64,000 nt of DNA from Theionarchaea archaeon (GTDB lineage Archaea > Methanobacteriota_B > Thermococci > Methanofastidiosales > SZ-28-30), in contig JACVGT010000019.1 of the NCBI GenBank assembly GCA_018992685.1, positions 1 to 64,000 of the forward strand, in the 5' to 3' direction. Under the pieces are notes generated by a model that worked only from the letters and a program-made list of their open reading frames with translations, was not told the origin of the DNA and ran no database searches. This document shows, piece by piece, positions 1-64,000 of this stretch. Within the stretch, counting starts at the first letter, position 1. Every line of letters begins with the position of its first letter. A program made the position numbers and the translations under genes.

Positions 1-2
1 AG

Positions 3-161
3 GTATTCATTGCTTCTACAAATGGGAAGGTATATTGCTTTGGCGAGAACCCTGAGCCACCAGTGTTATCTCAGCGCACAATTACGGTAGCGTTAGGGTC
101 GTTTTGCCTCATTGTCGGACTCTTTGCTGTTTTTTACCTCTATCAGCGTAGAAACAAATAG
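3..161 (+). CDS. 3' end of PQQ-type beta-propeller protein with C-terminal TM anchor (partial)
   Basis: Manual translation VFIASTNGKVYCFG...TM...QRRNK*; the 'G.VYCF' end is typical of PQQ/BamB-like blades. Confidence 0.6.
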   Translation, partial: VFIASTNGKVYCFGENPEPPVLSQRTITVALGSFCLIVGLFAVFYLYQRRNK

Positions 162-337
162 AAAATGTGATTCAGAATTTCAATCCTACAATAGTCTGAT
201 TTCACTTGATTGGGGGGAATGGACCTGCTGTGAAGCGCACCACCTTCACCACGTCAAATCTCATAATCTACATCATAAGTTCACACACAAAACAGTAGTC
301 TACCTTTATTCACAAAAGAAAAAAAGAAGAAGAGTAG

Positions 338-616
338 TTACCAGTAGTTCGTTCTCTTGGGTTCCTTGCCAATCTTGTCTTTCACCGTCTGGAGCGCTTC
401 CGCCAGAGATTCTCCGGCCTGCATCTCGTAGGTGACAATACCCAGTTCTTTGATCTTCTCCACTTCGTCCATAGTATAGATGGGTACGGGTATCTTGATG
501 TTTTCATCAGTGGGGTTTCCCACGATCAAATCCCTGAAGGGAAACTCTGAGTGGTTCTCCACAATATACCCACCCATATTCTGCACCTTTTTTGATGGCA
601 AAATGAATTTACACAC
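338..616 (-). CDS. ehbP: Energy-converting hydrogenase B subunit P
   Basis: GGYIVE..FPFRDLIVGNPTDENIKIPVP resembles EhbP; GTG start after GGTGA SD; last gene of the operon. Confidence 0.8.
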   Translation of the reverse strand: MCKFILPSKKVQNMGGYIVENHSEFPFRDLIVGNPTDENIKIPVPIYTMDEVEKIKELGIVTYEMQAGESLAEALQTVKDKIGKEPKRTNYW

Positions 617-624
617 AGTATCAC

Positions 625-1638
625 CTACAAAGCCAGTAACAGCCCAAACACACCGATGGCAGTGAATCCGAAGGACACAGGATAGAGCTGTTTGAACGTC
701 AATATGGGGCCGAAGGCAGACAGGACTGACACCAGAACAGGCAGTGCAAACGTCAGCAGCACGTGCATGACCAGCTGTGACACTCCCAGCATGCTGGAAA
801 AGTCCACCACAGGGGGTATTCCGAAGAATAAGGTCACGAAGAGACTGGACAAGACGAACATCCACACACCACGCATGATATAGTAGTTCCCCCTGGCATG
901 TGCACCATATTCCAGAGGCGCACCCTCAATGAGGTCTCCCTTTGCCTTGGCAATGGTGAATGGATAGTCGTTCAACTGTGCCACATACCCCACAAAGTAC
1001 ACGATAGCACCCACAAACCCGGGCACCGTGAACAGAATGGGGCTCAAATCCAGGAAAGACCCCTGGTACAGGACAACATCCTGCACGAAAATGCTTCGAG
1101 CCATGACCACGGGTATGAAGATGGCAATGTAAATGGGGAATGACGCAATGGTGATGTGCTTGATGAATCTCACTGCACTCTGTCCCTCAAGAAATCGCCT
1201 GATCCTGGCTTTTGTCACAGCACCTTTTACCACGTCACCATAGGGCATGGTCACTGAGAGAATGGATCTTGACAGTGAACCCATGATAACATACATCACT
1301 TCCTCGAATTTCATGATCCCCACAATGGCGACCAACGTCGACAGGGACAGGGGGAGTCCCCACCAGTCGGGATTGGTCAGCCACAGAATCACGAGGATGA
1401 TGATGATGGTGGCCGGGGGCAGGGCATGGTACAACCAGGGCAAGGGCGAATTGGGTGTGAAGGGCTTCTTGTTCCAGAATTTCAGGATTGACCAGGTTCC
1501 CGGAGTCAGGATGGGCGGACCGATACGCTGCTGTATCCTGGCCTGTATCTTTCGTTCTATTCCCAGAAATACTGGGCCAAAGAACAGCGCTATAACGGTC
1601 AGGACCACCGCGGATATGATGAAGTTCACATTTTCCAT
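625..1638 (-). CDS. ehbO: Ehb subunit O (NuoH/HycD-like membrane subunit)
   Basis: GIERKIQARIQQRIGPP motif; multi-TM; operon position. Confidence 0.9.
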   Translation of the reverse strand: MENVNFIISAVVLTVIALFFGPVFLGIERKIQARIQQRIGPPILTPGTWSILKFWNKKPFTPNSPLPWLYHALPPATIIIILVILWLTNPDWWGLPLSLSTLVAIVGIMKFEEVMYVIMGSLSRSILSVTMPYGDVVKGAVTKARIRRFLEGQSAVRFIKHITIASFPIYIAIFIPVVMARSIFVQDVVLYQGSFLDLSPILFTVPGFVGAIVYFVGYVAQLNDYPFTIAKAKGDLIEGAPLEYGAHARGNYYIMRGVWMFVLSSLFVTLFFGIPPVVDFSSMLGVSQLVMHVLLTFALPVLVSVLSAFGPILTFKQLYPVSFGFTAIGVFGLLLAL

Positions 1639-1642
1639 GATA

Positions 1643-2743
1643 TCACCTGTTGGTACAGCAGAGACAGGGATCGCAGGAGGCTACCGTCAGTACAGCATCA
1701 GTGAGATGCTCTCCCAGACAGGCCACTTCCATAGCCCCGAGGTTGGTCAGTGTCGGTGTTCTGTTCTTGTAGTGCCTGACGTTTCCCTTTTCATCCAGGC
1801 CATATGAGTCATACAGTTCCCCTCGGGGTGCTTCGTGATAACAGGTGGTAATGGGCATTGTACCCAGTTTCCAGTCCTTGGTTCTCACCTCACCTGCGGG
1901 GATGTTCTCGAATCCCTGTTTCAAAATCTTGATAATCTCAAAGGTTTCCAGGACTCTCTGTACAACTCTGGTCTTCACATCGCCGTCATCCAGGACGATG
2001 ACGTCCCAGTCAAAGTGCTTGTAATCTGGTATGTCTGTCCTCCAGTCTTTTGCCACGCCTGACGAGCGAGCTGTGGGTCCCACAACATGGTATTTGATGG
2101 CTTCCTCTTTTGTCAGAACCCCAACACCTTCTATCCTCGACATGATCATGGCGTCCTGCAGGATACGGTCTGCGTAGTCTTTCACGTAGTCAGCTGCAGG
2201 TCCGAGCTGGGCCAGAGCTTTCTTGCACATGTCGTCTGTGGGGTTGCACCGAGGCCTGATCCCTCCTATCACCGGGCAGGCATAGTGAACCCTGTTACCG
2301 GACAGTTCACCCAGGAGAATCATGAAGGGCTCTCGGGCAATGAACGCCCTCATGGCCAGCGTTTCATGACCAATGATCTCCAGCGCATGTCCAAAGAAGA
2401 TCAGGTGCGAGGTCAGTCGTTCCAGTTCGTTAATGATCACCCGCATGTACTGGGCCCGTTCGGGTATGGTGATATTGAGTCCCTTTTCCACCACCCGGAC
2501 TGAGTTCCACAGGTGGACGCAGGAGCAGATGCCACAGATTCTCTCCGTGATGATGTTGCACTTGTCCACCGGGATTCCTTCCATCATCCGTTCAATGCCC
2601 CGGTGCTGGGCGTCCAGTGTGATCTCACAGTCTGTTACCACTTCGTCCTGCAGGAAAAAGCGGGGCCTGTAAGGCTCCAGCAGAGCAGGGTGGACCAATC
2701 CTACGGGGATCTCCACATCAGCTTCTCCTCTGTCTTTTTCCAT
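1643..2743 (-). CDS. ehbN: Group 4 [NiFe]-hydrogenase large subunit
   Basis: ERICGIC (L1) and DPCLCCTNR (L2) Ni-binding motifs; no C-terminal extension. Confidence 0.95.
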   Translation of the reverse strand: MEKDRGEADVEIPVGLVHPALLEPYRPRFFLQDEVVTDCEITLDAQHRGIERMMEGIPVDKCNIITERICGICSCVHLWNSVRVVEKGLNITIPERAQYMRVIINELERLTSHLIFFGHALEIIGHETLAMRAFIAREPFMILLGELSGNRVHYACPVIGGIRPRCNPTDDMCKKALAQLGPAADYVKDYADRILQDAMIMSRIEGVGVLTKEEAIKYHVVGPTARSSGVAKDWRTDIPDYKHFDWDVIVLDDGDVKTRVVQRVLETFEIIKILKQGFENIPAGEVRTKDWKLGTMPITTCYHEAPRGELYDSYGLDEKGNVRHYKNRTPTLTNLGAMEVACLGEHLTDAVLTVASCDPCLCCTNR

Positions 2744-2746
2744 GGG

Positions 2747-3205
2747 TTACACCTCCATCTCTGCCAGTATGGGAATGGCAGAGGCTGCAGCTGAAATGAT
2801 GTCTTCGGGTCGGGGCGGACACCCCGGGATCTTTGCTGCCACCGGGAGCACCTTGTCCAGGGGGCCTGCAATTTCCTCTGACGGTCCAAGGTCTCCTCCA
2901 AGGTTGGAGAACACATTGCCATTGATAGCACATGAACCCACTGCTGCCACCAGTTTGGGATCTGGAATTGCATCATAGATCTTCTTGAGTGCGGGCTCGA
3001 TTCGCTTCAGCACAGGGCCAGTCACCAGCAAGATATCTGCTTCCCGCGGATTCCAGGTGAGCATGACCTTGTACTGCTCAATGTCGTAGTAGGGGGAGAG
3101 GACACAGTTGACCACTTCAATGTCACACCCATTGCATCCGCCTGCGTAGACCAGCATGACATGCACAGCATTCCGTCTCGAGATTGCCTTGAACATCTTA
3201 GCCAC
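2747..3205 (-). CDS. ehbM: [NiFe]-hydrogenase small subunit (NuoB-like)
   Basis: [32 protein letters not shown]. Confidence 0.95.
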
Positions 3206-3605
3206 CTCCTAGTATCTTTGAAACATCCTCGTAGTAGGTACCCACCTCCCGGGGATGTATGGCCGAAGGCCTGTTGTATCGCCTGAAAATGGGACACGTA
3301 TCATGGCATCTGAAGCAGAAACAGCACTTCACCAGGTCAAGTTCGGGGCGCTGCTTCTTGGTGTACTTCTCAGTGAGATGAAGCGGTTCTGGAAGATCGA
3401 TCATGGTAATGGCGTCTGTGGGGCAGATCCTGGCACAGGCACCACATCCAATGCACATGGGGTCATTCACGGTCTGAGGTGGTGTTACCCCCCCTGAGAG
3501 GATCCTGTAGCGCATGTCCATGGAGGTCACCCGCTCAGAATGGAACAGGATGCGCTTCAGGTTCTTCCAGGAACCCCTGATTGCTATGGAGATGAGTCCT
3601 CTCAT
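3198..3605 (-). CDS. ehbL: 2x[4Fe-4S] ferredoxin subunit (NuoI-like)
   Basis: [12 protein letters not shown] and [12 protein letters not shown]. Confidence 0.9.
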
Positions 3606-3862
3606 TCAGAACCACCTCCACCACCAGGCAGCACTGATCCCACCACAATACCAAGGTACGATGTGATGAGCACCGAGTTTATTGGCAGGATGTCCCTTCC
3701 AACCTGGAAGGTGTAGAATGGATAGTCACCCACAAAGTAGGACAGCACCAGGATCACCAGGAACAAAACGATGTAGATCATGGCGGGGAGTCTTTGAATT
3801 CTCAGGCCAATGATAAACCCCAGAACGAAAGACGCCACCACTGCACCAATGAAGTCAATCAT
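3602..3862 (-). CDS. ehbJ: Small membrane subunit, probably EhbJ
   Basis: Three TM helices, G.YPFY motif, operon position; start overlaps the upstream stop. Confidence 0.6.
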   Translation of the reverse strand: MIDFIGAVVASFVLGFIIGLRIQRLPAMIYIVLFLVILVLSYFVGDYPFYTFQVGRDILPINSVLITSYLGIVVGSVLPGGGGGSE

Positions 3863-4604
3863 GTTTTCTCGCCTCCGCAAGAAAGACTGCTGCAACGCTC
3901 AAAGATCCAAACACCTCGAGTCCAACAGCCACATTCAGATAGGGCAGTATGCCAGCATTGGTGGGGTCCATGTACTGGAGGAACCCAACGAGGCCATATC
4001 CCCAGATGTTGGAACCAACATTGTACAGGTAGTACCCGGAGACTGCCACGCCTGCTAACCCCATGAGCAAAAAGATCAGAGCACCCAGTGTCTCCATGCC
4101 GATGAGGAAGTCATGTCCATAGTGGAACGGATTCTTCCTGACACCGTAGATCACCACCGAGATGAAGAATGCAGTGGCGAGCACTGAGCCACCCTGGAAC
4201 CCTCCTCCTGGAGTGAGATGTCCTCCGAAAATGAGGAGAAGTCCAAAGCACATAAGTACCAGGATCACCGGTGTCCCAAAGACTGCCTGGATGGGGGTGG
4301 GGACCACGTGCTTGAGTTCTGCCTTTTCTTCCTCAATGAAGGCTCCGCGTCCAAAGACCACACTCACGGTAATCACTGACGTGATGAGAATCAGAGTTTC
4401 TCCCAGTGTATCGTACCCTCGAAAGTCGAAGACAATTGTTGTAACGGCATTTGGGGCTATATTGGGCGCAATCAGACTGTAGAGGTAAGAAATACCTGGT
4501 ATGACCTCCAGACTGTAGAATGTGTGCAGGATAACTCCTGAGAAGATGAGAAACGCTGCCAGCGCCGCAAGGTTTCTGTATTGGTTGGCTTCTTCGAACT
4601 TCAT
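3855..4604 (-). CDS. ehbHI: MnhB-like subunit, EhbH+EhbI fusion
   Basis: DFRGYDTLGE and GHLTPGGGFQGG in one ORF. Confidence 0.85.
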   Translation of the reverse strand: MKFEEANQYRNLAALAAFLIFSGVILHTFYSLEVIPGISYLYSLIAPNIAPNAVTTIVFDFRGYDTLGETLILITSVITVSVVFGRGAFIEEEKAELKHVVPTPIQAVFGTPVILVLMCFGLLLIFGGHLTPGGGFQGGSVLATAFFISVVIYGVRKNPFHYGHDFLIGMETLGALIFLLMGLAGVAVSGYYLYNVGSNIWGYGLVGFLQYMDPTNAGILPYLNVAVGLEVFGSLSVAAVFLAEARKHD

Positions 4605-4895
4605 CTAGATCCCTCCTAATAAGAGAATCACCAGGCCTAGAGCCAGGGCAAAGTAGAACAGCATGCTGTCAAAGGTGTCAGAATGTTCTTTTGATACTCT
4701 GAACACCAGTGGAAGTGCGCGTATGACCAGCAGCAGCGCAATGAACGATGCCACAATGGCCAGCCGCACCGTGGTGAACAGCCGGAAGAACAGGAGGACA
4801 CCCAGAGATATCAAGAGGACCATCTGGAAGTCTGCGGTGAAAGCACCTGCAATGTCTTCTCCCTGCTTCAGTTTCTCAAAGAACTTCTCGTACAC
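4605..4895 (-). CDS. ehbG: Ehb subunit G (membrane)
   Basis: TM protein between ehbF and ehbH; GTG start overlaps the TAG of ehbF. Confidence 0.6.
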   Translation of the reverse strand: MYEKFFEKLKQGEDIAGAFTADFQMVLLISLGVLLFFRLFTTVRLAIVASFIALLLVIRALPLVFRVSKEHSDTFDSMLFYFALALGLVILLLGGI

Positions 4896-6385
4896 TAGAT
4901 CACCCCCAGCATGGTGACAAAGTCCTGGATATACATGAGAACATTCTGCGGAGTGAACCCTATGGCAATACACATTCCCACAAGAACTGCCATGAAGGCC
5001 TCCGTTCGCCAGTGATATCTGGAAGGTGTCAGTTCCTTGTCTGTGAGATAGTCCTGACCTTCCTTGAGGTACATGGCGTAGAACCCTTTTATCAGGGCCA
5101 CCAGGGTCGCAATACTGGTGAGAATGATCAGCACTGAAAGCTCGGGATATCCTGCGGTGGAGGCTGCAATGATGATTCGGTATTCACTCTGGTAGGTGTT
5201 GAAAGGCGGCATGCCGCTGACTGCAAAGATGCCCAGGAGGCATAAGAGAGGCACATATCCTGTCCTCCACAGAAGCCCTCCCATCTTGTGCATATCCACC
5301 GTCTTGGTAATGTGGAGGACCACTGACACAGAGAGGAACAGGATGGACATGGCGAGAGCATCGTTAACAGCGTGGAATATGGACGCTGTCACTGCCGTCC
5401 TGGTTCCAATTCCCAGGCCAATTCCCACCAGTCCTGCCTGAGCAACAGCCACATAGGCCAGCAGGCGGGTGATCTCAGTCTGTTTCAAGGCCATTATCAC
5501 ACCAAACACCATGGACAGGATGGCAACACCCAGAATCAGTGCATTGAGAGTGGATACACCATAGAACAGCCGGAGAATGACCACCCACAGTGCTACCAGG
5601 ACGAACTTGGTCTGGGTCTGCATGAAGGCTGCCACAGAAGGGCGTGCTTTGCTGTAGACGTCTGACTTGATGATGTGGAACGGGACCATACCGGACTCAA
5701 AGAGCCAGCCCACGAAAATGAGGGCACATGCCACAATCAGGGTGTGGGGTATGCCTGCTTCAATATCCAGGGTGATGACCTTGTTGAGGTCACTGATATT
5801 CAGCATCCCGTAGGTATTCAGGAGAATGGCGATTCCCAGGAGTATTGAAGACCCTGCTATTCCTCCGAAGATCAGGTACTTTACAGCAGTCTTGTAGGCC
5901 TGGATATTCCCAATAGCAATGACCAGTGCTGCCTGAGATATGGTTAAGATTTCCAAGAAGACGAAGATATTGAAAATGTCATCTGCCATGATGACAGCAG
6001 ATGTCGACGCTATCCCCAGCATGATCATGGCTATATACACACCAGACAGGCGTTCTGTAAAGTGAATCAGCACAGCAGCTGTCGCCAGGATGGCCAGAAT
6101 CCCAATGAAGAGCTTCTGCACAGCAGCGTACTTATAGACAATAGCCAGGTTGAGCTTGGACAGGACAATATTTGTCCCTCCCGTGACGTTCTCCACCTGG
6201 GGATGCCCTCCAAACCAGTACACGGCTGCATTCGTTATCCAGGGGAGTACCAGGACCACCAGAACGGATATGATGGCAACTGCCTTCACTGCTCTGTCTT
6301 TCCCGTGCAGGAAATTGAGACAGATGGCTGCAATCAATGGGAAGGCTACCAGGAGAGCAGGGACAAAGATGGTGTCGAGGTTCAT
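4895..6385 (-). CDS. ehbF: MnhD/NuoN-like cation-translocating subunit
   Basis: DIFNIFVFLE, AVKYLI, ESGMVPFH, G.PPFN; many TM helices. Confidence 0.9.
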   Translation of the reverse strand: MNLDTIFVPALLVAFPLIAAICLNFLHGKDRAVKAVAIISVLVVLVLPWITNAAVYWFGGHPQVENVTGGTNIVLSKLNLAIVYKYAAVQKLFIGILAILATAAVLIHFTERLSGVYIAMIMLGIASTSAVIMADDIFNIFVFLEILTISQAALVIAIGNIQAYKTAVKYLIFGGIAGSSILLGIAILLNTYGMLNISDLNKVITLDIEAGIPHTLIVACALIFVGWLFESGMVPFHIIKSDVYSKARPSVAAFMQTQTKFVLVALWVVILRLFYGVSTLNALILGVAILSMVFGVIMALKQTEITRLLAYVAVAQAGLVGIGLGIGTRTAVTASIFHAVNDALAMSILFLSVSVVLHITKTVDMHKMGGLLWRTGYVPLLCLLGIFAVSGMPPFNTYQSEYRIIIAASTAGYPELSVLIILTSIATLVALIKGFYAMYLKEGQDYLTDKELTPSRYHWRTEAFMAVLVGMCIAIGFTPQNVLMYIQDFVTMLGVI

Positions 6386-6795
6386 TGGTCCACCTCCTTG
6401 AAGATGACAGAACAGCTCATTGAATTGTAGTGGTTGTAGAGTTTAATAGCAATGGCCAGCATGATGGCAAAGATAGACACTGAAATAACAATACTGGTGA
6501 GCACCAGGGCAGACGGCAGAGGATACGCTGCCTGCGCCGCAAACTCTGGATATTCCTTGAGACCTTCGTATATGGCGCTACTCACTCCTTTCTCAGCCAG
6601 TTCAGGTGAGATGATGGCCACAATCTTATTGAACCCTCCCGTAATCAGCACAAGGTTGACACCGTCTGAAATCAGGGTTACCCCAATAATCTTTTTCAAC
6701 AGGTTGTCCATGAAGATCACGGCGTACAGTCCCACCACCACCAGTCCGGCAGCAGTGAAAAAGCACATGGGTTGAAACAGCGTTTCCAGGCTCAT
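6382..6795 (-). CDS. ehbE: MnhC-like subunit
   Basis: DNLLKKIIG, PLPSALVLTSIVI. Confidence 0.9.
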   Translation of the reverse strand: MSLETLFQPMCFFTAAGLVVVGLYAVIFMDNLLKKIIGVTLISDGVNLVLITGGFNKIVAIISPELAEKGVSSAIYEGLKEYPEFAAQAAYPLPSALVLTSIVISVSIFAIMLAIAIKLYNHYNSMSCSVIFKEVDQ

Positions 6796-7043
6796 TCTTC
6801 CTCCCTCCTTGTCTTGTAGACTGTTATGGCAAAAATACCGGGAAGCAGCGCTGCTCCGAGAATTGCCTGAGTAATCCCCACATCAGGAGCTCTCAATGTC
6901 TGGTAGAGGAATGCTACTGCGAGACCTTCCAGTCCAATCAGGATCACTGATTTCATCAAATCCCGCTGAATCAGGGCCAGTATCGAACCGAACAGTGCAG
7001 TAAACATGAAAATGTATCCCATGAGCATATATCCTGGAATCAT
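6792..7043 (-). CDS. ehbD: DUF4040/MnhA-B-like subunit
   Basis: RDLMKSVI...APDVGITQAI. Confidence 0.85.
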   Translation of the reverse strand: MIPGYMLMGYIFMFTALFGSILALIQRDLMKSVILIGLEGLAVAFLYQTLRAPDVGITQAILGAALLPGIFAITVYKTRREEE

Positions 7044-7312
7044 GGCTTCACCTCCTTGTCATACAGGGCATTAGCAATGGAATGGAACGCTACGGGAGTC
7101 AGTATGAAGTACACCAGGGCCACCAGGGCTGTGAACGGCTGCCACAGAACCAGCATGGTGAGAATGCAGGCGTGGTCAATGATACCAGCAATATGTATTC
7201 TCGCATAGACAACGTTCTTGCGTGGTCCATATCGCCATAACCCCAGGCTGGCAGCAAGGATGAAGATTCCTGCAATGACAAACAGGACTGCCTGTACAAG
7301 TTCCCAGTCCAT
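7040..7312 (-). CDS. ehbC: MnhG-like subunit
   Basis: YARIHIAGIID, TPVAFHSIANA. Confidence 0.85.
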   Translation of the reverse strand: MDWELVQAVLFVIAGIFILAASLGLWRYGPRKNVVYARIHIAGIIDHACILTMLVLWQPFTALVALVYFILTPVAFHSIANALYDKEVKP

Positions 7313-7572
7313 CAGATCCCCTCCCCTTTGATGATCTTGCTGATGAGGAGAGCACCCATGGTGGCCAGTGCCAGAAGGTACAGCGCAATGTCCTTGGAGA
7401 ATTGAATGTCATAGATTTTCCCTATGATTGTCAGGGCTGTGGCAAGAGCAATGATGACAATACTCACTCCCACCAGGGAGTTGTACAGCCCCTGACGGGC
7501 AGCAACTCGTATACCAGTCACGATAGAAACACCCAGCGAGAACAGCAGAAAATAGAGAGCAAATTCGTACAT
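7312..7572 (-). CDS. ehbB: MnhF-like subunit
   Basis: KDIALYLLAL..G.LL.SK; three TM helices. Confidence 0.8.
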   Translation of the reverse strand: MYEFALYFLLFSLGVSIVTGIRVAARQGLYNSLVGVSIVIIALATALTIIGKIYDIQFSKDIALYLLALATMGALLISKIIKGEGI

Positions 7573-7573
7573 T

Positions 7574-7882
7574 TTATCCCTCCAGCATCCCTTTGATGAA
7601 GGGTTCAAAGGGTATGACGGCTTTTGGATCACGTGGAGATAACACAGCTACAATCAGGACCTGCTTCTCGTGGTCAATGTCTATGGTCAGGGTCCCCGGG
7701 GTCAGCGTAATGGAGTTTCCCAGAATAACCTGGGAGATTTCCCGCTTCAGTTCGGTGGGCACTTCCATGACCACCGGGTCGATGTTCCCTGTCACGCACT
7801 GAATGGAAACTGCAATCACTGATTTTATAATATTGTACACCAGGTCTATCACGTATGCTATCGCATAGATCGGGTTGAACAT
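7574..7882 (-). CDS. ehbA: MnhE-like subunit
   Basis: LGNSITLTPGTLTIDID. Confidence 0.9.
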   Translation of the reverse strand: MFNPIYAIAYVIDLVYNIIKSVIAVSIQCVTGNIDPVVMEVPTELKREISQVILGNSITLTPGTLTIDIDHEKQVLIVAVLSPRDPKAVIPFEPFIKGMLEG

Positions 7883-7931
7883 GGTTTTTCCCTTCCTATG
7901 AGTCGTTTTCTGTTTAAAGGTCAAAGAAACA

Positions 7932-7948
7932 ATATATAAACCTTTCGG
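7932..7948 (-). promoter_or_regulatory. BRE-TATA promoter of the ehb operon
   Basis: Minus strand CCGAAAGG-TTTATATAT about 50 nt upstream of ehbA; same pattern recurs at other promoters in the window. Confidence 0.7.
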
Positions 7949-8292
7949 AATAGATATTTACATATGACAATAAGAACTTTTTAGAAATCTTCACACTGGC
8001 CAAAAAAGATCAGGAATGGGCAATTTTCACCTGACAGGAGGAAGACGCGCACGAATGAGGGCAATAGAGGCTGGAATTCTGAGTATAAGGACGATTTGAG
8101 TCCACAGAAAGAATTCTTTCACCTGGTTCAAAGCCTCTGGGCACGGCTGTGCGTGGGGCCAAGAAAGACTTCCGCCTGCGTGAATACAGGGCACATTTCT
8201 CTCCTGTACAGACACATATCTTTTTATGGATCATATCCTATCTATCACTGATGGAATGCAGGGACCTGATATGAAACAAGGGAGAAGATACC

Positions 8293-8988
8293 ATGATATT
8301 CGAAACTGAAGTGAGAGAGATACTGACACGTGCCCCGGATGTCAGGAGCTTCAGATTCTCGAAGCCTGCCCAGTTCACCTACAAAGCAGGACAGTTCATG
8401 TTCATCACCATCCGGAAAGGGGAAGAAGAACTGCGGAAGCACTTCACCATATCCAGCAGTCCTACCGAAGACTTCCTGGAGTTCACCAAGAAGCTCACTG
8501 ACAGCGAGTTTTCCACAGCATTGCGGGCCAGTTCTCCTGGAGACTGGACGAGAATCGAGGGGCCTTTTGGGAAATTCACCTTTGAGAAAGAGTATGAAAA
8601 GAGTGCACTGCTCGCGGGAGGAATCGGAATCACTCCCATGAGGAGTATGGTGACGTACTGGTATGACACTGGCATGACATCAGACATCGTGCTGGTGCAT
8701 GGGTGTCGCACAGAAGCAGATATCGTGTTCAGAGAGGATTTTGAGAATATTCAGAGACACACTGAGAACCTGAGGGTTGTCTACTGCCTCACTGAACCCA
8801 TGCCGGGCTGGAAGGGATATTCCGGCAGAATTGATGCCCCTCTCATCAGGAAAGAGATTCCTGACTATCAAAAGCGAAGAATGTATCTGTGTGGTCCTCC
8901 AGCCATGGTGGAAACTATGGAACAGTTGCTCCGGGACATGAAGGTGCCTGTGCTGAACATCAAGAGGGAACAGTTCATGGGGTACTGA
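8293..8988 (+). CDS. FAD/NAD(P)-binding ferredoxin reductase (FNR-like) oxidoreductase
   Basis: KAGQF, GPFGKF, LAGGIGITP, YLCGPPAM. Confidence 0.9.
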   Translation: MIFETEVREILTRAPDVRSFRFSKPAQFTYKAGQFMFITIRKGEEELRKHFTISSSPTEDFLEFTKKLTDSEFSTALRASSPGDWTRIEGPFGKFTFEKEYEKSALLAGGIGITPMRSMVTYWYDTGMTSDIVLVHGCRTEADIVFREDFENIQRHTENLRVVYCLTEPMPGWKGYSGRIDAPLIRKEIPDYQKRRMYLCGPPAMVETMEQLLRDMKVPVLNIKREQFMGY

Positions 8989-9105
8989 CGCAACCTTCTC
9001 CGTTACAGAAGACTCGTTTCTTCCTCTAATGCCTTCTTTATCGGTATAAATAGAAATGAATTGGATTGATCGTCCTGATCTGTCCTCCATGCCATTGAAT
9101 GAAAA

Positions 9106-9150
9106 CCGAAAGATTTATAAATAAGTTACCCTAACGTCAAGTAAAGGTAA
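9106..9150 (+). promoter_or_regulatory. Thermosome promoter: BRE-TATA plus palindromic heat-shock-type operator
   Basis: CCGAAAGA-TTTATAAA (TATA 9114-9121) followed by TTACCcTaAC-N5-GTaAaGGTAA (9126-9150). Confidence 0.65.
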
Positions 9151-9182
9151 TTGATTTTGCGAGATTCTAGAGGTGATAAAAA

Positions 9183-10790
9183 ATGGCTGATATTCGACAA
9201 GGCGAAATAATGAAAGAAGGCACACAACGCATTGTGGCCAGAGACGCACAGAGAATAAACATTCTGGCTGGCAGAATAGTGGCAGAAACGGTGCGAACCA
9301 CACTGGGACCCAAGGGAATGGATAAAATGCTTGTAGATTCATTGGGAGATGTGGTTATCACCAATGACGGAGCCACCATTCTTGATGAGATGGATATTGC
9401 TCATCCTGCAGCCAAAATGATTGTGGAAGTAGCAAAGACAGTAGATAACGAGGTTGGCGATGGAACGACCAGTGCTGCTATCCTGGCTGGCGAACTGCTC
9501 AAGAAAGCAGAGGAACTGCTGGACCAGAAGATTCATGCCACAGTCATAGCCAAGGGGTACCGGCTGGCTGCCGACAAAGCAGAGAAAATCCTGGATGAGA
9601 TTTCCATTAAAGCCAACGATGAAGACTTCAAGAAAGTCGCTGTTACCACTCTCACGGGAAAGGGCGCTGAAGTAGGAAGAGACTATCTGGCTGATATGTC
9701 GGTGAAAGCTGTGAAAGCAGTAGAGCAGGACGGGAAGGTGGACCTTGACGACATCAAACTGGAGAAAAAAGAAGGCGGAAGCCTTGAGGATTCTGAAATT
9801 ATAGAAGGAATCACCATCGACAAGGAAGTCGTCCACGCGGGCATGCCCAAGAAGGTCCAAGACGCAAAGATTGCCCTGATCAATGCAGCAATTGAAGTGG
9901 AAAAGACAGAGACAGACGCCAAGATAAATATATCAAGCCCTGACCAGCTGCAGATGTTCCTGGACCAGGAAGAGAAAATACTCAAAGACATGGCAGACAA
10001 GATTGCAGCATCAGGAGCCACGGCGGTGTTCTGCCAGAAGGGAATTGATGATCTGGCTCAGCACTATCTGGCCAAGCATGGCATTCTGGCAGCACGTAGA
10101 GTGAAGAAAAGTGACATGGAGAAACTGGCAAAAGCAACAGGAGGCAGGGTTGTCACCAATGTCAATGAATTGACCGAGAAAGACCTGGGCAAAGCAGGAC
10201 TGGTTGAGGAACGGAAGATTGCAAAGGATGAACTCATCTTTGTGGAAAAATGTGTCAATCCCAAGGCAATCACAGTCCTTCTGCGCGGAGGCACGAAACA
10301 CGTGGTAGAAGATCTGGAACGATCCATGCACGATGCAGTCAGTGTAGTGGCTGCCGTTGCCAGGGACCCGCGGGTCATGGCCGGTGGCGGAGCAGCTGAA
10401 ATGGAACTGGAAAAGAGATTGTCAGAATATGCTGGTTCAGTGGGTGGCAGAGAACAGCTGGCCATCAAAGCCTTTGCTGAGGCAATGGAAATTATTCCAC
10501 GGAGTCTGGCTGAAAACGCAGGACTGGATCCTGTGGACATGATCGTCAAGCTGAGATCACAGCATGGCAAGAAAGGAGGAGAAACCTTCGGTCTGGATGT
10601 GTTCAAGGGAGACGTTGCCAACATGTACAGCCAGGGAGTGCTGGAGCCTCGAAAGGTCAAAGAGCAGGCCATAAAATCAGCCTCCGAAGCTGCAGTCATG
10701 ATCCTCAGGATTGATGACATTATTGCTGCTTCAGAACTGAAGAGCAGCAGAGGGCCTCCAGGTGGAGGCGAATCTGAAGACTTTGACTAG
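9183..10790 (+). CDS. ths: Thermosome subunit (group II chaperonin)
   Basis: [27 protein letters not shown]. Confidence 0.98.
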
Positions 10791-10793
10791 ACA

Positions 10794-10837
10794 TTCTTTT
10801 CACTTTTTTCTTTCTCGTTTTCTCTTTCTCAGGTTTT
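10794..10837 (+). terminator. U-rich archaeal terminator
   Basis: T-rich tracts directly after the ths stop codon. Confidence 0.5.
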
Positions 10838-11332
10838 TCAGGCAAACATCTCTCTTCTCTCTTCCAGGTCTCGTGTCCTAATAACCAGGTATCCATCCTC
10901 CACGTAGCTTGGGAGATATCCCGGCCAGCATCCTCCAGGATTCACGTTCTTGGTTCCGAGGCCAGAAATCTCATATCTATTTCCACAGTTATTGCAGATC
11001 ATGAATGATCCAGTCTGGGAATATCCCTTGCTCGACCTGTAGCAGACATCACACGCGTCAAGCCCTGTCCTGATGCTCCCGTCGTTAGCTCTCACCGCGA
11101 AATACTTCACCAGAACTCCTCCCGCATTGTATTCATACCACTGAGCAATTTCCGATACCTCGGAAAGTGGAATTCTCACTGATTCCTCTGTGGGAGGTGA
11201 AACGTCTGAATCAAAAGGTTGCGCATATACCAGGACTAGTGCTGTACCTGCACAGATGACGATTCCCAGAAGGTACATGAAAGCCCTGCTGGTACTTGAT
11301 CTGTCCTTCTTCTTTTCTCGTGCCGGTTCCAT
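10838..11332 (-). CDS. DUF2318 membrane-anchored Fe-S/metal-binding protein
   Basis: DACDVC, GY.Q.G..MICNNCG, GGCWP. Confidence 0.85.
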   Translation of the reverse strand: MEPAREKKKDRSSTSRAFMYLLGIVICAGTALVLVYAQPFDSDVSPPTEESVRIPLSEVSEIAQWYEYNAGGVLVKYFAVRANDGSIRTGLDACDVCYRSSKGYSQTGSFMICNNCGNRYEISGLGTKNVNPGGCWPGYLPSYVEDGYLVIRTRDLEERREMFA

Positions 11333-11412
11333 TTCATCACCTCACAATGGCTCTCTCGTGAGCCCGCGTTGTCCCACCATGATATCACTCCTCATCAGGG
11401 TTCTGTATGTTC

Positions 11413-12246
11413 TCATGGGGTTCCCTCATCCATCACCGTGGTTTCGTAGACCTGGAACACCTCCAGAGAAAGCATTTCCTGGAGACTCGTCTCAGAGCTG
11501 TCATACCCAATGTTAAAATAATGGGGAAATCCGAACTGTATGGTAGCCACCCCGGGCAGTGACCTCAGCTCCTCAGATATGAGGGGAGCATGGCCCGGGC
11601 ATGGGATGTCAACACTCATGCGCACAAAGGAGAGAGCGTGAATGTCGCTGGCTGGTCCAATCCCCTGTACAGAAGCGATAGAAGCATTTGCCAGGAGCGG
11701 AAACACCACCATGAAGAAGAGGATGTTAACGCCAGCTGTGGAAGAGTACATGAGTGAGAGGTATTTCCACTTTCTCCTGATTCCTGAAGGAGAGAGAATA
11801 CCATTGGTTCTCAGATATATAACTGAGGACAGGGTGGCAAATCCCAGTGACATTGCTACAAGGATGTGAAAGAAGTATGGGTTCATGAGAAGTGGCCTGA
11901 AAAGGTTCATGGCCGCTGTTGCTCCCGTCACAGACGCTGCAATGAAGGCTATACACCCCGTGTGAGGAAGCAACCCATATACAATTCCTTTGGCGAATCC
12001 GGTTCTTGTGCTGCTGTCTGTATCATCAACAGTATATCCCAGAGAAGAGATTTCAGATGTGATCTCCTCCGGAGTAATCTCGTCGGGATCAAATGTGATG
12101 ACTGCGTTGTTCTCAGAGAGACGCACCTTGACGCTTTTCACTCCTGTGCAGAGGCCTATCTTTGATTCGATCAGTCTCTGGCAGCTAGCGCAGTGCATAC
12201 CCTTGATGACAAAAACCTGCGAGACTGGTGGTCTATCATGGTTCAT
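11413..12246 (-). CDS. Heavy-metal-associated domain membrane protein
   Basis: GMHCASC HMA domain, TM region with PHTGC, second HMA-like domain with IPCPGH. Confidence 0.8.
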   Translation of the reverse strand: MNHDRPPVSQVFVIKGMHCASCQRLIESKIGLCTGVKSVKVRLSENNAVITFDPDEITPEEITSEISSLGYTVDDTDSSTRTGFAKGIVYGLLPHTGCIAFIAASVTGATAAMNLFRPLLMNPYFFHILVAMSLGFATLSSVIYLRTNGILSPSGIRRKWKYLSLMYSSTAGVNILFFMVVFPLLANASIASVQGIGPASDIHALSFVRMSVDIPCPGHAPLISEELRSLPGVATIQFGFPHYFNIGYDSSETSLQEMLSLEVFQVYETTVMDEGTP

Positions 12247-12392
12247 GGAGGTGGTACTGCTGAAACAGCTCTTGAGTTCTTGTGTGAAACTAGTTTCATA
12301 CTCGCTTTCAGGAATGCACAGTACAGGGAGAGGGTTCCAGCCACGGGGCTATGAATGCGAACAATCTCAGATACGACACGCGTGTCGGGCCA

Positions 12393-12878
12393 TCACTGTC
12401 TCAGGATAATCATGTTACTCATTCCACGTCTTCTCCTCTCAATGAGATGTCTCCCTTCCAGCTTGTCAAGAACTCGACTGACCTTTGCCTTGTTGAATTG
12501 CGCTCTATCCACCAAATCTGATTGGAATATTACCCCCTGGGCTTCAATGATGTTCTGGAGCAGAGTCCTCTCGTCGGGGCTGAGCATGTTCATAACCTGA
12601 GTGTAGTCTTTTGGTGCTGTTGTCTCAAGGAGGTTTAAGGAACGTGGATTCGCCTCCTTTCCTGTGAACGTTAGATACAACCCTATTACTGCCACGAACC
12701 CCATGATTCCAGTACTGATATTGGTCTGGAAATCAATCGTGTCCCACATGGGACAATCAGGTCCATGAGTGCACACACTGTTGACAATAGCTGCCATGGC
12801 TCCGTTAAATGAGAAGATTATGAAGCCCATCAATGCAGCAATTCCAATTATCAGGATTCCGGCTGATTTGTTGTTCAT
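12393..12878 (-). CDS. Membrane-bound wHTH (MarR-like) regulator
   Basis: Two TM helices with CTHGPDCPMW loop; C-terminal QSDL...KAKVSRVLDKLE..LIERRRRG. Confidence 0.8.
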   Translation of the reverse strand: MNNKSAGILIIGIAALMGFIIFSFNGAMAAIVNSVCTHGPDCPMWDTIDFQTNISTGIMGFVAVIGLYLTFTGKEANPRSLNLLETTAPKDYTQVMNMLSPDERTLLQNIIEAQGVIFQSDLVDRAQFNKAKVSRVLDKLEGRHLIERRRRGMSNMIILRQ

Positions 12879-13138
12879 ACGTTGATACCTAAGATACTAT
12901 TATTTAAATGCTTCGGTAAACCCTATCAAATCATATATGTGCCTAAGTCCACAGATTAGAAGCTATAGCATATAATCTATTGGAGAGTATTATTATCATC
13001 AGTGAGGAGGCAGGTGGAATCGACTTCGTAGGGACTGAGTTGCCCTGCCGGAGAATGGGTGGACGGGGATAAGGCTGCAAGAAGACGGTTCTGTACCGAT
13101 GATACAAACCTTTATCTCCTGTATTCTGAAGTCTCCCC

Positions 13139-14539
13139 ATGGATCTTGTACTTCACAATGGGACTATTTTAACCATGACAGAAAAGAGTGCCAATGCAGT
13201 TGCTGTGTGCAATGGAAGAATCAGAAAATTTGAACGAGTGCCGGCCCAGGAAGAAATCGACCTGGAAGGAAAAACGCTCATCCCTGGATTCATTGACTGC
13301 CACACTCATTTCGTGTCCATGGGGATGAGACTGTCAAATGTTGACCTGTCGGACACCAGGAACCTGCAGGAAGCAGTCTCACGACTGGAAAAGAGGGCCA
13401 GTGAGACTGAACGTGACAGGTGGGTCCTGGGATTTAGCTGGGACGAGAGCATGTGGCCGGAGAGGAGATGGTTGTCCCCGGAAGATCTGGCAGGAATCGA
13501 AAATCCTGTGTGTGCCATGCGCATTGACGGTCACATGGCTGTGCTCAATCCAGCAGGAAAGAAAGCACTCCATAGAGAGGAGGGATATCTCTTTGAGGAG
13601 GACCTCTTTTATGTCAGTGAAATAAAGGCTGATCAGGATTTGGAGCAGGCCTTTGAGGCAGCCCTCTCTCTGGCCCACAGAGAAGGAGTCACTTCAATTC
13701 ACGACAACCCCATGGACATTAAGACGTTTCTGCTCTATCAGAAAATGAAGAGTAGAGACCTGCGCATTTACATAAATCTGCCTGCCTCAGTCCTGGATGC
13801 CATGAACCAGCTCAACCTGAGGACCGGATTTGGTGACGAATGGCTGCGGATAGGAGGAATCAAGATTTTCACTGATGGATCCATTGGGGCGAAAACTGCA
13901 GCACTGTCCTTTCCTTACAGAAATGAAGAAACCAAGGGACTCCTGGTCTATTCCGATCAGGAAATGACTTCCATTCTGGAAAAGGCACATCCCAATCAGA
14001 CTGCCGTCCATGCAATTGGAGACAGAGCGATCGAACAGGTCATTACCTGTTCAGTGCCTGGAAAGGAAAGCAGGAACCGTATTGAACACGCAGAGCTGGT
14101 ACGAGACCATCACATACCCACGATCAAGGAACTGGGGTTGCTCCTCTCCATGCAGCCTAACTTCTTCCAGTGGTCTCATCCTGGCGGGTTGTATGATGAT
14201 CGGTTTGGCACAGGGCTGGATAACAGAATGAGAACCCTCACGGAAGCTGGGATACCTATTGTATTCGGGTCAGATTGTATGCCTTTCTCTCCTCTTTACG
14301 GCATCGAACAGGCTACAAAGGCGCCATTTGAGGAGCAGAGGCTGACAGCAATGGAAGCTCTGGCCATGTACACAAGAGAGGCAGCCTACGCTTCTTTCGA
14401 AGAGGACATAAAAGGAACCATAGAGAAGGGAAAAGTTGCTGACTTCGTAGTGCTGTCAGATGACCCCAGAGAGGTAGATATCTCTTCCATAAAGGTGGAA
14501 ATGACCATTGTGGGTGGAAAGGTGGTGTACCGGCAGTAG
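13139..14539 (+). CDS. Amidohydrolase (YtcJ-like)
   Basis: PGFIDCHTH, KIFTDGS, HAIGD, RIEHA, GSD. Confidence 0.9.
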   Translation: MDLVLHNGTILTMTEKSANAVAVCNGRIRKFERVPAQEEIDLEGKTLIPGFIDCHTHFVSMGMRLSNVDLSDTRNLQEAVSRLEKRASETERDRWVLGFSWDESMWPERRWLSPEDLAGIENPVCAMRIDGHMAVLNPAGKKALHREEGYLFEEDLFYVSEIKADQDLEQAFEAALSLAHREGVTSIHDNPMDIKTFLLYQKMKSRDLRIYINLPASVLDAMNQLNLRTGFGDEWLRIGGIKIFTDGSIGAKTAALSFPYRNEETKGLLVYSDQEMTSILEKAHPNQTAVHAIGDRAIEQVITCSVPGKESRNRIEHAELVRDHHIPTIKELGLLLSMQPNFFQWSHPGGLYDDRFGTGLDNRMRTLTEAGIPIVFGSDCMPFSPLYGIEQATKAPFEEQRLTAMEALAMYTREAAYASFEEDIKGTIEKGKVADFVVLSDDPREVDISSIKVEMTIVGGKVVYRQ

Positions 14540-14872
14540 ATTGCATCATTCTTCCTTTTTCCTGGAGATCTGCAGAGATCTGCTTTCGGGAACAGGTGAG
14601 TACAGTGGTTGATCACTACCGAGACGTGGAATGGTCATTGGGAACGGGGAAATCCCGATTCTTTATTTATCCACCGTAAACTGAATGCCCCGAGGAGTAC
14701 ATGCAGCACATTCTTCAGGCAGGAGAGTGACGTCAATCACGAATCCCGTCTGCAGAAAGAAAAAAGACGGGAAAAAGAAAAGATTAATAAAGTGTCGAAA
14801 AAAAAAGATCACTAGAGATTGTTCTCGCAGCAGGGATCACCCTACTGCAGCTTGAAAAAGAGGTGTCATGAA

Positions 14873-15262
14873 ATGGCTCTACAAGACCCAGACAGCATGG
14901 AGGAATTGGTGTACTTCACCAACAGGGACCTTGAAGAGGGAGGACAGGTGACGTGCTGGGTACGGAGAAGAGAATGCCCCAAATGCGGTCAGGGACTGAT
15001 GGGGAAGCCCCGGAATGAAAAAACAGGTGAAATCAAAGTGCGGGCGCGGAAGTATGTGTGTCCAGACTGTGGGCTTACCATGGACAAGAAGCAGTATGAG
15101 GAAACGCTCACTGCAGAGATCAGATATACGTGCCCCCACTGTGGAACCCAGGGGGAAACCACTGCTCCCTTCAAGAGAAAGAAGATCAAAGGGGTTGAAA
15201 CTCTGCGCATCGCCTGTGAGACGTGTGGTGGGACTATCGATATTACCAAGAAACTGGCCTGA
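14873..15262 (+). CDS. Hypothetical multi-Zn-ribbon protein (four CxxC)
   Basis: CPKC, CPDC, CPHC, CETC. Confidence 0.75.
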   Translation: MALQDPDSMEELVYFTNRDLEEGGQVTCWVRRRECPKCGQGLMGKPRNEKTGEIKVRARKYVCPDCGLTMDKKQYEETLTAEIRYTCPHCGTQGETTAPFKRKKIKGVETLRIACETCGGTIDITKKLA

Positions 15263-15364
15263 TCTTTCCAGCAGCACAGAAATCAGCCCTTCGTGGAAGT
15301 GGGGATCGGTCACGCGATGTCTGAAAGCCCACCCACACAGTGGGCCATACCAGGAAGAGATAAA

Positions 15365-15856
15365 TTAGAACTTTTCCAGGATGTAGATTTTCTTGACCTT
15401 CTTGCCTTCAAATTCCACTCCTTCTTTCTCCAGAATCGTTCTCTTGAGATCAACCCCGCCACCGAATCCAGTCAAACTCCTGTCTGAACCGATGACACGA
15501 TGACAGGGTACCAGAAAAGGGACAGGATTGGAATGCAGGGCCTGTCCGACAGCTCTGAAGGCTCTGCTCCCTATCTTCTCTGCCACTCCCTTGTAGGTAG
15601 TGACTCTGCCCTTGGGTATTTTCTGAACTGCTTCATAGATAGCTCTCTGGAAAGGAGTCCCTGAAATCTCGAAAGGGTAAGAGAAGACCTCTCCCTGCTC
15701 CACCCAGGCTCTAACCTTCTCGGCAAGAACCTGCGCTTTCTGTGAGGGATCCAGTGGATGACCAGTGGGGGGTGTACCAATGAGAATCTTGTGGATTTTT
15801 TCGTTCATGACAACAGAAAAGGTTGTGCCATCCACCGTAACAGTACCGACATTCAT
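15365..15856 (-). CDS. ogt: O6-methylguanine-DNA methyltransferase
   Basis: GTPFQ, RAVG, PCHRV active site. Confidence 0.95.
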   Translation of the reverse strand: MNVGTVTVDGTTFSVVMNEKIHKILIGTPPTGHPLDPSQKAQVLAEKVRAWVEQGEVFSYPFEISGTPFQRAIYEAVQKIPKGRVTTYKGVAEKIGSRAFRAVGQALHSNPVPFLVPCHRVIGSDRSLTGFGGGVDLKRTILEKEGVEFEGKKVKKIYILEKF

Positions 15857-16028
15857 GAGAGTTCTCGGTAACAGTCTTTTTAAACTTTGAGATTTTTCAT
15901 GCCTGTCTGAATGCACCGGACGCCAACACAGGTGCCGACACTGAACGGTGAAGTTTCTCCCGGGGCCAATGGCTTCCTGATGCAGTCATATCCAGAATCT
16001 TTATATATACTCAAAATTGGGTATCATC

Positions 16029-16676
16029 ATGTTGGAAATCCTCATGGAGCTGGCAAAGCTCAATGGACCAAAAGGAATCACGATTACCACTCATCAGATA
16101 GGGCAGATGCTGGGCTGCTCTCAGCAGACAGCCTCACGAAAGCTCATTGACCTGGAAGAGAAAGGACTCATCAAGAGGCGGAGAACTATCAAGGGACAGA
16201 AGATCAGATTGACCGGAAAAGGAACAAGTCTCCTCAGAGAGTACTATATCCAGCTCCGCAGCATCTTCGAGGAGCGTGAAGCTGTAACTGTCAAAGGGCA
16301 ACTGGTGTCAGGAATGGGTGAGGGTCACTACTACATCTCTCGAAAAGGCTACACAGACCAATTTGAGGAAAAACTGGGATTCCGCCCCTTCCCCGGAACA
16401 CTGAACCTTCTCCTTGAACGTGAACATGATCTGGTGGTCAGAGAAATGCTGGACAACTGCCCGTATGTCAAGATCGAGGGATTCGAAGACGAGGGAAGAA
16501 CCTTTGGGGCTGTCAAGTGCTATCCCGTGTCCATCGGCAGGGTGCAAGGTGCAATTCTCTCTCCCTTGAGAACCCATCATCCCAAGAACGTCGTTGAGAT
16601 AATTGCTCCCGTGTGTCTGAGAAAGGAACTGGGCCTCCGTGATGGGGAGGACGTCATCGTCAAAGTGTTCGTGTAG
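16029..16676 (+). CDS. ribK: CTP-dependent riboflavin kinase with N-terminal wHTH (RbkR-type)
   Basis: SQQTASR, SGMGEG, PFPGTLN, RTHH; TATA at about 16000-16008 implies a leaderless transcript. Confidence 0.95.
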   Translation: MLEILMELAKLNGPKGITITTHQIGQMLGCSQQTASRKLIDLEEKGLIKRRRTIKGQKIRLTGKGTSLLREYYIQLRSIFEEREAVTVKGQLVSGMGEGHYYISRKGYTDQFEEKLGFRPFPGTLNLLLEREHDLVVREMLDNCPYVKIEGFEDEGRTFGAVKCYPVSIGRVQGAILSPLRTHHPKNVVEIIAPVCLRKELGLRDGEDVIVKVFV

Positions 16677-16820
16677 GTGGAAGTGTCTGACAGGAAATGC
16701 TGCCTGTCTTAGATGTCAGAAGGAAGATTTCTCCTCTCATTACTCTCCTGCAATAGAATCAGAATTTCCTGCACCTCCATCCTTCGAAACCTTTATATTT
16801 CTGGATTCCATGCATATGAC

Positions 16821-17189
16821 ATGGAAATCCAATCTGTCATTGACACTATTGTTGACGCTCTGACTGGGTTCTATGAGTTCATTGTAGCTCACCCCCTGTA
16901 CATCGCTATCATTGTGATTGCAGTCATTGTGTATGCTGCTGTCAGTCATCTCTTCTTCAGAATGAAAGGCTACCAGCCCAGAGAGAAGACCCTGTGTACT
17001 CTTTCCATTGCCGGAAAGGAACGATCACTGGAATACCTGAGAGATTTCACCCACATGTCACCTCAGCAAATTGAAGCAATAGAACACTTGCGGGAACATG
17101 AACCGGTGCCAATAGCAGCTATGGCTAAACGATTTGGAAAGGACAGTATTGAGGAGCTTGTCCGGAGAGAGTATATCATTCTCAAATGA
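16821..17189 (+). CDS. Hypothetical single-TM protein
   Basis: ORF with TM helix; TATA-like CTTTATAT about 25 nt upstream. Confidence 0.6.
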   Translation: MEIQSVIDTIVDALTGFYEFIVAHPLYIAIIVIAVIVYAAVSHLFFRMKGYQPREKTLCTLSIAGKERSLEYLRDFTHMSPQQIEAIEHLREHEPVPIAAMAKRFGKDSIEELVRREYIILK

Positions 17190-17670
17190 TCTTGTCCATC
17201 TCTCTCTTTATGAAGCTCTGCTCTCTCTTTGGATATCTACCAAGATCAAGAGTGGTCAGCAACATGCTCTGACTGAGGGCGACCTGATCCCTCAGTGAGT
17301 GGAGGAATTTCACCGCCTCTTCAAAATCATTCTCGCTAATGAAATAGTCAAGGCAGTCCAGAAGCACCACCCTGTTTCCAGGTTTGATGAATTCATTTAT
17401 GAAATGAAGTAATTTCTCCAAATCACGTGACGATATGCCATTTTCATCCAGAATGAGGGTATTCTCGAATTCCTTCCCACTGGGAAGAGCCCGACACACA
17501 CACAGTCCCTCATGCCCGGAAAGCAGTCTTTCAAAGGCATCATACGCTGCCTTTTTCTTTCTAAGGAGATATGCGCATCTCATCCGGAATGTGGATCCGT
17601 TTTCTCTATAGAGTACTTTCACACCCAGTGCACACGCAACAACTCCTCCAATGAGAAATGCGTGCAACAT
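17182..17670 (-). CDS. DUF835-domain protein
   Basis: VVLLDCLDYFISEN.F...KFL..LRD. Confidence 0.8.
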   Translation of the reverse strand: MLHAFLIGGVVACALGVKVLYRENGSTFRMRCAYLLRKKKAAYDAFERLLSGHEGLCVCRALPSGKEFENTLILDENGISSRDLEKLLHFINEFIKPGNRVVLLDCLDYFISENDFEEAVKFLHSLRDQVALSQSMLLTTLDLGRYPKREQSFIKREMDKII

Positions 17671-18004
17671 TGTCCTCTATCTGGTAGAGAGCATTTATAA
17701 ACCTTTCGTCCCTGTAACCGGTTAAAGGTGATACAAGACCTCCAAAATCCGGCCGAAATCTGGAAGCCTTCCAGAAAGAGCTACAAGAGGACAAGAGAGA
17801 GGAGTACACAGTGGAACAGCGGGTTCCTGCGTGTTATCACGGTCCCTTTTTGTGAGGAGATTAGAATTCTGCACCCCGTATTCTCTTCAGCCAGCGCTCT
17901 ATGTGCAGACTCGTGTTGATTCAAGGCAACTTATTCGGTTATACCTATGGAGTATGGGACAAATGTTTATAAACGGGAAAACATCTGCCAGGGAGGTGAA
18001 CAAT

Positions 18005-18304
18005 ATGGTTACACAAGAAGACGTCATGGATGCTCTCAAGCAGTGTTATGATCCTGAAATCCCCGTCAACGTTGTCGACCTGGGATTGATCTATGATGTT
18101 GATATTCAGGACAAGATCGTGAACGTGAACATGACATTGACAGCTCGCGGATGCCCGATGCATTCTTTGATTGCCCGGGATGTTAAGCAGAAGCTGCAGT
18201 CTCTCCCTGGAGTGGAGACAGCCAATGTCACGGTCGTGTGGGATCCTCCATGGACCCCGGACAGAATGTCAGAAGAAGCAAAGAAGAAACTGGGATTCAC
18301 CTAG
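18005..18304 (+). CDS. DUF59/SufT-like Fe-S cluster assembly protein
   Basis: DPEIPVNVVDLGL, TLTARGCP, WDPPWT. Confidence 0.9.
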   Translation: MVTQEDVMDALKQCYDPEIPVNVVDLGLIYDVDIQDKIVNVNMTLTARGCPMHSLIARDVKQKLQSLPGVETANVTVVWDPPWTPDRMSEEAKKKLGFT

Positions 18305-18794
18305 CTTCACCCACACTGACCGACTGCAGCAGAAGAGACATTTCTTTTTCTATTTCTATCAATTCCCTCAGGTACCCCTCTTTGACCGTGATATACTCTT
18401 TTTCAGTGATTTGATTGTCTTTGTGCAGCCTGTTGATCTCTTCTATGGATTCATATAGGGTATTCAGTCTGGTTTCCAGAATCTTGAGCTGTTCTCTCCT
18501 GTCCTGAGGGGTTTTTTTCTCTCTGAGGAATTTTTCAACCAACGTCCGTGCTTTTTCATAGAATTCTCTGGCCTCGCCACTGAGTTCGTACTTGACCTTT
18601 GCCCTTCCTGTCTCAATGAAACTGATCTTTTCCACCAGCCCACAATCCACCAGCTGCTTGAGGTGTCGTTCCAATCCTCCTCTGGTCATTTCCAGTTCGT
18701 TTTCAAGTTCATCCGGCCTCCGCTCTTTCTCATACAACAGTTCCACAATCTGCAGCCTGTAGGGGTTTGATAGGGCCTTGAAAATCTCCAGCAT
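18297..18794 (-). CDS. ArsR-family wHTH regulator with C-terminal coiled-coil/SHOCT-like segment
   Basis: FKALSNPYRL, RHLKQL..GLV. Confidence 0.85.
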   Translation of the reverse strand: MLEIFKALSNPYRLQIVELLYEKERRPDELENELEMTRGGLERHLKQLVDCGLVEKISFIETGRAKVKYELSGEAREFYEKARTLVEKFLREKKTPQDRREQLKILETRLNTLYESIEEINRLHKDNQITEKEYITVKEGYLRELIEIEKEMSLLLQSVSVGEAR

Positions 18795-19018
18795 GTTCAG
18801 TCTTCCTCATTCACCTATATATGGTTTTGTATCTTCGTTGCTGGCAGAGAATATGAACCACGTTACAGATAAGAGCTGGTATGCAGAATCGCGAAACCGC
18901 AAAAAAGCTAAAATGCGAATCTTTGCTCATTTTCAAAGGAATATTTTCGTTTTTCTTTCAAATAAGTTTATATATGTCTTTTTTCTAACAGGAATCAGAG
19001 AACCGAGAGGTGATCCTG

Positions 19019-20221
19019 ATGAGAATCAAGAGAAAACTGGATATGGACCGCTATGAAACGATGCTTCGAGATTTGGAGCAGATGAAAGATCGGCAAGAAA
19101 TTTCTCAAGAAACGTACGAGGAGATGAAACAGAAGTATGAGGAACGATTGAAGGAATTGGAGGAACAGTACTTCGAGGACGGGAAGGAGTTTGAGCTGGA
19201 ACTGGAGGAGTTTTCTGACTTGGGTGAAAGGATTACTGCCCAGGTGGAATCAGCTGTATCCAAGGCAATGGACAAGGTCCAGCGCATTACCATGCAGTTT
19301 CCTGACTCCTTTGACTCAGGGACCTACCACTCTGCAGAAGAAGTGTTTGAAGGCAAATTCGAATCAGATGCGGTGGATATAGACTTCTCCACTGAAAATG
19401 GCCACATCGACCTGAGAAAATGGGATAATGACACCTACAAGGTCGTTGTCACGAAGAAAGTGCGTGCCTATTCAGAGGAGCGAGCGGAAGAGAAATTGAA
19501 AGAAGTGGAGCTGGGGTTTGAACACCTCAAGAACGGGAAAGATGTCTTGAGACTGCACCCGTGTAAGACCAATACCGTGGTGTCAATCTCTGCCTACCTG
19601 CCTGCTGGTGCCAAGGGAGGAATGCTCTCCAGGGCACACCCTGTGACATACAACCTGACGCTGAGCAGTGAGAATGGACATTCTACCGTGACAGGACTGA
19701 CTGTGGGGACTGCCACCATACAGACTGAGAATGGACGAATTGGATTCGAGGATGTCAACGCCACCCGCCTTGAAGCAGAAACAGAAAATGGAAGGATCCA
19801 GGTGGAAGACAGTGAGGTCGAGACAGGGACGCTGTCAACTGAGAACGGGAGAATCGAATTGCTCAATGCCAAGGGAACTGCGATTAAAGTCTCAACAGAA
19901 AATGGATCTGTCAGAGGAAAGATGACGTTTGAGAAGGCAACACTGAAAACAGAAAATGGATCTATCCACATCTCGCCCAGAGGTAAGGGAACATATAGAG
20001 CCAGCAGCGAAATGGGAAGCGTCAGCATTGACGTAGACAGGAAGACTCCCTACGAGATTCTGGCCGAAACCCAGATGGGTAGTATTGCAGCTGCCCCCGA
20101 CCTGAACCTCTCGTCTGAGGGAAGGCACCACGCTGTTGTCAAGAGTCCCGATGTTGAAGGGGCGACAGAAAAATTCTCAGCAGAAATCAGCACCAAAATG
20201 GGAAGTGTCAGAATTCAATAG
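19019..20221 (+). CDS. DUF4097 beta-strand-repeat protein with N-terminal SHOCT-like coiled coil
   Basis: Many (T/S)ENG.I repeats; RQEISQETYEEMK. Confidence 0.8.
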   Translation: MRIKRKLDMDRYETMLRDLEQMKDRQEISQETYEEMKQKYEERLKELEEQYFEDGKEFELELEEFSDLGERITAQVESAVSKAMDKVQRITMQFPDSFDSGTYHSAEEVFEGKFESDAVDIDFSTENGHIDLRKWDNDTYKVVVTKKVRAYSEERAEEKLKEVELGFEHLKNGKDVLRLHPCKTNTVVSISAYLPAGAKGGMLSRAHPVTYNLTLSSENGHSTVTGLTVGTATIQTENGRIGFEDVNATRLEAETENGRIQVEDSEVETGTLSTENGRIELLNAKGTAIKVSTENGSVRGKMTFEKATLKTENGSIHISPRGKGTYRASSEMGSVSIDVDRKTPYEILAETQMGSIAAAPDLNLSSEGRHHAVVKSPDVEGATEKFSAEISTKMGSVRIQ

Positions 20222-20491
20222 GCTCTCATTTTTCTCTTCGTTTCCCTGTGGACCTTCTTTCTGATTCCTCTCACAGTCCCTGGTGATGGTGGCAAGCTAG
20301 GGGCTCTCATGGCTCACTGCCTGCTTCTCTCACAAATGAAATGTAGCAATAATCAGCTATTTCTCATCTATACAAAAGAGCAAAACTTTATATAGATAAA
20401 CCACCTTTTTTCTACTAGTGTTGAAAAGCCAGACTTTCACATTCATCATTCATCCATGCAAGAGACTAGTTCTGGCTTATTTGGTGATCCT

Positions 20492-21757
20492 ATGAAGAGA
20501 CAAAAAGCTGTAATTGGAGAGATTATTCGGAAGAAGGCAGGGGGTGCACGAATCAGAACAGATATTGGAACCACAAAGTACCTGATTTTTGCACAGATTG
20601 ATGCAAATGGTGTTGTCGAACGTCCAGACGTGGTGGGTGCCATTTTTGGACAGACTGAAGGATTGCTGGGAGATGATCTGGATTTGCGTGAATTGCAGAG
20701 AACAGGAAGGATTGGAAGAATCAGCGTTTCAGTGAATTCCAGGAATGGTCGTTCTCGAGGTTCCATAACGATTCCGTCCAGTCTTGATAAGATCGAAACT
20801 GCTGTTCTGGGGGCTTCACTGGAGACTATTGACAGAGTGGGTCCCTGCGAAGCAAAGATCACTGTCACCAAAATTGAGGACGTCCGGACCCTCAAGAGAA
20901 ACTACGTGATTGATAGAGCCAAACAGCTTGTCAAGTCCATGTTTACAGATGTCCTGCCTGAATCCCAGGAGATTACTGAAGAGGTCAAAGAATCCATCCG
21001 TATAAAGGAGATTACCAAATACGGCAAAGATAGTTTGCCTGCAGGACCCAACATTGATGATTCTGATGCCATTATTGTGGTAGAAGGAAGAGCAGACGTT
21101 TTGAATATGTTGAGGTATGGTATTAGAAATGCTGTGGCAGTGGAAGGCACCAGCATTCCCAAAACCATCGTTGACCTGTCAAAGGAGAAGACGGTCACGT
21201 GTTTTGTTGATGGGGATCGAGGTGGAGAATTAATTTTCAAAGAGCTGATGCAGGTGGCCGAGGTGGACTACGTGGCCAGAGCCCCACCCGGTAAGGAAGT
21301 GGAAGACCTGACCAAGAAAGAGACCATCAAAGCACTGCGAAACAAGATCCCTGTGGAACAGGCCATGACAGAACTGTTTGAAAAACAGCTGAAAGAAGAA
21401 TCGCAGAAAGAAGAAGTGAAAGAGGAAGTACCCGTTTGCCAGCAGGAAGGCCTCGAAGGGCTTAAGGAGTTTATCGACAAACTTCCCGGCACTCTGGATG
21501 CCTATCTCCTAGACGGGAAATACGTGCCCAAGATCAAAGTGTCTGTGAGAGATCTGGTCGATGCCATTTCACTGACCGATGATGTCAGGGTGGTGGTGTT
21601 TGATGGAGTGGTTACCCAGAGGCTGGTGGATGTTGCGGCAGAACGGGGGATTGAACGCCTGGTGGGAATAAAGATAGGCAACATCGCCAAGAAGCCTGTT
21701 GATTTAAAGATTCTGTCCTTTGGAGACATGATAGAAGAGCAGGATGAGATGTATTGA
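20492..21757 (+). CDS. dnaG: Archaeal DnaG (exosome-associated TOPRIM protein)
   Basis: [35 protein letters not shown]. Confidence 0.97.
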
Positions 21758-21867
21758 TTTTCCCCTGCTCAAACCTTTTTTTCTGGGACTCCTGAGTTAT
21801 GTACAAGATGGGTCTGTGGCTGGAGGAGAATGAGTAGAGTTAAAAAGACTCATGTCCTCCGGGCAGT

Positions 21868-22650
21868 ATGAGAACCAGTGTAATACTTGTGCTCTTGGTG
21901 TGCTCTTGTATTGGAAGTCCTGAGAATTCCTCCACACACGGCTGTGAAAAACCAATACTGGATGTTACTCTTGAGGAGATTACCCTTTCTGGAGGACCCG
22001 GCTTGCTGGTTAATGGGGTCACGTACTCTTTTGCAGGAGAATGTGGCCAGGACACAGCCCTTGAACTTCTGGAGTTTCCGATTCCCGACTTCCCGTGGAC
22101 AGTGTACAGTGAAACGGAATCTCGAAACCCTCCGTGCCTGTACATAGAAAAAGACGAGAAGCTGGAAAAGTATACCAAAAACAACGGGGGGGAGGTACTC
22201 TTTCTTGAAATCAGAAAAAAGAGAGAGGCAACCCAGATTAGCGGCGGGAAAAGAGGAGGGCACGAAGGAAGTCCTGTGACATATGTGTTTGATCCTGAAG
22301 ACAGGACACTGAAAGGACGCATGGATTTCCCCCTGGACGAAACGCTTGTCATGGTGTGTGGGTTCCACCAGGAGAAAACTGGAGATCAGGAGACAGGACA
22401 GGTATGGTACCTGTACGGGACAACAGATTTCCCCCAGAACGTTTCTGATGTGGAGATCCTTGGAGTGGAAAGAGATGGTACCGTACACCTCTTCGTTTTC
22501 TGTGAGTATCTGACCATTCCTCCAGGGGAAACCCGGCAGGTGAACAGGTCGTTCCAGGAACGTATCGTTGATTCTTCCTACGTTGTTGTAATTACAGTTA
22601 CGGTAGAGAACTACGGGTTCCTGAATATGGCGAATATCATTGCAGAATAG
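21868..22650 (+). CDS. Hypothetical secreted/lipoprotein
   Basis: Signal peptide ending CSCIG. Confidence 0.6.
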   Translation: MRTSVILVLLVCSCIGSPENSSTHGCEKPILDVTLEEITLSGGPGLLVNGVTYSFAGECGQDTALELLEFPIPDFPWTVYSETESRNPPCLYIEKDEKLEKYTKNNGGEVLFLEIRKKREATQISGGKRGGHEGSPVTYVFDPEDRTLKGRMDFPLDETLVMVCGFHQEKTGDQETGQVWYLYGTTDFPQNVSDVEILGVERDGTVHLFVFCEYLTIPPGETRQVNRSFQERIVDSSYVVVITVTVENYGFLNMANIIAE

Positions 22651-22811
22651 CCAGTGATGGATTTGAGGTGGAAATTTAGCCTGAAAATTCCTGCCTGATG
22701 AAGAGGACACTCCTTGCTGCCCTGTACGTGCCCTTTTAAAGATATTGCATCTTTTTTTTCGTGCATTGTTCTAATCGCAAGGTTTAAAAGTTCACGTTTC
22801 GACATTTCCTT

Positions 22812-23621
22812 ATGAAAGTGGCAGCCGTGCTGTTGTGTATCGTGGTAGCGTTCTGCATTGGATCACTGGCGTCCATACTCGAATCTGAGCGACATGGCAC
22901 CACACCACCTGCTGCAGAAGAAGGATCATCATACCGAATTCAGCTCACCAATGTATTGCTGCCGCTCATTCTCACCACGTGGGTTGTGGTCATCCTCGTC
23001 TCTCTCAGCAGAAGATCTGGACTGAAAAAGCAGCGACTTGTGGATGACAGCGTGTCGTGGCTGTCGACAATCGGGCTTGCCCTGGGATTGGGTCTCCTGT
23101 TGTTCTTCATGTACTATACCTTCCGGGATCCCAGGAGGCTTGAGTCTATCATTCCACTGAGAAGTCCCCTGAATATCAATGCACTCTTTGACAAGCCAAT
23201 GCTCATCAGGCCGCCCACCACCATGGAGAGGGGCATCTACTACGTGGGCATTCTGATTTTACTGTTGTTGATTGCCCTCTTCTTCGTGAGTTTCATTGCC
23301 TTCTCCAGGAAGAAAAAGTATGCGAGAACATCTATCCTTGAAAAGATTGAGAGTGAAAGAAGGAAATCGTTTTCCTTTGAGGGGTCTCATAGAGACATTG
23401 TAATCAATGCATATGGTGCTTCCTGTGATCATCTGGAGACCAAGGGATTCTTATTCGATAGGGCAAAGACTCCCTCTGAGGTCAAAGACAATGTGAGAAA
23501 TTCTGATCTTGAGCAGCTGACCGACCTATTCGAGAAGGCCCGCTACTCACACCATATGGTTTCCAAACAGGATTCTGACAAGGCCCTGACCCACTATGAG
23601 AGGTTGAAACATGAAGATTGA
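22812..23621 (+). CDS. DUF4129-domain membrane protein
   Basis: KTPSE, LTDLFEKARYS. Confidence 0.85.
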   Translation: MKVAAVLLCIVVAFCIGSLASILESERHGTTPPAAEEGSSYRIQLTNVLLPLILTTWVVVILVSLSRRSGLKKQRLVDDSVSWLSTIGLALGLGLLLFFMYYTFRDPRRLESIIPLRSPLNINALFDKPMLIRPPTTMERGIYYVGILILLLLIALFFVSFIAFSRKKKYARTSILEKIESERRKSFSFEGSHRDIVINAYGASCDHLETKGFLFDRAKTPSEVKDNVRNSDLEQLTDLFEKARYSHHMVSKQDSDKALTHYERLKHED

Positions 23622-24003
23622 AACAATATTTGACGTGCTGGGGAAAGCCCTCCTGTGGACTGTTATCCTATTTGTAATTCTCCTGGTTTTGTACTTCTTC
23701 ATGAAGGTCTTTTCAGCAGGAATTGTCGTGTCTCTGGCACTCCTGGCCGTGACTGTGTTCCTTGTGTGGTTTTACTGGAAGGACGTCTCTCCTGCAGCAT
23801 CTCTCAGGCCAGGAAGGACCCCTGCTCAGGAGGGAAAGATTAAGGCTCTGACCAGAGTGATTGAGAGAGCGTCCAAGGGGTACGATGTGTCTCGTGAGCA
23901 GGTGGATCTGTTGGTTCAGTATGTTACAGGCGAAGAGACACATATTGAAGGAAAAGGAGAACAGTACGTTAGAACCTTGGAAGAGGTGGTAGCACGACCG
24001 TGA
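23611..24003 (+). CDS. Hypothetical membrane protein of the MoxR cluster
   Basis: Two TM helices; overlaps both neighbours. Confidence 0.7.
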   Translation: MKIETIFDVLGKALLWTVILFVILLVLYFFMKVFSAGIVVSLALLAVTVFLVWFYWKDVSPAASLRPGRTPAQEGKIKALTRVIERASKGYDVSREQVDLLVQYVTGEETHIEGKGEQYVRTLEEVVARP

Positions 24004-24935
24004 AAGAAGACTGTACCAAAATTATGGATGAAATCAGTACTGTAATTGTGGGAAAGCGAGACGTCATGGAACTCATCCTGTGTGCCATACTGAGTCACGG
24101 GCACATTCTCTTTGAAGACTATCCAGGACTTGCCAAGACACTCATGGCATACTGCTTTTCACAGACGCTGGGATGCACGTTCAAGAGAGTCCAGTTCACC
24201 CCTGACCTTCTTCCCGCAGACATTACGGGGACGTACATATATAACCAGAAGGACATGACCTTTGACCTCAGGAAAGGCCCCATTTTCACCAACGTTCTGC
24301 TGGCTGACGAGATCAACAGGGCCCCACCCAAGACCCAGTCAGCCCTCCTGGAAGCCATGCAGGAACGGCAGGTTACCCTCGAGGGTGATACGCATAAGAT
24401 GGCAGAACCCTTTATCGTCATGGCCACGCAAAATCCCATTGAATACGAAGGGACGTATCCCCTCCCCGAGGCTCAGCTTGATCGGTTTCTCATAAAAATG
24501 TCTGTGGGGTATCCTTCCAGAGAACAGGAAATCGCAATCATTGAGCGAAGGAAAGAACGGAAAGAGGACGATGTTCATGTAGAGAGGGTTGTTGACTCTC
24601 GAAAGATCATGAAAATGCAGAAAGCATGTGAGGAGGTGTTCATACATCACGATATACAGCAGTACATTGTTGACATGGTTCAGGCGACCAGAGACCATCC
24701 CAGTGTGGAAGTTGGTGCATCTCCACGGGGATCTCTGGCCCTGTTCAAGCTGGCCCGTGCCCGGGCAGCACTCCGTGGAAGAGACTTCGTCCTGCCTGAT
24801 GATGTGAAAGATGTTGCCATGCCGGCACTGCGACACAGAATTATTCTGAAACCAGAAATCTGGTACACCAGAGTAAGTGAAGACACAGTTCTGGCCCAGA
24901 TACTAGATAAGATACCGGTGCCAAAGGTGGAGTGA
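24000..24935 (+). CDS. moxR: MoxR-family AAA+ ATPase
   Basis: PGLAKT, QFTPDLLP.D, DEINRA, PLPEAQLDRF. Confidence 0.95.
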   Translation: MKEDCTKIMDEISTVIVGKRDVMELILCAILSHGHILFEDYPGLAKTLMAYCFSQTLGCTFKRVQFTPDLLPADITGTYIYNQKDMTFDLRKGPIFTNVLLADEINRAPPKTQSALLEAMQERQVTLEGDTHKMAEPFIVMATQNPIEYEGTYPLPEAQLDRFLIKMSVGYPSREQEIAIIERRKERKEDDVHVERVVDSRKIMKMQKACEEVFIHHDIQQYIVDMVQATRDHPSVEVGASPRGSLALFKLARARAALRGRDFVLPDDVKDVAMPALRHRIILKPEIWYTRVSEDTVLAQILDKIPVPKVE

Positions 24936-24942
24936 TTCCGGC

Positions 24943-26184
24943 ATGTACTCCTCCAAGTTTTTTTCTGTCCTGGGAATTGCTTTGGGATTCTTTGTACTGG
25001 GAATCCTGCTCAAACTGCCCCCCATCCTCTTTATTTCTCTACCTTTGATGATGTATCTCATACTCTCATCACGGGGGTGCCCCAGAACGGAATTCAGTGT
25101 GGAGAGGGGCGAGCTTCCTGCCAGGATGCTTGCTGGCGACTCTACGAAGATTACGCTCCGGGTGAGACTGTCAGGGGGAAATCCTCACTGTGTAGATATA
25201 AGGGAGACTGTCAGTACGGGCCAGGACGCATACTTCATGGTACGGGGAGAACCATGTCTTTCTCTTCACTATGAGAGAGGTGTAAAGAGAGGATTTCTTG
25301 AAGTCGGTCCCACCGCCATCTGTGCGCACAACTTCTCTCGCACGGTTTTTTTCACCGCCGAGTGTACTGACACAGCCAGTGTAACTGTTCTTCCCAGAGT
25401 TTGTCCAGTGAGGATAGGGCTTTCTCCTCGATTCACCACCTCGTTTCACGGGCCCATTCCATCCCGCCGGGCGGGAATTGGCGAAGAGTTTTACGCTCTG
25501 AGAGCATATCTCCCTGGAGATGAGTTCAGAATGGTAAACTGGAAAGCTACAGCCAGGGAAGGAGTTCTCATAACGAATGAATTTGAAGCAGAAAGAGTTT
25601 CTGAGGCCGTAATCGTAATAGACGCCAGCAAACGAACAGAAATCGGGATGAAAAAGAGCCTGCTGGATTATGAACTGGACGCTGCCGCTTCCATAGCACG
25701 GTTTCTCCTGGCCCAGGGACACAGGGTTGGGGCCTTCATATACAGTGATTACTTCCACTGGATGTCTCCTGGAACCACGCACCGGCACTTTGTCAAGATG
25801 CTGGATGTCTTTGCTGCCATTTCCCCCGCCGGATTTCACAGAACACAGTATGCAGCAGCCTATGTGTCAGCCTATGCACGCAGCGGCTCTCAAATTATCA
25901 TCATATCCTCAATGGAAGACCCCAGAGCGCTGGATGCTGTCCTGGATCTCCGCAGAGCAGGACTTCAGGTCATCGTGCTTTCTCCATCTCCCGAGAGTAT
26001 TGAGTGGCAGGAAATTGACCACACTCGCTACTCTGAGGCGGCTCTGGCCCTTTTGCAGAAGGAACGGAGGTTGACGTTTTCGCAGCTGAATGCTGTGTGC
26101 ACGGCAGTGGACTGGGATGTTTCCTATCCTCTGGAAGATATCTTGAAGAAGGTGGAACCATGGATTCGAACCAGAAAGCGGTAA
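24943..26184 (+). CDS. DUF58 (vWA-like) protein
   Basis: EFYALRAY.PGD....NWKATAR, IDAS. Confidence 0.9.
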   Translation: MYSSKFFSVLGIALGFFVLGILLKLPPILFISLPLMMYLILSSRGCPRTEFSVERGELPARMLAGDSTKITLRVRLSGGNPHCVDIRETVSTGQDAYFMVRGEPCLSLHYERGVKRGFLEVGPTAICAHNFSRTVFFTAECTDTASVTVLPRVCPVRIGLSPRFTTSFHGPIPSRRAGIGEEFYALRAYLPGDEFRMVNWKATAREGVLITNEFEAERVSEAVIVIDASKRTEIGMKKSLLDYELDAAASIARFLLAQGHRVGAFIYSDYFHWMSPGTTHRHFVKMLDVFAAISPAGFHRTQYAAAYVSAYARSGSQIIIISSMEDPRALDAVLDLRRAGLQVIVLSPSPESIEWQEIDHTRYSEAALALLQKERRLTFSQLNAVCTAVDWDVSYPLEDILKKVEPWIRTRKR

Positions 26185-26669
26185 AAACCTTCCTCTCTGT
26201 CACCGCTCTCGGCCTGAGCATACCTCTCTGTATCCAGAGTTCACTCTATGGAGCAGAGATTCTTGTGGCAGCACTCCTCGCTGTTGTGGTGTGGGTCCAT
26301 CTCTCACTGTCCAGGGTTCTCCTTATCATCTGGGGGGCACTGCTGCTGACCGATCTCCTGCTTCTGAGGGTAAGCAATTATACGCTCATTTTTGTGGTAG
26401 CCTTTCTCATCGTGCTGTACGAACTCTGTGATTTTGCTGGCCTCCACTCCGGTGAGACAGACATGCAGGAAAGCCATAATGCAGTCAAGAAAGCGCACCT
26501 CAAATATATTGCAGGGTTGTTCCTGGGTTGCAGTATTGTCCCGGCCTTGGTTGCATTCCTGGCTCAGGTCATTAGACTGCAGATTGGACAGGAAGCTGCA
26601 CTGAACATCCTGCTCTTTGCGGGAATAATCTTCATGGTATTCATCCTCATCAAAGTCGCACCTACGTGA
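26160..26669 (+). CDS. Hypothetical multi-TM protein
   Basis: Hydrophobic ORF overlapping the DUF58 gene end. Confidence 0.7.
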   Translation: MDSNQKAVKTFLSVTALGLSIPLCIQSSLYGAEILVAALLAVVVWVHLSLSRVLLIIWGALLLTDLLLLRVSNYTLIFVVAFLIVLYELCDFAGLHSGETDMQESHNAVKKAHLKYIAGLFLGCSIVPALVAFLAQVIRLQIGQEAALNILLFAGIIFMVFILIKVAPT

Positions 26670-28758
26670 TTCTCATTGCCAGGAATTGCTTCGCCACGAC
26701 CAGTGCAACCACAATGAGAATCCCCATCAGCACCAGGAAAATCACCAGGTTGCCCGACTTATCCAGAGGACTCCTGGGCTTCCCCCAGATGGTGACCAGA
26801 GACTCTGATGAAGAATCATGGATCTGGACCAGCAATATATCTCTGGGTTTGAGATCTCTGTATCCTGCTCGATCCCAGGGAGAAATAAAATCACTGTAGA
26901 GAAAGGGGGTATCGTACTCCCCTGGATTGTTCTTGACTTCTTCCAGGATGAACGATCCAGGTATATAAGCTGGGTACAGATGAGCACTCTCACCTGAAAA
27001 CCAGTACATCATGGTAGCGGGGATTCCCACAGACTTCAAATCCATCATGCTCTGATACGTGTGACAGATGCATGCCTCCTCCGTTGGTGACTCCCAGTTC
27101 CTGGCACTGATAAAAATGAAGAGTCGATCGCGGTCATCACCCTTCTGAACAATGGCATCCACCAGAGCGAACTCTTTCTTCATATACTTTTCACGCAGCC
27201 CGGGATTTTCCCATTCAGTCAATAAGGAGGCCTTCCTTCTGCTTAGGGTGAAAACATTGTGGGCTATTGCGAAAATTGCTGCATTCCCTCGCATGAGAGG
27301 AGAAGAAGTGGATTCTGTCGCCGTAATGGTACCGTCAAGATTCACCAGGTACTGATAGGGAATATCCAGGAGGTAGGAGAGCTCATGTTCACTCATTTCA
27401 GTCACATCGGTCATCAAATCCTCCTTCATGAAATACTCGATGAGACTGATATATGTTGAAAACTCCAAATCGTTCAGGAATTCATCTCCGGACAAGACAG
27501 TGAGATCGCTCTCGAAGCGGTTCCAGTCATAGAACCGCTCTCCGTAAATGTCAAGAGACACCTTCACCAGCACCCTATAGGGAGTGAGCACCTCACAGGG
27601 GAGAACCCGGGTGGTCTGCCACAGCAGATGATACCGGTATTTTTCAAATCGATCTTCATATACCAGACCCTCACTTGCAAAGCGAGCAGCTTGTATTACA
27701 GACGGATAGTCATCAACAGGTGCAAAGTCTGAGAGCACTGCAAGAAATCGGATGAACAATCCATTCTTCTCTGTGAAATCATAAAGATATCCCTCTTCCT
27801 CCAAGTAGTGGGCAAGCGAGCTGTCGGCCGAAAACAGATATGTCAGATTCTCCACCAGGTACGCGTGACTGTTCTCCACAGGAGAGGGAAGCCTCTCGAG
27901 AAGGGTTAGAGCAGTCTGACGATCCTCATATCCAATAGCACTGAGTGAAGACCATATACGCCAGGACTCAGTTGTCAAAGGATTGATTCGAAGACGTTCA
28001 AACAGGTGCTGATCTTTTTCTATGAGTCTAGTGACTCGCTCAAGCTGGGTTACATTGCTCCTATCAATAGCCTGAAACGACTCCAGATCTACAACCTCGA
28101 AGGTCAACTGGGGAGAATACTGGTACAGAGACTTCAATCCTTGCAACACCAGCACTTCTTCATGCGTGAGAAAATCAGTGAACCACGTTCTGCTGGACAC
28201 ATTCAAAGAAAGGTCAGCTGGGACATCAGCTAGAATCTCCAGCACAATGATTTCCTCAGCAGTGACGAATGTTCTGAACCACTCACTGGACGCAACTTGC
28301 GTGGCCAGCCCACTATTTTTCAATGCGATCTGATACATGAGGCCAACTGCTCTGATCTCCCTGTCACTGAGCGTATCACTTGTCCACCAGCAACCCACAA
28401 CGCTCTCTGCCAGAGAAGGATCCTTTTCAGAAATGTCCACGATAAGCTTCAGGAACTCCGCTTCATTTTCAGAAACAAAATCACTGATCCACATGGTATG
28501 GGCAATCAGGTAGGCAGCAACCGGACTCCTGTCTGCAATGCGGCACATGTGTTCCACGTAGGTCACTTCTGGCATGGTCCCTCTGCGGGCAGCCCACTTT
28601 ACCCACGGATACTCTTTGATAGCCTGGTATATCTCAGGGTGCTCTGTACAGAGAAGAGAGTCGTCTGCTTCTTGGTGCTGCTGAATGCATCCTGCACAAA
28701 GAAGAACCAAAACAGCATACACTGCAGCGCGTCTGAGGTGAGGGTTCTTTGTCCGCAT
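26662..28758 (-). CDS. Surface protein with ~35-aa helical repeats, possible transglutaminase-like domain and C-terminal TM
   Basis: Lipobox-like LCAGC; W..D..S..E repeats; C...GIPA...H motif; C-terminal TM. Confidence 0.6.
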   Translation of the reverse strand: MRTKNPHLRRAAVYAVLVLLCAGCIQQHQEADDSLLCTEHPEIYQAIKEYPWVKWAARRGTMPEVTYVEHMCRIADRSPVAAYLIAHTMWISDFVSENEAEFLKLIVDISEKDPSLAESVVGCWWTSDTLSDREIRAVGLMYQIALKNSGLATQVASSEWFRTFVTAEEIIVLEILADVPADLSLNVSSRTWFTDFLTHEEVLVLQGLKSLYQYSPQLTFEVVDLESFQAIDRSNVTQLERVTRLIEKDQHLFERLRINPLTTESWRIWSSLSAIGYEDRQTALTLLERLPSPVENSHAYLVENLTYLFSADSSLAHYLEEEGYLYDFTEKNGLFIRFLAVLSDFAPVDDYPSVIQAARFASEGLVYEDRFEKYRYHLLWQTTRVLPCEVLTPYRVLVKVSLDIYGERFYDWNRFESDLTVLSGDEFLNDLEFSTYISLIEYFMKEDLMTDVTEMSEHELSYLLDIPYQYLVNLDGTITATESTSSPLMRGNAAIFAIAHNVFTLSRRKASLLTEWENPGLREKYMKKEFALVDAIVQKGDDRDRLFIFISARNWESPTEEACICHTYQSMMDLKSVGIPATMMYWFSGESAHLYPAYIPGSFILEEVKNNPGEYDTPFLYSDFISPWDRAGYRDLKPRDILLVQIHDSSSESLVTIWGKPRSPLDKSGNLVIFLVLMGILIVVALVVAKQFLAMRIT

Positions 28759-28770
28759 TGTACTCGTTTC

Positions 28771-29184
28771 TCATTTGGTTGAGTGCAATATAAACCCTAT
28801 GACCAATCCGAAAAAGAGAACCATCAAAAGCAGGATGGAATATATCATTGACCAGCCCAGTGCACTGAACAGCACAGGCTCCAGGTCAGGATTGATCCCC
28901 AGGAATGAAGGAATGCTGTAAAACAGAGATGTGAGGACAAAGGTCACGATAACAATGACCAGACAGACAAGAAAGGACTTTCTGATATCCTTTACTACAA
29001 GCACTGTCAGATAACCCAGAATGAGGCCTGAACCAAAAAGAAATGACATATTATAGTGTGGAAACGTAGTTATACGCTCAAGCATCAAGAAGATGGTAAA
29101 TGCGGAAAGAATGAAAGCTGCAAGAAAGACGAATGCAATGTTTCGCAAAAGTCTCGATCTGTCTTCCACAGAAAAGAACATCAT
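28771..29184 (-). CDS. Hypothetical 4-TM protein
   Basis: Hydrophobic ORF coupled to the upstream gene. Confidence 0.7.
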   Translation of the reverse strand: MMFFSVEDRSRLLRNIAFVFLAAFILSAFTIFLMLERITTFPHYNMSFLFGSGLILGYLTVLVVKDIRKSFLVCLVIVIVTFVLTSLFYSIPSFLGINPDLEPVLFSALGWSMIYSILLLMVLFFGLVIGFILHSTK

Positions 29185-29657
29185 TCCATCACCCAGTATT
29201 CAACTGCACCGGTATTTAGACGGAGTCCTCTGAAAGGAAGTTCCAGCACCAGTTCAAGCTCAATCATCCATATCATCTTACCATATTCTCTGGCCTCGTT
29301 GACGTATTCCATGGGATAACGGTGGATTTCTCCTGAAAACTGGATAATAGTCTCGCCAGGAGGCAGCGTCTGGGTAAGATACAAAGCGTCAGATTTTATA
29401 AAACGTCCATTCACATACAGAAGGTAACGAACCTGGAACGTTCTCAGGACAATAGAAGAGGGATTGATGCACTTCACCCTCACAGTCAATTCTCCCTGAT
29501 CCCCTTTTTCTTTGAGCTGCAAATCTACCAGTTCATACTCCATGCCGTGGGAAGCTTCAGCGGCCTGAACATAGTGCACAAGTGTCGTATAGAGAAATCC
29601 TCCACTGAGAAGCGCCCAAAAAAGTAAAATAAGGAGGATAGTGTTCTCCTTTTTCAT
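29181..29657 (-). CDS. LEA-2/Ig-like membrane-anchored protein
   Basis: N-terminal TM; V...NPS....Y.LYVNG pattern. Confidence 0.55.
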   Translation of the reverse strand: MKKENTILLILLFWALLSGGFLYTTLVHYVQAAEASHGMEYELVDLQLKEKGDQGELTVRVKCINPSSIVLRTFQVRYLLYVNGRFIKSDALYLTQTLPPGETIIQFSGEIHRYPMEYVNEAREYGKMIWMIELELVLELPFRGLRLNTGAVEYWVME

Positions 29658-29658
29658 A

Positions 29659-30627
29659 CTACCCCCTCTGAAAACATGCAATCCAGTGACCGCTTTCCAC
29701 CTCTGTCAGGACAGGATCCTGTTGAGCACAAATATCCTTTGCATATTCACATCGCGGGGCAAATCGACACCCGGGAGCCGGGTTGATGGGAGTGGGAACT
29801 CGTCCTCTCAACTCTATCCGCTCTCGTTTCTCCTTGGGATCAGGCACAGGCACGGCAGACAGAAGTGCCTTGGTATAGGGGTGATAGGGATTCCCAATGA
29901 GCTCTTCTGTTTCTGCCAGTTCTACCATTTTTCCAACATACATGATGGCAACTCTGTTGCACATGTACCTCGCCACCGCAAGATCATGCGTGACAAAGAC
30001 CAGCGTGAGGTTGAATCGTTCCTTCAACTCCAGAAGCAGGTTCATGACGCCTGCTCTGATAGACACATCCAGCATAGACATGGGCTCGTCTGCCACAATG
30101 AACTCAGGGTTGATCACCAGTGCTCGCGCCACTGCTATCCTCTGCCTCTGACCTCCGCTGAGTTCATGAGGAAATCGGAATATGAAATCCTCAGGTGGAT
30201 TCAGGTCCACGGTTTTCAAGGCATTGGCCACCAGTTCCTCCCGTTCTTCGGGAGTTCCGATGTCCTGGATGATCAGAGGTTCTGCTATGGTGTCCATGAT
30301 GGAGAACCGAGGGTTCAGAGATTCATATGGGTCCTGGAATATCATCTGTACATTTTTCCTGAATTCCTTCAGGGCAGACCCTTTCAGATACGCTATGTCC
30401 TCCCCTTTGAAGTAAATGTGTCCTTCAGTAGGGTCAATCAGTCGAACCAGGAGCTTTCCACATGTGGTCTTTCCACATCCGGATTCCCCTGCCAGACCAA
30501 AGCTTTCTCCTTTTTCTATCTGAAAAGAAACATCTTCCACAGCATGAACATAGTTCGTCTGTTTCTGGAAGAGACCTCCCTTGAGGGCGAATAATTTTGT
30601 CAGGTCTTGAACGTCTAGTAGCGGCAT
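29659..30627 (-). CDS. oppF: Oligopeptide ABC ATPase
   Basis: [24 protein letters not shown]. Confidence 0.95.
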   Translation of the reverse strand: MPLLDVQDLTKLFALKGGLFQKQTNYVHAVEDVSFQIEKGESFGLAGESGCGKTTCGKLLVRLIDPTEGHIYFKGEDIAYLKGSALKEFRKNVQMIFQDPYESLNPRFSIMDTIAEPLIIQDIGTPEEREELVANALKTVDLNPPEDFIFRFPHELSGGQRQRIAVARALVINPEFIVADEPMSMLDVSIRAGVMNLLLELKERFNLTLVFVTHDLAVARYMCNRVAIMYVGKMVELAETEELIGNPYHPYTKALLSAVPVPDPKEKRERIELRGRVPTPINPAPGCRFAPRCEYAKDICAQQDPVLTEVESGHWIACFQRG

Positions 30628-30631
30628 TGGA

Positions 30632-31600
30632 TCACCTCAATGATAATTCTCCTGCAAAGTGGCACGCTGCGTAGTGCCTCTCCTGGAATTCCCTGAACTC
30701 GGGCACTTGTTCTTTGCACAGTCTCTGGGCAAACGGACAGCGGGTATGGAACCGGCACCCTGTGGGTGGGTTGAGCAGATTGGGTGGTTCTCCTGGAATG
30801 GGATTCAGCTTCTTCAGAGGTCCCTTAATGCTGGGGAATGAAGACAGCAATCCGTTTGTATACGGATGAAGGGGCGACGCAAAGAGGGTAACAGAATCTG
30901 AATATTCCACGACATTGCCTGCATACATGACGGCTATTCGTTCACACGTTTCAGCAATCACCGAGATGTCGTGAGAAATATAGAGCATGGTCATATCAAG
31001 TTTGGCCTGGATCTTCTTGATTTCCTTTATGATGCTGTCCTGGACTATCACATCCAACGCAGTGGTGGGTTCATCCGCGATAATCATGTCTGGGTCACAT
31101 GCGAGAGCCATAGCGATGATAGCCCTCTGCTTCATCCCTCCACTGTACTCGTGAGGATAGTTCTCTGCTCTTTCCGGGGACATGCCCACCAACTCATAGA
31201 GCTGTGCAACCCGTTCATATGCTTCTTCCTTGGAAACCTCTTCGTGGAGCATGATTGCCTCCACAATCTGATCTCCTACCTTGTATACTGGATTGAGAGC
31301 GTTCATGGCAGCTTGAAAAATCATGGATATACCATTCCATCTGACAGATCTCATCTCATCCTCAGGCTTGGGAACCAGATCGTCACCTTTGAACAAGATT
31401 TCTCCTTCCAGTATGCGTCCATTGTCAGGGAGGAGCTTCAGGATGGATATCCCAATGGACGTCTTTCCACAGCCGGATTCGCCCACCAGTCCCACTGATT
31501 CTCCCTTCCCGATTTCAAGAGAAACTCCCTCTACAGCCTTCACGTCTCCTTTCTTTGTAGAGAAATACATTCTTAGATTATTCACTTCGAGAATCTTCAC
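30632..31600 (-). CDS. oppD: Oligopeptide ABC ATPase
   Basis: [23 protein letters not shown]. Confidence 0.95.
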   Translation of the reverse strand: MKILEVNNLRMYFSTKKGDVKAVEGVSLEIGKGESVGLVGESGCGKTSIGISILKLLPDNGRILEGEILFKGDDLVPKPEDEMRSVRWNGISMIFQAAMNALNPVYKVGDQIVEAIMLHEEVSKEEAYERVAQLYELVGMSPERAENYPHEYSGGMKQRAIIAMALACDPDMIIADEPTTALDVIVQDSIIKEIKKIQAKLDMTMLYISHDISVIAETCERIAVMYAGNVVEYSDSVTLFASPLHPYTNGLLSSFPSIKGPLKKLNPIPGEPPNLLNPPTGCRFHTRCPFAQRLCKEQVPEFREFQERHYAACHFAGELSLR

Positions 31601-31604
31601 CGGA

Positions 31605-32507
31605 TCACCTTTTTCTCAGTCTCGGATTGACGATTTCATCTACCGCTCTTCCAATGAGGTAGAACGAAAGCGTCATCAGTGTGATGCACAATCCAGGAGG
31701 AAGCATCCAATACCAGGTGAACGTGCTGCCTGTTGTCCTGCACCACTGGAGCATGATTCCCCAGCTCACTCGCGTGGGATCTCCCAGTCCCAGATAGGAA
31801 ACACCTGCTTCAGTCAGGATTGCACCCAGAACCAGGAAGCTCATGTACAGGAAACTCAGGGGAAGTACATTTGGACCTATGTGTCGGAAAATGATTCGTG
31901 CATCAGTGGCTCCCGCCACCCGGGCCGCTTCCACAAACGGCCTCTGCTTCAGAGACAATGTTTGAGATCGAATAACCCTTGAAATACCGCCCCATGAGAG
32001 CAGAGCAATGATGAGTACCAGAACCCAGATACTCTGCTTGCCCACGGCTGCAGACACCACAATGATGAGGGGCAAGAAAGGCAGGGTCAGTACAATGTCC
32101 ACTGTCCTCATCAGCAGCGTATCCGTCGTCCCTCCATAGTACCCAGAAACCAACCCTACGGTTGTCCCAATGGCAACTGCCACCACAGCTGCAGTCAGAC
32201 CAATGAGAAATGCGATCTGTGCACCTGACATGAGCTGAGACATAATGTCCCTGCCCCAGAAATCAGTTCCCAGAAGATGGGTTATAGACGGGGGAGATTT
32301 GGAAACAATGAAAGGATCAAATCCAGTCATGGGGTGATAAATAGGATCTATGTGGGGCATTACAAACCCCAAGACGGCAAACACGAAGAAGAAAACAAGG
32401 AGTCCAATTCCCACCAGTCCAATCTTGTTCTCCTTGTACATTTCCCAGCTCTTCTTCCACTGCTGGATTCGCGCTTCCCACTTGGTTCTCGGTTTCTGTT
32501 CTTCCAT
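31605..32507 (-). CDS. oppC: Oligopeptide ABC permease
   Basis: LGTDFWGRD, EAARVAGA. Confidence 0.95.
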   Translation of the reverse strand: MEEQKPRTKWEARIQQWKKSWEMYKENKIGLVGIGLLVFFFVFAVLGFVMPHIDPIYHPMTGFDPFIVSKSPPSITHLLGTDFWGRDIMSQLMSGAQIAFLIGLTAAVVAVAIGTTVGLVSGYYGGTTDTLLMRTVDIVLTLPFLPLIIVVSAAVGKQSIWVLVLIIALLSWGGISRVIRSQTLSLKQRPFVEAARVAGATDARIIFRHIGPNVLPLSFLYMSFLVLGAILTEAGVSYLGLGDPTRVSWGIMLQWCRTTGSTFTWYWMLPPGLCITLMTLSFYLIGRAVDEIVNPRLRKR

Positions 32508-32517
32508 TTCTCATCAC

Positions 32518-33495
32518 CTAGTACACAATTCGTGGATCCAGATAGGCGTACAAAATATCCGCCACCAGGTTGGCCACCAGAACCAGTAAGGCGATAAACA
32601 GAAACGAAGCCTGGGCCAGCGGATAGTCAAAAGTCAGGGTTGCATCGACGATCATCTTTCCCAACCCCGGGTACGAGAAGGTGGTTTCCGTCAGAACACC
32701 CCCTCCCACAGATCCAGCAACCGCAATGGCGAACGTCGTTACCACCGGTAACATGGCATTGCGTGCAGCATGCCTATCTCTGATTGTCTTTTCCGGCAAT
32801 CCCTTTGCTCTGGCTGTCATGATATAGTCTTCCCGGAGCGTCTCAAGCATACTGGTACGCATGACCAGCATACTCCCTGCAAAGAATGCCAGCGTCAAAA
32901 CTGATAGAGGCAGAGTGACATGTTTCAGAACGTCATACGCCTTAAGCAGCATACCAGAAGAAGGATCAGACCAAACATCGGGGCCTTTCAGCCCTCCCAG
33001 AGGAAAAAACCCGAACTTGTAGGAAAATATCCACAGTGCAATGAGTCCCACCCAGAAAATCGGCATACAATAGAAGAACAGCCCAAACAGGGTAGACCCA
33101 AACTCAAGCTTTCCTCCCCTCCTCCATGCAATTATCTTCCCAAGTGTTATTCCCAAACTATACGAAATGATATACGCACCTGTCCACAGGAGAATGGTTG
33201 CAGGGAGTTTCTCCTTCACCAAATCGTAAACAGGTCTCGCATAGTAAAACGAACGCCCAAAATTCCCTCTGAAAAAGTTCCTCAGATAAAAGAGATACTG
33301 ATACCATATTGGCTTATCAAGACCAAACTGAGCACGAATTATAGCTTTATGCTCAGGCGTCATTCTGGTATCCAGCATAAAAGCAGTGGGATCGCCAGGC
33401 ATCATTCTAAAGAGAATGAACATAATGGTCATAATGATTATCAAGGTTAAGAATATCTGGAATATCCTTTTTACAATGTACTTTTGCATGCTCAC
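32518..33495 (-). CDS. oppB: Oligopeptide ABC permease
   Basis: PGDP, GLDKP, DYIMTARAKG. Confidence 0.95.
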   Translation of the reverse strand: MSMQKYIVKRIFQIFLTLIIIMTIMFILFRMMPGDPTAFMLDTRMTPEHKAIIRAQFGLDKPIWYQYLFYLRNFFRGNFGRSFYYARPVYDLVKEKLPATILLWTGAYIISYSLGITLGKIIAWRRGGKLEFGSTLFGLFFYCMPIFWVGLIALWIFSYKFGFFPLGGLKGPDVWSDPSSGMLLKAYDVLKHVTLPLSVLTLAFFAGSMLVMRTSMLETLREDYIMTARAKGLPEKTIRDRHAARNAMLPVVTTFAIAVAGSVGGGVLTETTFSYPGLGKMIVDATLTFDYPLAQASFLFIALLVLVANLVADILYAYLDPRIVY

Positions 33496-33540
33496 GTTAT
33501 CAACCTCCTCCTTTCAGCTTTCCTACTCTCGACTGGTTTC

Positions 33541-33563
33541 TAAAAAAAAATAAAAAAAAAGGG
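33541..33563 (-). terminator. Poly-U tract between oppA and oppB (partial terminator)
   Basis: About 20 nt near-pure T run on the minus strand. Confidence 0.55.
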
Positions 33564-35408
33564 TTAGTTTCTCCTCTTGAGATAGACAGTACTACCTCCA
33601 ATCACTGCAAGCACCACAAAGAGCGTTCCGAGACAGGGCCCGTCGCCTTCTGCTTCTTTCTCTTCGGCTGCTGGCGCTGGTGTCTCTTCTGGAGTTACGA
33701 CAGGTTTGATGTACACGATGGAGTCTGAGATTCCGTCAAGTTCGTCAAACCAGCCAGAAAAGTGGTCATTCCTGTAGGCTTCCACAGCTGCGGGAGCAAA
33801 CAGCGGAATGTAGGGCAGTTCGTTTGCCAGGTACTCCTGCAATCTGAAAGCTGCCTGGATCTTCTCACCACGAGGTCCACAGGTGACCAGATCATCAGCC
33901 AGTCTGTCAAACTCAGGGTTAGAATACTGAGGAATGTTGTACCCGTACTCCATGATCTGCGAAGAGTGGAAGAAGTCTCTCAGGTAGTCAGGATAGATTG
34001 TCAGAGACCACCCCAGAACGAACATGTCATAGTCACGCTCACCCATTGCCTTCTGGACAATTGTACCAAATGCAGTCGGTTGCGCTGTAACTGGCAGGCC
34101 AATCTGTTTCAACCACTCCTGAATCAGCATACCAGACATAGCACGCAGTGGGTCGTAATCAGCAGGCGGTGTCAAGATGACGAATGGTTTGATGTACTCT
34201 CCTTTGTACTTCATACCTTCTCCAGGAACAACGACTCCTTCTTCAACAGTGGGCTCCACATCCCAAGAGTAGTTGCCAGTTTGCTTGAGAATATTCACAG
34301 CTTCAGGGACCCTTTCTGTCATGGGCTGACCGTACCCCCACTTCTTGACCTCAGTGTTGTACCACTGACGGTTGCCTGGAGGCACGACAGAGTAGAGAGC
34401 TTCACCATAGTTCTGCAACACTCTCTCCTGGATGAAATCTCTGTCCACAAGAGTCGCTACAGCCTGCCTGAAAGCCACATCACTGAAGGGCTCTCGTGCA
34501 CAGTTAAATGCCATGTAACGCATTCCGTTCTCAGGGTTGTTGGTTACCGTGACATTGGGATCTGCCAGAAGGTCTGACACATATCCGGGCTGAATTGCCC
34601 ACCATATGTAGTCAATCTCACCCTTTTTCAATCCCAAAATAGCAGCGTCTGTAGTGTCATAAATCCTATACACAATATAGTCAAAGTAAGGACCGAGAAC
34701 CAACTGGGTCCCATCGTCATATACATGGGTGCGACCGGTGTCAAAGTAGTTAGGATTCTTCTTGCTCTTGACATAGGAACCTCTCTGCCATTCCATGAAG
34801 ATAAGAGGCCCACAGCTCAGAATCTCATCAGGTTCTACAGGTTGGTACTCCTGCACAGCCTTGGTGGGATTCTCTGCAGCCCTAAACTCAGCGAGCTTGG
34901 GTTCCCAGATGTGACTGGGGATTGGCAAGCTCATGAGAGTCCCTTCAATGAAGGTTACTCTACATTCTGAGAGCACGAAGTGCAAGGTATAGTCATCGAG
35001 AGCTTCCACCGTCTCCACAAATTCCCAGCTAGACAGGTAACGGCCAATCTGGAATTCCTTGACCATGTTTCCAAACAGTGCATAGTCATGAGCAGTCAGT
35101 GGTTTACCATCAGACCAGTAGACGTCATCTCTGAGCTTGACTGTGTAATCAAGTATGTCAGAGGAAACCTCTGGAACTTCAAGAGCCACATTGGGGACGA
35201 TCTTGAAGTCAATTGGTCTGTAAGTCACTAGTCCTTCATAGAAATAGGTCAAAACGTGCCAGTCCCATACATCCTGCGCTTGGAAAGGATTCATGGTCTT
35301 GGGCTCATCTTGCATTCCGACATTGAAAGTCACTCCACCCTGCGAATGTACCGGTACCATGCTTGCTACCAAAATAGCCACAACAGCGACTATAAAAAGT
35401 CTTTTCAT
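33564..35408 (-). CDS. oppA: Family 5 SBP (canonical domain order) with CLGT-TM-basic C-terminus
   Basis: Signal peptide; LRDDVYWSDGKPLTA.D, FRQAVATLVDR; ends GPCLGTLFVVLAVIGGSTVYLKRRN. Confidence 0.93.
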   Translation of the reverse strand: MKRLFIVAVVAILVASMVPVHSQGGVTFNVGMQDEPKTMNPFQAQDVWDWHVLTYFYEGLVTYRPIDFKIVPNVALEVPEVSSDILDYTVKLRDDVYWSDGKPLTAHDYALFGNMVKEFQIGRYLSSWEFVETVEALDDYTLHFVLSECRVTFIEGTLMSLPIPSHIWEPKLAEFRAAENPTKAVQEYQPVEPDEILSCGPLIFMEWQRGSYVKSKKNPNYFDTGRTHVYDDGTQLVLGPYFDYIVYRIYDTTDAAILGLKKGEIDYIWWAIQPGYVSDLLADPNVTVTNNPENGMRYMAFNCAREPFSDVAFRQAVATLVDRDFIQERVLQNYGEALYSVVPPGNRQWYNTEVKKWGYGQPMTERVPEAVNILKQTGNYSWDVEPTVEEGVVVPGEGMKYKGEYIKPFVILTPPADYDPLRAMSGMLIQEWLKQIGLPVTAQPTAFGTIVQKAMGERDYDMFVLGWSLTIYPDYLRDFFHSSQIMEYGYNIPQYSNPEFDRLADDLVTCGPRGEKIQAAFRLQEYLANELPYIPLFAPAAVEAYRNDHFSGWFDELDGISDSIVYIKPVVTPEETPAPAAEEKEAEGDGPCLGTLFVVLAVIGGSTVYLKRRN

Positions 35409-35446
35409 ACACGAACCTCCTTTTCTCTTTTGCCGACTCAGCCGGC

Positions 35447-35463
35447 TATTACTCCTTATAGCA
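35447..35463. promoter_or_regulatory. Degenerate BlaI-type box just downstream of the oppA TATA
   Basis: TATTAC-TCCTT-ATAGCA; TATA at about 35469-35477 on the minus strand. Confidence 0.45.
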
Positions 35464-35771
35464 ACCCACTTATAAAGTTTTCTGTCAAGGGTCAACAAGG
35501 TCTATACGGTAGCTAAGCGAACTTAAAGGATACTCTGTCCTTTTCTTGTCATGGGAAATCAGTATTCAACTGGAGCATTCTTTTCTGAGCGCAATTGTAC
35601 GTATATCTACATCTTCCAATGATACCTACAACCACGTAAGTCTCCGTCCATCATTCGTCGCAGAACGAGAAAAAGGGCTCGGGTATCCTACCTCTTTTTC
35701 TGCTGTGTCTACCTTCTCTTGAGGTTGCCTGTCCCCCTTCCATGGGGCTGCTCTGTGCAGCAGAAGAGGCT

Positions 35772-35921
35772 CTAAACCAGAAGCGAGAATATCACAGCCA
35801 ACACAAACAGAAAGACCAATACCAGAACGTACGGGAGAAAAATCTGCCAAAGAGCAATAGTAAAGGCCAGGACATCTTTCTTATCGGCCTTGAATTCCAG
35901 GTTGTTTTCCATGTCTTCCAT
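35772..35921 (-). CDS. 49-aa single-TM protein closing the second opp operon (below ORF-track cutoff)
   Basis: MEDMENNLEFKADKKDVLAFTIALWQIFLPYVLVLVFLFVLAVIFSLLV*; AGGTG SD overlapping the upstream stop. Confidence 0.7.
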   Translation of the reverse strand: MEDMENNLEFKADKKDVLAFTIALWQIFLPYVLVLVFLFVLAVIFSLLV

Positions 35922-35930
35922 TCCATACAC

Positions 35931-37391
35931 CTATTCTCCGTGTGAGTAAAGAGATAAAAAGGTTTCTTCTGCTGATTGTGAAAGGCGAGAAAAGTCTTTC
36001 GCAATTTCAGGAGATACCATACTACATAGCTTCAAGACCAGGACCAGCACAATGAATCCTCCAACATAGAAGAACACATCATGTGAGAAGACAGTGGGCA
36101 CATTTCCCCTGAGCAGAATGACCAATATAATCAGTCTCAATATGTTCCAGGCTGAGATCAATCCAAATCCCACGAAAGAGAGCAATACCTTCTTCTTAAG
36201 GGATATGGTGGTTGCAAAAACCACACCCAGAAAAACCGCTATGAAGAAGAGAGAAAGACAGGATTTCTCTATGGAACAGCCCTCCAGAAAGACGAAGTCA
36301 CTCCCTGCAACGTACGCGGTATAAAACCCAAACAGATCAAGAATCGCTTTTGTGACCAGAGCAACTGCCTTCCTGAACAGAAAATAGTCTGAAATATAGT
36401 AGATGATCACAGAGATAATGGTGGCTTTGACGAGAAATGCACTGAGCTCACTGGAGATGAAGAACGAATACAATTTCTCCAGCACGTTCTCCTTCCGGGG
36501 GTATTCCCGGGTCATCAGTTCGTCCAGGAATATGGGGAGCAGGAGGATGAGAACCATAATGATTGACCAGAAGGGGATGATCACGTTACTGGGTTCACGA
36601 ATATCACTGTACTGTGCCCTCTTGTCCAGGTTCACCTGAAATATCTCCCTCGTGGCCATACCAGTGATGAAGTAGGTGTTCTCTTCTCCAGCGGCAATCG
36701 CGCGGGGAAGACTGTCAGGAGCGTAGTACCATGAGGACGTCGTTTTACCCCTGGCATTAATGTGGAACACCTTCCTTGAGGTTACTCCAGTCACAATAAT
36801 TTCACCATTCTTGTATTCAATGTCTCCTGCAAAAGGAGCGGGTGACTCAAGAAAGTCCAGGATTTCTCCTGAATCGGGATTATACCGATAAATGATGGAA
36901 TTAGGGTATATGTTGGCAAAGAGATCCGGGTACTCTTCAAGCCCAAACACGTCCAGGATCCACAGGGCCTCTCCGTCCCAGGCCAGTCCGTATGGAGTGC
37001 TGTAAGGAGTCACATATGATCCTTTGACAGTTCCATCGATCGAAACCTTGTAGATGGTCCTTCTTGCATAATCAGCTACCCAGAAGTTCTCCCCATCAAA
37101 GGTGAGTCCAGCTGTCTCAAAACAGGGCACACTGATGGTCCGAATGACCTGGCTGGTTTTCAGATCAAACTCCAGGATTGCCTTGTCAAGACCAGACGAT
37201 ATCCAGAGGGAGCCATCCATGAAGTAAAGCCCATTGGTAGTGTAGGTGGGGCGCTGGTAGATTTCATCATTCTTGTATCTGTTGGGGATGTATTTTTCTC
37301 CTTTCCACTCCTGGTACTCACTATTGACGTAGAGAACAAATAAGAAAAAGAAGAAAACAACCGCAACCAATTTCTTGTTGTCGCTTTTCAT
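35931..37391 (-). CDS. Beta-propeller + archaeosortase/exosortase-family fusion protein
   Basis: GL.(W/F)DG..LW blades; C-terminal multi-TM domain with Cys (EKSCLS), Arg (WNILR) and His (SHDV) in exosortase order. Confidence 0.75.
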   Translation of the reverse strand: MKSDNKKLVAVVFFFFLFVLYVNSEYQEWKGEKYIPNRYKNDEIYQRPTYTTNGLYFMDGSLWISSGLDKAILEFDLKTSQVIRTISVPCFETAGLTFDGENFWVADYARRTIYKVSIDGTVKGSYVTPYSTPYGLAWDGEALWILDVFGLEEYPDLFANIYPNSIIYRYNPDSGEILDFLESPAPFAGDIEYKNGEIIVTGVTSRKVFHINARGKTTSSWYYAPDSLPRAIAAGEENTYFITGMATREIFQVNLDKRAQYSDIREPSNVIIPFWSIIMVLILLLPIFLDELMTREYPRKENVLEKLYSFFISSELSAFLVKATIISVIIYYISDYFLFRKAVALVTKAILDLFGFYTAYVAGSDFVFLEGCSIEKSCLSLFFIAVFLGVVFATTISLKKKVLLSFVGFGLISAWNILRLIILVILLRGNVPTVFSHDVFFYVGGFIVLVLVLKLCSMVSPEIAKDFSRLSQSAEETFLSLYSHGE

Positions 37392-37392
37392 T

Positions 37393-38361
37393 CTACATCA
37401 GAGGGTAGTGGCATGCCACGAAATGGCCATCTCCCATATCACGCAGCTGAGGGATTTCTGTGGCGCAGTTTTCTTTTGCATATCGACATCGGGGATGGAA
37501 CCGGCATCCCTGAGGAGGATTGGCTGGTGTCGGCACATCACCCGTGAGAATGATCCTCTTCCTCTTCTTTCGGGGATCGGCTATGGGTGCTGCCGAAAGG
37601 AGTGCCTCAGTATAGGGATGGTACATCTTCTCGAAGATCTGTTCTTCTGTACCCATCTCGACAATGACACCCACGTACATCACAGCCACTCTATCACTGA
37701 TGTGTCTGACGATGCTCAGATCGTGAGTAATGAACATCATAGTTAGCCCTTCCTCTTTCTGGATGTCAGACAGCAGATTCAAGATCTTTGACTGAACAGA
37801 CACATCCAGGGCAGATGTTGGTTCGTCTGCCACGATCAGCCTTGGCTTGAGCGCAATGGCTCGGGCTATGCCAATTCGCTGCCTCTGTCCTCCAGAAAAT
37901 TCATGAGGGTAACGGTATATGTGAAAGGGCGCCAACCCAACTTCATTCATGAGCCGCAGAACAACTTTCTTCTTCTCTCCTGATTTCAATTCCCCATGGA
38001 TTTCGAAGGGCTCTCCAATAATGTCATAGACAGTCATCCTGGGATCCAGTGATGAGTAGGGATCTTGGTATATCATCTGAGCTTCTTTCTTGAATTCCTT
38101 CAGTTCCCGGGATCCCAACTTACTAACATCTCTTCCTTCAAAGAGGATTTCTCCTGCTGTTGGTTCGATGAGCCTCAGGACAGTCTTTCCCAGCGTGGTC
38201 TTTCCACATCCAGACTCACCCACAATGCCCAGGATTTCCTTGGGGAAGACATCAAAACTCACATTATCCACTGCTCTGATATCTCCCACCTTTCGCCCAA
38301 AGAATCCCGCAGTTATGGGAAAGTACTTCTCCAGATTCCTAACCTGCATTAGCGGCTTCAT
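37393..38361 (-). CDS. oppF: Oligopeptide ABC ATPase
   Basis: [24 protein letters not shown]. Confidence 0.95.
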
Positions 38362-39338
38362 AACTTGGTCCCCTCCCTTTTGTGCCAGCACTCAACATAG
38401 TGATCGCCAATCCACTCTCCGTTTGGCTGTTCCTTTTCACAAACCTCTGTTGCAAAGTCACACCGAGGATGGAACCGGCATCCAGATGGAGGATAGATTA
38501 GATTGGGGACAACACCCTTGATAACACCCAATTTCTGTTTCTTCTCTGTCACCTTGGGTATCGCCTCATGAAGTGCGATAGTATAGGGGTGAAGTGGGGC
38601 ATGAAAGACAATGTCAACTTCTCCATACTCAACCAGCCGCCCAGCGTACATCACTCCCACATGATCAGACATCTCGGCAATGACACCAAGGTTATGCGTG
38701 ATGAGCAAGACTGTTGTGCCTAGCTCTCTCTTGAGGTTGTTTATCATGTCCAAAACCTGTGCCTGAACTGTCACGTCGAGATTTGTCGTGGGCTCGTCTG
38801 CTACCAGCATTTTGGGATTACATGAGAGAGCCATTGCAATCATGACCCGCTGCTTCATTCCTCCACTAAACTGATGTGGAAAGTCATCAACACGGGCATC
38901 AGGGTCGGGGATACCCACGAGATCTAACATTTCAATTGCTTTCTGTCTAGCTTCTTTTTTCCCAAGACCCTGGTGAAGTTCAATCACTTCTCTCAATTGA
39001 TTGTCCACCGTATATACGGGGTTAAGTGCACTCTGAGGATCCTGGAATATCATTGAAATGTCATTCCCTCTGATTTGCCTCATGTCGCTCTCAGAAAGAG
39101 CCAGGAGGTTCACACCTTCAAAGAGAATCTCTCCATCAATAATCTTCCCCGGAGGATCGGGAACAAGTCTGAGGACAGACAGGGCAGTGACAGTCTTTCC
39201 ACAACCAGATTCACCGACCAGCCCTAAGGTCTCTCCCTGCTCAATGTGAATATCGATTCCTTCCAACGCTCTTACGATGCCATCCTCTGTATAAAAGTAC
39301 GTTCTCAGTCCTTTAATTTCCAGTAGATTATCAGCCAA
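38358..39338 (-). CDS. oppD: Oligopeptide ABC ATPase
   Basis: [16 protein letters not shown]. Confidence 0.95.
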
Positions 39339-39342
39339 AATA

Positions 39343-40269
39343 TCACCTTTTCAGTCGAGGATCGAGTGAATCTCTGAGTCCATCACCCAGCAAATTGAAT
39401 CCCAAAACAGCAATGAAAATCATGATACCGGGCAGTACGGTAATCCACCAGGCTGACCTCATGACATCTCGTCCTTCAGCGCAAATTCGTCCCCATGAGG
39501 GAATCACAGGGTTCCCGAACCCCAGGAATGCAACACCTGCCTCTGTCAGAATTGCTGCAGCCATTCCAAACGTTGCTGCCACGATCACAGGTGCAATTGC
39601 ATTGGGGAGCATGTGCCTCCAGATGATACGAAAGTTGGATGCCCCGAGTCCCCGTGCTGCTTCTGTGAACTGCCTCTCCCTGAGAGACAAGATTTCGCTC
39701 CGGATTAATCGGGCATATCCTGTCCAGTTGATGAAAGCAATGGCCAACCCGATCATGATCAGACCGCCTTCAGGATACAAAGTCACGAGGATGACGACTA
39801 TTGGGATAAAGGGCAGTGCCAGGAAAACATCAACAATTCTCATCAGAAGAATGTCCAGTACTCCTCCATAGTACGCAGAGATGGCTCCATACAATGTACC
39901 GACTATTCCACCGATGCCAACAGCAACAATCCCCACCAGAAGGGATCTTTCTGCACCATACAGCAGGCGAGAGTACAGACACCTTCCAAGAGCGTCAGTG
40001 CCAAGTGGAAATTCAGGGTTTTCACCCGGTGCCAGGTAACTGTTCATCAGCGAAACAGTATTAGGGTCATTTGGTGCTATTTCTGGAGCAAAAATCGCCA
40101 TTAATACAACTACCAGGAATACGCCAAATCCTACAATACCAGCTTTGTTTCTGATGAAGCGCCGGAGGGTTGTCATGAGCATTCCTGCACTTCGTTCTGC
40201 CTCACGCAACTGCTGCTCCAGCTCCTTGTCCATTTCAGGTATCTCAGTCGTTTTCTTCTTTTCTGCCAT
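39343..40269 (-). CDS. oppC: Oligopeptide ABC permease
   Basis: LGTDALGR, EAARGLGA. Confidence 0.95.
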   Translation of the reverse strand: MAEKKKTTEIPEMDKELEQQLREAERSAGMLMTTLRRFIRNKAGIVGFGVFLVVVLMAIFAPEIAPNDPNTVSLMNSYLAPGENPEFPLGTDALGRCLYSRLLYGAERSLLVGIVAVGIGGIVGTLYGAISAYYGGVLDILLMRIVDVFLALPFIPIVVILVTLYPEGGLIMIGLAIAFINWTGYARLIRSEILSLRERQFTEAARGLGASNFRIIWRHMLPNAIAPVIVAATFGMAAAILTEAGVAFLGFGNPVIPSWGRICAEGRDVMRSAWWITVLPGIMIFIAVLGFNLLGDGLRDSLDPRLKR

Positions 40270-40284
40270 GAAATCACCTTTAGA

Positions 40285-41268
40285 CTAAAACTCCACTCTT
40301 GGATCAAGCCATTTGTAGGAAATGTCAATCAAGACATTAGCCACTAGAATAAGAGTTCCAAGTACCACGGTAATCCCTACAATGACGAAATAGTCCCTGT
40401 GCTGAATTGCATACACAAAGTACTTCCCCAGGCCGGGCCATGAAAACACTGTCTCAGTAATAGGTGCTCCTCCCAGGGTAAGTGCAATCTGCATCCCTGT
40501 CACAGTTATCACTGGAAGCATTGCGTTTCTCAGTGCATGCTTGTAAATCACTATTCGTTCCTTGAGCCCCTTGGCCCTTGCTGTCATGATATAGTCTTCC
40601 CGCAGGACATTGAGCATTGAGGATCGGACCAACCGCGCATTGTATGCAGTCGATGCCAGACCCAGAGTCAATGTGGGCAGAGCCAGATGTTTCAGGTAAT
40701 CAAAGTAGTACGAAAAGTCATGGGGAATATCTTTTCCCAGAAACACCGTAGAATGGGCACCCCCACTGGGAAGCCATCCCAGTATCAGGGCAAATATGAA
40801 AATGTTCATCAACCCCAGGAAGAATATGGGGAACGAAACGCCCAGTAACGCCGCTGTCATGACCAGATTATCCGTCTTTGAATATTGTCTGACTGCAGAT
40901 ACAATTCCTGCTGGGATAGCAACACCTATCGAAAAGACAACGGCAAGCAGCTGGTATGATAGGGTGTTTACCACTCTGGCCCCGATTTCTTCGGAGACAT
41001 CTCTTCCAGATAGAAATGAAGATCCAAGATTAAAGGTTGCAAACTGTTTGAGCCAGTAAAAGTACTGGATATACCAAGGTTTATCCAGGCCGTAAATCGA
41101 TTTTATGTGTGCCACGTATGCAGGATCAGTGTCGGGCTGTAGTGCCAACATGAGATCAACAGCATCCCCTGGCATCAAGTACATTAGCATGAACACTATG
41201 AAAGAGATTCCCATGAGCATGGGAATAATCAGGATCACTCTTTTCAGGATATATTCTCTCATTCCCAT
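40285..41268 (-). CDS. oppB: Oligopeptide ABC permease
   Basis: PGD, GLDKP, DYIMTARAKG. Confidence 0.95.
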   Translation of the reverse strand: MGMREYILKRVILIIPMLMGISFIVFMLMYLMPGDAVDLMLALQPDTDPAYVAHIKSIYGLDKPWYIQYFYWLKQFATFNLGSSFLSGRDVSEEIGARVVNTLSYQLLAVVFSIGVAIPAGIVSAVRQYSKTDNLVMTAALLGVSFPIFFLGLMNIFIFALILGWLPSGGAHSTVFLGKDIPHDFSYYFDYLKHLALPTLTLGLASTAYNARLVRSSMLNVLREDYIMTARAKGLKERIVIYKHALRNAMLPVITVTGMQIALTLGGAPITETVFSWPGLGKYFVYAIQHRDYFVIVGITVVLGTLILVANVLIDISYKWLDPRVEF

Positions 41269-41348
41269 ATCGCACATCCTCCTTTGTTTTGTTTAGAGCA
41301 AGTCTCCTCATGTCGGGGCTGTTCTTTCTTGTCCTCAGTCATTTCAAC

Positions 41349-41384
41349 TCTCCCTCTTCAAAAAAGGGAAAAAGAGGGAAAAAA
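41349..41384 (-). terminator. Hairpin/U-rich element between SBP gene and oppB
   Basis: CCCTCTT...AAGAGGG inverted repeat with T runs on the minus strand. Confidence 0.5.
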
Positions 41385-41394
41385 TTTTGTTCTT

Positions 41395-43314
41395 CTAGTC
41401 TTTCTTCTTTACCATGTACCCAATGGCAAGTCCGACTATCAGGGCAACTATTCCAATTACAATCAGTGTCGTGGTGGACGTACCACCAGCTCCAGCTTCT
41501 CCGCCTTCTACCGTTACCTGTTTCTCAATGATGTAGTAGCGGTATCCTGCCGTGTCCATCAATTCTCGTGCCTTGGCCAGGTCATACGGGTCTGGTGCAA
41601 TGTTGGTGTTGAAGGCCCATGAGGGAACAGCAACAGGGTTCCGTCCGGGTACACCGTAGCCACCCAACAGGTTGTCCACAATTCCCTGTCTGTCAATACA
41701 GGAGGAAATGGCCTGTCTCACGTACTTGTTGGCCAGGTATGGGTTGCGGCAGTTGAAGTGCAGGTGCTGGTAGCCGAACTGCTCTGAAGTCCACAACTTG
41801 ATGCCGGGAGTAGCTTCGAGATCCTCACCAATGGCTGTCAAGTTGTAGTAGGTGTCCATCATGTCGATTTCGCCAGTTTCCAGGGCAACACGGGCTGCCT
41901 CTCTCTCGGGTATCAATTTCAGCACAAAGAAGTCGCATCCTGCTTCTGGGAGACCATACTTTGAACCCCAGTAGTTGGGATTCTTCTTCAACTTCCAGTA
42001 CTGGTCAGCTTCCCACGAGTCAAAGATGAAGGGTCCAGAACCAATGACGGTTTCTCCCCTGTTGACGTCAGACTCCATCCACTTGGTAGCAGCTTCTGCT
42101 CCTGTTATAGGAATATCACCATAGAGGTGCTTGGGCAGAATGTTGGTGTCACAGTATCTGAGCCAGGCAGCGTGGGGCATTCCGACATACACTCTCAGTG
42201 TGTACTTGTCAACGATTTCTGATCCACCATAGACATCTCTGAATGTTCCATATCCCTGGAAGGCAGTATCTGGGCTGACACAGGCATCAAAGGACCACTT
42301 GATATCTTCGCTTGTCATTTCCACACCATCGTGGAACATGATGCCTTCTCTGATCTTAATGTCGAAGTATTCTGGGAAGACTACAGGTTCAGCGAGCTTG
42401 GAACTGACATTACACTTGTTGACATCAGGGGCCATAGCCTCAATTGAAGCATCGTCCAGCATGCTGGGGGCAAACACAATAGTAGGTCCTTCTGTTGTAG
42501 AATCTGCCAGCAAGGGTGACATGTTCAGGTTATCGTCGTTCTGCCACAGTGTCTGGAAAATCTGCTGGTTGCAGTAGTATCCATACACTGAGTTCCATCT
42601 CCAGACCAGCATTCCCTCAACAGCTGCAGGTGTACCATAGACAATGGTGTCTTTTCCAGGAATTGACCAGGACGCAGCATCATAGTTCTGTGTCCACAGC
42701 AATCCACTGAATCCTTCAAAGGTGTCTATTGAGGCCCACATGTTGAGTGGGATGTACACCACACAGTACGGCTGTTCATCTGCAACAATCTCCTGGAATC
42801 TCCACAGGTATTCCTTTCTCTTTGCCTGATCAATTTCGACTCGTGCTTTAGCCAGCATCTCGTCAGCTTCCGGGCAGTACCAGAATGTCACGTTGTTACC
42901 TATGGGGGTCATTGCAGAAGAGTGGAATATGTCAAAGGGATCAGGGTCTACGCCCACTGACCAGCCGAACGAAGAAATGTCGAATCCATCTTCAGAATAG
43001 GATTTTCCGTAGTAGTTGTTGAACTCCCTGTTGATCAGGTCTCCGAACTCCAGCAACTTGAAGTCAGCCTGAATGCCGATCTTGGGCATCTCAAGGTTGA
43101 CAGCCTGGGTGTACTGCTCTCTGACCTTGTTCCCGATAGGAGCAATCTGCGTAATCGAAAAGAACGGTGGGTACTTGGAATAATCCTCAGTAAAGGGAAC
43201 CTTCGTGATCTCCTGTTCCTGAGCAATCGCAGTAGTTCCGAATAAAGAAAGTACCAAAGAAGTCAAGAGAACAATCGACAGCACCATTGAGACTTTTCTT
43301 GTTTTTACATTCAT
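41395..43314 (-). CDS. oppA: Family 5 SBP paralog 1 (circularly permuted), operon-linked
   Basis: Signal peptide; FHDGVEMTSED, GSGPF, VRQAIS..IDR; plain C-terminal TM + KKKD. Confidence 0.9.
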   Translation of the reverse strand: MNVKTRKVSMVLSIVLLTSLVLSLFGTTAIAQEQEITKVPFTEDYSKYPPFFSITQIAPIGNKVREQYTQAVNLEMPKIGIQADFKLLEFGDLINREFNNYYGKSYSEDGFDISSFGWSVGVDPDPFDIFHSSAMTPIGNNVTFWYCPEADEMLAKARVEIDQAKRKEYLWRFQEIVADEQPYCVVYIPLNMWASIDTFEGFSGLLWTQNYDAASWSIPGKDTIVYGTPAAVEGMLVWRWNSVYGYYCNQQIFQTLWQNDDNLNMSPLLADSTTEGPTIVFAPSMLDDASIEAMAPDVNKCNVSSKLAEPVVFPEYFDIKIREGIMFHDGVEMTSEDIKWSFDACVSPDTAFQGYGTFRDVYGGSEIVDKYTLRVYVGMPHAAWLRYCDTNILPKHLYGDIPITGAEAATKWMESDVNRGETVIGSGPFIFDSWEADQYWKLKKNPNYWGSKYGLPEAGCDFFVLKLIPEREAARVALETGEIDMMDTYYNLTAIGEDLEATPGIKLWTSEQFGYQHLHFNCRNPYLANKYVRQAISSCIDRQGIVDNLLGGYGVPGRNPVAVPSWAFNTNIAPDPYDLAKARELMDTAGYRYYIIEKQVTVEGGEAGAGGTSTTTLIVIGIVALIVGLAIGYMVKKKD

Positions 43315-43363
43315 ATCTTTTCTACCTCCTTTGATCGGTATTGTATCCACGTACAGGGAAAGG

Positions 43364-43379
43364 CTTATAAACCTTTCGG
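43364..43379 (-). promoter_or_regulatory. BRE-TATA of SBP paralog 1 / second opp operon
   Basis: CCGAAAGG-TTTATAAG on the minus strand. Confidence 0.75.
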
Positions 43380-43392
43380 TTTCAGTAGTATA

Positions 43393-43464
43393 TACTATCT
43401 TAAGTCGTAGCTAAAGCCAATAGTAGCATGCTACATTATATAATAGCTATTACCTTAAATAGTA
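43393..43464. promoter_or_regulatory. Two BlaI-type boxes upstream of the paralog 1 BRE
   Basis: TACTAT-CTTAA-GTCGTA (43393-43409) and TATTAC-CTTAA-ATAGTA (43448-43464). Confidence 0.65.
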
Positions 43465-43563
43465 AATTGAAGATTCTGGATTGGCTGCTTTTTACCTGGG
43501 CGGGCCGAACTCGGGCTTTTGCAGATAATCAAAAAAGAAACGCCGAAAAAATGAGAAACAAAG

Positions 43564-43752
43564 TCAGAATACGATGACAACTCCCATTTTCTCCAACAAG
43601 AAATATATACAGATCAGAAAGATAACAATCAGCCCCAAAATGAACAGCAGGGTGACTTTCTCTTTCGAATTCTTGTAATCTCTAGCGAAAATACCAATCA
43701 GTAGCACATCGCACACAATCGCTACCAGGAGTAGCAAAGCCTGTACATTCAT
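43564..43752 (-). CDS. Small 2-TM hypothetical protein
   Basis: AGGAGG SD; two hydrophobic helices. Confidence 0.6.
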   Translation of the reverse strand: MNVQALLLLVAIVCDVLLIGIFARDYKNSKEKVTLLFILGLIVIFLICIYFLLEKMGVVIVF

Positions 43753-43989
43753 CTAATTCCTCCTTTTCTAATCAGCATTTCGTAAGTTTTCAGATGTGGT
43801 GGTGTGTCCTCGTCACGTCGACATAAATACTTTTGGATAGGGTTCCTGTGTTACATAATCAAATCGTACTAATACATCATTTACAGCATAGTAGGAATTT
43901 TCTTACTATGCTGCAACTTCTATCTTGAAGAAATGATTATCATAAGAGGATTTCGTATGCTTTTCTTTCACTGCACTGCGTGTGCAATC

Positions 43990-44073
43990 ATCCATTGTCA
44001 AGCATAATTCTCCCTTTCTTACCAGCATCTTGTTATGTTCTTTCCAATTTCTGGTCATAAAACCATCTGGTTT
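43990..44073 (-). mobile_element. IS5-family remnant (84-bp near-copy of 45654-45737)
   Basis: Direct repeat with few mismatches encoding the transposase N-terminus. Confidence 0.8.
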
Positions 44074-44197
44074 TCTACAGTGACAATTCCTGGATGGACC
44101 ATCTCACAGAACAGGAAGAAGACTTTCCATTTGCGAGGAATTCAAGAAATTCTCTGGAAAAGCAAATCTTACTCTCCCTGTAGGACATCTCTCAGAG

Positions 44198-45133
44198 TCA
44201 GTACTGCCTTTCCAGTCTCATTATCTGTACAAAGTGCACGGCTACTAAAGTCAGTAGAGAAAGAACAAACACGATGAAAGTGTCAGAAATGATGTCATGT
44301 ATGTGGACAAAATTTGTGTCAATGCCTGTGTAGAGAATTTCGCCCGAGAAACTCGCTCTATCCAGTACGTGGAGGGTATCATTGAGGGCATACACGACTT
44401 CAGCGTCCATGATTGCTCCTGCAAAATCCTTCTGACTCTTGCGCACCTGGTAGTTATGATACGCTGTCTCCGCCATGAATATGTAGGACTCCGACAGGAC
44501 TTCACTATACGTATTTCTCAATGCGGCTTTCTCTGCATGATCTATAGTATTCTGGTAGCACTTGTCAAGAGGCAGTTCCTCCATAGTTTCAATAGAGGAG
44601 AACAATTCATTCAAGAATGCTTCATAGTGATCTGATTTCACAAAGTCGTCCCAGGAACTGGAATTTTCGCCACCATAATATTTCTGCAGTATTCTGCAGT
44701 ATTCTCCAGCATGACCTGAAATTCCTATTGCGTCAGGACCACAGGCCCACTTGTCACACACACGAAAATAGGCACCCAGAATCTTTGACTTGACCTCCAA
44801 TAGTGTACACTCACGAGCCTGCGTTCGGATTGTTCCACTGAAGAGTTTTTCTTCACTTTGAAGGTATTCGTGAAAATCCAGAAGATAGATGGAGTAGAGG
44901 GCACTTGTCTCTTTCTGGAAGTAATCAGAGAGCTCTTCTGGGTCATTTTTGTCAAGGGCTTCCCAATCTCTCTCTAGAATGTCTGAATTTTCTCTGACTA
45001 TCTCTTTCAGGTCAGATATGTTTTCTTCAATCTGTCCTTCGAATTGTTTCTGTCTATAGTAAGAGGTAGCCACCAGCCCTACAAGAAAAAGAACAATCCA
45101 AAGATAAATCAGCTCTTTTCGATTTTCTTTCAT
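44198..45133 (-). CDS. Hypothetical protein with N- and C-terminal TM helices
   Basis: 311-aa ORF; ATG 1 nt after the upstream stop. Confidence 0.65.
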   Translation of the reverse strand: MKENRKELIYLWIVLFLVGLVATSYYRQKQFEGQIEENISDLKEIVRENSDILERDWEALDKNDPEELSDYFQKETSALYSIYLLDFHEYLQSEEKLFSGTIRTQARECTLLEVKSKILGAYFRVCDKWACGPDAIGISGHAGEYCRILQKYYGGENSSSWDDFVKSDHYEAFLNELFSSIETMEELPLDKCYQNTIDHAEKAALRNTYSEVLSESYIFMAETAYHNYQVRKSQKDFAGAIMDAEVVYALNDTLHVLDRASFSGEILYTGIDTNFVHIHDIISDTFIVFVLSLLTLVAVHFVQIMRLERQY

Positions 45134-45134
45134 A

Positions 45135-45450
45135 TTAGAACGTCTTCCTCCATGCATCTTTAAATATGCCACGTATCAACGACTCTATGACTTCAGTACA
45201 CATGTCTTTCCATGCATCATTTCTGATGAAACTTTTGGTAATAGTCAAATAAGTCCGGTTCTCTTTTTGTGAAAGATAATCGCTTAGAGCATATCCCATA
45301 AGATATCCATTCCCCCAGTCTTTGGCCTCATCATCAGACATTTCAAGACTCCGTGTGAAGTTATAAGCCTCCTTATAGTCACGTAGTCGCGGTGTTTGCG
45401 AACCAAATGCTCCTAAAGTAACTGATGCTGGTTGGCTAAAATCAAAAAGA
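45135..45450 (-). pseudogene. 3' remnant of a gene truncated by the IS
   Basis: Open frame (...FGSQTPRLRDYKEAYNF...WRKTF*) runs up into the transposase fragment. Confidence 0.45.
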
Positions 45451-45806
45451 AATCCTACAGCAGAGACAGTCTGCTGAGGTAAGTCCCTCTGTATACTGCG
45501 ACAACTTTCTCAAAGTGCCTTTAACTGTCTATAGGACACGCTGAACACTGTCTTCGTCAGGGCAGTATATGCTATGAATTGAGGAAATGCAAAAGGGCTA
45601 CCTCGCTTGTTCACATTCATCTGCTGAAGTTCTTCATTCCAATATTCAATGAAATCCATTGTCAAGCATAATTCTCCCCTTCTTACCAGCATCTTGTTAT
45701 ATTCTTTCCAATTTCTGGCCATAAAACCATCTGGTTTCCCTATAGTATCCTTCTATTGGTTTATGCGTCAAACAAGGTATTTGAAGGCTAAATTGTACAA
45801 CACAGC
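45450..45806 (-). mobile_element. Truncated, frameshifted IS5-family (IS903-like) element, left end
   Basis: MARNWKEYNKMLVRRGE...SYRQLKAL then frameshifted RKLSQYTEGL..AD; terminal GCTGTGTTG resembles the IS903-group TIR. Confidence 0.75.
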
Positions 45807-45902
45807 AGATAGGGTTGAACAGCTAGAGTATGACCATCAGATTGGGGTAATCTTTATAAGGTATTGATAACCAACTCCCATGGTGATCTCATAAAACAGA
45901 TT

Positions 45903-46322
45903 ATGGCTCTACTGTGTTGCTTTCTGGTACTCGGCTGTACCATTGGTGTGAACCTTGATACACCTGAAAACACAGTGAACACATGGGTTCGATCGTACAA
46001 CGATCGGGATGTTGAGGGTATATATATAACACTGTCAAGAGCATACATCATGGCCAATGGCGGCGAGGAACGAGTGAAATCGATCATCGGGACCATGCTG
46101 GAAGAGGCTGAGGAATCAGAAATTTCGTTTACTGTGAAGGGGATTGGATTGCTTGCTTTGTCGACGGAACAGCCGGGATTGTCATCAGGCAGAACCATAT
46201 ATCTCGCGAGAATGGACAGGAAGTTTACAGAGGAAGGGGAGAAAAGAGTCGAAGAAGTCTTCTGGAATTTCGCTGTAGTAAAAGAAGACGACAAGTACAA
46301 GATCGAAGATTTCTGGGACTGA
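45903..46322 (+). CDS. Putative lipoprotein, NTF2/DUF4878-like
   Basis: LVLGC lipobox-like motif; TPE.TV......N..D; VKEDDKYKI. Confidence 0.6.
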   Translation: MALLCCFLVLGCTIGVNLDTPENTVNTWVRSYNDRDVEGIYITLSRAYIMANGGEERVKSIIGTMLEEAEESEISFTVKGIGLLALSTEQPGLSSGRTIYLARMDRKFTEEGEKRVEEVFWNFAVVKEDDKYKIEDFWD

Positions 46323-46439
46323 AAAGAGACGGATTTCTTATTCTTTTTGCACTTTCTTTCGCTGCCGTTATACGTCTCTACGCTTTCCACACATGGCCCA
46401 TATAGCATTTTAGGCAAGGCTGGTGCAGGAATGGTAAGC

Positions 46440-46797
46440 ACGCATTAGGATTGCTATGCAGGTTCTGGAACAGGAGGTGCCTCGTGGTGTTCACAGACAG
46501 AACGCACTCCTTGTGCTTCTAACAAGACTACCAGAATCCACAGAGAGTCATATTTCGCGTGAAGGAATGAAAATGTGAATTTGAACCCTCAGTTACCAGT
46601 ACTCTCTTTCTCAGGTTCTCTAACCTCATTGTTGAGTCAAATTCCCTAACAGCTTGCTTCTCCCGTTTGACGTCCTCTCACCACGGTGCCTTTCAGATTT
46701 CTGGTCACACTAGTCTGGGTTCTCCGTGTCTAATTTCCCGACCATTTTATGCTTCAAATAAGGTATTTGAATGAAAAATCGCGTAGTACACCACCAG
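46440..46797 (-). mobile_element. Highly decayed third IS5 left-end copy
   Basis: TTTATGCTTCAAATAAGGTATTTGAA matches the element at about 45760-45785; degenerate transposase-like codons follow. Confidence 0.45.
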
Positions 46798-46800
46798 AGC

Positions 46801-46834
46801 ACAAACCTTTAAAAGCTTACGACAACAGGTAGTA
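46801..46834 (+). promoter_or_regulatory. blaI promoter with autoregulatory box
   Basis: CTTTAAAA TATA then TACGAC-AACAG-GTAGTA (46818-46834), ending 3 nt before the ATG. Confidence 0.75.
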
Positions 46835-46837
46835 GTA

Positions 46838-47224
46838 ATGAATATCAAAAGACTTGGTCCTCTAGAACGAACAATAATGGAAGTCTTCTGGGAGAAGAAA
46901 AAAGCTGATGCACGGGAGGTCTATTCAGAACTCAACAGAGAAAAACAAATCGCCTACACCACCATCAATACTACTCTCACCCGTCTTCACAAGAAGAAAT
47001 TGCTCAACAGAAAGCTGGTGAAGGGAAGAGGAGGATACCGTTATGTGTACACCATTGCCAAGTCAAAACCAAAATACATTGATCAGGTCATACGCTCTAC
47101 CATAGATGATCTCCTGATGCGGTTCGGAAATCGAACCATAAGTTACTTCTCAGAAAGTCTCAACCTGAATGAAGAGGATGTGGAGAAGCTAAGAGTTCGT
47201 CTGAAGGAGTTGTCTCATGAATGA
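46838..47224 (+). CDS. BlaI/MecI/CopY-family repressor
   Basis: LGPLERTIMEVFW, AYTTINTTLTRL.KK.LL.R. Confidence 0.92.
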   Translation: MNIKRLGPLERTIMEVFWEKKKADAREVYSELNREKQIAYTTINTTLTRLHKKKLLNRKLVKGRGGYRYVYTIAKSKPKYIDQVIRSTIDDLLMRFGNRTISYFSESLNLNEEDVEKLRVRLKELSHE

Positions 47225-48554
47225 GTGGCAGAATTTTGCGCTTGCGATTGTATTGATTGTGGTGGTACAATTCACCAACGAGGGCATCATTGCGCTACTG
47301 AAAGTGAGGAATGCCACCACTCGATTCCGTATTAGGCTCATTTCTCTTGTCTCCTGTTTTTTCGTGTTTTTGATTGTTCCGTTCAAGATCGTGGAACTCA
47401 CCATCCTGTCGGGAGAGATTTTTGTCGGCAGCAGTGAATCTTCCCAGATTGATGGCTGGGTGGCCAGATCTGCCACAATGACGTCGACCTATTCTGGGTT
47501 TGCACGGGCCAGCGTTGTTCTCCTCTTGATAGCTGTGTGCTGCTTTGTTGTCATGGTTCTGTTCGGCAAGCACATAACTGGTAGAGTATTTGGATGTGAG
47601 CCAGCAACAGATTCGAGGCTTCTGACCATTGTGAATCAAGTCTCCTCTGAACTGGGACTGTCCATCAAGCAGGTGATGGTGTGCAGAAAGAAATGTGACG
47701 CCTTTGTATATGGATACCCTCCTTTCCTAGCAGTGGGAAGAGACCTCCTCACTATGCTGGATGACAGTGAGCTCCGGATAGTCATCAGGCATGAATTGTA
47801 CCATGTCAAAGGTAAGGACACACTCCTGAAGCCATTTCTTGCCGCTCTGTGCATTGTCTTCTTATACAACCCCATGAGCTGGTTCCTGTATAGAAAAGTG
47901 TTTAATGACAGGGAGTGCTGCGCTGATCAGGCTTCTATCACCTGTTCTCAGGACACCAGGACATTTCTTTCCCTGCTGCTGAAATTCCACAGCCTTGCAA
48001 GTGGCATGCCGCACACGTTTGCTGTTCACTGGACGGGAGCCACTAACAGAATTGACTCACTCCTCTTTGCAGAAAAGACCCGGAAGATCCCTGTCTTCTT
48101 GTGTTTGTTCTTTACGGTCTCATCGCTTTTTGTGGGAGGTACTCAGCTCTTTGAGAACCAATTTGTGGAAATCAACAGCTCTATTCCGTTTGATTCAGAA
48201 ACATATGGTCCGGAAGCTGATTTCTCAGACTATTTCTATGATATTCCTGTAGCAGAATGGTACAACAGAAAACGATCGGAAAATGAAGTGAGTATCCCAC
48301 TACAGGAAAGAGACCTCAGAAAACTCCTGTCTGCAGACGAACTTGCCAAGGGAGAAATCACCATAAGAATGGCCACGCTTCCCTTGGGAAGGAGACCTCA
48401 GTTGTTTGGCAGAAACGATATTGTGGATGGCAACTGTAACCTCATCATTGAAATAGAAGAGGGCAAACTATTCGTTTCCATAAGACAGAACAATGGACCT
48501 GGAACGTCCCAGAAGGAAGCCGTTCTCAGTGGAGGACCTGCCACAGCAATGTAG
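47217..48554 (+). CDS. M56-family (BlaR1-like) membrane zinc metalloprotease
   Basis: TM helices, HELYH..GKD, YNP..W, RECCAD; no recognisable penicillin-binding sensor domain. Confidence 0.88.
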   Translation: MNEWQNFALAIVLIVVVQFTNEGIIALLKVRNATTRFRIRLISLVSCFFVFLIVPFKIVELTILSGEIFVGSSESSQIDGWVARSATMTSTYSGFARASVVLLLIAVCCFVVMVLFGKHITGRVFGCEPATDSRLLTIVNQVSSELGLSIKQVMVCRKKCDAFVYGYPPFLAVGRDLLTMLDDSELRIVIRHELYHVKGKDTLLKPFLAALCIVFLYNPMSWFLYRKVFNDRECCADQASITCSQDTRTFLSLLLKFHSLASGMPHTFAVHWTGATNRIDSLLFAEKTRKIPVFLCLFFTVSSLFVGGTQLFENQFVEINSSIPFDSETYGPEADFSDYFYDIPVAEWYNRKRSENEVSIPLQERDLRKLLSADELAKGEITIRMATLPLGRRPQLFGRNDIVDGNCNLIIEIEEGKLFVSIRQNNGPGTSQKEAVLSGGPATAM

Positions 48555-48758
48555 GACTGTACTGAACGTGCAGGGAGAGTCACGGTATTCTAAAGGTATC
48601 CAGGGGTGTCTCGCACGCTCATGTGGCAATCCAGCACCTGGAATTTTCCTTGAATATATTGTTATATGTGTCCTCAGTCAGTCCCTGTGTGCCTAAGACC
48701 TGACGGTGGGACCTTCTCAATCAAAAAGCATTTATGTGGAATTATGTGAGAGACCACA

Positions 48759-50465
48759 ATGATCAGTGTTGAAGATCTCTCCTTTCAATACAGCACGGGT
48801 GAATCTCCGGTGCTAAGTAAAGTCACCCTGGTTGTTCCTCAGGGCGGCTACCTCGCGCTGGTTGGCCCTTCAGGTTCAGGAAAGAGTACTCTCTGTTTCA
48901 CCATGAATGGGATCATCCCCCATTCCATTACGGGTATTCTGTCGGGAAATGTTGTTGTTGACAGGTTGAATACGCGAGAACACCATGTGCACGAGCTTGC
49001 TGAAAAAGTGGGCATTGTTCTTCAGAATCCTGAATCCCAGCTCTTTGCCATGAGTGTGGAGGAAGAACTGGCTTTTGGTCCCGAGAATCTGGGTCTGCCC
49101 CGAGAAGAAATACTGGCCCGCATTGAGGACGTCCTAACCATTATTGGAATTGCAGACAGGGGGCGGTTTCCTTTCTCTCTATCGGGAGGAGAGAAACAGA
49201 AGCTTGCAATTGCTTCTATTCTGACCATGAACCCCTCTCACCTTGTGTTAGACGAACCAACCTCTCAACTGGATCCCCGGGGAAGAAAGAGTGTGTATGA
49301 TGTCCTGGACAAGCTTCACGCTGGCGGAATGTCCATCATACTCATTGAACATAATACAGAGCACATTGCAGAGCGTGCCCAGCAGGTGCTGGTGATAAAA
49401 GATGGCTCTGTCGTTGCCTCGGGATCGCCAAGAGATGTATTTTCTCAGGTGGAGACCATGAAAGCTCTGGGCATACAGGTTCCTGGGGTTGCTGAAGTCA
49501 CCTATGAGCTTCACAGGAGAGGCATCATACAAAGAATAGCTGTGACCCTCGAAGATGCGGTGTCACTGCTTGAAAATCTCAGACCCAAGGAATTCACTTC
49601 TCAGAGCCTGAAGACAGAATCAACCCTCACGAGAGTGGGGAGTTCTTCACCATCTTCACGTACGGAACCTGCTGTTGAGGTGAAGAATCTGTCCTTTCAG
49701 TACGGCGATGTCCCCGTCCTCAATAATGTTTCTCTCACTATTGGACACGGAGAGATTGTAGCAATCATTGGACAAAATGGATCTGGAAAGACAACGCTGG
49801 TCAAGCATTTCAATGGATTGCTGCGTCCGAAGGAAGGAGACATTTTCATCTTTGGAGAATCTGTTAAGGACAAGAGTGTTGCTCAATTAGCCCGGAAGGT
49901 AGGATATGTTTTTCAGAACCCAGATCATCAGATCTTTGCAGATAGTGTGTTCGAAGAAGTGGAATTCGGCCTCAAGAACCTTAGTGTCCCTCTGGAAGAG
50001 AGAGCAGAACGCGTGGCTGCGGTTCTGAAGCAGACTGACCTTTTCAGATATAAGGATACACACCCTACCAGCCTGTCGGGTGGGGAAAAACAGCGGCTGG
50101 TCATCGCGTCTGTCCTGGTAATGAACCCCCAGATTCTCGTCCTGGATGAACCAACGACTGGCCTGGATCTCAAGAGCTCTCGCTCAATAATCGACCTGGT
50201 CAGAGCCCTTCACCAGCAGCATCGCACTGTAATCCTGGTGACTCATGACATGAACCTGGTGGCAGAGATGGCACACCGTATACTCATTCTCAAAGACGGG
50301 ACCCTGGCTGCTGAAGGAAGCCCGCATCAGATCTTTTCAGATGAAGGCCTGCTCAGTGATAACTTCCTGGAAGCACCGCAGATCGCCAGACTCAGCAGTC
50401 GTCTGGGATATGGAACGTGTCTGAACATAGAAGAGTTTCTCCACAAACTGGAGGGTACCCTATGA
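48759..50465 (+). CDS. ecfA: ECF transporter ATPase with tandem ABC domains
   Basis: GPSGSGKST and GQNGSGKTT, QNP..Q, two LSGGEKQ. Confidence 0.93.
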   Translation: MISVEDLSFQYSTGESPVLSKVTLVVPQGGYLALVGPSGSGKSTLCFTMNGIIPHSITGILSGNVVVDRLNTREHHVHELAEKVGIVLQNPESQLFAMSVEEELAFGPENLGLPREEILARIEDVLTIIGIADRGRFPFSLSGGEKQKLAIASILTMNPSHLVLDEPTSQLDPRGRKSVYDVLDKLHAGGMSIILIEHNTEHIAERAQQVLVIKDGSVVASGSPRDVFSQVETMKALGIQVPGVAEVTYELHRRGIIQRIAVTLEDAVSLLENLRPKEFTSQSLKTESTLTRVGSSSPSSRTEPAVEVKNLSFQYGDVPVLNNVSLTIGHGEIVAIIGQNGSGKTTLVKHFNGLLRPKEGDIFIFGESVKDKSVAQLARKVGYVFQNPDHQIFADSVFEEVEFGLKNLSVPLEERAERVAAVLKQTDLFRYKDTHPTSLSGGEKQRLVIASVLVMNPQILVLDEPTTGLDLKSSRSIIDLVRALHQQHRTVILVTHDMNLVAEMAHRILILKDGTLAAEGSPHQIFSDEGLLSDNFLEAPQIARLSSRLGYGTCLNIEEFLHKLEGTL

Positions 50466-51253
50466 TTCAGCAGACCATGTTTATTCGAAAAGAATCCTTT
50501 CTTCACTCTTTGGATCCCAGAACAAAGCTATTCTTATCCATTGGCCTGTTTCTCGTGGGTGTCCTGTTCACTGATTACAGAGTGCTGATGGCCCTCTTTG
50601 CAGGCGAGGTTATCATTCTCAGAGTGGCAGCCAGAATTCCTTTTTCGAAGTTATTCCCGTACCTGAAACTGATTCTTCCTCTTGTGGTTATGGCACTGCT
50701 GATATGGCCCCTCTTCCAGAGAACGGGGACAGTTCTGGTATCCTACTGGAAGGTTATCATCACGAAGGAGGGAATCCAGATGGGAATTGCCATGTCCTTG
50801 AGACTGCTGTCTTTGATCGTGGCTACGTATTTGCTCCTCATGACCACCGAGCAGAGAGATCTGGTTCTTGCTCTCGTTAAATCCGGATTGCGGTATGATT
50901 TCGGGTTAATGTTGGCCATTGCTCTGAGCAAGGTTCCTGCTCTGGCAGGGATTGCCTTGACCATCATGGATGCGCAGAAGGCACGAGGGCTCGAACTCGA
51001 AAAGGGAAATATCGTTGAAAAAGTGAGAAAGTACATACCTATTCTGATTCCATTGATTATTTCAGCTATAAGGCTGGCTGAAGCGTTGTCCATTGCAATT
51101 GATTCTCGAGCATTTGGGAGAGGGAGGCGCACCTACCTGAGAGAGCTTCACTTCACGATGAAAGATGCGCTGGTCACTGGTATGGCTGTGGTGGTGATTT
51201 CAGTATGTATGGGAATGCGTGCTGCAGGATATGGTGTTATGGAATTGCCGTGA
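50462..51253 (+). CDS. ecfT: ECF transporter T component
   Basis: LDPRTKL, AQKARG, DSRAF. Confidence 0.93.
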   Translation: MIQQTMFIRKESFLHSLDPRTKLFLSIGLFLVGVLFTDYRVLMALFAGEVIILRVAARIPFSKLFPYLKLILPLVVMALLIWPLFQRTGTVLVSYWKVIITKEGIQMGIAMSLRLLSLIVATYLLLMTTEQRDLVLALVKSGLRYDFGLMLAIALSKVPALAGIALTIMDAQKARGLELEKGNIVEKVRKYIPILIPLIISAIRLAEALSIAIDSRAFGRGRRTYLRELHFTMKDALVTGMAVVVISVCMGMRAAGYGVMELP

Positions 51254-52059
51254 TGGCTGTCGGAACCGTATTGATGTCGGCTGCACTGGAAAACCCGGTG
51301 GAGGGGTGGGCTGTCCTCATGGAAACCAATGATTTCCCTGGAGGGTACACTGATCTCCCTCTGGGCTTCGTGGATGTTGAACGAATGGAGACCCTGCTCC
51401 AGTACCACGGGTGGCAGAAATCACACATGCTACTAAGAAGAGATACTATTACGACGCAAGCAGTGAAGGAGGGTATTGCATACCTGCAGAAAGCAGATCA
51501 GAATGACATTGCTTTGTTCTACATTTGCTCTCACGGAGGATATCTGAGGCATGATCTCCAATGGAACAGTCTCATGCCTCCGCTCTGGGAGCGTGTTACC
51601 AGTGAAAAGAGAGTATTGATTATAGATTCCTGCTATGCAGGTTCCTTTCTGCCGGAAAGCGAGAGACCATACATCGGGATTGGCTCAGTTTCGGCTGACG
51701 AGCTTGGGTGGGCAGGCCTGCCAGAAGAGAACCTGCCTATTACCGGGTTCGTGTTCACCTACTACTTCTGCCAGTCCACCCTGGGAGTATCAGTTGAAGA
51801 GGGATTTGGAAGGGCCAGTCCCCAGGTACAGCAGTACATGCAGGATGTGGTCTATCCGGCTTTCAAGGAAGTCTATCCTCCCGAGCACTACAATGTCTAT
51901 GATCCTCATCCTGTGTTGAAGGATTCGTATCCAGGTGAGCTCTCCCTGTGGGTTGATGAGGGTGGAGTTTCTCTCTCTCAGGTTCTGGCTGTCCTGATGC
52001 TTCTCCTCCTGGGAATCATCCTTGCCCTGGATAGAAAAGGAATCTGTTCATGTGACTAG
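51250..52059 (+). CDS. Caspase/metacaspase-like (clan CD) peptidase with C-terminal TM
   Basis: FYICSHG and IIDSCYAG His-Cys dyad; start position uncertain. Confidence 0.8.
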   Translation: MMAVGTVLMSAALENPVEGWAVLMETNDFPGGYTDLPLGFVDVERMETLLQYHGWQKSHMLLRRDTITTQAVKEGIAYLQKADQNDIALFYICSHGGYLRHDLQWNSLMPPLWERVTSEKRVLIIDSCYAGSFLPESERPYIGIGSVSADELGWAGLPEENLPITGFVFTYYFCQSTLGVSVEEGFGRASPQVQQYMQDVVYPAFKEVYPPEHYNVYDPHPVLKDSYPGELSLWVDEGGVSLSQVLAVLMLLLLGIILALDRKGICSCD

Positions 52060-52166
52060 GAAATGTGTAATGAAAGGGACGCTATACGGGGAAGTGAAGG
52101 TTTTCATCCTTTGTTCCTCTGCGTGCCGGCCAAAAGCTTTATATTTCAACAGAAGCAATCTCTCCT

Positions 52167-53210
52167 GTGGAATCGACAACTGATATTCTGGAGAAACTCA
52201 TAGAAGAAGAACAGAGAATAAGGCAGAAAGCAGAAGAACTGGGACTCCATGTCGGAAAAGAGTCACTAGAAGAGGCTAAGAAGCCCTTCAGGGCCAAAGA
52301 AGGAATTCCCAGGACAGAACTCACTGAACGAGAGATGTCTCGGCTGCTGGCCGAAACGAGGGATATTCTTGACATCTACAGCTTGGATTATGTTTCTGAG
52401 CATTTTGATGAGGCTAAGAATCTGTATTACGCGCTGAAGGACAAACCCTTCTCGCCTGATTCTCTCATTGGATCACGAATCGTGCAGAATATCCAGGAGT
52501 TGAAGGAACGAATCGATGCAGTGGAAGAACAGGAATCTCCAACAAAACCACTGGAAGAACTGCTTTCTGATTCGAAGAGGCTTCTTGATTCTCTGGATTC
52601 ACTTGACGCAGTTCAGGCGAAACGGCGCTATGCTGATCTGCTGAAGAGACAGCAGGATGCGCCCAAGAATGTGGATCAGCCACTTGAAGTAGAAATCGAC
52701 GAGTACCTGCTGGAAATTGGGAAACGAATTCAGCGAACAGAAAAAAAGACATCTGAAGAAATTGGAGAAGAGCTTCTGGAAGAAATCAGCACGTTGATTG
52801 GATCCAAGAGTTTTGATCCTGAAGGATACAACAGGATTGCCAGAAAATTCCAGGAAATAGCAGATGATCTTCCTGAAGATCTCAAAGTGAAAATAAGAGA
52901 CCGCATACGCGAGTCCTTTGCCAAGATGAAGGATCTCGAACAAAAGGAACACGTTGAAGAACGAATACGGGAAGAACGTGCCAAGAAGTTCTACTGGGAT
53001 TCATTCGCTCAGGAGGTGGAACAACTGAAGGCCGATCTGGAGCGAGCAACACCTGGAGAGTTTTTCAGGCTCTACGATATCTACAATCAATTGCTGGACT
53101 CACTGGAACACGCAGATCTATCAGATGTTCATGCTGCCCAGATTGAGCGGGTAAAATCAATGATAGATCAGTGTTACTACATGCTGGAAGAACTCAGATC
53201 ACGAGCATGA
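52167..53210 (+). CDS. Hypothetical acidic all-helical protein
   Basis: Long E/K/L-rich ORF; TATA about 25 nt upstream. Confidence 0.7.
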   Translation: MESTTDILEKLIEEEQRIRQKAEELGLHVGKESLEEAKKPFRAKEGIPRTELTEREMSRLLAETRDILDIYSLDYVSEHFDEAKNLYYALKDKPFSPDSLIGSRIVQNIQELKERIDAVEEQESPTKPLEELLSDSKRLLDSLDSLDAVQAKRRYADLLKRQQDAPKNVDQPLEVEIDEYLLEIGKRIQRTEKKTSEEIGEELLEEISTLIGSKSFDPEGYNRIARKFQEIADDLPEDLKVKIRDRIRESFAKMKDLEQKEHVEERIREERAKKFYWDSFAQEVEQLKADLERATPGEFFRLYDIYNQLLDSLEHADLSDVHAAQIERVKSMIDQCYYMLEELRSRA

Positions 53211-53214
53211 TACC

Positions 53215-53997
53215 CTATTTGGGGAGTCGTCCCAGTTCCACCACTCCTTTGGAAACAATGCGCTGTACCGTTGTTCTGGATCCGATCTTCAGGCTGCCAT
53301 CACACATGACTTTCTGAAGAACGCTGTCAGATCCCACGTAGATATCTCCTTTACAGTATACATCTTCTTTTACTTCACAGAAATTCCCTATTTCCAGCTG
53401 GACTTCTATGTTCACCGGCGAATTCATAATATTTCTGTCTCCAAGAGATGCATCCTTACCTTTTATAGAACCCTTGAACTCACACTCGGCTTTGCTCTTC
53501 ACCGTTGAAGCCACCACATCCCCATACACCATATTTTTGCTACCAAGGTGGACTTCTTCTCCTGCTTCAATATTCCCTTTTATAATGACTCCATCTCCGA
53601 GGTGGATGCTGCGGCTGGTTTTCAGCCCTCCTGTAAGAACCAGATCATCAGAGAGGCTAATGTCTGAGTCTCTGGCCACAATGGCAAAGGTTTTCAGGGA
53701 AATCTCATCCTTTTTCTGCTGTATTACCTGTTGAAGTTCGGATATTTCAAGATTCTTTTCTTCAATAATCTGTTTCAGCTGGCGTTCAGTTTCTGCAAAA
53801 TTTTCCACCTTGTCCAGGAGAGCCTGGTTATCCTCAGTCAGCCTTTCGGCTACCTCTCGTAACTTGGACACTCCGCCGTATTCCTTCCTGTAGGTTTCCA
53901 ACTCCCTGGTGATACGGGAGTTTTCGTCCCGCAATTCGGTGGCCATCCGTCTTAGAGATTCTATAACCTCATCTTTTCCTTTGTCAAAGAGCCCCAT
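53215..53997 (-). CDS. Coiled-coil + bactofilin-like beta-helix protein
   Basis: N-terminal heptads; repeated IKGNIEAGEEVHLG / VYGDVVA strands. Confidence 0.7.
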   Translation of the reverse strand: MGLFDKGKDEVIESLRRMATELRDENSRITRELETYRKEYGGVSKLREVAERLTEDNQALLDKVENFAETERQLKQIIEEKNLEISELQQVIQQKKDEISLKTFAIVARDSDISLSDDLVLTGGLKTSRSIHLGDGVIIKGNIEAGEEVHLGSKNMVYGDVVASTVKSKAECEFKGSIKGKDASLGDRNIMNSPVNIEVQLEIGNFCEVKEDVYCKGDIYVGSDSVLQKVMCDGSLKIGSRTTVQRIVSKGVVELGRLPK

Positions 53998-54157
53998 GCT
54001 GTTCAACCTCCATTCTTTTTTTCTACAGCATATATATAGCTTTTTCCATTGCCATTGCCGGACTGGTGAAGACCACATCCATTGTCAAGTCAGGCTCTGT
54101 TCTTCATACGTGGCTGAGCAGAAAAGTCGTTTTCTTTCGCCAATGCGAAAATAAAGT

Positions 54158-54619
54158 TCACATTGAGGATTTTCTCTCAGTCAGCTCGAACAAGCAGTAG
54201 CTATCTCCGGCAGCCTGACAGGAGGTCTCCCTGTACATGATGTCTTCTTTACTGTAATATCTGGAAACCAGCCCCTCGAAAAACCCAGCCAGAAAATGAC
54301 ACACGGGGTCATTACTTTCCGCATAGCCAGAAGCAATCGGAGAATCAGTAACCTGGAACTGAAATTCTTCAGGATGAAAGGTAGCCCTCACAAAGCCAGT
54401 GGCTTCCAGCTCGGCCAAAAGATCCTGGATGGTGGCGCCTTCATCTTCTGATTGCATGATTTCCATGTACTTGTCGCCAAATTCCTTTCCTGCAGAGTAG
54501 AGAACTTTGGCCGCAGAGGGCCCAATGGAATCCTCCAGCGTTTTCTGGATTTTCATGAAAATGCTGTTAAGCACCACTAGCTTCCTCTTTTTTTCCACCG
54601 GCAGCAATTCTTTCATCAT
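54158..54619 (-). CDS. V4R-domain protein
   Basis: LY.AGKEFG, PVCHFLAGFFEG, ETSC.AAGD.YC.F. Confidence 0.9.
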   Translation of the reverse strand: MMKELLPVEKKRKLVVLNSIFMKIQKTLEDSIGPSAAKVLYSAGKEFGDKYMEIMQSEDEGATIQDLLAELEATGFVRATFHPEEFQFQVTDSPIASGYAESNDPVCHFLAGFFEGLVSRYYSKEDIMYRETSCQAAGDSYCLFELTERKSSM

Positions 54620-54742
54620 ATATCCTTTCAATCAGGACTTTATAAAGGTATAGGAGGCGAGCAAAGAGGTAGTAGACCTGCCTTCTTGCTGACATTTCAA
54701 GATCTGCTGCTCCGGTGTCTGCCATCACGCTGAGGAGCCACA

Positions 54743-55537
54743 CTACGAGCCAAACCAGGCATCTAGCCTCCTCTGCCCAGGCTGGGCCTTCCTGTACGGG
54801 ATGTTCAGAAGGTCCTTCAACATTCGTGCGTTGCTGATTGCCTGCCCTCGGGGGTGATTATTGAACTGGAGATACAAAGTCTCGGTTGAGAGACGTATTT
54901 CTTGCACTTTGGGTACCCACTCCTTCAATTCTTCTTCTGAGTATTGATAGTCATACCAATGCGATGGGTTCCTTCCATGCCATCTAACATATCCAAGATC
55001 TGATGTGATTCGTACGAGAGGTTCCATTTTCACAGAATCTGTCACAACAAAGGCGGCGTGGTCATCTCTGAGAAAGGAAACGTCAATTCTCGAGTCCCAG
55101 GAGGTGTGGCGGAACTCTACCGCAAACCGCACATTGTCAGGTAGAAAGTCCAAGAACTCCTTCAGGTTATCTTCATACTCTGTAGAGAACTTTGGAGGCA
55201 ATTGAATGAGGAAACAGCCCAGCTTTCCTGAATCTATGAGAGGAAACATCAAAGAATAGAATTCCTTGAACACCGGTTCTGAATTCTTGAGAAATCTCTT
55301 GTGAGTAATCTCTTTGGGGATCTTTGCGGTGAAGACAAAATCATCAGGTACCTTCTTGTTCCAGGAAATGACCGCGTACTTATTGGGTAGGGCATAGAAA
55401 GTGGAGTTAATCTCTACCAGATTGAATTCCCTTGCATAAAACTCTAACATCTTTCCCTTCTCAATGCCTTCAGGGTAAAACGGGCCAATCCAATCATCAT
55501 AGCTCCAGCCACTCGTTCCTATGTATAAGGTTCCCAT
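54743..55537 (-). CDS. DUF72 (YecE-like) protein
   Basis: IGTSGWSY, VEINSTFY, QLPP, EFRH, R.HG. Confidence 0.93.
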   Translation of the reverse strand: MGTLYIGTSGWSYDDWIGPFYPEGIEKGKMLEFYAREFNLVEINSTFYALPNKYAVISWNKKVPDDFVFTAKIPKEITHKRFLKNSEPVFKEFYSLMFPLIDSGKLGCFLIQLPPKFSTEYEDNLKEFLDFLPDNVRFAVEFRHTSWDSRIDVSFLRDDHAAFVVTDSVKMEPLVRITSDLGYVRWHGRNPSHWYDYQYSEEELKEWVPKVQEIRLSTETLYLQFNNHPRGQAISNARMLKDLLNIPYRKAQPGQRRLDAWFGS

Positions 55538-55720
55538 AGTAGGAGTTCTTCTGATACCAAAAAAATGTTACGGTTCCTGTGCTGTAATGAGCCCCTGTGA
55601 TACTTCTGCTCCTGTTCTGCTGAGCCCCCATATCGATGCAAGGCCTCACATCACACATCTTTTGTTCCCACATCGAAGGGACGTACTTCCAGCATCCGAG
55701 CTCAATCATCCACGTGTCAA

Positions 55721-55779
55721 CCGAAAGTCTTATAAGTAGTAGTTATTATAATAACAAGTAGCTACTACTAAAAGTAGTA
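55721..55779 (+). promoter_or_regulatory. BRE-TATA and perfect BlaI-type box of SBP paralog 2
   Basis: CCGAAAGT-CTTATAAG; TACTAC-TAAAA-GTAGTA at 55763-55779. Confidence 0.75.
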
Positions 55780-55799
55780 TCTACTACGGAAAATCGGAA

Positions 55800-55903
55800 C
55801 TCCAATACCGTCTGCTGGTTGAAGATGTCGGCCTCCTTGGATCGGTATTGCAGACACTGAACCCGATCAACATCACCTCCAGCAGATGGTATACAGAATG
55901 GAG
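55800..55903 (+). ncRNA. Structured 5' leader (long hairpin exposing CCUCCUU)
   Basis: 55805-55818 pairs with 55879-55892 (14 bp, 1 GU); inner GATGT/ACATC and GATCGG/CCGATC. Confidence 0.65.
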
Positions 55904-55921
55904 ACCAAAGGAGGAAGAAAA

Positions 55922-57811
55922 ATGAACACAAGAAAGATCTCAGTCGTATTGTCTGCCGTGTTACTTGCTTCTTTAACTCTATCCCTATTCGGAACCAGTA
56001 CTGTTGCACAAGAACAGCAGTGGAAAAAAGTGCCAACTACTGAAGACTATTCCAATTACCCCGCATTCTTTTCGATCACGCAGATTGCCCCCATTGGGAA
56101 CAAGGTTAGGGAACAGTATACACAGGCAGCCAACCTCGAAATGAGAAAAATCGGCATAGGGGCTGACTTCAGAATGCTGGAGTTCGGAGACCTGATCAAC
56201 AGGGAATTCAACAACTACTATGGCAGCACATTTGCTGAAGATGGATTCGACATTTCTTCATTCGGCTGGTCAGTGGGAGTAGACCCCGATCCCTTTGACA
56301 GTTTCCACTCTTCTGCAATGACCCCCATAGGTAACAACATTACATTCTGGTACTGCCCGGAAGCTGATGAGATGCTCTCTCTCGCACGAGTTGAACTTGA
56401 CCAGCAAGCCAGAAAGGAATACCTGTGGAGATTCCAGGAGATTGTTGCGGATGAAAAGCCCTACTGTGTGGTGTATGTGCCACTGCTCATCTGGGCCTCC
56501 ACAGATCAACTGGAAGGCTTTAATTCACTGATGTGGCAGCAGAACTTTGATGCTGTAACCTGGTCAATTCCAGGAAAAGACACCGTTGTCTATGGTACAC
56601 CCGCAGCTGTCGAGGGTATGCTGCCCTGGAGATGGAACTCAGTGTATGGACACTATCTTCACAACCAGATATTTGAGACATTGTGGACCGTTGCTCCAGA
56701 CCTCACCATTGAATCAAGAATTGCTGACTCTGCAACAGAAGGACCTTCAATCGTATTTGCCCCTAGCACTCTTGATGATGCTTCAATTGAGGCTCTCGGA
56801 CCTGATGTCAAGAAGTGTGTGGTGAACACCAAACTCGCAGGTCCTGTTGTGTTCCCCGAATACTACGACATCAAAATCAAAGAAGGCATCATGTTCCACG
56901 ATGGCGTGGAGATGACCAGTGAAGATGTCAAGTGGTCAATGGATGCCTGTGTCAGCGCAGACACCGCCTTCCAGGGATGGGGTACCTTCAGAGATGTATA
57001 TTCCAGCTCAGAAATCCTTGACAAGTACACACTGAGAGTGTATGTCGGGATGCCCCACGCAGCATGGGTACAGTATTGTAATCCATATGTATTGCCCAAG
57101 CATATCTATGGTGGCATTCCTATAACAGGAGCAGAAGCTGCCACCAGCTGGATGGAATCTGACATCAACAGAGGAGACACTGTCATTGGTTCAGGACCCT
57201 TCATGTTTGATTCCTGGGAAGCTGACCAGTTCTGGAAGATGAAGAAGACACCTGACTACTGGGGTTCTGCATATGGATATCTTGAAGCAGGATGCGACTT
57301 CCTGATACTGAAATTGATACCCGAGAGAGAGGCAGCCCGTGTTGCCCTGGAAACTGGAGAAATTGACATCATGTGCTGCTACTACCAGCTCGGAGCAATT
57401 GCTCAGGACCTGGAAGCTACCCCCGGCCTAGTGTTGTGGACCACAGAAGACTTCGGCTACCAGCACCTGCACTTCAACTGCCGCAACCCGTACCTTGCCA
57501 ACAAGTACGTGAGACAGGCCATTTCCTCCTGTATTGACAGACAGGGAATTGTGGACAAGTTGCTGGGTGGTTATGGTGTGCCTGGTGCCAACCCTGTTGC
57601 CGTTCCCTCGTGGGCCTTCAACACCAACATTGCACCAGACCCATACGATCTGGACAAGGCACGAGAGTTGATGGACACGGCAGGATATCGCTACTACGTC
57701 CTAGAAAAGACGGTGAGCACAGGCGGAGAAGAGGAAGCTGGAGGCGGATTCTGTCTGGGAACCCTGTTTATAGCCCTTATGAAGACTAATCATCTATTCA
57801 GGAGAGAGTGA
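55922..57811 (+). CDS. oppA: Family 5 SBP paralog 2 (circularly permuted, orphan, degenerate anchor)
   Basis: Close paralog of 41395-43314; ends CLGTLFIALMKTNHLFRRE. Confidence 0.9.
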   Translation: MNTRKISVVLSAVLLASLTLSLFGTSTVAQEQQWKKVPTTEDYSNYPAFFSITQIAPIGNKVREQYTQAANLEMRKIGIGADFRMLEFGDLINREFNNYYGSTFAEDGFDISSFGWSVGVDPDPFDSFHSSAMTPIGNNITFWYCPEADEMLSLARVELDQQARKEYLWRFQEIVADEKPYCVVYVPLLIWASTDQLEGFNSLMWQQNFDAVTWSIPGKDTVVYGTPAAVEGMLPWRWNSVYGHYLHNQIFETLWTVAPDLTIESRIADSATEGPSIVFAPSTLDDASIEALGPDVKKCVVNTKLAGPVVFPEYYDIKIKEGIMFHDGVEMTSEDVKWSMDACVSADTAFQGWGTFRDVYSSSEILDKYTLRVYVGMPHAAWVQYCNPYVLPKHIYGGIPITGAEAATSWMESDINRGDTVIGSGPFMFDSWEADQFWKMKKTPDYWGSAYGYLEAGCDFLILKLIPEREAARVALETGEIDIMCCYYQLGAIAQDLEATPGLVLWTTEDFGYQHLHFNCRNPYLANKYVRQAISSCIDRQGIVDKLLGGYGVPGANPVAVPSWAFNTNIAPDPYDLDKARELMDTAGYRYYVLEKTVSTGGEEEAGGGFCLGTLFIALMKTNHLFRRE

Positions 57812-57988
57812 CACTATTTGAAATCTCCTGATTGAGCCAAAAATCCCATAAAGATTTTATCCTTCAACCTAAGAACTCAACCTGTCAACATTTCTTATCC
57901 AGTATTACCAATAGTGTCATGACATATGCACCTTTCATCCCACTACCATAGCAGCAAGTAGCTCCGGGAGAAAGAACATTAATTCCAA

Positions 57989-58048
57989 GCGAAAGTTTTA
58001 TAAAGCACAGTAACTACTAAATTCAAGTAGTTACTATTTTAAATAGTA
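57989..58048 (+). promoter_or_regulatory. BRE-TATA and BlaI-type box of SBP paralog 3
   Basis: GCGAAAGT-TTTATAAA; TACTAT-TTTAA-ATAGTA at 58032-58048. Confidence 0.75.
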
Positions 58049-58064
58049 TCTACAACTGAGACAA

Positions 58065-58153
58065 TCCCGGACCGTTCACTGGATGAAGATGTCACCTCCT
58101 TTGATCGGTACTCTACATTCGATCCGACATCTCATCTGGTGGATGGTGCGGGA
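58065..58153 (+). ncRNA. Structured 5' leader homologous to 55800-55903
   Basis: 58071-58093 pairs with 58126-58147, with compensatory/GU changes relative to the paralog 2 leader. Confidence 0.65.
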
Positions 58154-58178
58154 AATGGAGACTAAAGGAGGATAAAAA

Positions 58179-60080
58179 ATGAATACGAAAAAGATTTCGG
58201 CAATCCTGTCAGTTGTGCTCGTTGCTTCTCTTGTGATATCCCTTTTCGGGACAACTACTGTCGCTCAAGAGGAAACCATGACACAAGTACCGTTCACCGA
58301 GGACTATTCCAAGTACCAGCCATTCTTTTCGATTACGCAGATTGCTCCCATCGGGAACAAGGTCAGAGAACAGTACACCCAGGCCGTCAACCTTGATATG
58401 CCAAAGATCGGCATTAAGGCTGACTTCAAGCTGCTGGAGTTTGGAGACCTGATCAACAGGGAGTTCAACAACTACTATGGTAGTACATTCGCTGAAGACG
58501 GATTCGACATCTCTTCATTCGGCTGGTCGGTGGGTGTAGACCCCGATCCCTTTGACATATTCCACTCTTCTGCAATGACCCCCATAGGTAACAATGTGAC
58601 GTTCTGGTACTGCCCTGAGTCTGACGAGATGCTGGCCAAGGCACGAGTCGAATCAAATCAGGAAACCAGAAAGGAATACCTGTGGAGATGGCAGGAAATT
58701 ATTGCAGATGAACAGCCCTACTGTGTGGTGTATGTGCCACTGCTCATCTGGGGCTCAACAGATCAGCTGGAAGGCTTTGACCCACTGTTGTGGCTGCAGA
58801 ACTATTCTCTGGAAACATGGGAAATTCCAGGAAAGGATACCATTGTCTATGGATCACCTGCGGCTGTCGAGGGTATGCTGCCCTGGAGATGGAACTCAGT
58901 GTATGGTCGTTATCTGCATTCACAGATCTTTGAGAGTCTGTGGCTTGTGGATAACAACCTGGTGATTTCACCCCGACTTGCAGAATCAGCAACAGCAGGG
59001 CCTACCATTGTGTTCGCCCCCAGCGCTATTGATGATGCTTCAATTGAGGCTCTGGCCCCTGATGTCAAAAAGTGCAAGGTGAATGACAAGCTCGCAGAGC
59101 CTGTCGTATTCCCCGAGTACTATGACCTCAAGATCAGGCAGGGCATCATGTTCCACGATGGCGTGGAGATGACCAGTGAAGATGTCAAGTGGTCAATGGA
59201 TGCTGTCATCAGTGCAGACACTGCCTTCCAGGGATGGGGTACCTTCAGAGACATATATGACAGCTCTGAGATTATTGACAAGTACACGGTAAGAGTATAT
59301 GTCGGAATGCCCCACGCAGCATGGGTTCTGTACTGCAACCCAACTGTACTGCCCAAGCATGTCTATGGTACTATCCCCATAACAGGAGCAGAAGCTGCCA
59401 CTAGCTGGATGGAGTCTGACATCAACAGGGGAGAGAACGTCATTGGTTCTGGACCCTTCATGTTTGATTCCTGGGAAGCTGACCAGTTCTGGAAGATGAA
59501 GAAGACACCCAACTACTGGGGTGTCAAGTATGGTGTTCCCGACCCACAATTCGAATACTTCCTCATCAAGCTGATACCCGAGAGAGAAGCTGCACGTGTC
59601 GCTCTGGAAACTGGAGAAATTGACATCATGGACACGTACTACCAGCTCGGAGCAATTGCTCAGGATCTGGAAGCTACTCCTGGGTTGAAGCTGTGGACCA
59701 CAGAAGACTTCGGCTACCAGCACCTGCACTTCAACTGCCGCAACCCGTACCTGGCCAACAAGTACGTGAGACAGGCCATTTCCCACTGTATTGACAGACA
59801 GGGAATTGTGGACAACCTGTTGGGTGGCTACGGTGTACCCGGTGCTAACCCTGTTGCCGTCCCGTCATGGGCCTTCAACACCAACATTGCACCAGATGCA
59901 TATGACCTGGTCAAGGCTCGGGAAATGATGGACAAGGCAGGATACCGCTACTTCATCGTTGAGAAAGCAGGCGCAGCTGGTGGAGAAGAGGAAGCCGGAG
60001 GCGGACTCTGTCTAGGAACCATGTTCATAGCCCTTATGGTCTTGGGCGGAAATCTGCTCTATCTCAAGAAGAAAGAGTAA
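58179..60080 (+). CDS. oppA: Family 5 SBP paralog 3 (circularly permuted, orphan) with CLGT-TM-basic tail
   Basis: Close paralog; ends GGGLCLGTMFIALMVLGGNLLYLKKKE. Confidence 0.9.
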   Translation: MNTKKISAILSVVLVASLVISLFGTTTVAQEETMTQVPFTEDYSKYQPFFSITQIAPIGNKVREQYTQAVNLDMPKIGIKADFKLLEFGDLINREFNNYYGSTFAEDGFDISSFGWSVGVDPDPFDIFHSSAMTPIGNNVTFWYCPESDEMLAKARVESNQETRKEYLWRWQEIIADEQPYCVVYVPLLIWGSTDQLEGFDPLLWLQNYSLETWEIPGKDTIVYGSPAAVEGMLPWRWNSVYGRYLHSQIFESLWLVDNNLVISPRLAESATAGPTIVFAPSAIDDASIEALAPDVKKCKVNDKLAEPVVFPEYYDLKIRQGIMFHDGVEMTSEDVKWSMDAVISADTAFQGWGTFRDIYDSSEIIDKYTVRVYVGMPHAAWVLYCNPTVLPKHVYGTIPITGAEAATSWMESDINRGENVIGSGPFMFDSWEADQFWKMKKTPNYWGVKYGVPDPQFEYFLIKLIPEREAARVALETGEIDIMDTYYQLGAIAQDLEATPGLKLWTTEDFGYQHLHFNCRNPYLANKYVRQAISHCIDRQGIVDNLLGGYGVPGANPVAVPSWAFNTNIAPDAYDLVKAREMMDKAGYRYFIVEKAGAAGGEEEAGGGLCLGTMFIALMVLGGNLLYLKKKE

Positions 60081-60081
60081 T

Positions 60082-60121
60082 CCTTTTTTCCTTTTTTTCT
60101 TTGCATTTTCTCTTTTTATTT
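60082..60121 (+). terminator. U-rich terminator
   Basis: Several T runs right after the stop codon. Confidence 0.6.
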
Positions 60122-60246
60122 GGAATTAAACCACTGAATCAGAAATCATTTTCTCACACACTCCACCCAATACCTGAGGAATCCTTTGCCTTGCTTTCCT
60201 TCTTGTCTCACTCAGGAATTTCTGTGTCCAGAAATCACTCACCAGA

Positions 60247-61047
60247 CTACGTCCCGTCCACTATGTGTATCACTCTCTGAGGAAAGGGTATGTGTATGCC
60301 TGCTTTTTCCAGCTCTACTTTCATTTTCCATAGCAACTCCATCTGTACTGTATACCACACCTGTGAAGGGGCCCATACCCGTATGCTCAGGCGGACACTG
60401 CTGTCCCCCAGGTCGTCCACATAAACAGCTGGTCTAGGATTGACCAGTACAAAAGGGTGTTCTTCCAGCACCTTCTTTATGACCTGTATAGCCTCCTCCG
60501 CATCATCCTCGTATCCAATTCCTATGGAATACTCAAACCGTCTGGCAGGGTATTTCACATAGTTCGTAATGTTTGACGAAAACACCTTCTCGTTCGGTAT
60601 CCTCATATACGTGCCATCAAATGTCCTCACTACTGTAGAAAGTACCCGTATATCCTCTACAACACCTGAAATATCTCCTATCTGAATCTGATCTCCGATC
60701 CTGATTGGTCTTTCAACAATCAAGAAGAGTCCTGAGATCAAATTCGAGACAACACTCTGGCTGGCAAACCCCAGCACAACACCCGCGAATCCTCCAGCAA
60801 CCAAGAGTCCAGTGAGATGAAGACCAAGTTGAGGGAGGGCAATGACAACTCCCACAGCAATTATGCCATAGTATATGAGTCTCTCCGCGATGCTGAGGAC
60901 ATGTTCAGCAACCCGTTCTTTCAGGGCTGTTCTCACATTTGTCCTCACTAATCTGGCAACGATCACAGAGATGACAACAGTTAAAAGAAACACCGCAATG
61001 TCGCGCAGAGTAACGTCGCCAAATACTGAAAGAGATTGATCCATCAT
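60247..61047 (-). CDS. mscS: Small-conductance mechanosensitive channel
   Basis: LGFASQ..SNL.SG, RP.RIGD, IPN, IPFPQR. Confidence 0.95.
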   Translation of the reverse strand: MMDQSLSVFGDVTLRDIAVFLLTVVISVIVARLVRTNVRTALKERVAEHVLSIAERLIYYGIIAVGVVIALPQLGLHLTGLLVAGGFAGVVLGFASQSVVSNLISGLFLIVERPIRIGDQIQIGDISGVVEDIRVLSTVVRTFDGTYMRIPNEKVFSSNITNYVKYPARRFEYSIGIGYEDDAEEAIQVIKKVLEEHPFVLVNPRPAVYVDDLGDSSVRLSIRVWAPSQVWYTVQMELLWKMKVELEKAGIHIPFPQRVIHIVDGT

Positions 61048-61781
61048 AACCCCCGCTCCATCAAAAATGATTCCTTCTCCATTACCGCCCCCTTACTTGA
61101 ATTGAAAAGTGTAGCCGCCTTCTTCATACCCACTAGGGGAGGTTCTTCCAGAAATGAGGTTTCAGCGCTGCCAGTACTGTTGACTTTCATGACAGCATTT
61201 GCCATGGCCAGCCCATCATAGAATATTCTCATGTAGCGCACGTCGAACACAAGGTTAGTTATTTCTTTGCGCTGAGGAGCAAGGTTCTCGATTTCCACGT
61301 TCGCAATACCCTCAGAAAGTGGGTCGACTTGAGGAACTTGAGTATAAACATCACTTCTCCACATCTTACAAATGACGCCATTGTCAGGATCTCCGTACAG
61401 TGTGTATTTCGGGCTCGTTACAGTAAAAAGATCTATGGGTTCTTCTTCCTTTCGTGTACTGCTGAAGAACCCCATATTCAAAGACTCTTCTGTTTCGGGG
61501 AAAACACCAATCTCAATGGGAAAGGTCACAACCACAGTAATCTTACTCCTGGAGGGCACCAACACGGGGAAGGCCGTTCTGATCAGCAGATAATGGGTTA
61601 TCATTTCCGGCTGAGTAACTGGTTCCACAGGGGTCACCAGCAAATTGAAAGGAGATGGCATAATTTTTTTGAGTTCGCTATCAGATTTCCGATGGTAGAC
61701 ATATAGTCCTTTTTCCTGATATGTTTCTATCGTAGAGGAACCGAGGCTGACTGGTTTCCCGAATTGATAGGAACCGAACAT
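61044..61781 (-). CDS. DUF432-domain protein
   Basis: PVEP, FPIEIGVF, KYTLYG.P..GVICK; mscS neighbour. Confidence 0.88.
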   Translation of the reverse strand: MFGSYQFGKPVSLGSSTIETYQEKGLYVYHRKSDSELKKIMPSPFNLLVTPVEPVTQPEMITHYLLIRTAFPVLVPSRSKITVVVTFPIEIGVFPETEESLNMGFFSSTRKEEEPIDLFTVTSPKYTLYGDPDNGVICKMWRSDVYTQVPQVDPLSEGIANVEIENLAPQRKEITNLVFDVRYMRIFYDGLAMANAVMKVNSTGSAETSFLEEPPLVGMKKAATLFNSSKGAVMEKESFLMERGL

Positions 61782-61961
61782 GTCCCCTTTTCTTTCTCGA
61801 GATTTATAAAGGTTGCAGTGTGGTTACAGGCCAGGATGGGGCCAATTCAGGTGCCCTGACATGTCTGTCCTGCAGTCTTTCCAGTGCTGCTGTATCGCTC
61901 CCCGAAGAAAAAGAAAAGTTTAAGTAGACTCTTGTCGATCAACATCTATGGAGGAACAATC

Positions 61962-62360
61962 ATGATTGGAACATTACCTGACTTGCTCTTGCATGCACTT
62001 CTGGAAACAATTCCCATAGAGTTCTCAGTGCTGGACACAGATGATAGAGTGCTGGCCTGGAACAAACATGACACACGAATCTTCAGAAGGCCTTCGGGAG
62101 AGGTGGGAAGGAATGTCCGTGACTGTCACCCAAAGAAGAGCCTGCATAAGGTTGAGCAGATTCTGAAGGAAATGAAGGAAGGAAAAAGAGATAAAGCCAC
62201 GTTCTGGATTGACCTGGAGAGGAATGGAAAAATCTCAAAAATCCTCATCGAATATTACGCTCTACGGGACGAGGAAGGGACCTACCTGGGCTGTCTGGAA
62301 GCCAGTCAAGACATCACGGACATGAGAGAGCTGGAAGGCGAAAGACGGTTGCTTGAATAA
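61962..62360 (+). CDS. Stand-alone PAS-domain protein (DUF438 C-terminal type)
   Basis: GRNVRDCHPKKS, FWID, YLGCLE.SQD. Confidence 0.88.
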   Translation: MIGTLPDLLLHALLETIPIEFSVLDTDDRVLAWNKHDTRIFRRPSGEVGRNVRDCHPKKSLHKVEQILKEMKEGKRDKATFWIDLERNGKISKILIEYYALRDEEGTYLGCLEASQDITDMRELEGERRLLE

Positions 62361-62433
62361 GGATTGACACAGTGGTTCCCCTTTTTTATGTCTCTCTCAT
62401 GCCGGTATTCTAGACGTTCTCTGTGAGGTGGGT

Positions 62434-63315
62434 TTACAGGTCAATGTTGAAGAACATCCTCATAAAAATTCCTATCACAAAGGTTATTCCTGCAATACCC
62501 AGGCTGATAAGAGCCATCTCCAAGAATCGTTTCCTGAAGGACACATCCTGCACCACGGAAATGTAGAACGTGAACACCATAATCACTGTGACTGCAATGA
62601 GCAGGGCAGCCCCCAGGCAGACAAAATATGAATCAAAAAGCACGTATGGAAAAATCAACAACAGGACTGTTCCCACATATGTGATACCCGTGTAAACAGA
62701 TGCTTTCACTGCATTCTGATCGATCCTCTGGGACTTGGTGGACAAGTACTCTGAAGCTGCCATGGACAGAGAAGCAGCAATCCCTGTTATCAACCCCACC
62801 ATGGCGATAAGGTCAGTTCGTTGTAGTGTCAGGGTAAACCCCGCAAGAGCCCCCAATAACTCCACCAGCGCATCATTCAACCCAAGGACAATTGAACCCA
62901 CGTATCGGAGCTTTTCCTCGTCCAGCAGTGCTATGAGCTCGTGCTCATGAACATCCTCATCTTTCTGAATTTCATTGGCCTCGGGAATGGATTCAGAGAC
63001 TTTCTCGTATACGTGCTGTGCCTTCTCTTCTCCTCTTTCCATCAGCTTGATTCCGAAGGTCAATCCCAGCACTTTCGAGACTGCGCAGTAATAGCCGATT
63101 TTCAGTCGGGAGGGCTTCACCTCTTCCCTGGTAAACTTTTTCCAGAAATCATAGTGAGTTAATTCATCCTGGGAGATACGCTGCAGTATCTCTTTGTTGT
63201 GAGGATTCTTCACCCACCGGGCGAGATTGCTGTATATGTGGTGCTCTGTTATTTCAGTCCTCTGCACGTTCAACAAGATATTTCTGATCCTTTTGCCGAG
63301 GGGTTCGTGCACCAT
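62434..63315 (-). CDS. Ferritin/rubrerythrin-like + VIT1/CCC1 iron transporter
   Basis: DE..H, E..HE, LGLNDALVE, SMAASEYLS. Confidence 0.9.
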   Translation of the reverse strand: MVHEPLGKRIRNILLNVQRTEITEHHIYSNLARWVKNPHNKEILQRISQDELTHYDFWKKFTREEVKPSRLKIGYYCAVSKVLGLTFGIKLMERGEEKAQHVYEKVSESIPEANEIQKDEDVHEHELIALLDEEKLRYVGSIVLGLNDALVELLGALAGFTLTLQRTDLIAMVGLITGIAASLSMAASEYLSTKSQRIDQNAVKASVYTGITYVGTVLLLIFPYVLFDSYFVCLGAALLIAVTVIMVFTFYISVVQDVSFRKRFLEMALISLGIAGITFVIGIFMRMFFNIDL

Positions 63316-63457
63316 GAGGAAGAATGGTTTTTTTCATATATAAGGGTTTGTAACTCCCGAATTACCACAGAATCTGTTCTTACTGCTTTGGAACCTGGTT
63401 TTCCGCAAGATTTAAAAGGTTGCACCCTCATAGAAGTAGATCAATGGAGAAGACGTC

Positions 63458-64000
63458 ATGATGAAAAAGAAAGCACTCGGTTGCCTTGTCATCTTCATGG
63501 TCATGAGTGTGTTTATCCCCCCCGCCAGCTGTCAGTCCAGCTGGACGGTCATGGTCTACATGGACGGGGACAACAACCTGGAAGCTGCTGCCATTGATGA
63601 CCTGAATGAACTGGAAGCTATTGGATCATCAACTGAGGTGAATATTCTGGTGCAGCTCGATCGAATCGAGGGCTGGGACAGTTCAAATGGCGACTGGACG
63701 AGCACCCGAAGGTACTTTGTCCCTCAGGATCTTAATGGATATGATAGCCTCATTGTTTCTACACTGATTGCGGACCTCGGTGAGTTGAATATGGGTGACC
63801 CCACCACCCTGACGAATTTTGTCGATTGGGCACGTACGAATTATCCTGCAGATAACTATCTTCTTGTGTTGTGGGATCATGGTGATGGCTGGAAAACACG
63901 GCTAACCCAGATTACCACGAAAGGAAAAATCACCAGTATACAGAAAAAAGAGCCTCTAAAAGGCGTGTGTCTTGATGATACCAGTGGTGATTATTTGACC
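63458..64000 (+). CDS. Clostripain (C11) family secreted peptidase (partial; missing from ORF track)
   Basis: Signal peptide; WTVMVYMDGDNNLE, NMGDP.TL, YPADNYLLVLWDHGDGW. Confidence 0.92.
   Translation, partial: MMKKKALGCLVIFMVMSVFIPPASCQSSWTVMVYMDGDNNLEAAAIDDLNELEAIGSSTEVNILVQLDRIEGWDSSNGDWTSTRRYFVPQDLNGYDSLIVSTLIADLGELNMGDPTTLTNFVDWARTNYPADNYLLVLWDHGDGWKTRLTQITTKGKITSIQKKEPLKGVCLDDTSGDYLT

Follow-up and report, generated by a model that had tools for sequence, protein, structure and literature searches.

Gene content of the locus

The window, i.e. the whole stretch of 64,000 nucleotides that was analyzed from a Theionarchaea archaeon (contig JACVGT010000019.1), harbors a BlaI-family gene, an M56 metalloprotease gene and four genes for Opp-type substrate-binding proteins, here called A to D. 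These identities, read by a first-pass annotation from the letters alone, were borne out by Pfam, which returned Penicillinase_R, Peptidase_M56 and four SBP_bac_5 domains.

33564..35408, minus strand: Opp-type substrate-binding protein A (SBP_bac_5; Pfam)
37393..41277, minus strand: OppB, OppC, OppD and OppF homologs, i.e. two permeases and two ATPases, downstream of gene B (Pfam)
41395..43314, minus strand: Opp-type substrate-binding protein B (SBP_bac_5; Pfam), gene 1 of the Opp operon
46838..47224, plus strand: BlaI/MecI/CopY-family winged-helix repressor, 128 aa, paralog 1 (Pfam PF03965 Penicillinase_R, 80.4 bits, cut-off 22.6)
47217..48554, plus strand: M56/M48 membrane metalloprotease, 445 aa (Pfam Peptidase_M56, 61 bits, cut-off 31)
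55922..57811, plus strand: Opp-type substrate-binding protein C (SBP_bac_5; Pfam)
58179..60080, plus strand: Opp-type substrate-binding protein D (SBP_bac_5; Pfam)

Judged by its sequence, the BlaI/M56 pair is intact. The winged-helix repressor was matched by phmmer over its full length to the solved structures of S. aureus BlaI (1sd4, E 1.6e-08) and MecI (1okr), while the protease, whose gene overlaps blaI by 8 nt, has the motifs HELYH (residues 192-196) and ExxxD (residues 233-237), with catalytic residues that are invariant across 24 homologs. Its top Foldseek matches are two structures of S. aureus BlaR1, 8exs and 8exp. In the predicted structure pLDDT is below 50 for residues 304-445, except for residue 410, and the C-terminal domain (about 314-445, ~130 residues) is lineage-specific and probably extracellular; those of its homologs that have a named source, a minority of the matches, belong to Theionarchaea/Methanofastidiosia and to one contig binned as Thorarchaeota. 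The gene order blaI-M56 was found in 10 of 10 loci. In several lineages, moreover, Opp-type binding-protein genes are found linked to the pair; one of them is the divergent neighbor in the relatives G002 and G003 and in the metagenome contigs L106, L107 and L115.

A palindrome shared by the blaI and binding-protein promoters

All six palindromes reported by the first-pass annotation were recovered in place. They are listed below together with the promoter elements read from the sequence.

35447..35463, no strand: gene A weak box, TATTAC-N5-ATAGCA, TATTACTCCTTATAGCA, 5 nt downstream of TATA (35469-35482)
43364..43379, minus strand: BRE/TATA of gene B and the Opp operon, CCGAAAGGTTTATAAG on the minus strand
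43393..43409, no strand: gene B box 1, TACTAT-N5-GTCGTA, TACTATCTTAAGTCGTA, 13 nt upstream of the gene B BRE/TATA
43448..43464, no strand: gene B box 2, TATTAC-N5-ATAGTA, TATTACCTTAAATAGTA, farther upstream than box 1
46806..46815, plus strand: TATA of the blaI-M56 operon, CCTTTAAAAG
46818..46834, no strand: blaI box, operator-like palindrome TACGAC-N5-GTAGTA, TACGACAACAGGTAGTA, between TATA and the blaI ATG (pattern count and reading)
55721..55736, plus strand: gene C BRE/TATA, CCGAAAGTCTTATAAG
55763..55779, no strand: gene C box, TACTAC-N5-GTAGTA, TACTACTAAAAGTAGTA, covering the expected transcription start, TATA 26 nt upstream
57990..58005, plus strand: gene D BRE/TATA, CGAAAGTTTTATAAAG
58032..58048, no strand: gene D box, TACTAT-N5-ATAGTA, TACTATTTTAAATAGTA, TATA 26 nt upstream

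The pattern TAYKAYN5RTMRTA occurs five times in the window, whereas 100 dinucleotide shuffles gave 0.09 matches on average and never as many as five. Since this pattern was composed after the sites had been seen, a less biased test was made with a matrix that was derived from the five strong window sites and run over the 3.03 Mb genome, including 674 kb of intergenic-like sequence. In the latter, 12 sites of at least 14 bits (five of them the training sites) were found where 1.15 were expected under an order-2 Markov model, with a maximum of three in 20 replicates. The palindrome thus exceeds chance in both the shuffled window and the Markov genome null.

Two untrained sites reach at least 20 bits, a score the null never gives: C4:4145, upstream of a gene for a fused Opp permease, and C34:10544, upstream of a DUF885 gene. 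When 2593 promoters were scored by half-sites alone, the next untrained sites preceded another two DUF885 genes and one Peptidase_MA_2-like gene. The gene C box is the top promoter site of the genome ranking and the weak gene A box ranks 43 of 2593; lower-scoring sites precede an S-layer-like gene and BlaI paralog 2. All three DUF885 targets start with lipoprotein-type signal sequences. The genome has six SBP_bac_5 genes, and the two that lie outside the window are without a box. Each of the four peptide-binding protein genes of the window is boxed, but a regulon of these four was drawn too narrowly, as it also takes in another Opp permease, the three DUF885 lipoproteins and some further genes.

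Position of the boxes relative to promoter elements

The promoters are of the BRE/TATA type, in line with the archaeal host presumed earlier. The first-pass annotation had ascribed the same geometry to every site, which is only partly right: at blaI and genes A, C and D the box is downstream of TATA, at gene B both boxes are upstream of BRE/TATA. The blaI box starts 2 nt past TATA and ends 3 nt short of the ATG, and the blaI-M56 transcript is probably leaderless; TTTAAAA within this TATA is invariant in 8/8 aligned orthologous promoters. In the promoters of genes C and D, 26 nt separate BRE/TATA from the box, and the ATG follows ~140 nt farther on. A spacing of 22-27 nt from BRE/TATA to box recurs at the promoters of these two genes, at those of C4, C34 and C17, and in the relatives G002, G004, G010/G013 and G016. 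The boxes at C31 and C3 are upstream of TATA, like those of gene B, and in these three cases the position is not that of a simple repressor. The Thermococcales glycolytic motif, bound by TrmBL1/Tgr, is an archaeal 6-N5-6 palindrome which mediates repression when downstream of BRE/TATA and activation when upstream, and a position rule of this type would account for the boxes that precede the gene B TATA. TrmBL1/Tgr differs in belonging to the TrmB family, in having a sugar effector, and in sequence and regulon.

Conservation across relatives

The motif is kept as TACTAY-N5-RTAGTA at orthologous promoters in two Theionarchaea families. With 34 genomes searched, 9/9 C-type genes were boxed, and 8 of the 15 strict sites examined in relatives precede SBP_bac_5, SBP_bac_1, DUF885 or Peptidase_M1 genes. 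In G001 the gene D box is conserved as TACTATTTTGAATAGTA, as is gene B box 1 (43393), the corresponding G001 region having three boxes. The gene A box has counterparts at the same position in G001, in two metagenome contigs and at two genes of G002, one of which has a perfect box, and a deviant box, TGCTAT-N5-GTAATA, persists at A-type promoters across species. At the blaI promoter, TAC.A and TAGTA are invariant in 8/8 genus-level orthologs (84-100% protein identity), while the 5-nt spacer is not conserved. TAG is conserved in the box flanks at positions -3 to -1.

These data bear on the idea that the palindrome has no protein-binding role, but reflects promoter duplication among binding-protein paralogs or a small 5' RNA hairpin. 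Genes B, C and D are indeed paralogs, 78-81% identical, and the box would fall at the transcript start for C, D and some other targets. However, unrelated genes are boxed too (DUF885, the fused Opp permease, Peptidase_M1, SBP_bac_1 and blaI), at blaI, gene B and paralog 2 the box precedes the point where transcription is expected to begin, and the half-sites have been retained while the surrounding promoter sequence diverged and the spacer changed. We consider this explanation highly improbable. A genuine conserved cis-element common to the blaI and binding-protein promoters is well supported, as is a peptide-acquisition regulon, because the sites are non-random and conserved across lineages, blaI is paired with M56 and linked to binding-protein genes, and the layout is that of a bacterial BlaI operator.

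Which protein occupies the element is a separate matter. In sister family f2, binding-protein promoters carry the box, while the canonical box is absent from the blaI promoters, which have ATACTATGAGTATG-type repeats in its place; it is likewise absent at blaI in G003 and L107, where binding-protein promoters are boxed. Autoregulation is therefore not universal, and a regulator of another family might bind a genuine peptide-regulon operator, the blaI-M56 operon being just one target. BlaI binding to the boxes is itself a prediction, and 6-N5-6 palindromes also occur with other archaeal winged-helix regulators (e.g. TGM/TrmBL1 in Thermococcales). Against this, the top-ranked promoters include no boxed regulator gene besides BlaI, a single AsnC-type candidate has its site inside coding sequence, and no regulator was found adjacent to the G004 binding-protein gene. 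Together with the conserved divergent binding-protein/blaI-M56 arrangement and the experimentally determined BlaI operator layout (see below), this favors BlaI and makes another family unlikely. The co-distribution of box, BlaI and binding proteins within f1 and f2 is what any lineage-specific factor would give. In 27 Thermococcales genomes the box is not enriched (5 matches vs 39 for a control pattern), and the only BlaI there is of the paralog-4 type, with a different recognition helix.

BlaI paralogs

Two further BlaI paralogs have recognition helices almost identical to that of paralog 1, AYTT[IV][NS]T..L.RL, and all three genes have promoters with a box of related sequence, so that the targets cannot be assigned to paralog 1 exclusively.

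C15:135096-135455: BlaI paralog 2, with its own M56 partner; promoter TATTAT-N5-ATAGTA
C16:59820-60131: BlaI paralog 3, paired with an M56/M48 gene; 6-N4-6 variant directly past TATA

Paralog 2 or 3, each with a protease partner, could accordingly regulate the binding-protein and peptidase genes, alone or jointly with paralog 1, and the persistence of the deviant A-type box would fit with this. On the other hand, synteny with binding-protein genes is confined to paralog 1, the paralog 2 box is degenerate in G002, and the query used brought up no orthologs of paralogs 2 and 3 in f2, yet f2 is boxed. That query returned paralog 1 and one weaker match in each f2 genome (two of these genomes gave an additional weak or partial match), the weaker one being of the paralog-4 type in the one genome checked. 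We regard this possibility as slightly less probable still than a regulator of another family, and paralog 1 as the best candidate.

Comparison with known systems and proposed mechanism

The closest parallel in architecture is BlaI-BlaR1/MecI-MecR1 of S. aureus and Bacillus licheniformis, which likewise combines a winged-helix repressor with a C-terminal dimerization part, an adjoining M56 zinc protease gene (HExxH and ExxxD, BlaR1 structures being the best fold matches here) and a palindromic operator in its own promoter. Here, in contrast, the system resides in an archaeon, whose promoters are of the BRE/TATA type, the penicillin-binding sensor domain is absent, the residues aligned to the cleavage region are Tyr-Phe instead of Asn-Phe, and the inferred targets are peptide uptake and peptidases rather than beta-lactamase or PBP2a. 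The putative operator TACTAY-N5-RTAGTA also differs from the classical staphylococcal TACA/TGTA (PMC7253601).

According to PMC13492132, the penicillin-binding domain is absent from most BlaR-like proteins. Non-canonical BlaIR systems, namely CenIR (Clostridioides difficile), mycobacterial BlaIR and PvmSR (Pseudomonas aeruginosa), are described as having an M56 protease with an undefined C-terminal part in place of a transpeptidase-type sensor, and regulons not related to beta-lactams (PMC13492132; bioRxiv 10.64898/2026.08.03.742534). As described there they are bacterial and govern envelope hydrolases, energy metabolism or virulence, as opposed to the archaeal peptide acquisition suggested here. 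The operator of Clostridium thermocellum BlaI_0696, as reported from DAP-seq/EMSA, consists of inverted GTCTAT repeats 5 nt apart; the gene is autoregulated and its sites are ordered for four protomers (PMC8457756). It thereby shares with our boxes the inverted 6-mers, the 6-N5-6 layout and the CTAT/ATAG core, TAG being the conserved flank here, but has GTCTAT for TACTAY and a tiny reported regulon (three upstream sites vs about a dozen promoters). CopY/CopR belong to the same Pfam family as the BlaI studied here. Their cop box is a palindromic operator extended to 16 bases, RNYKACANNTGTMRNY, with half-sites 2 nt apart (PMC7253601), and CopY is described as being released by copper via a C-terminal CxC motif and lacking a protease partner.

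The 17-base palindrome is common to peptide-uptake and peptidase promoters and the blaI promoter, and therefore peptide scavenging in this uncultured sediment archaeon is probably turned on and off by a BlaI-type repressor with a membrane protease, a signaling device familiar from penicillin resistance. TACTAY-N5-RTAGTA, with half-site centres 11 bp apart, i.e. one helical turn, as fits a dimer, would serve as operator for a winged-helix repressor of the BlaI family, the likeliest being the 46838-47224 product. This protein would occupy its own leaderless promoter between TATA and start and, at its targets, sit directly past TATA or ~26 nt past it, over the transcription start; an archaeal repressor at such positions blocks recruitment of RNA polymerase. 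The regulon would consist of the four Opp-type binding proteins with the Opp operon, a second Opp-type permease, three DUF885 genes and a few others. By analogy to BlaR1, the co-transcribed M56 metalloprotease would cleave the repressor upon an outside signal, and the regulon would be switched on. The sequences with their conservation, the gene pairing, the synteny and the family memberships are observed, whereas we infer that this protein binds DNA, represses and is cleaved, as well as what kind of signal acts, and give the whole model, from BlaI-bound operator to peptide regulon and M56-triggered release, a probability of roughly 0.55.

Lastly, gene C has a structured 5' leader with an anti-Shine-Dalgarno loop (55780..55921, plus strand), and a contig from an RNA library covers 55833-56204, from this leader into the gene.

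Genes and palindromic sites in the window

All six palindromes reported by the first-pass annotation were recovered, each consisting of two 6-nt half-sites separated by a 5-nt spacer (TACTAY-N5-RTAGTA, hereafter the box), with strong sites at 46818, 55763, 58032, 43393 and 43448 and a weaker one at 35447. The identities proposed for the BlaI-family gene and its M56 neighbor were likewise confirmed by Pfam, and the genes concerned are listed below.

Features of the window, as identified by Pfam
46838-47224: blaI, encoding a Penicillinase_R (BlaI/MecI/CopY) protein
47217-48554: M56, encoding a Peptidase_M56/M48 protein, with an 8-nt overlap with blaI
33564-35408, minus strand: binding-protein gene A, SBP_bac_5
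41395-43314, minus strand: binding-protein gene B, SBP_bac_5, first of an OppBCDF-like operon
37393-41277: OppBCDF-like operon headed by gene B
55922-57811, plus strand: binding-protein gene C, SBP_bac_5
58179-60080, plus strand: binding-protein gene D, SBP_bac_5

The genome to which the window belongs (G000) comprises 3.03 Mb in 45 contigs, the window lying on contig C15. A strain variant of the intergenic region upstream of blaI, with a 20-nt insertion behind window position 46481, was seen in a contig of a DNA sequencing run (X1).

The box marks peptide-uptake and peptidase genes

A degenerate pattern covering the five strong sites occurs five times in the window, where 0.09 occurrences would be expected by chance. 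As this pattern was composed after the sites had been seen, an independent test was made by building a symmetric weight matrix from the five training sites and scanning the remaining genome. Within the intergenic-like sequence (674 kb), a score of at least 14 bits was reached by 12 sites, the five training sites included, against 1.15 expected from an order-2 Markov model, and the motif is thus commoner than background. Two untrained sites reached at least 20 bits, where the null gave none, namely C4:4145, preceding a 944-aa fused Opp-type permease, and C34:10544, preceding a DUF885 gene. When 2593 promoters of the genome were ranked by half-sites alone, the next untrained sites were C17:27788 and C1:35868, both before DUF885 genes, and C3:151181, before a Peptidase_MA_2-like gene. 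Further down came C15:135496, before BlaI paralog 2, and C31:20727, before an S-layer-like gene. The signal sequences of the three boxed DUF885 genes end in a lipobox-like [LA][ST]GC, and the promoters of the three other, shorter DUF885 genes of this genome have no box. One further site, C1:342221, lies inside a Peptidase_S49 gene, in the stretch that codes for its signal peptide.

Together, the enrichment and the identities of the targets indicate that the genes marked by the box form a coherent group, encoding peptide-uptake proteins and peptidases, and we have little doubt that both the cis-element and the regulon are real. The original proposal was that all four peptide-binding proteins are controlled in this way. 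The four SBP_bac_5 promoters of the window do carry boxes (ranks 2, 9, 11 and 43 of 2593), but the set extends beyond them, and yet it excludes the two remaining SBP_bac_5 genes out of six in the genome, whose promoters lack a box and rank 661 and 886 of 2593.

Position of the boxes relative to the TATA element

Promoters in G000 show a clear BRE/TATA element (CCGAAA-N2-3-TTTATAA). Between the TATA and the ATG of blaI, the box leaves 2 nt free on the TATA side and 3 nt on the ATG side, a closeness from which the transcript is predicted to be, probably, leaderless. In genes C and D the box begins 26 nt past the BRE/TATA, over the expected start, and a similar spacing of 22-25 nt is found on contigs C4, C34 and C17, while the boxes of gene A and of the C1 site lie 5-6 nt past the TATA. 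Both boxes of gene B are situated upstream of its BRE/TATA, and those on C31 and C3 also precede theirs. Judged by sequence, the box would overlap the TATA-proximal or start region, as predicted for a promoter-occluding repressor, at blaI, A, C, D, C4, C34, C17 and C1, and not at B, C31 and C3. Given these differences, the same geometry once assumed for every binding-protein promoter holds only in part. The sequence ATTATATAAT (43430-43440) was considered as a distal, regulated TATA for gene B and was rejected, because the ortholog in the related genome G001 carries a third box at that place.

Conservation in related genomes

Motif conservation upstream of orthologs was borne out: among 34 genomes of the order, C-type genes are confined to two families, f1 and its sister family f2, and a box was found at all nine of them. 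Matches to the strict pattern outnumbered those of a backwards control by 7 to 2 in G000, 8 to 1 in G001 and 5 to 1 in the f2 genome G004. Across 27 Thermococcales genomes there was no such enrichment (5 matches versus 39 for the control). Of 15 strict sites examined in relatives from f1 and f2, 8 stand before genes of the SBP_bac_5, SBP_bac_1, DUF885 or Peptidase_M1 families, and the strict sites are mostly located 20-27 nt past a BRE/TATA. The weak box of gene A has counterparts at matching positions in G001 and G002, as well as at the divergent A-type genes of two out of three metagenome contigs examined, and one G002 paralog has a perfect box there.

A third family, f3, has 29 strict matches versus 8 for the control, and a BlaI query finds no BlaI in it. 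Most of these matches repeat identical 17-mers, and they were rejected as promoter sites, all 13 of those inspected (out of 29) being inside long conserved open frames of at least 170 aa. In G004, two strict matches (L084, C3:1507, and L085, C3:61715) have the flanks ..GATCTACAGGA..AAA.GGCT.. in common, the two copies being inverted, and look more like a repeated element than like promoters; an MmeI-like gene adjoins one of them.

The probable link between the box and BlaI

A metagenome scan supplied five extra genus-level blaI promoters for alignment. In all eight aligned orthologs, TTTAAAA, TAC.A, TAGTA and the ATG are invariant and the five spacer columns are unconserved, a pattern that reads as a clean footprint in the alignment. 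An M56 homolog lies directly downstream of blaI in 10 out of 10 loci of this type (paralog 1). Moreover, an Opp-type binding-protein gene is divergent to blaI-M56 in genomes G002 and G003 and in metagenome contigs L106, L107 and L115, the BlaI identity across these five being 54-88%. Two observations go against the link or weaken it. The blaI promoters of f2 bear ATACTATGAGTATG-type repeats instead of the box, and in G003 and L107 the box is found solely on the binding-protein side of the common intergenic region, so that a canonical box at the gene's own promoter is absent in f2, G003 and L107. A second palindrome, GTTACACGTGTAAC, is present in the intergenic region that blaI shares with its divergent binding-protein neighbor in G002 (L101, C138, about 5140-5160), and twice in L115 (about 2435-2455 and 2580-2600); it is absent from G000, where TTACACGTGTAA gives 0 matches.

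Four BlaI paralogs are present in G000, numbers 2-4 being located as follows.

BlaI paralogs 2-4 of G000 (loci L046-L048)
C15:135096-135455: paralog 2
C16:59820-60131: paralog 3
C8:57483-57800: paralog 4

Three of the four are paired with an M56/M48 gene, and these partners differ in length (445, 429 and 311 aa). No such partner accompanies the fourth, whose type was found, likewise without an M56 neighbor, in every one of 27 Thermococcales genomes searched; no M56 neighbor was seen at any of 20 paralog-4-type loci. A recognition helix, AYTT[IV][NS]T..L.RL, is common to paralogs 1-3 and differs in paralog 4. As to which of them would occupy the box, a single BlaI query found in each f2 genome paralog 1 and one weaker match (G007 and G010 showing one more, weak or partial), and the weaker match, as inspected in G004, is of the paralog-4 type. 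This content favors paralog 1 as the putative binder. Against it being the exclusive one, related boxes occur at the own promoters of paralogs 2 and 3. An AsnC-type gene (C5:22107-22751) has a sequence resembling the box at its predicted start and was rejected as a rival regulator because this sequence sits inside the coding end of the upstream tandem paralog.

The repressor and the protease compared with known systems

The blaI product matches Penicillinase_R (PF03965) with 80.4 bits (cut-off 22.6) over residues 6-123, including the N-terminal winged helix. In phmmer searches it matched the structures 1sd4 (E 1.6e-08, query residues 9-126) and 1okr (E 5.1e-08, residues 8-122). The archaeal protein thus aligns over its full length, C-terminal helical dimerisation part included, with BlaI and MecI of Staphylococcus aureus, whereas the mycobacterial 2g9w matches its N-terminal part only. 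Repressors of this family are inactivated by a cut separating the DNA-binding from the dimerisation part, and the staphylococcal proteins are cleaved at an Asn-Phe site; the archaeal region aligned to the cleavage region reads TISYFSESLNL, in which Y103, F104, S105 and L108-N109-L110 are invariant in eight orthologs. Staphylococcal and CopY operators are described as TACA-NN-TGTA (PMC7253601), having only the outer TAC/GTA in common with the TACTAY-N5-RTAGTA found here. A closer likeness is offered by the autoregulated BlaI_0696 of C. thermocellum, described as binding inverted GTCTAT repeats 5 nt apart (PMC8457756), an operator that agrees with the archaeal box in its layout and in its CTAT/ATAG core.

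The M56 domain (PF05569) scores 61 bits (cut-off 31), and its zinc-site motifs HELYH and ExxxD (H192, E193, H196, E233 and D237; HExxH/ExxxD as defined in bioRxiv 10.64898/2026.08.03.742534) are invariant in 24 homologs. A structure model with a mean pLDDT of 56 places helices at 3-27, 33-53, 94-115 and 291-313, and the best Foldseek matches of this weak model were BlaR1 (8exs, 8exp; E 4e-05 to 1e-04), but with TM-scores of 0.3-0.4. As in BlaR1/MecR1, the cognate BlaI-family gene adjoins the protease gene. Unlike BlaR1/MecR1, the archaeal M56 has no recognisable C-terminal penicillin-binding (transpeptidase-like) sensor domain; no Pfam family matches residues 300-445, and residues 314-445 gave an AlphaFold2 pLDDT below 50, with no confident model and no look-alike in the Atlas. 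A penicillin-binding domain is reported in only about 6% of some 15,000 M56 proteins (PMC13492132).

Transcripts and leaders

Metatranscriptome contigs from three libraries of two studies (sediment and soil) cover parts of the binding-protein genes, with contigs for B, C and D coming from X10 and X11 and contigs for D alone from X15; such contigs can show neither starts nor expression levels, and DNA carry-over is possible. None covers 43669-47670, which includes blaI, or 49005-53006, and 47671-49004 is at trace depth in X11 only, although this type of contig cannot show absence. One contig starts at 55833, within the gene C leader and 89 nt before the ATG, and is compatible with a long leader of this gene.

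The leaders of C (55780-55921) and D (58049-58178), about 140 nt long, each form a single extended hairpin (z-scores -2.7 and -4.3), which is also found at L032:1355-1512 and L038:3355-3510 (minus strand). Compensatory changes occur in 9 out of 23 pairs (four sequences), and the stems diverge between paralogs with the pairing kept. The loop, ACCUCCUUUGAUCGGUA, is conserved and represents an anti-Shine-Dalgarno sequence: 8-9 nt of it are complementary to the ribosome-binding site of the gene itself, and 17-20 nt to the corresponding region of gene B (about 43318-43345, minus strand). By this complementarity, the hairpin may serve translational control or cross-talk between paralogs. Rfam gave no family match in 43200-58300 at E up to 1.

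Proposed mechanism and significance

In the mechanism that we propose, a BlaI dimer would occupy both half-sites, one helical turn apart, and, sitting at or just past the TATA or over the start site, would block polymerase recruitment. The C-terminal domain of M56 would respond to an outside cue, upon which M56 would cleave the repressor and peptide uptake and surface peptidases would be derepressed. The upstream boxes of gene B may instead act by activation or cooperative occlusion, a parallel for the former being TrmBL1, which activates from upstream sites. For this chain as a whole, with paralog 1 as binder and M56 as releaser, our estimate is slightly better than even, with a probability of roughly 0.55. 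A far-reaching version, which we regard as speculative and rather unlikely, would make BlaI/M56 the master switch of extracellular peptide scavenging in Theionarchaea. Here, a new extracellular domain of M56 would sense outside peptides or protein and bring about the destruction of the repressor; the same repressor would repress most targets from sites at or past the TATA and activate the main Opp operon from upstream sites, and the structured leader with its anti-Shine-Dalgarno loop would add a second layer, coupling the paralogous binding-protein genes.

BlaI/BlaR1 are textbook antibiotic-resistance switches. To our knowledge, most members of these families have been argued in recent work to sense something else, and regulons are known for very few; a literature search, judged by titles, found no study of an archaeal BlaI/BlaR1 regulon. 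The comparative evidence provides a testable regulon for an archaeal member: its operator sequence is given, its target promoters number about 12, and their physiological theme is clear. The system may also be a natural example in which a proteolytic repressor of bacterial type works on an archaeal promoter dependent on TBP/TFB. The Theionarchaea are archaea known from sediments that have not been cultured, and since sediment and soil metatranscriptome contigs cover the binding-protein genes, a regulator of peptide uptake would bear on how such cells feed.

Propeller-like domains in Opp-type loci

The second box-controlled Opp system opens with the 944-aa open frame (L039, C4:1298-4132 of G000), which runs from an N-terminal part that is cytoplasmic, through a middle resembling a beta-propeller (weak SGL/Vgb_lyase matches), to an OppB-type permease. 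Similar weak propeller matches are found in a separate 486-aa protein of the window (35931-37391), encoded between the Opp operon and gene A.

What the first reader, a model, noticed from the sequence alone, without database searches (positions are those of the whole stretch)
35931..37391. Beta-propeller-archaeosortase fusion embedded in a peptide ABC operon
Seen: an N-terminal TM, about five propeller blades (NGLYFMDG, AGLTFDG, YGLAWDG...), then a multi-TM domain with Cys, N-x-x-R and His in exosortase order. It starts 1 nt after the oppF stop, so it is probably co-transcribed. Established: archaeosortases cleave C-terminal motif-TM-basic signals (for example ArtA on PGF-CTERM), and dedicated ones are often encoded next to their targets. 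I know of no propeller-fused member in an opp operon. The usual CSG/CTG context is CLS here, so activity is uncertain.
Basis: partly seen in the sequence, partly recalled or inferred. Interest (0 to 1): 0.78.

Follow-up and report, generated by a model that had tools for sequence, protein, structure and literature searches.

The report
Propeller-fused archaeosortase in peptide-uptake operon
An archaeal membrane enzyme of the protein-sorting "archaeosortase" family is fused to an outward-facing five-bladed propeller and sits at the end of a peptide-uptake operon, where it probably trims and re-anchors the transporter's surface binding proteins.

Summary
Window 35931-37391 (-) is one 486-aa ORF that starts 1 nt after the oppF stop. 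It has an N-terminal TM helix, a five-bladed propeller, and a compact membrane domain that passes the NCBIfam exosortase/archaeosortase signature (30.6 bits, cut-off 23).

Across 4 fusions and 17 distant standalone homologues, the only invariant columns are Cys378, Arg419 and His437. Eleven other full-length homologues (50-82% identity) exist, and the one named record is Theionarchaea. The gene follows oppF, or an oppF 3' remnant, in 4 of 4 genomes. In all four it is followed by a conserved small TM ORF that had been missed (window 35772-35930).

No named Art/Xrt subfamily cut-off is reached. The propeller's best structural matches are plant/bacterial glutaminyl cyclases, but the two active-site positions I could align differ.

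The best substrate candidate is an unmodelled C-terminal signal: invariant CLGT, then a TM helix, then a basic cluster. It occurs on 3 of 4 Opp binding proteins in the window and on 23 of 120 homologues. That link is unproven. Published in-silico work assigns Cys-containing signals such as CGP-CTERM to CPBP proteases, and two distant genomes lack a CLGT protein nearby.

Verdict: a real new variant of a known enzyme kind; its substrate is open.

The parts
35931..37391 (-). Propeller-archaeosortase fusion gene, 486 aa
   Evidence: ORF and translation. TIGR04178 scores 30.6 bits against cut-off 23 over residues 373-458. There are 11 other full-length homologues.
37320..37370 (-). TM1 (residues 8-24), an N-terminal membrane anchor preceded by MKSDNKK
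   Evidence: Kyte-Doolittle peak of 1.99 at residues 8-26 and 3 K/R in the 7 preceding residues. Helix 3-29 in the model.
36618..37277 (-). Five-bladed beta-propeller (residues 39-258), predicted to face outside the cell
   Evidence: AlphaFold2 block-mean pLDDT is mostly 79-94, with a low-confidence loop at 151-163; there are 20 strands. The four best Foldseek PDB hits are glutaminyl cyclases 3mbr, 2faw, 2iwa and 3nol, with TM-score to target 0.69-0.76; 3nok ranks 6th. Pfam Glu_cyclase_2 scores 22.4 against cut-off 22.3.
36522..36581 (-). TM2 (residues 271-290), which returns the chain to the cytoplasm
   Evidence: Hydropathy peak of 2.80. Helix 271-294 in the model.
36015..36449 (-). Archaeosortase core (residues 315-459): four TM helices plus an outer amphipathic helix and hairpin
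   Evidence: Domain model has pLDDT 84.3 and pTM 0.74, with the core above 90. It aligns with 17 standalone sortases of 156-234 aa.
36258..36260 (-). Codon of Cys378, the predicted nucleophile
   Evidence: Invariant in 12 of 12 and 21 of 21 sequences. Coordinates verified.
36135..36137 (-). Codon of Arg419, within Asn416-x-x-Arg419
   Evidence: Invariant in 12 of 12 and 21 of 21 sequences. Coordinates verified.
36081..36083 (-). Codon of His437
   Evidence: Invariant in 12 of 12 and 21 of 21 sequences. Coordinates verified.
35772..35930 (-). Conserved small TM ORF (52 aa); its GTG start directly follows the fusion's TAG stop
   Evidence: Sequence and ORF. Counterparts abut or closely follow the fusion gene in L001, L002 and L003. 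The 4-sequence alignment has 19 invariant columns. No Pfam or NCBIfam family matches.
37393..43350 (-). Upstream opp operon: binding protein 41395-43350 (Thr-rich linker plus plain TM tail, no CLGT), permeases 40285-41277 and 39343-40269, ATPases 38358-39338 and 37393-38391
   Evidence: NCBIfam Opp/Dpp matches. Tail sequence.
33564..35408 (-). First gene of the next opp operon: an Opp binding protein with a CLGT tail (CLGT codons 33624-33635), 522 nt downstream of the fusion gene
   Evidence: NCBIfam. Tail. Orthologues keep CLGT.
58179..60080 (+). Orphan Opp binding protein with a CLGT tail (CLGT codons 60009-60020); 76% identical to the binding protein of the fusion's own operon except in the tail
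55886..57811 (+). Second orphan Opp binding protein with a CLGT tail (57752-57763); its TM part is shortened by a 12-nt in-frame deletion

Best explanation
The gene encodes a membrane-embedded cysteine endopeptidase, and possibly a transpeptidase, of the exosortase/archaeosortase superfamily. It is the minimal four-helix form. It has been joined to a doubly anchored, outward-facing five-bladed propeller that also exists on its own in related genomes.

Shown here:
- Family signature above cut-off.
- An invariant Cys378/Arg419/His437.
- A conserved gene order: oppF, then the fusion, then a small TM protein.

Inferred here:
- Hydropathy and the positive-inside rule place the N terminus inside, the propeller outside, and all three catalytic residues near the outer membrane face. 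That is the same side as the propeller, and level with a motif that abuts a substrate's TM helix.
- The enzyme removes the C-terminal TM-plus-basic anchor of surface oligopeptide-binding proteins that serve the co-encoded ABC importer. By analogy with ArtA, it leaves them held by another anchor.
- The propeller docks the folded binding protein or its linker.
- The most likely recognition signal is the invariant CLGT motif that abuts the TM helix of 3 of the 4 binding proteins in this window.
For: Family membership:
- TIGR04178 scores 30.6 bits against cut-off 23. The L002 orthologue scores 24.7.
- Cys378, Asn416, Arg419 and His437 are invariant in 12 of 12 full-length members.
- In 21 sequences (4 fusions plus 17 standalone homologues at 20-27% identity), the only invariant columns are Cys, Arg and His (visible).
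- 16 of 18 remote hits scanned pass the same signature.

Architecture:
- Six hydrophobic segments, with K/R clusters on the predicted inner loops (MKSDNKK, 4 K/R in residues 291-314, LKKK) and none in the outer loop 429-436.

Context:
- The gene abuts oppF, or an oppF 3' remnant, in 4 of 4 genomes.
- In 4 of 4 it is followed by the same small TM ORF.

CLGT as a sorting signal:
- It is C-terminal, with an invariant four-residue motif, a TM helix and a basic cluster. It is found in 3 window proteins, 1 in L001, 23 of 120 homologues and 2 of 4 hits of the narrow tail search.
- It is the best-conserved shared segment (12 of 22 identical) between binding proteins that are only 23-26% identical and circularly permuted.
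- It is swapped for a plain TM tail between paralogues that are 76% identical.
- No NCBIfam C-terminal model covers it.

Link between enzyme and signal:
- A CLGT protein gene is the next full-length gene after the fusion and its small ORF in the window and in L001.
- The two orphan CLGT binding proteins are 76% identical to the binding protein of the fusion's own operon.
Against: - The binding protein of the fusion's own operon lacks CLGT.
- L002 and L003, the two most distant genomes with the fusion, show no CLGT protein within the 16-21 kb fetched.
- A preprint by Haft assigns all four known Cys-containing signals to CPBP (PF02517) proteases, not to archaeosortases. That set includes the archaeal CGP-CTERM, which sits at the same place on homologous binding proteins.
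- One of those assignments has experimental support (passages).
- Pfam Exosortase_EpsH did not match the window protein, and it stays under its cut-off of 25.7 in P0008 (21.7) and P0012 (16.8).
- No named Art/Xrt subfamily cut-off is reached.
- The residues after the Cys (LS) differ from the T/S-G/A seen in most standalone homologues.
- No 3-D check of the triad was possible.
Confidence: 0.5

Rival explanations
1. The enzyme is a genuine archaeosortase, but CLGT tails are not its substrates. Like CGP-CTERM, they would have the Cys lipidated and then be cut by a CPBP-family archaeomyxosortase encoded elsewhere. The fusion would act on something else: the plain Thr-rich-plus-TM tail of its own operon's binding protein, the small TM protein downstream, or targets outside the window.
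For: - The Haft preprint predicts that MYXO-, JDVT-, Synerg- and CGP-CTERM, all with an invariant Cys, are processed by PF02517 proteases.
- MrtX has been confirmed experimentally for MYXO-CTERM.
- CGP tails occupy the same position on 4 of 120 homologous binding proteins.
- The association conserved in every genome is with oppF and the small ORF, not with a CLGT gene.
- L002 and L003 have no CLGT protein nearby.
Against: - No PF02517 protein lies in the 64-kb window. 20 unannotated ORFs were scanned with Pfam and 64 with NCBIfam. The rest of the genome was not seen.
- The Thr-rich tail has no invariant motif across its 4 examples.
- The small ORF has no signal peptide and no basic C terminus.
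- A CLGT gene lies next to the fusion in the window and in L001.
Confidence: 0.3
2. The propeller is an active glutaminyl cyclase. The protein would then be bifunctional: it would convert the N-terminal Gln exposed by signal peptidase to pyroglutamate and also process the C terminus of the same binding proteins.
For: - The four best Foldseek hits are five-bladed glutaminyl cyclases, with TM-score to target 0.69-0.76.
- Pfam Glu_cyclase_2 scores 22.4 against cut-off 22.3, and 28.3 in the propeller-only paralogue P0013.
- All 4 binding proteins in the window, and 20 of 25 CLGT homologues, have Gln right after the signal-peptide cleavage site that I placed by eye.
Against: - In the HMMER alignment to the Xanthomonas enzyme 3mbr, the positions of papaya Phe22 and Gln24 are Thr51 and Asn53. 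Phe22 and Gln24 are listed as active-site residues, and mutating their Plasmodium equivalents kills activity. The position of Thr51 varies within the family.
- Residues shared with 61 bacterial relatives are a repeated blade motif, not a pocket.
- Pfam hits spread over generic propeller families.
- Gln at +1 is equally common in homologues from other lineages.
- The other seven active-site positions were not aligned.
Confidence: 0.1
3. The sortase-like domain has lost catalysis and serves only as a membrane scaffold for the propeller. An unrelated variant of this idea is that the protein is a feeding protease that cuts peptides for the Opp importer.
For: - The residues around the Cys are atypical: KSCLSL, against C-T/S-G/A in most standalone homologues.
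- One very distant fusion, P0102, has Ser at the Cys position.
- The gene lies in a peptide-uptake operon.
Against: - Cys, Arg and His are invariant over 50-82% identity in 12 of 12 members, which argues for selection on catalysis.
- Propeller-only paralogues with both TM anchors exist (P0013, P0014, P0016, P0017, P0018, L004), so no sortase-like scaffold is needed.
- The predicted active site is at the membrane face, which is poorly placed for soluble substrates.
Confidence: 0.07

Closest known systems
Archaeosortase A (ArtA) with PGF-CTERM, Haloferax volcanii
   Same: Same superfamily signature (TIGR04178). It is a conserved Cys/Arg-based membrane cysteine peptidase. ArtA Cys173, Arg214 and Arg253 are critical (review PMC9263693, passage read). 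Substrates carry a motif, a TM helix and a basic cluster.
   Different: The ArtA model (271 positions) was not among the families listed for the window protein. Here the core is about 170 aa with four helices. An extracytoplasmic propeller and two extra TM helices are fused in front. The gene sits in an opp operon. The candidate motif is CLGT, not PGF.
Small unclassified archaeosortase/exosortase proteins (closest named models XrtX, XrtY, XrtH, ArtE, heimdallarchaeosortase)
   Same: 20-27% identity over the whole core, the same helix order, and the same Cys, N-x-x-R and His.
   Different: Those proteins are standalone, 156-234 aa. The window protein scores far below every named subfamily cut-off: XrtX 26.1 of 170, XrtY 25.2 of 160, XrtH 18.2 of 86, heimdallarchaeosortase 9 of 130.
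Archaeomyxosortase MrtA with CGP-CTERM (Thermococcales; Haft preprint 10.1101/2023.06.07.544157)
   Same: CGP-CTERM is a Cys-containing motif-TM-basic tail. It sits at the same position as CLGT on homologous Opp binding proteins.
   Different: MrtA is a CPBP glutamic-type protease unrelated to archaeosortases. The CGP model TIGR04288 does not hit CLGT tails at E up to 10, while it gives 26.1 bits on a CGP tail.
Plant/bacterial glutaminyl cyclases (PDB 3mbr, 2faw, 2iwa, 3nol, 3nok)
   Same: Five-bladed propeller of the same size, the best structural matches, and a borderline Pfam hit.
   Different: 16-17% identity. The two active-site positions that could be aligned are not conserved. Here the propeller is held between two TM helices.
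Bacterial propeller-transglutaminase proteins (about 540 aa; Aminicenantes, Bacteroidota, Acidobacteriota)
   Same: These are the closest sequence relatives of the propeller: 60 of the 70 propeller-only hits carry PF01841. They share the repeated blade motif. They also pair the propeller with a Cys-based peptide-bond enzyme.
   Different: They are soluble secreted proteins with a signal peptide and a transglutaminase-like core, not a membrane sortase.

Membership tests
Exosortase/archaeosortase superfamily | Match to the family signature HMM TIGR04178 above its cut-off | tested here: met
   30.6 bits against cut-off 23, residues 373-458. L002 orthologue 24.7; L003 orthologue 22.4, just under the cut-off.
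Exosortase/archaeosortase superfamily | Match to Pfam PF09721 Exosortase_EpsH above gathering score | tested here: not met
   No hit for the window protein at E up to 10. P0008 scores 21.7 and P0012 16.8 against cut-off 25.7. That model is built on 8-TM forms.
Exosortase/archaeosortase superfamily | Nearly perfectly conserved Cys, Arg and His (the suspected triad; Haft preprint, passage read) | tested here: met
   Cys378, Arg419 and His437 are invariant in 12 of 12 and in 21 of 21 sequences, where they are the only invariant columns.
Exosortase/archaeosortase superfamily | Polytopic membrane protein with the catalytic residues together near the outer membrane face | tested here: inconclusive
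   Hydropathy and positive-inside counts place all three residues in the outer half. Helices are modelled at pLDDT above 90. No coordinates were available to measure distances.
Exosortase/archaeosortase superfamily | Fold match to a solved member | not testable with these tools
   No sequence hit to any sortase-like chain in the PDB. The best Foldseek hit of the domain model has E 0.47 and TM-score at most 0.26.
Exosortase/archaeosortase superfamily | Co-occurrence with a cognate motif-TM-basic sorting signal in the same genome | tested here: inconclusive
   CLGT tails occur next to the gene in the window and in L001. They are absent from the fetched parts of L002, L003, L004 and L005. No whole-genome profile was possible.
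Named subfamilies ArtA-ArtH, heimdall-/pace-archaeosortase, XrtA-XrtY | Score above the curated subfamily cut-off | tested here: not met
   The best scores are XrtX 26.1 of 170, XrtY 25.2 of 160, XrtH 18.2 of 86 and heimdallarchaeosortase 9 of 130. None of the 18 remote homologues scanned reaches one either.
Tripartite C-terminal sorting signal (attributes listed in the Haft preprint, section 5), applied to the CLGT tail | At the C terminus; at least 3 nearly invariant motif residues; hydrophobic helix; basic cluster | tested here: met
   C-L-G-T is invariant in all 29 tails seen: 3 in the window, 1 in L001 and 25 from database hits. It is followed by 15-19 hydrophobic residues and then KRRN, KKKE or RRRK type ends. 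One window copy (55886) has a shortened helix.
Tripartite C-terminal sorting signal, applied to the CLGT tail | Several per genome; N-terminal signal peptide on carriers | tested here: met
   Three carriers lie within 27 kb of this window. All show a hydrophobic N-terminal leader. This was judged by eye; no signal-peptide predictor was run.
Tripartite C-terminal sorting signal, applied to the CLGT tail | Carriers otherwise unrelated to each other | tested here: inconclusive
   All carriers found are PF00496 binding proteins, but the search was seeded with such proteins. Two classes are only 23-26% identical and circularly permuted, yet share the tail.
Tripartite C-terminal sorting signal, applied to the CLGT tail | Homologues elsewhere lack the signal or carry a different one | tested here: met
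   Of 120 homologues, 23 have CLGT and 4 have CGP tails. Others have plain TM tails or none. A 76%-identical paralogue has a Thr-rich plain TM tail.
CGP-CTERM (TIGR04288) | Match to the model; Cys-Gly-Pro motif | tested here: not met
   No hit at E up to 10 for the 3 window CLGT tails and 2 database CLGT tails. CGP tails of homologues score 26.1, 18.0 and 10.3 bits against cut-off 21.
Type I (plant/bacterial) glutaminyl cyclase, PF05096 | HMM above gathering score | tested here: inconclusive
   22.4 against cut-off 22.3 for the window protein. Relatives score 28.3 (P0013), 19.8, 18.5 and 18.3. Generic propeller families score similarly.
Type I (plant/bacterial) glutaminyl cyclase, PF05096 | Five-bladed propeller fold | tested here: met
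   Five four-stranded blades. 3mbr, 2faw, 2iwa and 3nol take Foldseek ranks 1-4, and 3nok ranks 6 and 8.
Type I (plant/bacterial) glutaminyl cyclase, PF05096 | Active-site residues (papaya F22, Q24, F67, E69, W83, W110, N155, W169, K225; PMC9436314 Fig. 1 legend) | tested here: not met
   Only the first two could be aligned, through 3mbr. They are Thr51 (variable in the family) and Asn53. The other seven were not tested.

The most novel reading that the evidence does not exclude
This would be a dedicated 'binding-protein sortase'. It would be the first exosortase/archaeosortase-type enzyme that acts on a Cys-containing signal (CLGT-CTERM). It would use a fused extracellular propeller to capture the folded Opp binding protein, and a conserved 52-aa membrane partner. 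The cell could then decide which binding proteins are re-anchored, or released, for a given ABC importer. That would break the current rule that Cys-containing C-terminal signals belong to CPBP proteases.
Probability: 0.3. Interest if true: 0.72.

Novelty: new variant of a known kind. Interest (0 to 1): 0.55.

Why it matters
Archaeosortases are known mainly from ArtA of haloarchaea. Most subfamilies have only computed substrates, and there is no solved structure.

This case is a compact three-part module: an importer operon, a sortase with a fused outward-facing domain, and a small membrane partner. It lies beside a candidate signal that no current model covers. That makes the enzyme-substrate question directly testable by co-expression and mass spectrometry.

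It also sets two published rules against each other. One says sorting enzymes sit next to their targets. The other says Cys-containing signals go to CPBP proteases.

There is also a practical point. Family members straddle the signature cut-off (22.4-33 bits), and one NCBI record is named only 'hypothetical protein'. A dedicated model would improve annotation of Theionarchaea genomes.

Tried and rejected
- **Complex prediction:** Complex prediction with the full fusion (alignment A1) and the last 60 aa of the CLGT binding protein returned 'no answer', score 0.00. It is not used as evidence either way.
- **ESM Atlas:** scores were 0.75 for the fusion and 0.82 for the small ORF. Both are below the level that means anything.
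- **Longer alignment to a glutaminyl cyclase:** I queried the PDB sequences with residues 36-270 and with residues 40-130. Only the first blade aligned to 3mbr. The shorter query was swamped by generic WD40 and designed propellers. Seven of the nine cyclase active-site positions therefore stay unchecked.
- **'Q-rule' idea:** I considered N-terminal Gln on the binding proteins as support for a cyclase. I dropped it because homologues from other lineages show the same Gln.
- **Fold search of the sortase domain:** it found nothing, best E 0.47.
- **Organism names:** Only the names printed are known.
- **Haft, Payne and Selengut 2012 (PMC3256604):** the paper is not held. What I say of it rests on later papers' passages and on recall.
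- **Literature searches:**
  - archaeosortase with Theionarchaea: 0 papers.
  - archaeosortase, beta-propeller and fusion: one unrelated paper holds the first two terms.
  - exosortase with propeller: 5 papers, with single mentions by listing; not read.
  - heimdallarchaeosortase and the related C-terminal signal names: 0 papers.
  - None of these describes such a fusion or a CLGT signal.
- **Collections not searched:** As a result, a genome-wide count of CLGT tails, a search for CPBP proteases in these genomes, and homologues of the small ORF all remain unchecked.
Full report
**What is at the coordinates**

Window 35931..37391 (minus strand) is one uninterrupted ORF of 486 aa. Its ATG lies 1 nt after the TAG of the OppF-type ATPase gene 37393..38391. 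That gene closes a complete opp operon:
- binding protein 41395-43350;
- permeases 40285-41277 and 39343-40269;
- ATPases 38358-39338 and 37393-38391.

A second opp operon (33564-35408 down to 29659) follows on the same strand.

The window is archaeal. It carries a thermosome, an archaeal DnaG and an Ehb/Mbh-like hydrogenase cluster. The nearest named relative of the target protein is a Theionarchaea MAG protein at 81% identity (P0003), and its locus L001 is syntenic. NCBI places Theionarchaea as a class of Methanobacteriota.

**The sortase half**

- NCBIfam's family signature TIGR04178 matches residues 373-458 with 30.6 bits against a cut-off of 23. Every named subfamily model is far below its cut-off.
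- Pfam's Exosortase_EpsH did not match the window protein. It stays sub-threshold in two relatives.
- I scored residues 291-486 with phmmer against 1.84 billion representative proteins. This gave 24 hits at E up to 0.001 and only 2 below 1e-10. The rest are standalone proteins of 93-209 aa at 22-34% identity, plus one 487-aa protein.
- I scanned 18 of the 24 hits, leaving out P0002 and five short fragments. Of these, 16 pass TIGR04178 and none reaches a named Art/Xrt cut-off.
- In the 12 full-length family members, Cys378, Trp415, Asn416, Arg419 and His437 are invariant.
- In an alignment of 4 fusion sortase domains and 17 standalone homologues, the only invariant columns are Cys378, Arg419 and His437 (visible).
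- These are the three residues taken as the family's suspected triad (Haft preprint 10.1101/2023.06.07.544157, passage read). For ArtA, Cys173, Arg214 and Arg253 are reported as critical (review PMC9263693, passage).
Here the context is KSCLSL, whereas most standalone homologues have C-T/S-G/A. Conservation nonetheless argues for an active enzyme.

**Fold and topology**

- With the 21-sequence alignment, the domain folds at pLDDT 84.3 and pTM 0.74.
- The PDB holds nothing similar by sequence or by fold (best E 0.47).
- Coordinates are not exposed, so triad geometry remains untested.
- Hydropathy gives six TM segments. K/R clusters lie on loops 1-7, 291-314 and 398-401, and none lies on loop 429-436.
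- With the N terminus inside, the propeller is outside, Cys378 and His437 lie at the outer ends of their helices, and Arg419 lies in the outer half of its helix. This topology is an inference.

**The propeller half**

- The full-length model shows five four-stranded blades between residues 39 and 258, at mostly 79-94 pLDDT.
- The four best Foldseek matches in the PDB are five-bladed glutaminyl cyclases (3mbr, 2faw, 2iwa, 3nol), with TM-score to target 0.69-0.76; 3nok ranks 6th.
- Pfam Glu_cyclase_2 sits exactly at threshold (22.4 against 22.3), among other generic propeller families.
- The one stretch that HMMER aligns to the Xanthomonas cyclase puts Thr51 and Asn53 at the positions of papaya Phe22 and Gln24.
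- The residues shared by 18 archaeal and 61 bacterial relatives form a repeated blade motif (G-L-x-aromatic-D-G-x-x-L/F-W-x-x-D), not a pocket.
- I therefore read the propeller as a cyclase-like fold used for binding, and I give real cyclase activity about 0.1.
- Its closest sequence relatives are bacterial secreted proteins in which the same propeller precedes a transglutaminase-like Cys enzyme. 60 of the 70 propeller-only hits carry PF01841.
- Complete propeller-only paralogues with both TM anchors also exist: P0013, P0014, P0016, P0017 and P0018, and L004.
- The fusion thus joins two modules that each occur alone.

**Conserved context**

- The one genome-contig scan found 5 loci in 3 genomes, out of 98 pattern matches.
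- With the window, that makes four genomes. In each, the fusion abuts oppF, or in L003 a chimeric ORF that keeps only the oppF C-terminal region.
- Directly after the fusion's stop lies a small ORF that the 70-aa filter had hidden: window 35772..35930, 52 aa, with its GTG following the TAG.
- Its counterparts are L001 11462-11620, L002 11489-11740 and L003 8019-8240. They share 19 invariant columns (D..AF.IALWQ.FLP..LV..F.F..A) behind a variable charged N terminus.
- The small ORF has no family assignment.
- The conserved module is therefore oppF, then the propeller-archaeosortase, then the small TM protein.

**Candidate substrates**

- Three of the four Opp binding proteins in the window end in G-rich linker, C-L-G-T, hydrophobic helix, then K/R cluster (33564-35408, 55886-57811, 58179-60080). 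The fourth, in the fusion's own operon, ends in a Thr-rich linker and a plain TM helix.
- Among 944 stop-to-stop segments of at least 60 aa in the window and the five loci, only these three and the L001 orthologue have such a tail.
- Of the 120 listed homologues of the 33564 protein, 23 have it, always exactly CLGT. All 4 of those that carry names are Theionarchaea. Four others have CGP tails instead.
- No NCBIfam C-terminal model hits CLGT tails at its cut-off. The CGP model hits only CGP tails.
- Measured against the published attributes of sorting signals, the tail meets position, motif, helix, basic cluster, multiplicity, leader peptide and alternative-tail homologues. 'Unrelated carriers' is open.
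- Still, the tail is the best-conserved segment between two binding-protein classes that are 23-26% identical and circularly permuted. It is exchanged for a plain tail between paralogues that are 76% identical.
- The CLGT gene is the next full-length gene after the fusion and its small ORF in the window and in L001.

**What weighs against the link**

- The fetched parts of L002 and L003 have no CLGT protein.
- The Haft preprint predicts that all four known Cys-containing signals, including archaeal CGP-CTERM, are cut by CPBP proteases after lipidation of the Cys. One case is experimentally confirmed (PMC11980579, passages).
- No CPBP gene lies in this window, but the rest of the genome was not available.
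- I therefore give about 0.5 to the overall reading. That breaks down as roughly 0.9 for 'active archaeosortase-family enzyme fused to an outward propeller', roughly 0.4 for 'CLGT proteins are the substrates', and 0.3 for the rival in which CLGT belongs to a CPBP protease.

**Novelty**

Existing pipelines already label some members 'exosortase/archaeosortase family protein' (JGI names), so the enzyme kind is known. Four things are new:
- the propeller fusion;
- the fixed place at the end of an opp operon;
- the small membrane partner;
- a candidate sorting signal that no model covers.

My literature searches found no description of any of these (listings only). I rate it a new variant of a known kind, with interest 0.55.

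Noticed in passing
window 35772..35930 (-); L001 11462-11620; L002 11489-11740; L003 8019-8240: A conserved small TM ORF of 52-83 aa directly follows the fusion gene in all four genomes. It has 19 invariant columns, including AF.IALWQ.FLP. No family matches it and its function is unknown.
   Followed up: partly
window 58179..60080, 55886..57811 and 41395..43350, compared with 33564..35408: The first three Opp binding proteins appear circularly permuted relative to the classical form. Residues 88-375 of the 33564 protein align to 315-579 of the 58179 protein, and residues 433-557 align to 74-203. NCBIfam also matches these proteins in two stretches.
   Followed up: partly
window 57752..57811: The CLGT tail of the 55886 binding protein has a 12-nt in-frame deletion and diverged codons. 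Only about 9 hydrophobic residues remain, so this copy may no longer span the membrane.
   Followed up: partly
L005 9560-10887 (same genome as L002): A decayed second copy: an oppB C-terminal fragment followed by a fusion-like stretch. Read in one frame over the tblastn match it gives 14 stop codons.
   Followed up: no
protein P0102 (487 aa): A very distant protein (22% identity in the sortase part) with the same propeller-sortase architecture. It has Ser where the family has the catalytic Cys, while N-x-x-R and His are kept.
   Followed up: partly
L003 3898-5364 (P0236): In another opp operon of that genome, the gene overlapping the end of oppF encodes a 488-aa protein with an N-terminal TM helix, a beta-rich outer domain and a C-terminal TM bundle. 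It has no family match. This may point to a wider habit of placing anchored outer-domain proteins after oppF.
   Followed up: partly
window 41395-43350, 33564-35408, 55886-57811, 58179-60080 (N termini): All four binding proteins have Gln right after the signal-peptide cleavage site that I placed by eye. So do 20 of 25 CLGT homologues, but homologues from other lineages show it too.
   Followed up: yes
window 46838..48554 (+) and 51205..52059 (+): A BlaI/CopY-like repressor sits next to a BlaR1/M56-M48-type membrane metalloprotease. Further on is a caspase-like (Peptidase_C14, EACC1-associated type) membrane protein beside an ECF transporter.
   Followed up: no
window 625..7924 (-): A thirteen-gene membrane-bound hydrogenase / Mrp-antiporter-like cluster with EhbF-like, NuoB-, NuoD- and NuoH-like subunits.
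   Followed up: no

Follow-up and report, generated by a model that had tools for sequence, protein, structure and literature searches.

Leaders of orphan solute-binding protein genes as candidate antisense regulators of an operon-linked paralog in a Theionarchaea-like archaeon

Organization of the paralogous genes

The window analysed here, a stretch of 64,000 nucleotides (64 kb), belongs to a MAG of an uncultured, Theionarchaea-like archaeon of marine sediment, the genome of which (3.03 Mb, labelled G000) was also scanned. It carries three genes (p1, p2 and p3) that encode family-5 solute-binding proteins (SBPs) of an Opp/Dpp-type ABC importer. Of these, p1 is operon-linked, and p2 and p3 are orphans:

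41395..43314, minus strand: p1, family-5 SBP of 639 aa (Pfam SBP_bac_5, E 7.7e-60)
40285-41277 and 39343-40269, minus strand: two permease genes 3' of p1 (BPD_transp_1 and OppC_N domains)
38358-39338 and 37393-38391, minus strand: two ATPase genes 3' of p1 (ABC_tran and oligo_HPY domains)
55922..57811, plus strand: p2, orphan SBP of 629 aa (SBP_bac_5, E 1.5e-56)
58179..60080, plus strand: p3, orphan SBP of 633 aa (SBP_bac_5, E 1.1e-60)

The p1 gene, with its ATG at 43314 on the minus strand, is the first of an Opp/Dpp-type ABC operon, and in protein comparisons its product is 76% identical to that of p3 and 80% identical to that of p2. A domain search placed two BPD_transp_1 genes and two genes with ABC_tran plus oligo_HPY domains next to p1 only, not next to p2 or p3, and no permease gene was found after p2. 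The gene next after p3 is MscS-like and lies on the other strand. Upstream of the three coding regions lie the following elements:

43364..43379, minus strand: p1 BRE/TATA, CCGAAAGG then TTTATAAG, with the TATA TTTATAAG at 43371-43364
43324..43343, minus strand: p1 5' leader, proposed target CAAUACCGAUCAAAGGAGGU, -29 to -10 from the ATG
55722..55736, plus strand: p2 BRE/TATA CGAAAGTCTTATAAG, ~185 nt upstream of the ATG
55800..55903, plus strand: p2 leader hairpin (MFE -41.7 kcal/mol, z -3.29, 1/200 shuffles as good)
55832..55850, plus strand: p2 antisense stretch CCUCCUUgGAUCGGUAUUG, 18/19 complementary to the p1 leader
55907..55914, plus strand: p2 own SD AAAGGAGG, unpaired in the MFE fold
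57990..58005, plus strand: p3 BRE/TATA CGAAAGTTTTATAAAG
58065..58153, plus strand: p3 leader hairpin (MFE -47.7 kcal/mol, z -4.57, 0/200 shuffles as good)
58094..58110, plus strand: p3 antisense stretch ACCUCCUUUGAUCGGUA, 17/17 complementary to the p1 leader
58164..58171, plus strand: p3 own SD AAAGGAGG

The SD of p1, AAAGGAGGU, occupies 43324-43332, and 11 nt then lead up to the predicted transcription start. The distance from TATA to start is given for Thermococcus kodakarensis as a median of 23 bp (PMC4247193), so that the TATA at 43371-43364 predicts a p1 start at about -27 +/- 2. This is the edge of the antisense match described below, which a first-pass annotation had proposed to end about where p1 transcription should begin; a start downstream of the match is not indicated, the sole BRE/TATA predicting one at about -27. 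A CGAAA-N3-TTATAAR layout is common to the regions upstream of p1, p2, p3 and the outgroup orthologs, and AGTA-N2-TACT palindromes are present at all three promoters, upstream of the TATA in p1 and downstream of it in the orphans.

Antisense stretches in the orphan leaders

The p3 leader contains 17 nt (ACCTCCTTTGATCGGTA, 58094-58110) identical to the plus strand at 43324-43340, and a stretch of the p2 leader (CCTCCTTgGATCGGTATTG, 55832-55850) matches 43325-43343 at 18 of 19 positions, both as reported in the first-pass annotation. Since p1 lies on the minus strand, both plus-strand stretches are antisense to the p1 leader and its SD. When up to two mismatches were allowed, the 16-mer was found three times in the 64-kb window (at least three occurrences in 0 of 100 shuffles) and at seven sites in the whole 3.03-Mb genome, three of them being the p1, p2 and p3 leaders; of the other four, three fall within open frames that are 100 codons or longer, and the CCTCC core of the fourth is broken. 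The p3 loop region has no perfect complement longer than the 17-nt p1 site anywhere else in the genome, its own locus apart; the next longest, of 15 nt, is in contig C8, where it faces the coding strand of an open frame, and no equally good match was found elsewhere in the 3.03 Mb. The sequence AAAGGAGGT occurs 78 times in the genome, so that the 9-nt loop alone is not specific. Apart from the CCUCC loop, the stretch includes GAUCGGUA.

Along the chromosome the three copies form direct repeats, all of them in the same orientation on the plus strand, and a TATA box precedes each of them; a protein bound at such a place could block transcription. These features would suit a double-stranded DNA site for a regulator binding all three loci, a reading that we nevertheless consider very improbable. 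The 20-mer has no dyad symmetry, only the central GATC being palindromic (our own check), and its distance from the promoter differs, from about +1 to +20 in p1 to about +65 to +85 in the orphans. Moreover, the AGTA-N2-TACT palindromes, found at all three promoters, are better operator candidates, and the G-U pairs and the strand asymmetry of folding described below point to a feature that acts at the RNA level.

Structure of the orphan leaders

The hairpins predicted in the orphan leaders have z-scores of -3.3 to -4.6 overall. From its base, that of p3 has stems of 5, 16 and 6 bp, then a 9-nt internal loop, and above this an inner stem of 6 bp that ends in a 10-nt apical loop; the opposite strand folds at only -33.0 kcal/mol, the sense strand being better by 14.7 kcal/mol. 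In the alignable leaders, which are three sequences, 92.4% of the cells of the 22 outer-stem pairs are paired, versus 24-50% with the partner slid, and three outer-stem pairs show compensatory changes on both sides, the outer stem of p2 covarying with that of p3. From the z-scores, the strand asymmetry and the outer-stem pairing, the hairpin scaffold looks real. The antisense stretch of every orphan leader occupies the internal loop and the inner stem of the predicted hairpin, and positions 58094-58102 form the unpaired internal loop in the p3 fold. The proposal that ACCUCCUUU is unpaired agrees with its opening cost, 0.02 kcal/mol in p3 and 1.2 kcal/mol in p2, and with its position in the internal loop in both the MFE and the centroid folds, and GAUCGG is located, as had also been proposed, in the predicted 6-bp inner stem.

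Two other candidates were discarded by eye: a C/D-box or K-turn hairpin, as no conserved C/D boxes or tandem G-A pairs were seen, and a small ORF that would be read from the other strand with the reverse-complement SD, for which p2, p3 and the related leader G001c (see below) offer no start codon at a suitable distance. A search of the 64-kb window against Rfam 15 rendered no matches at gathering score, and the region 55700-58250 gave only two chance-level miRNA models (E ~3). The 3' end of the 16S rRNA was not found in this MAG, five matches to GGATCACCTCC being unlike a 16S end by eye; the host anti-SD is thus not readable.

It could also be the case that the hairpin has some other role, such as stabilising the 5' end, signalling processing or binding a protein, with the exposed CCUCC loop binding SDs in general, or nothing, and with the extended p1 match being incidental. 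A conserved and covarying scaffold, a loop sequence (AAAGGAGGT) present 78 times in the genome and the lack of an Rfam family match would be in keeping with such a role. We regard it as improbable, since it would leave unexplained both the 11 further complementary positions, which would be expected by chance about once in 4 million (simple arithmetic), and their retention in three orphan lineages.

Conservation and distribution in relatives

A search of genome contigs rendered 14 loci, six of them close archaeal ones, and a search of metagenome contigs rendered 21, of which only L031 is close. When 34 genomes of the order were searched with the pattern, the motif was found at SBP leaders only in G000 and in a sister species (G001); of the 12 other near-matches given by this search and the whole-genome search above, 11 fall within open frames that are 100 codons or longer, and the core of the remaining one is broken. 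No such gene was found with this query in G002, a genome of the same genus that is 84% complete. The hairpin is present in all four orphan genes seen in the two species (p2, p3, G001b and G001c) and the target in both operon-linked orthologs of the genus (2/2); the outgroup leaders L020, L021, L022 and L031, of which L021 and L031 are cut by contig ends, have neither hairpin nor target (4/4). The outgroup genera carry one operon-linked copy, which in L020 and L022 is followed by a permease gene. The G004 leader, with GCCUCC ~35 nt before its SD, was rejected as an instance of the same element, the motif being buried in a different predicted fold.

The match is conserved in G001, the sole other species with these genes. 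The p3 ortholog, G001b, agrees with the p1 ortholog at all 20 positions, and the opening of ACCUCCUUU in it costs 0.03 kcal/mol. G001c keeps 18 of the 20 positions, the changes being one G-U and one C-C; its stems cannot be aligned with the others, and its own SD has changed to AAGUGGAGG with no matching change in the loop. On the side of the target, 32 nt of p1 (TGGATACAATACCGATCAAAGGAGGTAGAAAA) are identical in the G001 ortholog, and four of the 14 spacer positions just upstream differ. The promoter and leader of p3 differ from those of its G001 ortholog at ~18 of 200 columns (hand count), and the 200 columns further upstream of the promoter are only about half identical (by eye). Two of the last three positions of the 20-mer differ between the p3 orthologs, so that this end is not tightly held. 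On its 5' side the conserved block of the orphan leaders reaches ~10 nt beyond the antisense stretch (GAAGAUGUC / GAGGAUCUC), so that some of this conservation may be due to the hairpin as such. Partner covariation between the p1 leader and the orphan loops was not found in these two closely related species, the p1 leaders of which are identical, so that the conservation could reflect recent ancestry.

Pairing in trans and in cis

The duplex with p1 was computed at -31.4 kcal/mol for p3 and -31.5 kcal/mol for p2. After both opening costs, net values of about -22.8 (p3) and -21.3 (p2) kcal/mol remain, and those with the p1 ortholog are -25.3 (G001b) and -15.9 (G001c) kcal/mol; they are sums of opening and duplex terms, as RNAcofold, which cannot model loop-to-strand pairing, did not place the duplex. 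In a seeded genome-wide RNAduplex search, p1 came first for p3 by only 1.6 kcal/mol, with several sites within 2-4 kcal/mol, and was outside the top 14 for p2, the competing sites relying on long internal loops. RNAduplex energies alone do not single out p1. Because free internal loops make duplex energy a poor discriminator, contiguous pairing was used as the measure instead.

Complementarity of the loop to each gene's own SD is short, as the first-pass annotation had claimed for p2 and p3: p3 has 8 contiguous pairs, p2 has 7 (10/12 in total), G001b has 8 and G001c has 5. Every MFE fold leaves the own SD unpaired, and forcing it into nested pairing raises the MFE by 16.0 (p3) and 10.0 (p2) kcal/mol, which does not indicate a preference for the own SD in cis. 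Once the leader is folded, only ~4-10 nt separate the own SD from the base of the hairpin, and it should not reach a loop ~28 bp up the stem. A leader that sequesters its own SD in cis by an anti-SD is not supported, in view of the free SD and the cost of enforced nested pairing (+10.0 to +16.0 kcal/mol).

A related possibility is that the hairpin controls only the translation or stability of the orphan's own mRNA, perhaps by refolding conditionally or by way of a helicase or a bound protein, and that the p1 match is a relic of a cis switch without function in trans. The short p1 leader would then derive from the same ancestral leader, in which the 5' arm and the SD segment had both been complementary to the middle. 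In the p2 leader, CAATACCG at 55803-55810 is identical to the 8 nt with which the p1 target begins and can pair with the tail of the p2 19-mer, and GACCAAAGGAGG at 55903-55914 pairs with the head of the 19-mer at 10 of 12 positions. This pattern of cis partners for both halves fits an older cis switch, and in a hand alignment p2 and p1 share 14 of the 20 positions next to the SD. Furthermore, the entire orphan leader, not just the 20-mer, is kept between species, the conserved core reaches past the part complementary to p1, and structured long 5' UTRs are described as common on Thermococcus transporter mRNAs (PMC4247193). As no partner covariation was found, this is the main rival of the reading favoured below. 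We deem it the less likely of the two, given the 10-16 kcal/mol cost of nested cis pairing and an SD that none of the predicted folds pairs. In p3, G001b and G001c the cis partners have decayed, while the loop is still matched to p1 at 17-20 positions, and in G001c the own SD has changed and the loop has not. In addition, an unconstrained 11-nt stretch of p1 should have drifted while the orphan stems diverged beyond alignment.

Transcription and proposed mechanism

RNA contigs from two metatranscriptome runs cover the coding regions of p1, p2 and p3, and the X11 RNA contig 55833-56204 covers the antisense stretch of the p2 leader. No RNA contig over the p1 5' end or the p3 hairpin was found among the pieces listed. 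RNA contigs cannot show transcription starts, and their RNA depth was not used for ranking the paralogs. A start of the orphan transcripts 3' of the hairpin is not indicated, given the conserved BRE/TATA ~150 nt upstream and the RNA contig from 55833. The bins at 43193-46347 have zero RNA depth and are covered by the DNA runs, which indicates low DNA carry-over. Both p1 and p3 are transcribed in the same bulk samples, which is neutral with regard to silencing at the level of translation.

The anatomy described by the first-pass annotation was right, in that the stretch is exposed on a conserved hairpin in the predicted folds and is unique to the p1 leader genome-wide. We tentatively favour the reading, to which we give somewhat less than an even chance, that the orphan leaders may mask the p1 ribosome site in trans. 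The ~150-nt leaders of p2, p3, G001b and G001c would act as trans antisense RNAs against p1-type mRNAs. Each leader would fold during transcription into the long hairpin, with ACCUCCUUU, a look-alike of the 16S rRNA 3' end, held open in the internal loop. The loop would nucleate on the p1 AAAGGAGGU, and pairing would spread to the weak GAUCGG inner stem and the apical loop. The resulting duplex of 17-20 bp would start at or near the first base of the p1 leader, extend over the SD and keep ribosomes off p1; the permease genes, having their own SD, would not be blocked directly, and the binding protein that serves the shared permease would thereby shift. Such a duplex, we infer, may form in cells, lower p1 translation and shift the permease's binding protein. 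Masking in trans would have to rely on mRNA leaders abundant enough to titrate p1.

The operators, located upstream of the TATA in p1 and downstream of it in the orphans, suggest that one factor could drive the two promoter types oppositely. An mRNA-only switch between paralogs, in which the permease would still be translated and which the shared AGTA-N2-TACT operators would reinforce, is conceivable, with roughly one chance in three in our estimation.

Comparison with known systems

In enterobacteria, GcvB is a stand-alone Hfq-dependent RNA that acts on many targets by imperfect pairing through a G/U-rich region. It resembles the proposed regulation in that it represses binding-protein mRNAs of the oppA/dppA type through base pairs at the SD or immediately 5' of it; it differs in its many targets and imperfect pairing, whereas the near-perfect match of 17-20 nt points here to one target. 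RNAIII, RsaE and RoxS of the Firmicutes are dedicated sRNAs that act on many targets through short seeds; they share the seeding of hairpin-displayed C-rich or anti-SD loops onto SDs, but are bacterial. RNA thermometers and translational riboswitches are cis elements that sequester the SD with an anti-SD, and likewise have a CCUCC-containing stretch upstream of the SD in the same leader; in the folds predicted here, however, the own SD is free and the anti-SD lies on a separate hairpin.

sRNA162 of Methanosarcina mazei is described as pairing with an mRNA in trans through a single-stranded region, which masks the predicted ribosome-binding site, and as uncoupling expression within a transcript, gel shifts and genetics having been used (PMC3510493). 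It is thus an archaeal trans RNA that masks a ribosome-binding site, as is proposed here from sequence, but it is a separate small RNA gene; in the present case the 5' leader of a coding mRNA would act on its own paralog, with the seed in the internal loop of a hairpin. In Listeria monocytogenes, the full-length hly mRNA is reported to regulate that of prsA2 by base pairing between untranslated regions (PMC8722363), which is likewise regulation of one mRNA by another; there, in contrast, a 3' UTR pairs with a 5' UTR in a bacterium, the genes are not paralogs and the target is stabilised against RNase J1, whereas here a 5' UTR would block an SD. The logic of a paralog switch is found in the L31/L31p pair of Escherichia coli, in which expression of one paralog represses translation of the other via the 5' UTR of the target (PMC9825181), although the repressor described there is the paralogous protein on an RNA hairpin and not an RNA-RNA duplex.

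A literature search found no archaeal coding-mRNA 5' UTR that acts in trans on a paralog, and the leaders described here, if they act as proposed, would be the first. Archaeal regulatory RNA-mRNA pairs with experimental support are described as few, and the roles of long 5' UTRs as largely untested (PMC4247193). The pair, from an uncultured organism, is small and sharply defined, consisting of a 90-nt hairpin and a 28-nt leader. If the proposal is true, a coding mRNA would double in archaea as an antisense regulator of its own paralog, and duplicated binding-protein genes would have a simple way to compete for a single permease, one that needs neither a dedicated sRNA gene nor a chaperone.

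SBP genes and their promoters

The metagenome-assembled genome around the window (3.03 Mb in 45 contigs, 46.7% GC) contains three family-5 solute-binding protein (SBP) genes, here p1, p2 and p3, whose proteins are 76-82% identical, and a tblastn search of the whole genome found no further close copies. The features concerned are the following.

41395-43314, minus strand: p1, head of an operon that also encodes two permeases and two ATPases
55922-57811, plus strand: p2, without transporter genes downstream
58179-60080, plus strand: p3, without transporter genes downstream
55800-55903, plus strand: predicted hairpin of the p2 leader, -41.7 kcal/mol, z -3.29
58065-58153, plus strand: predicted hairpin of the p3 leader, -47.7 kcal/mol, z -4.57
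43387-43396 (p1), 55757-55766 and 55776-55785 (p2), 58009-58018 and 58026-58035 (p3): AGTA-N2-TACT palindromes
43423-43434: GTAGCATGCTAC, also at the p1 promoter

A BRE/TATA element, CGAAA-N3-TTATAAR, is common to all SBP promoters. In the orphan genes p2 and p3 it precedes the ATG by about 185 nt, so that, with the median TATA-to-start distance of 23 bp given for Thermococcus kodakarensis in PMC4247193, their leaders would be about 150-160 nt long. The AGTA-N2-TACT palindrome has 40 copies in the 3.03 Mb genome, five of them in the three SBP promoters, and p2 and p3 hold the only clustered pairs; in p1 it precedes the TATA box, in p2 and p3 it follows it, and similar GTAGTA boxes are carried by the outgroup promoters. 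These palindromes are probably a shared operator, through which a single factor might have opposite effects on the two kinds of promoter.

The p1 protein terminates with a plain hydrophobic anchor and then KKK (41395-41500), unlike p2 and p3, which have in common the tail EEAGGGxCLGTxFIAL; with such C-termini the paralogs may differ in anchoring or processing. The interval between p1 and p2 contains, at 46838-48554 and 48759-51253, a BlaI-like repressor and a BlaR1/M56 peptidase gene, and after this pair a double ABC ATPase with a CbiQ-type (ECF) component.

The antisense match and the p1 leader

The first-pass annotation had noted that the leaders of p3 (58094-58110) and p2 (55832-55850) carry an antisense copy of the p1 ribosome-binding site, and all its statements on the sequence proved correct when rechecked. 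Since p1 is inverted with respect to p2 and p3, the plus-strand stretch is sense in the orphan leaders and antisense to the p1 leader, where the target, CAAUACCGAUCAAAGGAGGU, lies at -29 to -10 from the ATG. With up to two mismatches, the 16-mer occurs three times in the window, a count found in 0 of 100 shuffles; elsewhere in the genome there are four other sites with one or two mismatches, three of them within open frames of 100 codons or more and the fourth with its CCTCC core broken. The 17-nt p1 site is the longest perfect complement of the p3 loop region elsewhere in the genome, the second being 15 nt long and lying antisense to an open frame. Duplex energy by itself did not single out p1, which weakens the case for pairing in trans. 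The complementarity between p1 and the orphan leaders is real and not a product of chance.

From the p1 TATA box, TTTATAAG at 43371-43364, transcription is expected to start near -27 +/- 2, so the duplex would begin at about the first base of the p1 leader and extend through the Shine-Dalgarno sequence (SD). Around the target, 32 nt are identical between this genome and its sister species (G001), and the spacer directly upstream has changed at four of its 14 positions. Beyond the p1 stop codon there are T-runs, and a separate AAAGGAGG belongs to the first permease gene, so that a block of p1 need not block the permease genes. Directly after the stop, ahead of that gene, an inverted repeat (CCCTCTT...AAGAGGG) stands with the T-runs (41355-41394, minus strand), and these elements may form a partial terminator setting the SBP:permease ratio.

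Predicted orphan hairpins

The predicted fold places ACCUCCUUU in an internal loop of 9 nt and GAUCGG in an inner stem of 6 bp, with what remains of the antisense stretch in the apical loop. For p3, folding of the opposite strand is much poorer (-33.0), since the sense fold draws on G-U pairs. When the 22 pairs of the outer stem are compared in p2, p3 and the G001 ortholog of p3, 92.4% of cells are paired, against 24-50% with the partners slid, and three pairs are changed on both sides. The hairpins of the p3 orthologs show eight differences: three in the apical loop, two making an A-U to G-C compensatory pair, one breaking a pair beside a bulge and two at the basal bulge.

The 5' arm of the p2 hairpin opens with an 8-nt sequence identical to the beginning of the p1 target, and its 3' arm (55874-55880) has a second CACCUCC, which is missing from p3. 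A start beginning ATGGAGAC lies 24 nt upstream (55898-55921; 58155-58175; about 2983-3006 of L018, an SBP locus in a relative); it shares the reading frame of the main ORF in p2 and in the G001 ortholog of p3, closed by TAA in p3, and absent from the third G001 copy. GGAGAC directly 5' of the orphan SD is conserved.

RNA evidence came from contigs of two metatranscriptome runs of one study, which cannot show transcript starts. They cover coding regions of p1, p2 and p3, and one (55833-56204) takes in the p2 stretch from its second base and continues into the gene's coding region, so the anti-SD part of this leader is in RNA. Bins at 43193-46347 have zero RNA depth though DNA runs cover them, and among the pieces listed no RNA contig covers the p1 5' end. 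Among those pieces, cover between 41300 and 60200 is confined to p1, p2, p3 and a small number of neighbouring genes. At the DNA level the locus is present in 15 runs from 6 studies. Several variant RNA contigs point to co-occurring strains.

Pairing in cis or in trans

Forcing the anti-SD onto the orphan's own SD makes the minimum free energy less favourable by 16.0 kcal/mol in p3 and by 10.0 in p2; the own SD is free in every predicted fold, and the hairpin is complete before that SD is transcribed. As the SD is no more than about 10 nt from the base of the hairpin and the loop about 28 bp up the predicted stem, a tertiary contact between them looks sterically unlikely. Opening of the loop is predicted to cost almost no energy, and the duplex with p1, net of both opening costs, amounts to about -22.8 kcal/mol for p3, -21.3 for p2, and -25.3 and -15.9 for the G001 orphans G001b and G001c. 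Such pairing would open only the inner stem of the orphan and leave its own SD untouched, so any effect should be exerted by the orphan on p1. The likeliest reading, which we hold tentatively, is that the orphan leaders mask the p1 ribosome-binding site in trans, as the first-pass annotation had proposed.

The main rival, which we consider rather unlikely, is that the match is the relic of a cis switch. The p2 leader does have cis partners for both halves of the stretch, CAATACCG (55803-55810, complementary to the tail of the p2 19-mer) and GACCAAAGGAGG (55903-55914), so an ancestral cis switch whose flanking segments were joined in the short p1 leader could have created the match. Three further points weaken the trans reading: no covariation was found between the p1 leader and the orphan loops in the two close species compared, the 20-mer is not conserved between p3 orthologs at its final three positions, and the conserved core of the orphan leaders reaches 5' past the p1-complementary part.

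Conservation in relatives

The SBP is present in five of 41 related genomes (E <= 1e-50), of which only G001 has several copies:

G001a: p1 ortholog; permease gene follows; leader identical to that of p1
G001b: p3 ortholog; stretch complementary to the p1 leader at 20/20 positions
G001c: third orphan; MFS transporter gene follows

The most informative of these copies is G001c. Although its stems and those of p2 or p3 are unalignable, it is predicted to fold into the same architecture (-46.8 kcal/mol, z -3.57). It retains ACCUCCUUUGGUCGCUAUUG at 18/20 positions, the two changes giving one G-U and one C-C against p1, and its own SD is now AAGUGGAGG, leaving only five contiguous cis pairs.

The hairpin and CAATACCGATC are absent from the four outgroup leaders, in G004 (L020), G003 (L022), G016 (L021) and metagenome contig L031; of these, the genes at L020 and L022 are linked to an operon. 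When 34 genomes of the order were scanned with a degenerate pattern, SBP leaders bearing the motif turned up in the present genome and G001 alone. The leader of L020, a single-copy ortholog, has GCCUCC about 35 nt upstream of the SD, complementary to its own GGAGGC and buried in a different predicted hairpin; this GCCUCC may be an older cis anti-SD.

Comparison with known systems

In the open-access literature searched, no case was found of the 5' UTR of a coding mRNA acting in trans on a paralog in archaea. Masking of a ribosome-binding site by an RNA in trans, as proposed here for p1, is established in archaea with sRNA162 (PMC3510493), and regulation of one mRNA by another is known in bacteria from hly-prsA2 (PMC8722363). 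Translational repression of one paralog by the other has been described for L31p (PMC9825181), where the repressor is a protein, whereas in the orphan leaders it would be an RNA.

Follow-up and report, generated by a model that had tools for sequence, protein, structure and literature searches.

In IS10, RNA-OUT forms a stable stem with a loop from which pairing to its target, RNA-IN, starts; the paired region of RNA-IN is its 5′ end with the ribosome-binding site. RNA-OUT is transcribed opposite its target locus, i.e. it is cis-encoded and fully complementary. AbcR1 and AbcR2 carry anti-SD-like motifs in unpaired regions, and these motifs mask translation initiation regions. Post-transcriptional control in Archaea is poorly known, and we know of very few archaeal base-pairing regulators with a defined target. 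According to the abstracts of the studies on AbcR1 and AbcR2, these are base-pairing RNAs of alpha-proteobacteria that control the mRNAs of ABC-transporter binding proteins (PMC4152367, PMC3712013). GcvB is likewise summarised as controlling oppA and dppA, and cross-talk between ABC-transporter mRNAs has been reported in abstract (PMC4474525, PMC9988348). In Listeria, the abstract of the respective work describes the hly 5′ UTR as acting in trans on prsA2 mRNA by base pairing (PMC8722363).

The window analysed here is a stretch of 64,000 nucleotides from an uncultured, Theionarchaea-like sediment archaeon. Two orphan SBP_bac_5 genes are located on its plus strand, one encoding 629 aa (55922–57811), with no permease or ATPase gene adjacent, and the other 633 aa (58179–60080). 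No transporter genes are found beside the leader-bearing SBP genes. The third paralogue (41395–43314, minus strand) heads a complete Opp/Dpp-type ABC operon on the minus strand (37393–43314), which further contains two permease genes (40285–41277 and 39343–40269) and two ATPase genes (38358–39338 and 37393–38391). This is the only linked Opp/Dpp ABC operon. The paralogous proteins are 73–81% identical, and the leader-bearing SBPs form one clade (support 98/98) apart from the operon type.

A preliminary description of the locus held that both orphan genes have structured leaders with a long outer stem, in which pairing is retained in spite of different sequences. The folding results bear this out: all listed elements (stems, inner GATCGG, GGAGAC and SD) are present in the sequence of both leaders, and the MFE folds of both consist of the same helices P1, P2 and P3. 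Specifically, the plus-strand hairpin of leader 1 (55800–55903) is built of the outer stem P1 (55805–55818/55879–55892, extended by 55800–55804/55899–55903), P2 (GATGT 55823–55827/ACATC 55870–55874) and the inner stem P3 (GATCGG 55840–55845/CCGATC 55863–55868). In leader 2 the hairpin spans 58065–58153 on the same strand, with P1 at 58065–58086/58132–58153, P2 at GATGTC 58088–58093/GACATC 58126–58131, a bulge at 58094–58102 and P3 at GATCGG 58103–58108/TCGATC 58119–58124. The GGAGAC block (55900–55905 in leader 1, 58157–58162 in leader 2) and the SD GGAGG (55910–55914 and 58167–58171) precede the ATG codons at 55922 and 58179, all on the plus strand; block and SD are invariant in four of four leaders, i.e. 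these two and the leaders L014 and L016 of a sister genome. P1 comprises 14–18 bp plus extensions, and the displayed bulge has 9–11 nt. Compared with 200 dinucleotide shuffles each, fold stability of the whole leader has z = −3.31 for leader 1 and −4.65 for leader 2, while the hairpin alone gives −3.47 and −5.85, respectively. With z-scores from −3.3 to −5.9 the hairpins are real and selected.

The anti-SD in the bulge has a paired probability of 0.00–0.02 in the ensembles of leader 2 and L014; in L016 six of its seven positions do not exceed 0.14, and in leader 1 the value reaches 0.53. The leaders' own SD has a per-base paired probability of 0.00–0.59, mostly not above 0.2, and is free in the MFE folds of all four leaders, which sets the element apart from an RNA thermometer. 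The leader sequence has no T-run after the hairpin, as an intrinsic terminator or attenuator would have, and neither a kink-turn (no tandem G·A pattern) nor a bulge-helix-bulge motif is conserved across the four folds. A conserved leader peptide was considered and rejected. Leader 2 does contain a frame of 30 codons that opens at an ATG in P1/P2 and closes with a TAA shortly ahead of the true start; it lacks an SD and sits within the stems. In leader 1 the corresponding frame is cut short by an early stop, and L016 does not have it. The reading frame of the L014 leader is open and continues into the gene; this yields a false N-terminal extension of 32 residues and is of consequence for annotation.

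Four copies of the element are known, belonging to three lineages in two genomes of one genus. Compensatory changes, which had been claimed for the two window copies, amount to 3 of 27 RNAalifold pairs altered on both sides when these two are compared. RNAalifold across all four copies gives 9 of 23 predicted pairs, and with our own structure 9 of 18 P1 pairs are altered on both sides. Sliding the partner strand by 1–3 columns leaves 0–4 double-changed P1 pairs as compared to the 9 observed, and none of 500 shuffles reaches the observed count. L016, a third paralogue lineage, has the same architecture with a completely different P1 sequence; moreover, the 3′ strand of its P3 is replaced, while the 5′ strand of P3 and the loop start UAUUG are retained. 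The most conserved bases of the leaders are found in the unpaired bulge and loop start rather than in the stems. Among the differing letters listed from sequencing runs, none lies inside a leader. The leaders are a conserved RNA structure with compensatory changes.

The leader length of about 150–160 nt given in the preliminary description agrees with the promoter positions. A BRE/TATA element of the CGAAA-N-TTATAA type is located at 55722–55736 for gene 1, and gene 2 has its BRE/TATA at 57990–58004 (both plus strand), which, by the usual archaeal spacing of about 30 nt from the first T of the TATA box, predicts TSSs at about 55757–55759 and 58025–58027. For the operon SBP the BRE/TATA is at 43378–43364 on the minus strand and the predicted TSS at about 43341–43344. 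All homologues have this CCGAAA...TTTATAA box in their upstream regions. Gene 1 carries a dyad, TACTA-N7-TAGTA (55763–55779), shortly past its predicted TSS, which in the leader RNA also makes the first small 5′ hairpin, and gene 2 has one downstream of its predicted TSS at 58032–58048. The dyad is found at the same position in leader 2, L014, L016, L017, L025 and L029. Its side relative to the TATA box differs between the two kinds of gene, downstream for the orphans and upstream for the operon gene. Seven sites in the genome versus 4.2 expected do not amount to enrichment, so its meaning rests on the conserved position in homologues. The dyad is a likely repressor operator.

Contigs from RNA libraries run from within leader 2 into the gene (58051–58477 at depth 127, 58081–58477 at depth 110) and from leader 1 into gene 1 (55833–56204, depth 2.8). 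The region 43494–46478 has zero RNA depth, though it is covered by a DNA run. In the RNA-library contigs, which show neither ends nor processing, the leaders have the same depth as the coding regions, and nothing points to a small RNA accumulating on its own. Metatranscriptome contigs contain abundant homologues of gene 2 as well as of the operon SBP and give no sign of target mRNA loss, though contigs do not measure such loss.

Regarding membership in known families, the preliminary description did not recognise a known riboswitch in the element, and the Rfam check agrees: Rfam 15 at gathering thresholds has no match in the whole 64-kb window, and at E up to 10 the region 55500–58400 gives three chance-level matches only, the best being mir-976 with 19.9 bits versus a gathering score of 100. 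A covariance model searched against 34 genomes of the order recovers no copy beyond the four already known; every other match has E > 0.004. The preliminary description had also named a dispersed MITE as an identity that would speak against its reading. This was rejected: the 17-mer of leader 2 occurs within two mismatches at only four places in 3.03 Mb (both leaders, the operon SBP UTR and one two-mismatch site on C8), BLAST of leader 1 against the genome gives no significant match beyond itself, and the covariance model agrees. A riboswitch gains no positive evidence. Its ligand core should recur across many taxa and genes, and the copies are confined to one genus; in addition, a P1 of 14–18 bp is probably too stable to switch. 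The protein itself is present in 5 of the 34 genomes, source genome included. A scan of genome contigs gives six homologue loci, four of them close relatives, and a metagenome scan adds one locus without the hairpin. The locus itself also occurs in sediment and mangrove metagenomes. Long hairpin leaders of other sequence also occur in more distant homologues. The element is a genus-restricted, structured 5′ leader of about 150–165 nt on orphan Opp/Dpp-type SBP mRNAs.

The preliminary description did not notice that the same displayed segment is complementary over 17–20 nt to the 5′ UTR of the third paralogue. In leader 1 the segment 55831–55850 (plus strand) covers the bulge, the 5′ strand of P3 and the loop start and contains the anti-SD CCUCC; it is complementary, with one internal mismatch, to the minus-strand RNA of 43324–43343. 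This is the entire short predicted 5′ UTR of the operon SBP, from about +1 through the SD at 43329–43325. The plus-strand segment of leader 2 (58094–58110; anti-SD plus extension) is the exact reverse complement of 43324–43340; three matching loop bases at its end have been lost, which shortens the match from 20 to 17 nt. This 17-mer has exactly one further occurrence in 3.03 Mb, namely antisense of the operon SBP 5′ UTR. In the sister genome L014 matches the UTR of its operon paralogue over 20 nt with zero mismatches and L016 with one mismatch. A cis-encoded antisense pair of the RNA-OUT type does not fit, the segments (55831 and 58094) and the target (43324) lying in different genes. Within the paired stretch the two genomes do not differ in their target UTR.

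Net pairing energies of the four leaders to the operon UTR, after opening costs, are −19.1, −22.0, −27.1 and −22.5 kcal/mol, as compared to −8.0 to −12.0 kcal/mol for the leaders' own SD regions. These values come from a segment-restricted calculation; full-length duplexfold over-extended the duplex and opened the whole hairpin. Among 8,055 genomic GGAGG sites the operon UTR is the best partner of both leaders after their own antisense strand, for leader 1 with a lead of only 0.9 kcal/mol (raw duplex energy) over the next site. A k-mer control on antisense copies of SD regions was swamped by paralogous coding repeats, with strand sense undefined. The leaders thus have a mostly single-stranded seed complementary to the translation initiation region of the proposed target, as expected of an AbcR1-like function. 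The pairing suggests that the leader may be an mRNA-borne regulator acting in trans, as antisense between paralogues, on the 5′ UTR of the operon SBP. This is the explanation we prefer, tentatively, and we rate it somewhat short of probable.

If the leader does act in trans, the following course can be imagined. The stable P1-P2-P3 hairpin would fold during transcription, leaving its own SD free and displaying the 17–20-nt antisense sequence from the bulge into the 5′ strand of P3 and the loop. The single-stranded bulge seed CCUCCUU(U) would contact the SD of the operon mRNA, and pairing would extend into GAUCGGUA(UUG), displacing the short P3 stem. Such a duplex would cover the site at which ribosomes bind the message of the resident SBP. 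Production of orphan SBPs would thus lower translation of the resident one and let the orphans use the permease and ATPase in common with it. Divergence directly upstream of the orphan SD, where GGAGAC stands in place of UACCGAUC, would spare the ribosome sites of the orphans themselves. L016 also pairs with the SD region of the orphan L014 (−20.8 kcal/mol), and for this reason the wiring may be more complex than orphan against operon.

The common TACTA-N7-TAGTA dyad suggests that one transcription factor would control the orphan and operon genes in opposite ways. Taken together with antisense pairing, this would make a paralogue-silencing circuit of an archaeon: once the binding-protein gene had been duplicated, the spare copies would have gained a leader serving as antisense RNA to the site where ribosomes bind the message of the original, the dyad would have switched sides of the TATA box, transcription and translation together would swap the binding protein of the single permease, and divergence next to the SD would give self-immunity. 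As deduced from sequence, the whole circuit is possible, though we hold it a little more cautiously than the antisense pairing by itself.

The bulge CCUCC lies 70–80 nt upstream of the leader's own SD, and this invites a reading in cis, in which the hairpin with free SD would exchange with a fold pairing anti-SD and own SD, driven by a protein, ligand, helicase or temperature. Such riboswitch- or attenuator-like control takes in the pseudoknot with the own SD of the preliminary description. When the 5′ strand of P1 is blocked, the MFE fold pairs the anti-SD with the SD core in three of four leaders, L016 pairing with the upstream GGAG block instead; the enforced nested anti-SD:SD fold is only 8.6–15.5 kcal/mol above the hairpin, and the conserved GGAGAC block beside the SD might be a decoy partner. 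What speaks against it is first the outer stem: P1 has 14–18 bp plus extensions in a sequence that differs in each paralogue, so no common trans factor could open it, and it would be complete by the time the polymerase reaches the SD. The helix of leader 1 stops 6 nt short of the SD, which makes a bulge-SD pseudoknot sterically implausible with P1 intact; the SD could probably reach the bulge only on melting of the outer stem. Complementarity to the own SD is 5–9 bp and poorest in L016 (only 5 bp), while GAUCGGUA and UAUUG, conserved beyond the anti-SD, are without a partner in cis. The element also has neither an Rfam family nor a wider phylogenetic spread. We consider control in cis unlikely, and the pseudoknot the weaker reading.

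The complementarity could also have been left behind when the ancestral UTR was duplicated in inverted orientation, and retained because the stems depend on it, with the hairpin merely protecting or pacing the mRNA. The 3′ strand of P3 in leader 1 (CCGATCAA) resembles the operon UTR, as expected of an ancestral anti-SD:SD inverted repeat, homologous dyad boxes occur in the upstream regions of all three paralogues, and the hairpin leaders of different sequence in more distant homologues are in line with a stabilising role. In proteins only 73–81% identical and with P1 rewritten, however, unconstrained non-coding sequence is expected to be unrecognisable. Conservation is highest in the unpaired bulge and loop-start bases and lower in the stems, and the L016 segment is unchanged although its pairing partner has changed. 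A relic is thus rather doubtful, somewhat more so than control in cis.

A conserved asymmetric bulge held by helices of variable sequence has the usual look of a recognition site, and the bulge can be likened to the 16S rRNA 3′ tail by its CCUCC core, so that the leader could bind a ligand or a protein, e.g. one recognising that tail. (The assembly contains no SSU rRNA gene.) The leader has no known motif, no tandem G·A k-turn pattern and no Rfam match, and such a site would leave the match to the paralogue UTR beyond the SD unexplained; we regard it as improbable. More improbable still is that the 17–20 bp are a DNA operator, bound in either orientation at about +1 to +20 in the operon gene and about +70 to +90 in the orphans. 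Orientation would be irrelevant for a DNA site, and in the operon gene the sequence occupies the position of the orphans' TACTA dyad. The sequence is not itself a dyad, though, it includes the SD, which must act as RNA, and the compensatory changes of the flanking helices make sense only for a folded strand.

If antisense pairing between paralogues is true, duplicated binding-protein genes sharing one ABC translocator would be kept from competing, and an archaeal mRNA would act as a riboregulator of its own paralogue. The design would be compact and testable by mutation, consisting of a stable stem, a 17–20-nt antisense and a 20-nt target. General importance is modest unless paralogue-directed leaders occur elsewhere, since the element is limited to one uncultured genus. 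A full-text literature search, judged by abstracts, found no description of an mRNA-leader regulator between paralogues in Archaea.

Among the systems compared, AbcR1 and AbcR2 share with the leader a base-pairing RNA, an anti-SD seed and an ABC binding-protein mRNA as target; as far as their abstracts describe them, they are independent bacterial sRNA genes with Hfq and many targets, whereas an archaeal mRNA would here regulate through its own 5′ leader, with a paralogue as target and a far longer match of 17–20 nt. With GcvB and transporter cross-talk, as abstracted, the likeness lies in post-transcriptional control of SBP_bac_5-family proteins and in one transporter mRNA affecting another; GcvB works through a G/U-rich region with a sponge mechanism, while the leader would pair directly with the SD of the other mRNA. 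The hly-prsA2 case resembles ours in that one mRNA affects another in trans through its 5′ UTR; it is bacterial, joins a non-paralogous virulence factor and chaperone and, going by the abstract, apparently operates without SD masking, unlike here. IS10 RNA-OUT similarly presents a loop or bulge seed on a stable stem against the 5′ end and ribosome-binding site of its target, but the loci considered here are 12–15 kb apart and share only 17–20 nt. Translational riboswitches and RNA thermometers are alike in having a structured 5′ leader with an anti-SD element. Those elements balance two folds, one of which hides the SD, whereas here the dominant fold leaves the SD open, a stem of 14–18 bp keeps the anti-SD fixed within a bulge, and no ligand core is conserved beyond one genus.

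The two tandem genes at 55922–57811 and 58179–60080 (plus strand; orphan genes 1 and 2) encode SBP_bac_5 proteins with 81% identity, and no permease or ATPase gene adjoins them. A third paralogue (41395–43314, minus strand; 76% identical) is the first gene of a complete Opp/Dpp operon containing two permeases and two ATPases. All three proteins are circular permutants: relative to B. subtilis AppA (1xoc), their residues 301–590 align with 65–345 and their residues 49–214 with 359–516, so that the usual C-terminal part comes first. Pfam detects the middle domain alone (315–600). The C-terminus, a Gly-rich linker followed by a hydrophobic tail, looks like an archaeal C-terminal anchor. The genome assembly comprises 3.03 Mb in 45 contigs and is 91% complete. 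In a scan of genome contigs the closest public loci belong to a MAG labelled Theionarchaea, and the source of the window is Theionarchaea-like. Caspase-domain, FapA/bactofilin-like and V4R-domain proteins are encoded nearby (51205–52059, 53215–54078 and 54158–54631); no link between these neighbours and the leaders was found.

Both orphans have the same 5'→3' order: BRE/TATA box (55722–55736 and 57990–58004), TACTA-N7-TAGTA dyad (55763–55779 and 58032–58048), long hairpin (55800–55903 in leader 1, 58065–58153 in leader 2), conserved GGAGAC block, strong SD and ATG. The usual archaeal distance from TATA box to start predicts 5' UTRs of about 164 nt for gene 1 and 152 nt for gene 2. The BRE/TATA box of the operon gene (43378–43364, minus strand) lies only about 50 nt ahead of its ATG, which leaves a predicted 5' UTR of about 30 nt. 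Gene 1 has an in-frame ATG at 55886, inside the leader. In L014, the gene 2 orthologue of a same-genus genome, leader and gene share one open frame (2405–4402; 665 aa instead of 633 aa), and automated annotation could add a false N-terminal extension across the hairpin. In that genome there is a single gene at this place, directly after a DUF72 gene.

RNA contigs came from two metatranscriptome libraries of a strain about 89% identical; they show no ends, strand or processing. Two run from inside leader 2 into gene 2 (58051–58477, depth 127; 58081–58477, depth 110) and one covers 55833–56204 (depth 2.8), from within leader 1 into gene 1. The operon SBP gene has a depth of 40–50, and 43494–46478 has zero RNA depth though covered by a DNA run. 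As the contigs span leader and gene while 43494–46478 is at zero, the leader very likely belongs to the mRNA. Contigs of the RNA and DNA runs also cross between the tandem paralogues (57008–57361 versus 59251–59655; skips of 2293, back-steps of 2244–2245). Either the assembly crossed over where the copies are nearly identical, or some strains have a recombined or single copy.

The preliminary description of a structured RNA leader in two copies holds: all helices it named, here the outer P1, the second P2 and the inner P3, are present in the minimum-energy folds, with energies 3.3 to 5.9 standard deviations below those of dinucleotide shuffles (z −3.3 to −5.9), hence greater stability. Relatives of the SBP protein are rare (six loci, four of them close, in the genome-contig scan; one in the metagenome scan), and 5 of 34 genomes of the order, that of the window included, have it. 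Four genes carry the hairpin: genes 1 and 2, L014, and L016, a third orphan paralogue in L014's genome that is 73% identical to gene 1 and has an MFS gene after it. L016 preserves the P1-P2-bulge-P3 layout, and the sequence of its 15-bp outer stem is entirely different. Although four sequences from three lineages are a small sample, the compensatory signal claimed earlier is clear: RNAalifold alone predicts P1 and P2 with 9/23 compensatory pairs, and 9 of the 18 P1 pairs are changed on both sides, where slid partners give 0–4 and none of 500 shuffles attains 9. The leader has no match in Rfam 15, and a dispersed repeat (MITE) is ruled out. BLAST of leader 1 against the genome gave itself as the sole significant match, just four sites genome-wide lie within 2 mismatches of the conserved 17-mer, and a covariance model of the four copies, searched in the 34 genomes, returned the same four (E 1e-25 to 1e-37) and no others (all else E > 0.004). 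The leader is thus a real, new and very narrowly distributed RNA element. Leader-bearing orphans form a single clade (support 98/98) separate from the operon type, which indicates that the leader arose once; it has lasted through roughly 19–27% protein divergence. Long leaders are also present in the more distant homologues L017, L025, L026 and L029, where the dyad boxes make up different hairpins. In the 100–170 nt upstream of their SBP starts the anti-SD hairpin is absent, and the partner of the TACTA boxes is a conserved TAGTAGTGTA block; these pairings would be either RNA structures or paired DNA operators.

Sequence conservation falls into two blocks, the bulge between P2 and P3 with its flanks (GA.GAU.UC, ACCUCCUUU, GrUCGsUA, mostly UAUUG) and GGAGAC plus SD. 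The bulge contains an anti-SD (paired probability 0.00–0.02 in leader 2 and L014), and the leaders' own SDs are unpaired in the MFE fold. The preliminary description did not note that the conserved segment (bulge and 5' strand of P3) is the reverse complement of the operon UTR, over a stretch that starts at about +1 and includes the SD (43343–43324, minus strand). Leader 2 matches at 17/17 positions, leader 1 over 20 nt with one mismatch, L014 at 20/20 to the operon UTR of its own genome (L015), and L016 with one mismatch and one G·U pair. A 14-mer ending in GGAGG occurs four times as a tandem repeat on contig C1 of assembly G000 (about 278015–278519, minus strand; spacings 126, 252 and 126 nt).

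With pairing limited to the segment and the opening cost of both partners charged, net energies of the four leaders to the operon UTR are −19.1, −22.0, −27.1 and −22.5 kcal/mol. Pairing with an orphan SD region, whether the leader's own or that of the other orphan, yields −8.0 to −12.4 kcal/mol, L016 onto L014 (−20.8 kcal/mol) being the exception. The orphans escape their own bulge because GGAGAC flanks the SD where the operon UTR has UACCGAUC. Each leader's own antisense strand aside, none of 8,055 GGAGG sites on both genome strands pairs better than the operon UTR (leader 2: −30.6, with the runner-up at −27.3, mean −15.4 and sd 2.8; leader 1: −31.8, with the runner-up at −30.9).

We tentatively propose, at somewhat less than even confidence, that the orphan mRNA leaders are built-in antisense RNAs against the operon paralogue. 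The bulge would seed on the SD of the operon mRNA and pairing would lengthen through opening of P3. The resident SBP would be translated less, and the orphan SBPs could then use the shared translocator. The segment might instead control the leader's own gene, which we consider unlikely. An anti-SD:SD fold does become best in 3/4 leaders once the P1 5' strand is blocked, but otherwise this nested alternative is dearer by 8.6–15.5 kcal/mol. The outer stem forms ahead of SD synthesis, is 14–18 bp long and differs in sequence per paralogue, and is therefore implausible as a switching helix. The pseudoknot with its own SD suggested earlier is probably out of reach in leader 1 as long as P1 is intact, since only 6 nt separate the base of the helix from the SD. 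Moreover, complementarity of L016 to its own SD is down to 5 bp and its P3 partner strand is replaced, yet the 20-nt segment is retained, which points to a sequence constraint from outside the leader. Readings of the segment as a protein or ligand site and as a DNA operator seem to us very unlikely and most unlikely, respectively.

The P3 3' strand of leader 1 resembles the UTR, so the element may have originated when the ancestral UTR was duplicated in inverted orientation. The same similarity would suit a hairpin that is a mere stabiliser with the antisense match as a relic; we regard this as quite unlikely, less so than the two site readings, because the best-conserved bases are the unpaired ones, for which inverted duplication alone would not account.

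The dyad follows the TATA box in the orphans, while dyad-like boxes precede BRE/TATA in the operon gene (43390–43460, minus strand). This opposite placement suggests that a single regulator could act oppositely on the two kinds of gene. TACTA-N7-TAGTA lies just downstream of the TATA box/TSS in all long-leader homologues (L014, L016, L017, L025, L029). Exact sites number 7 genome-wide versus 4.2 expected, those outside the two leaders being C3:151181, C4:4145, C12:3276, C17:27788 and C34:10544; any regulon is thus small.

Among the Theionarchaea literature matches listed, no title concerns RNA regulation. The closest functional analogues are AbcR1/2 and GcvB, sRNAs acting on binding-protein mRNAs, the Listeria hly-prsA2 mRNA-mRNA pair, and IS10 RNA-OUT. 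The leader element belongs to none of these. Base-pairing regulators seeded by an anti-SD, the kind to which it appears to belong, are already known; what would be unusual is that an mRNA leader targets its own paralogue, and does so in an archaeon.
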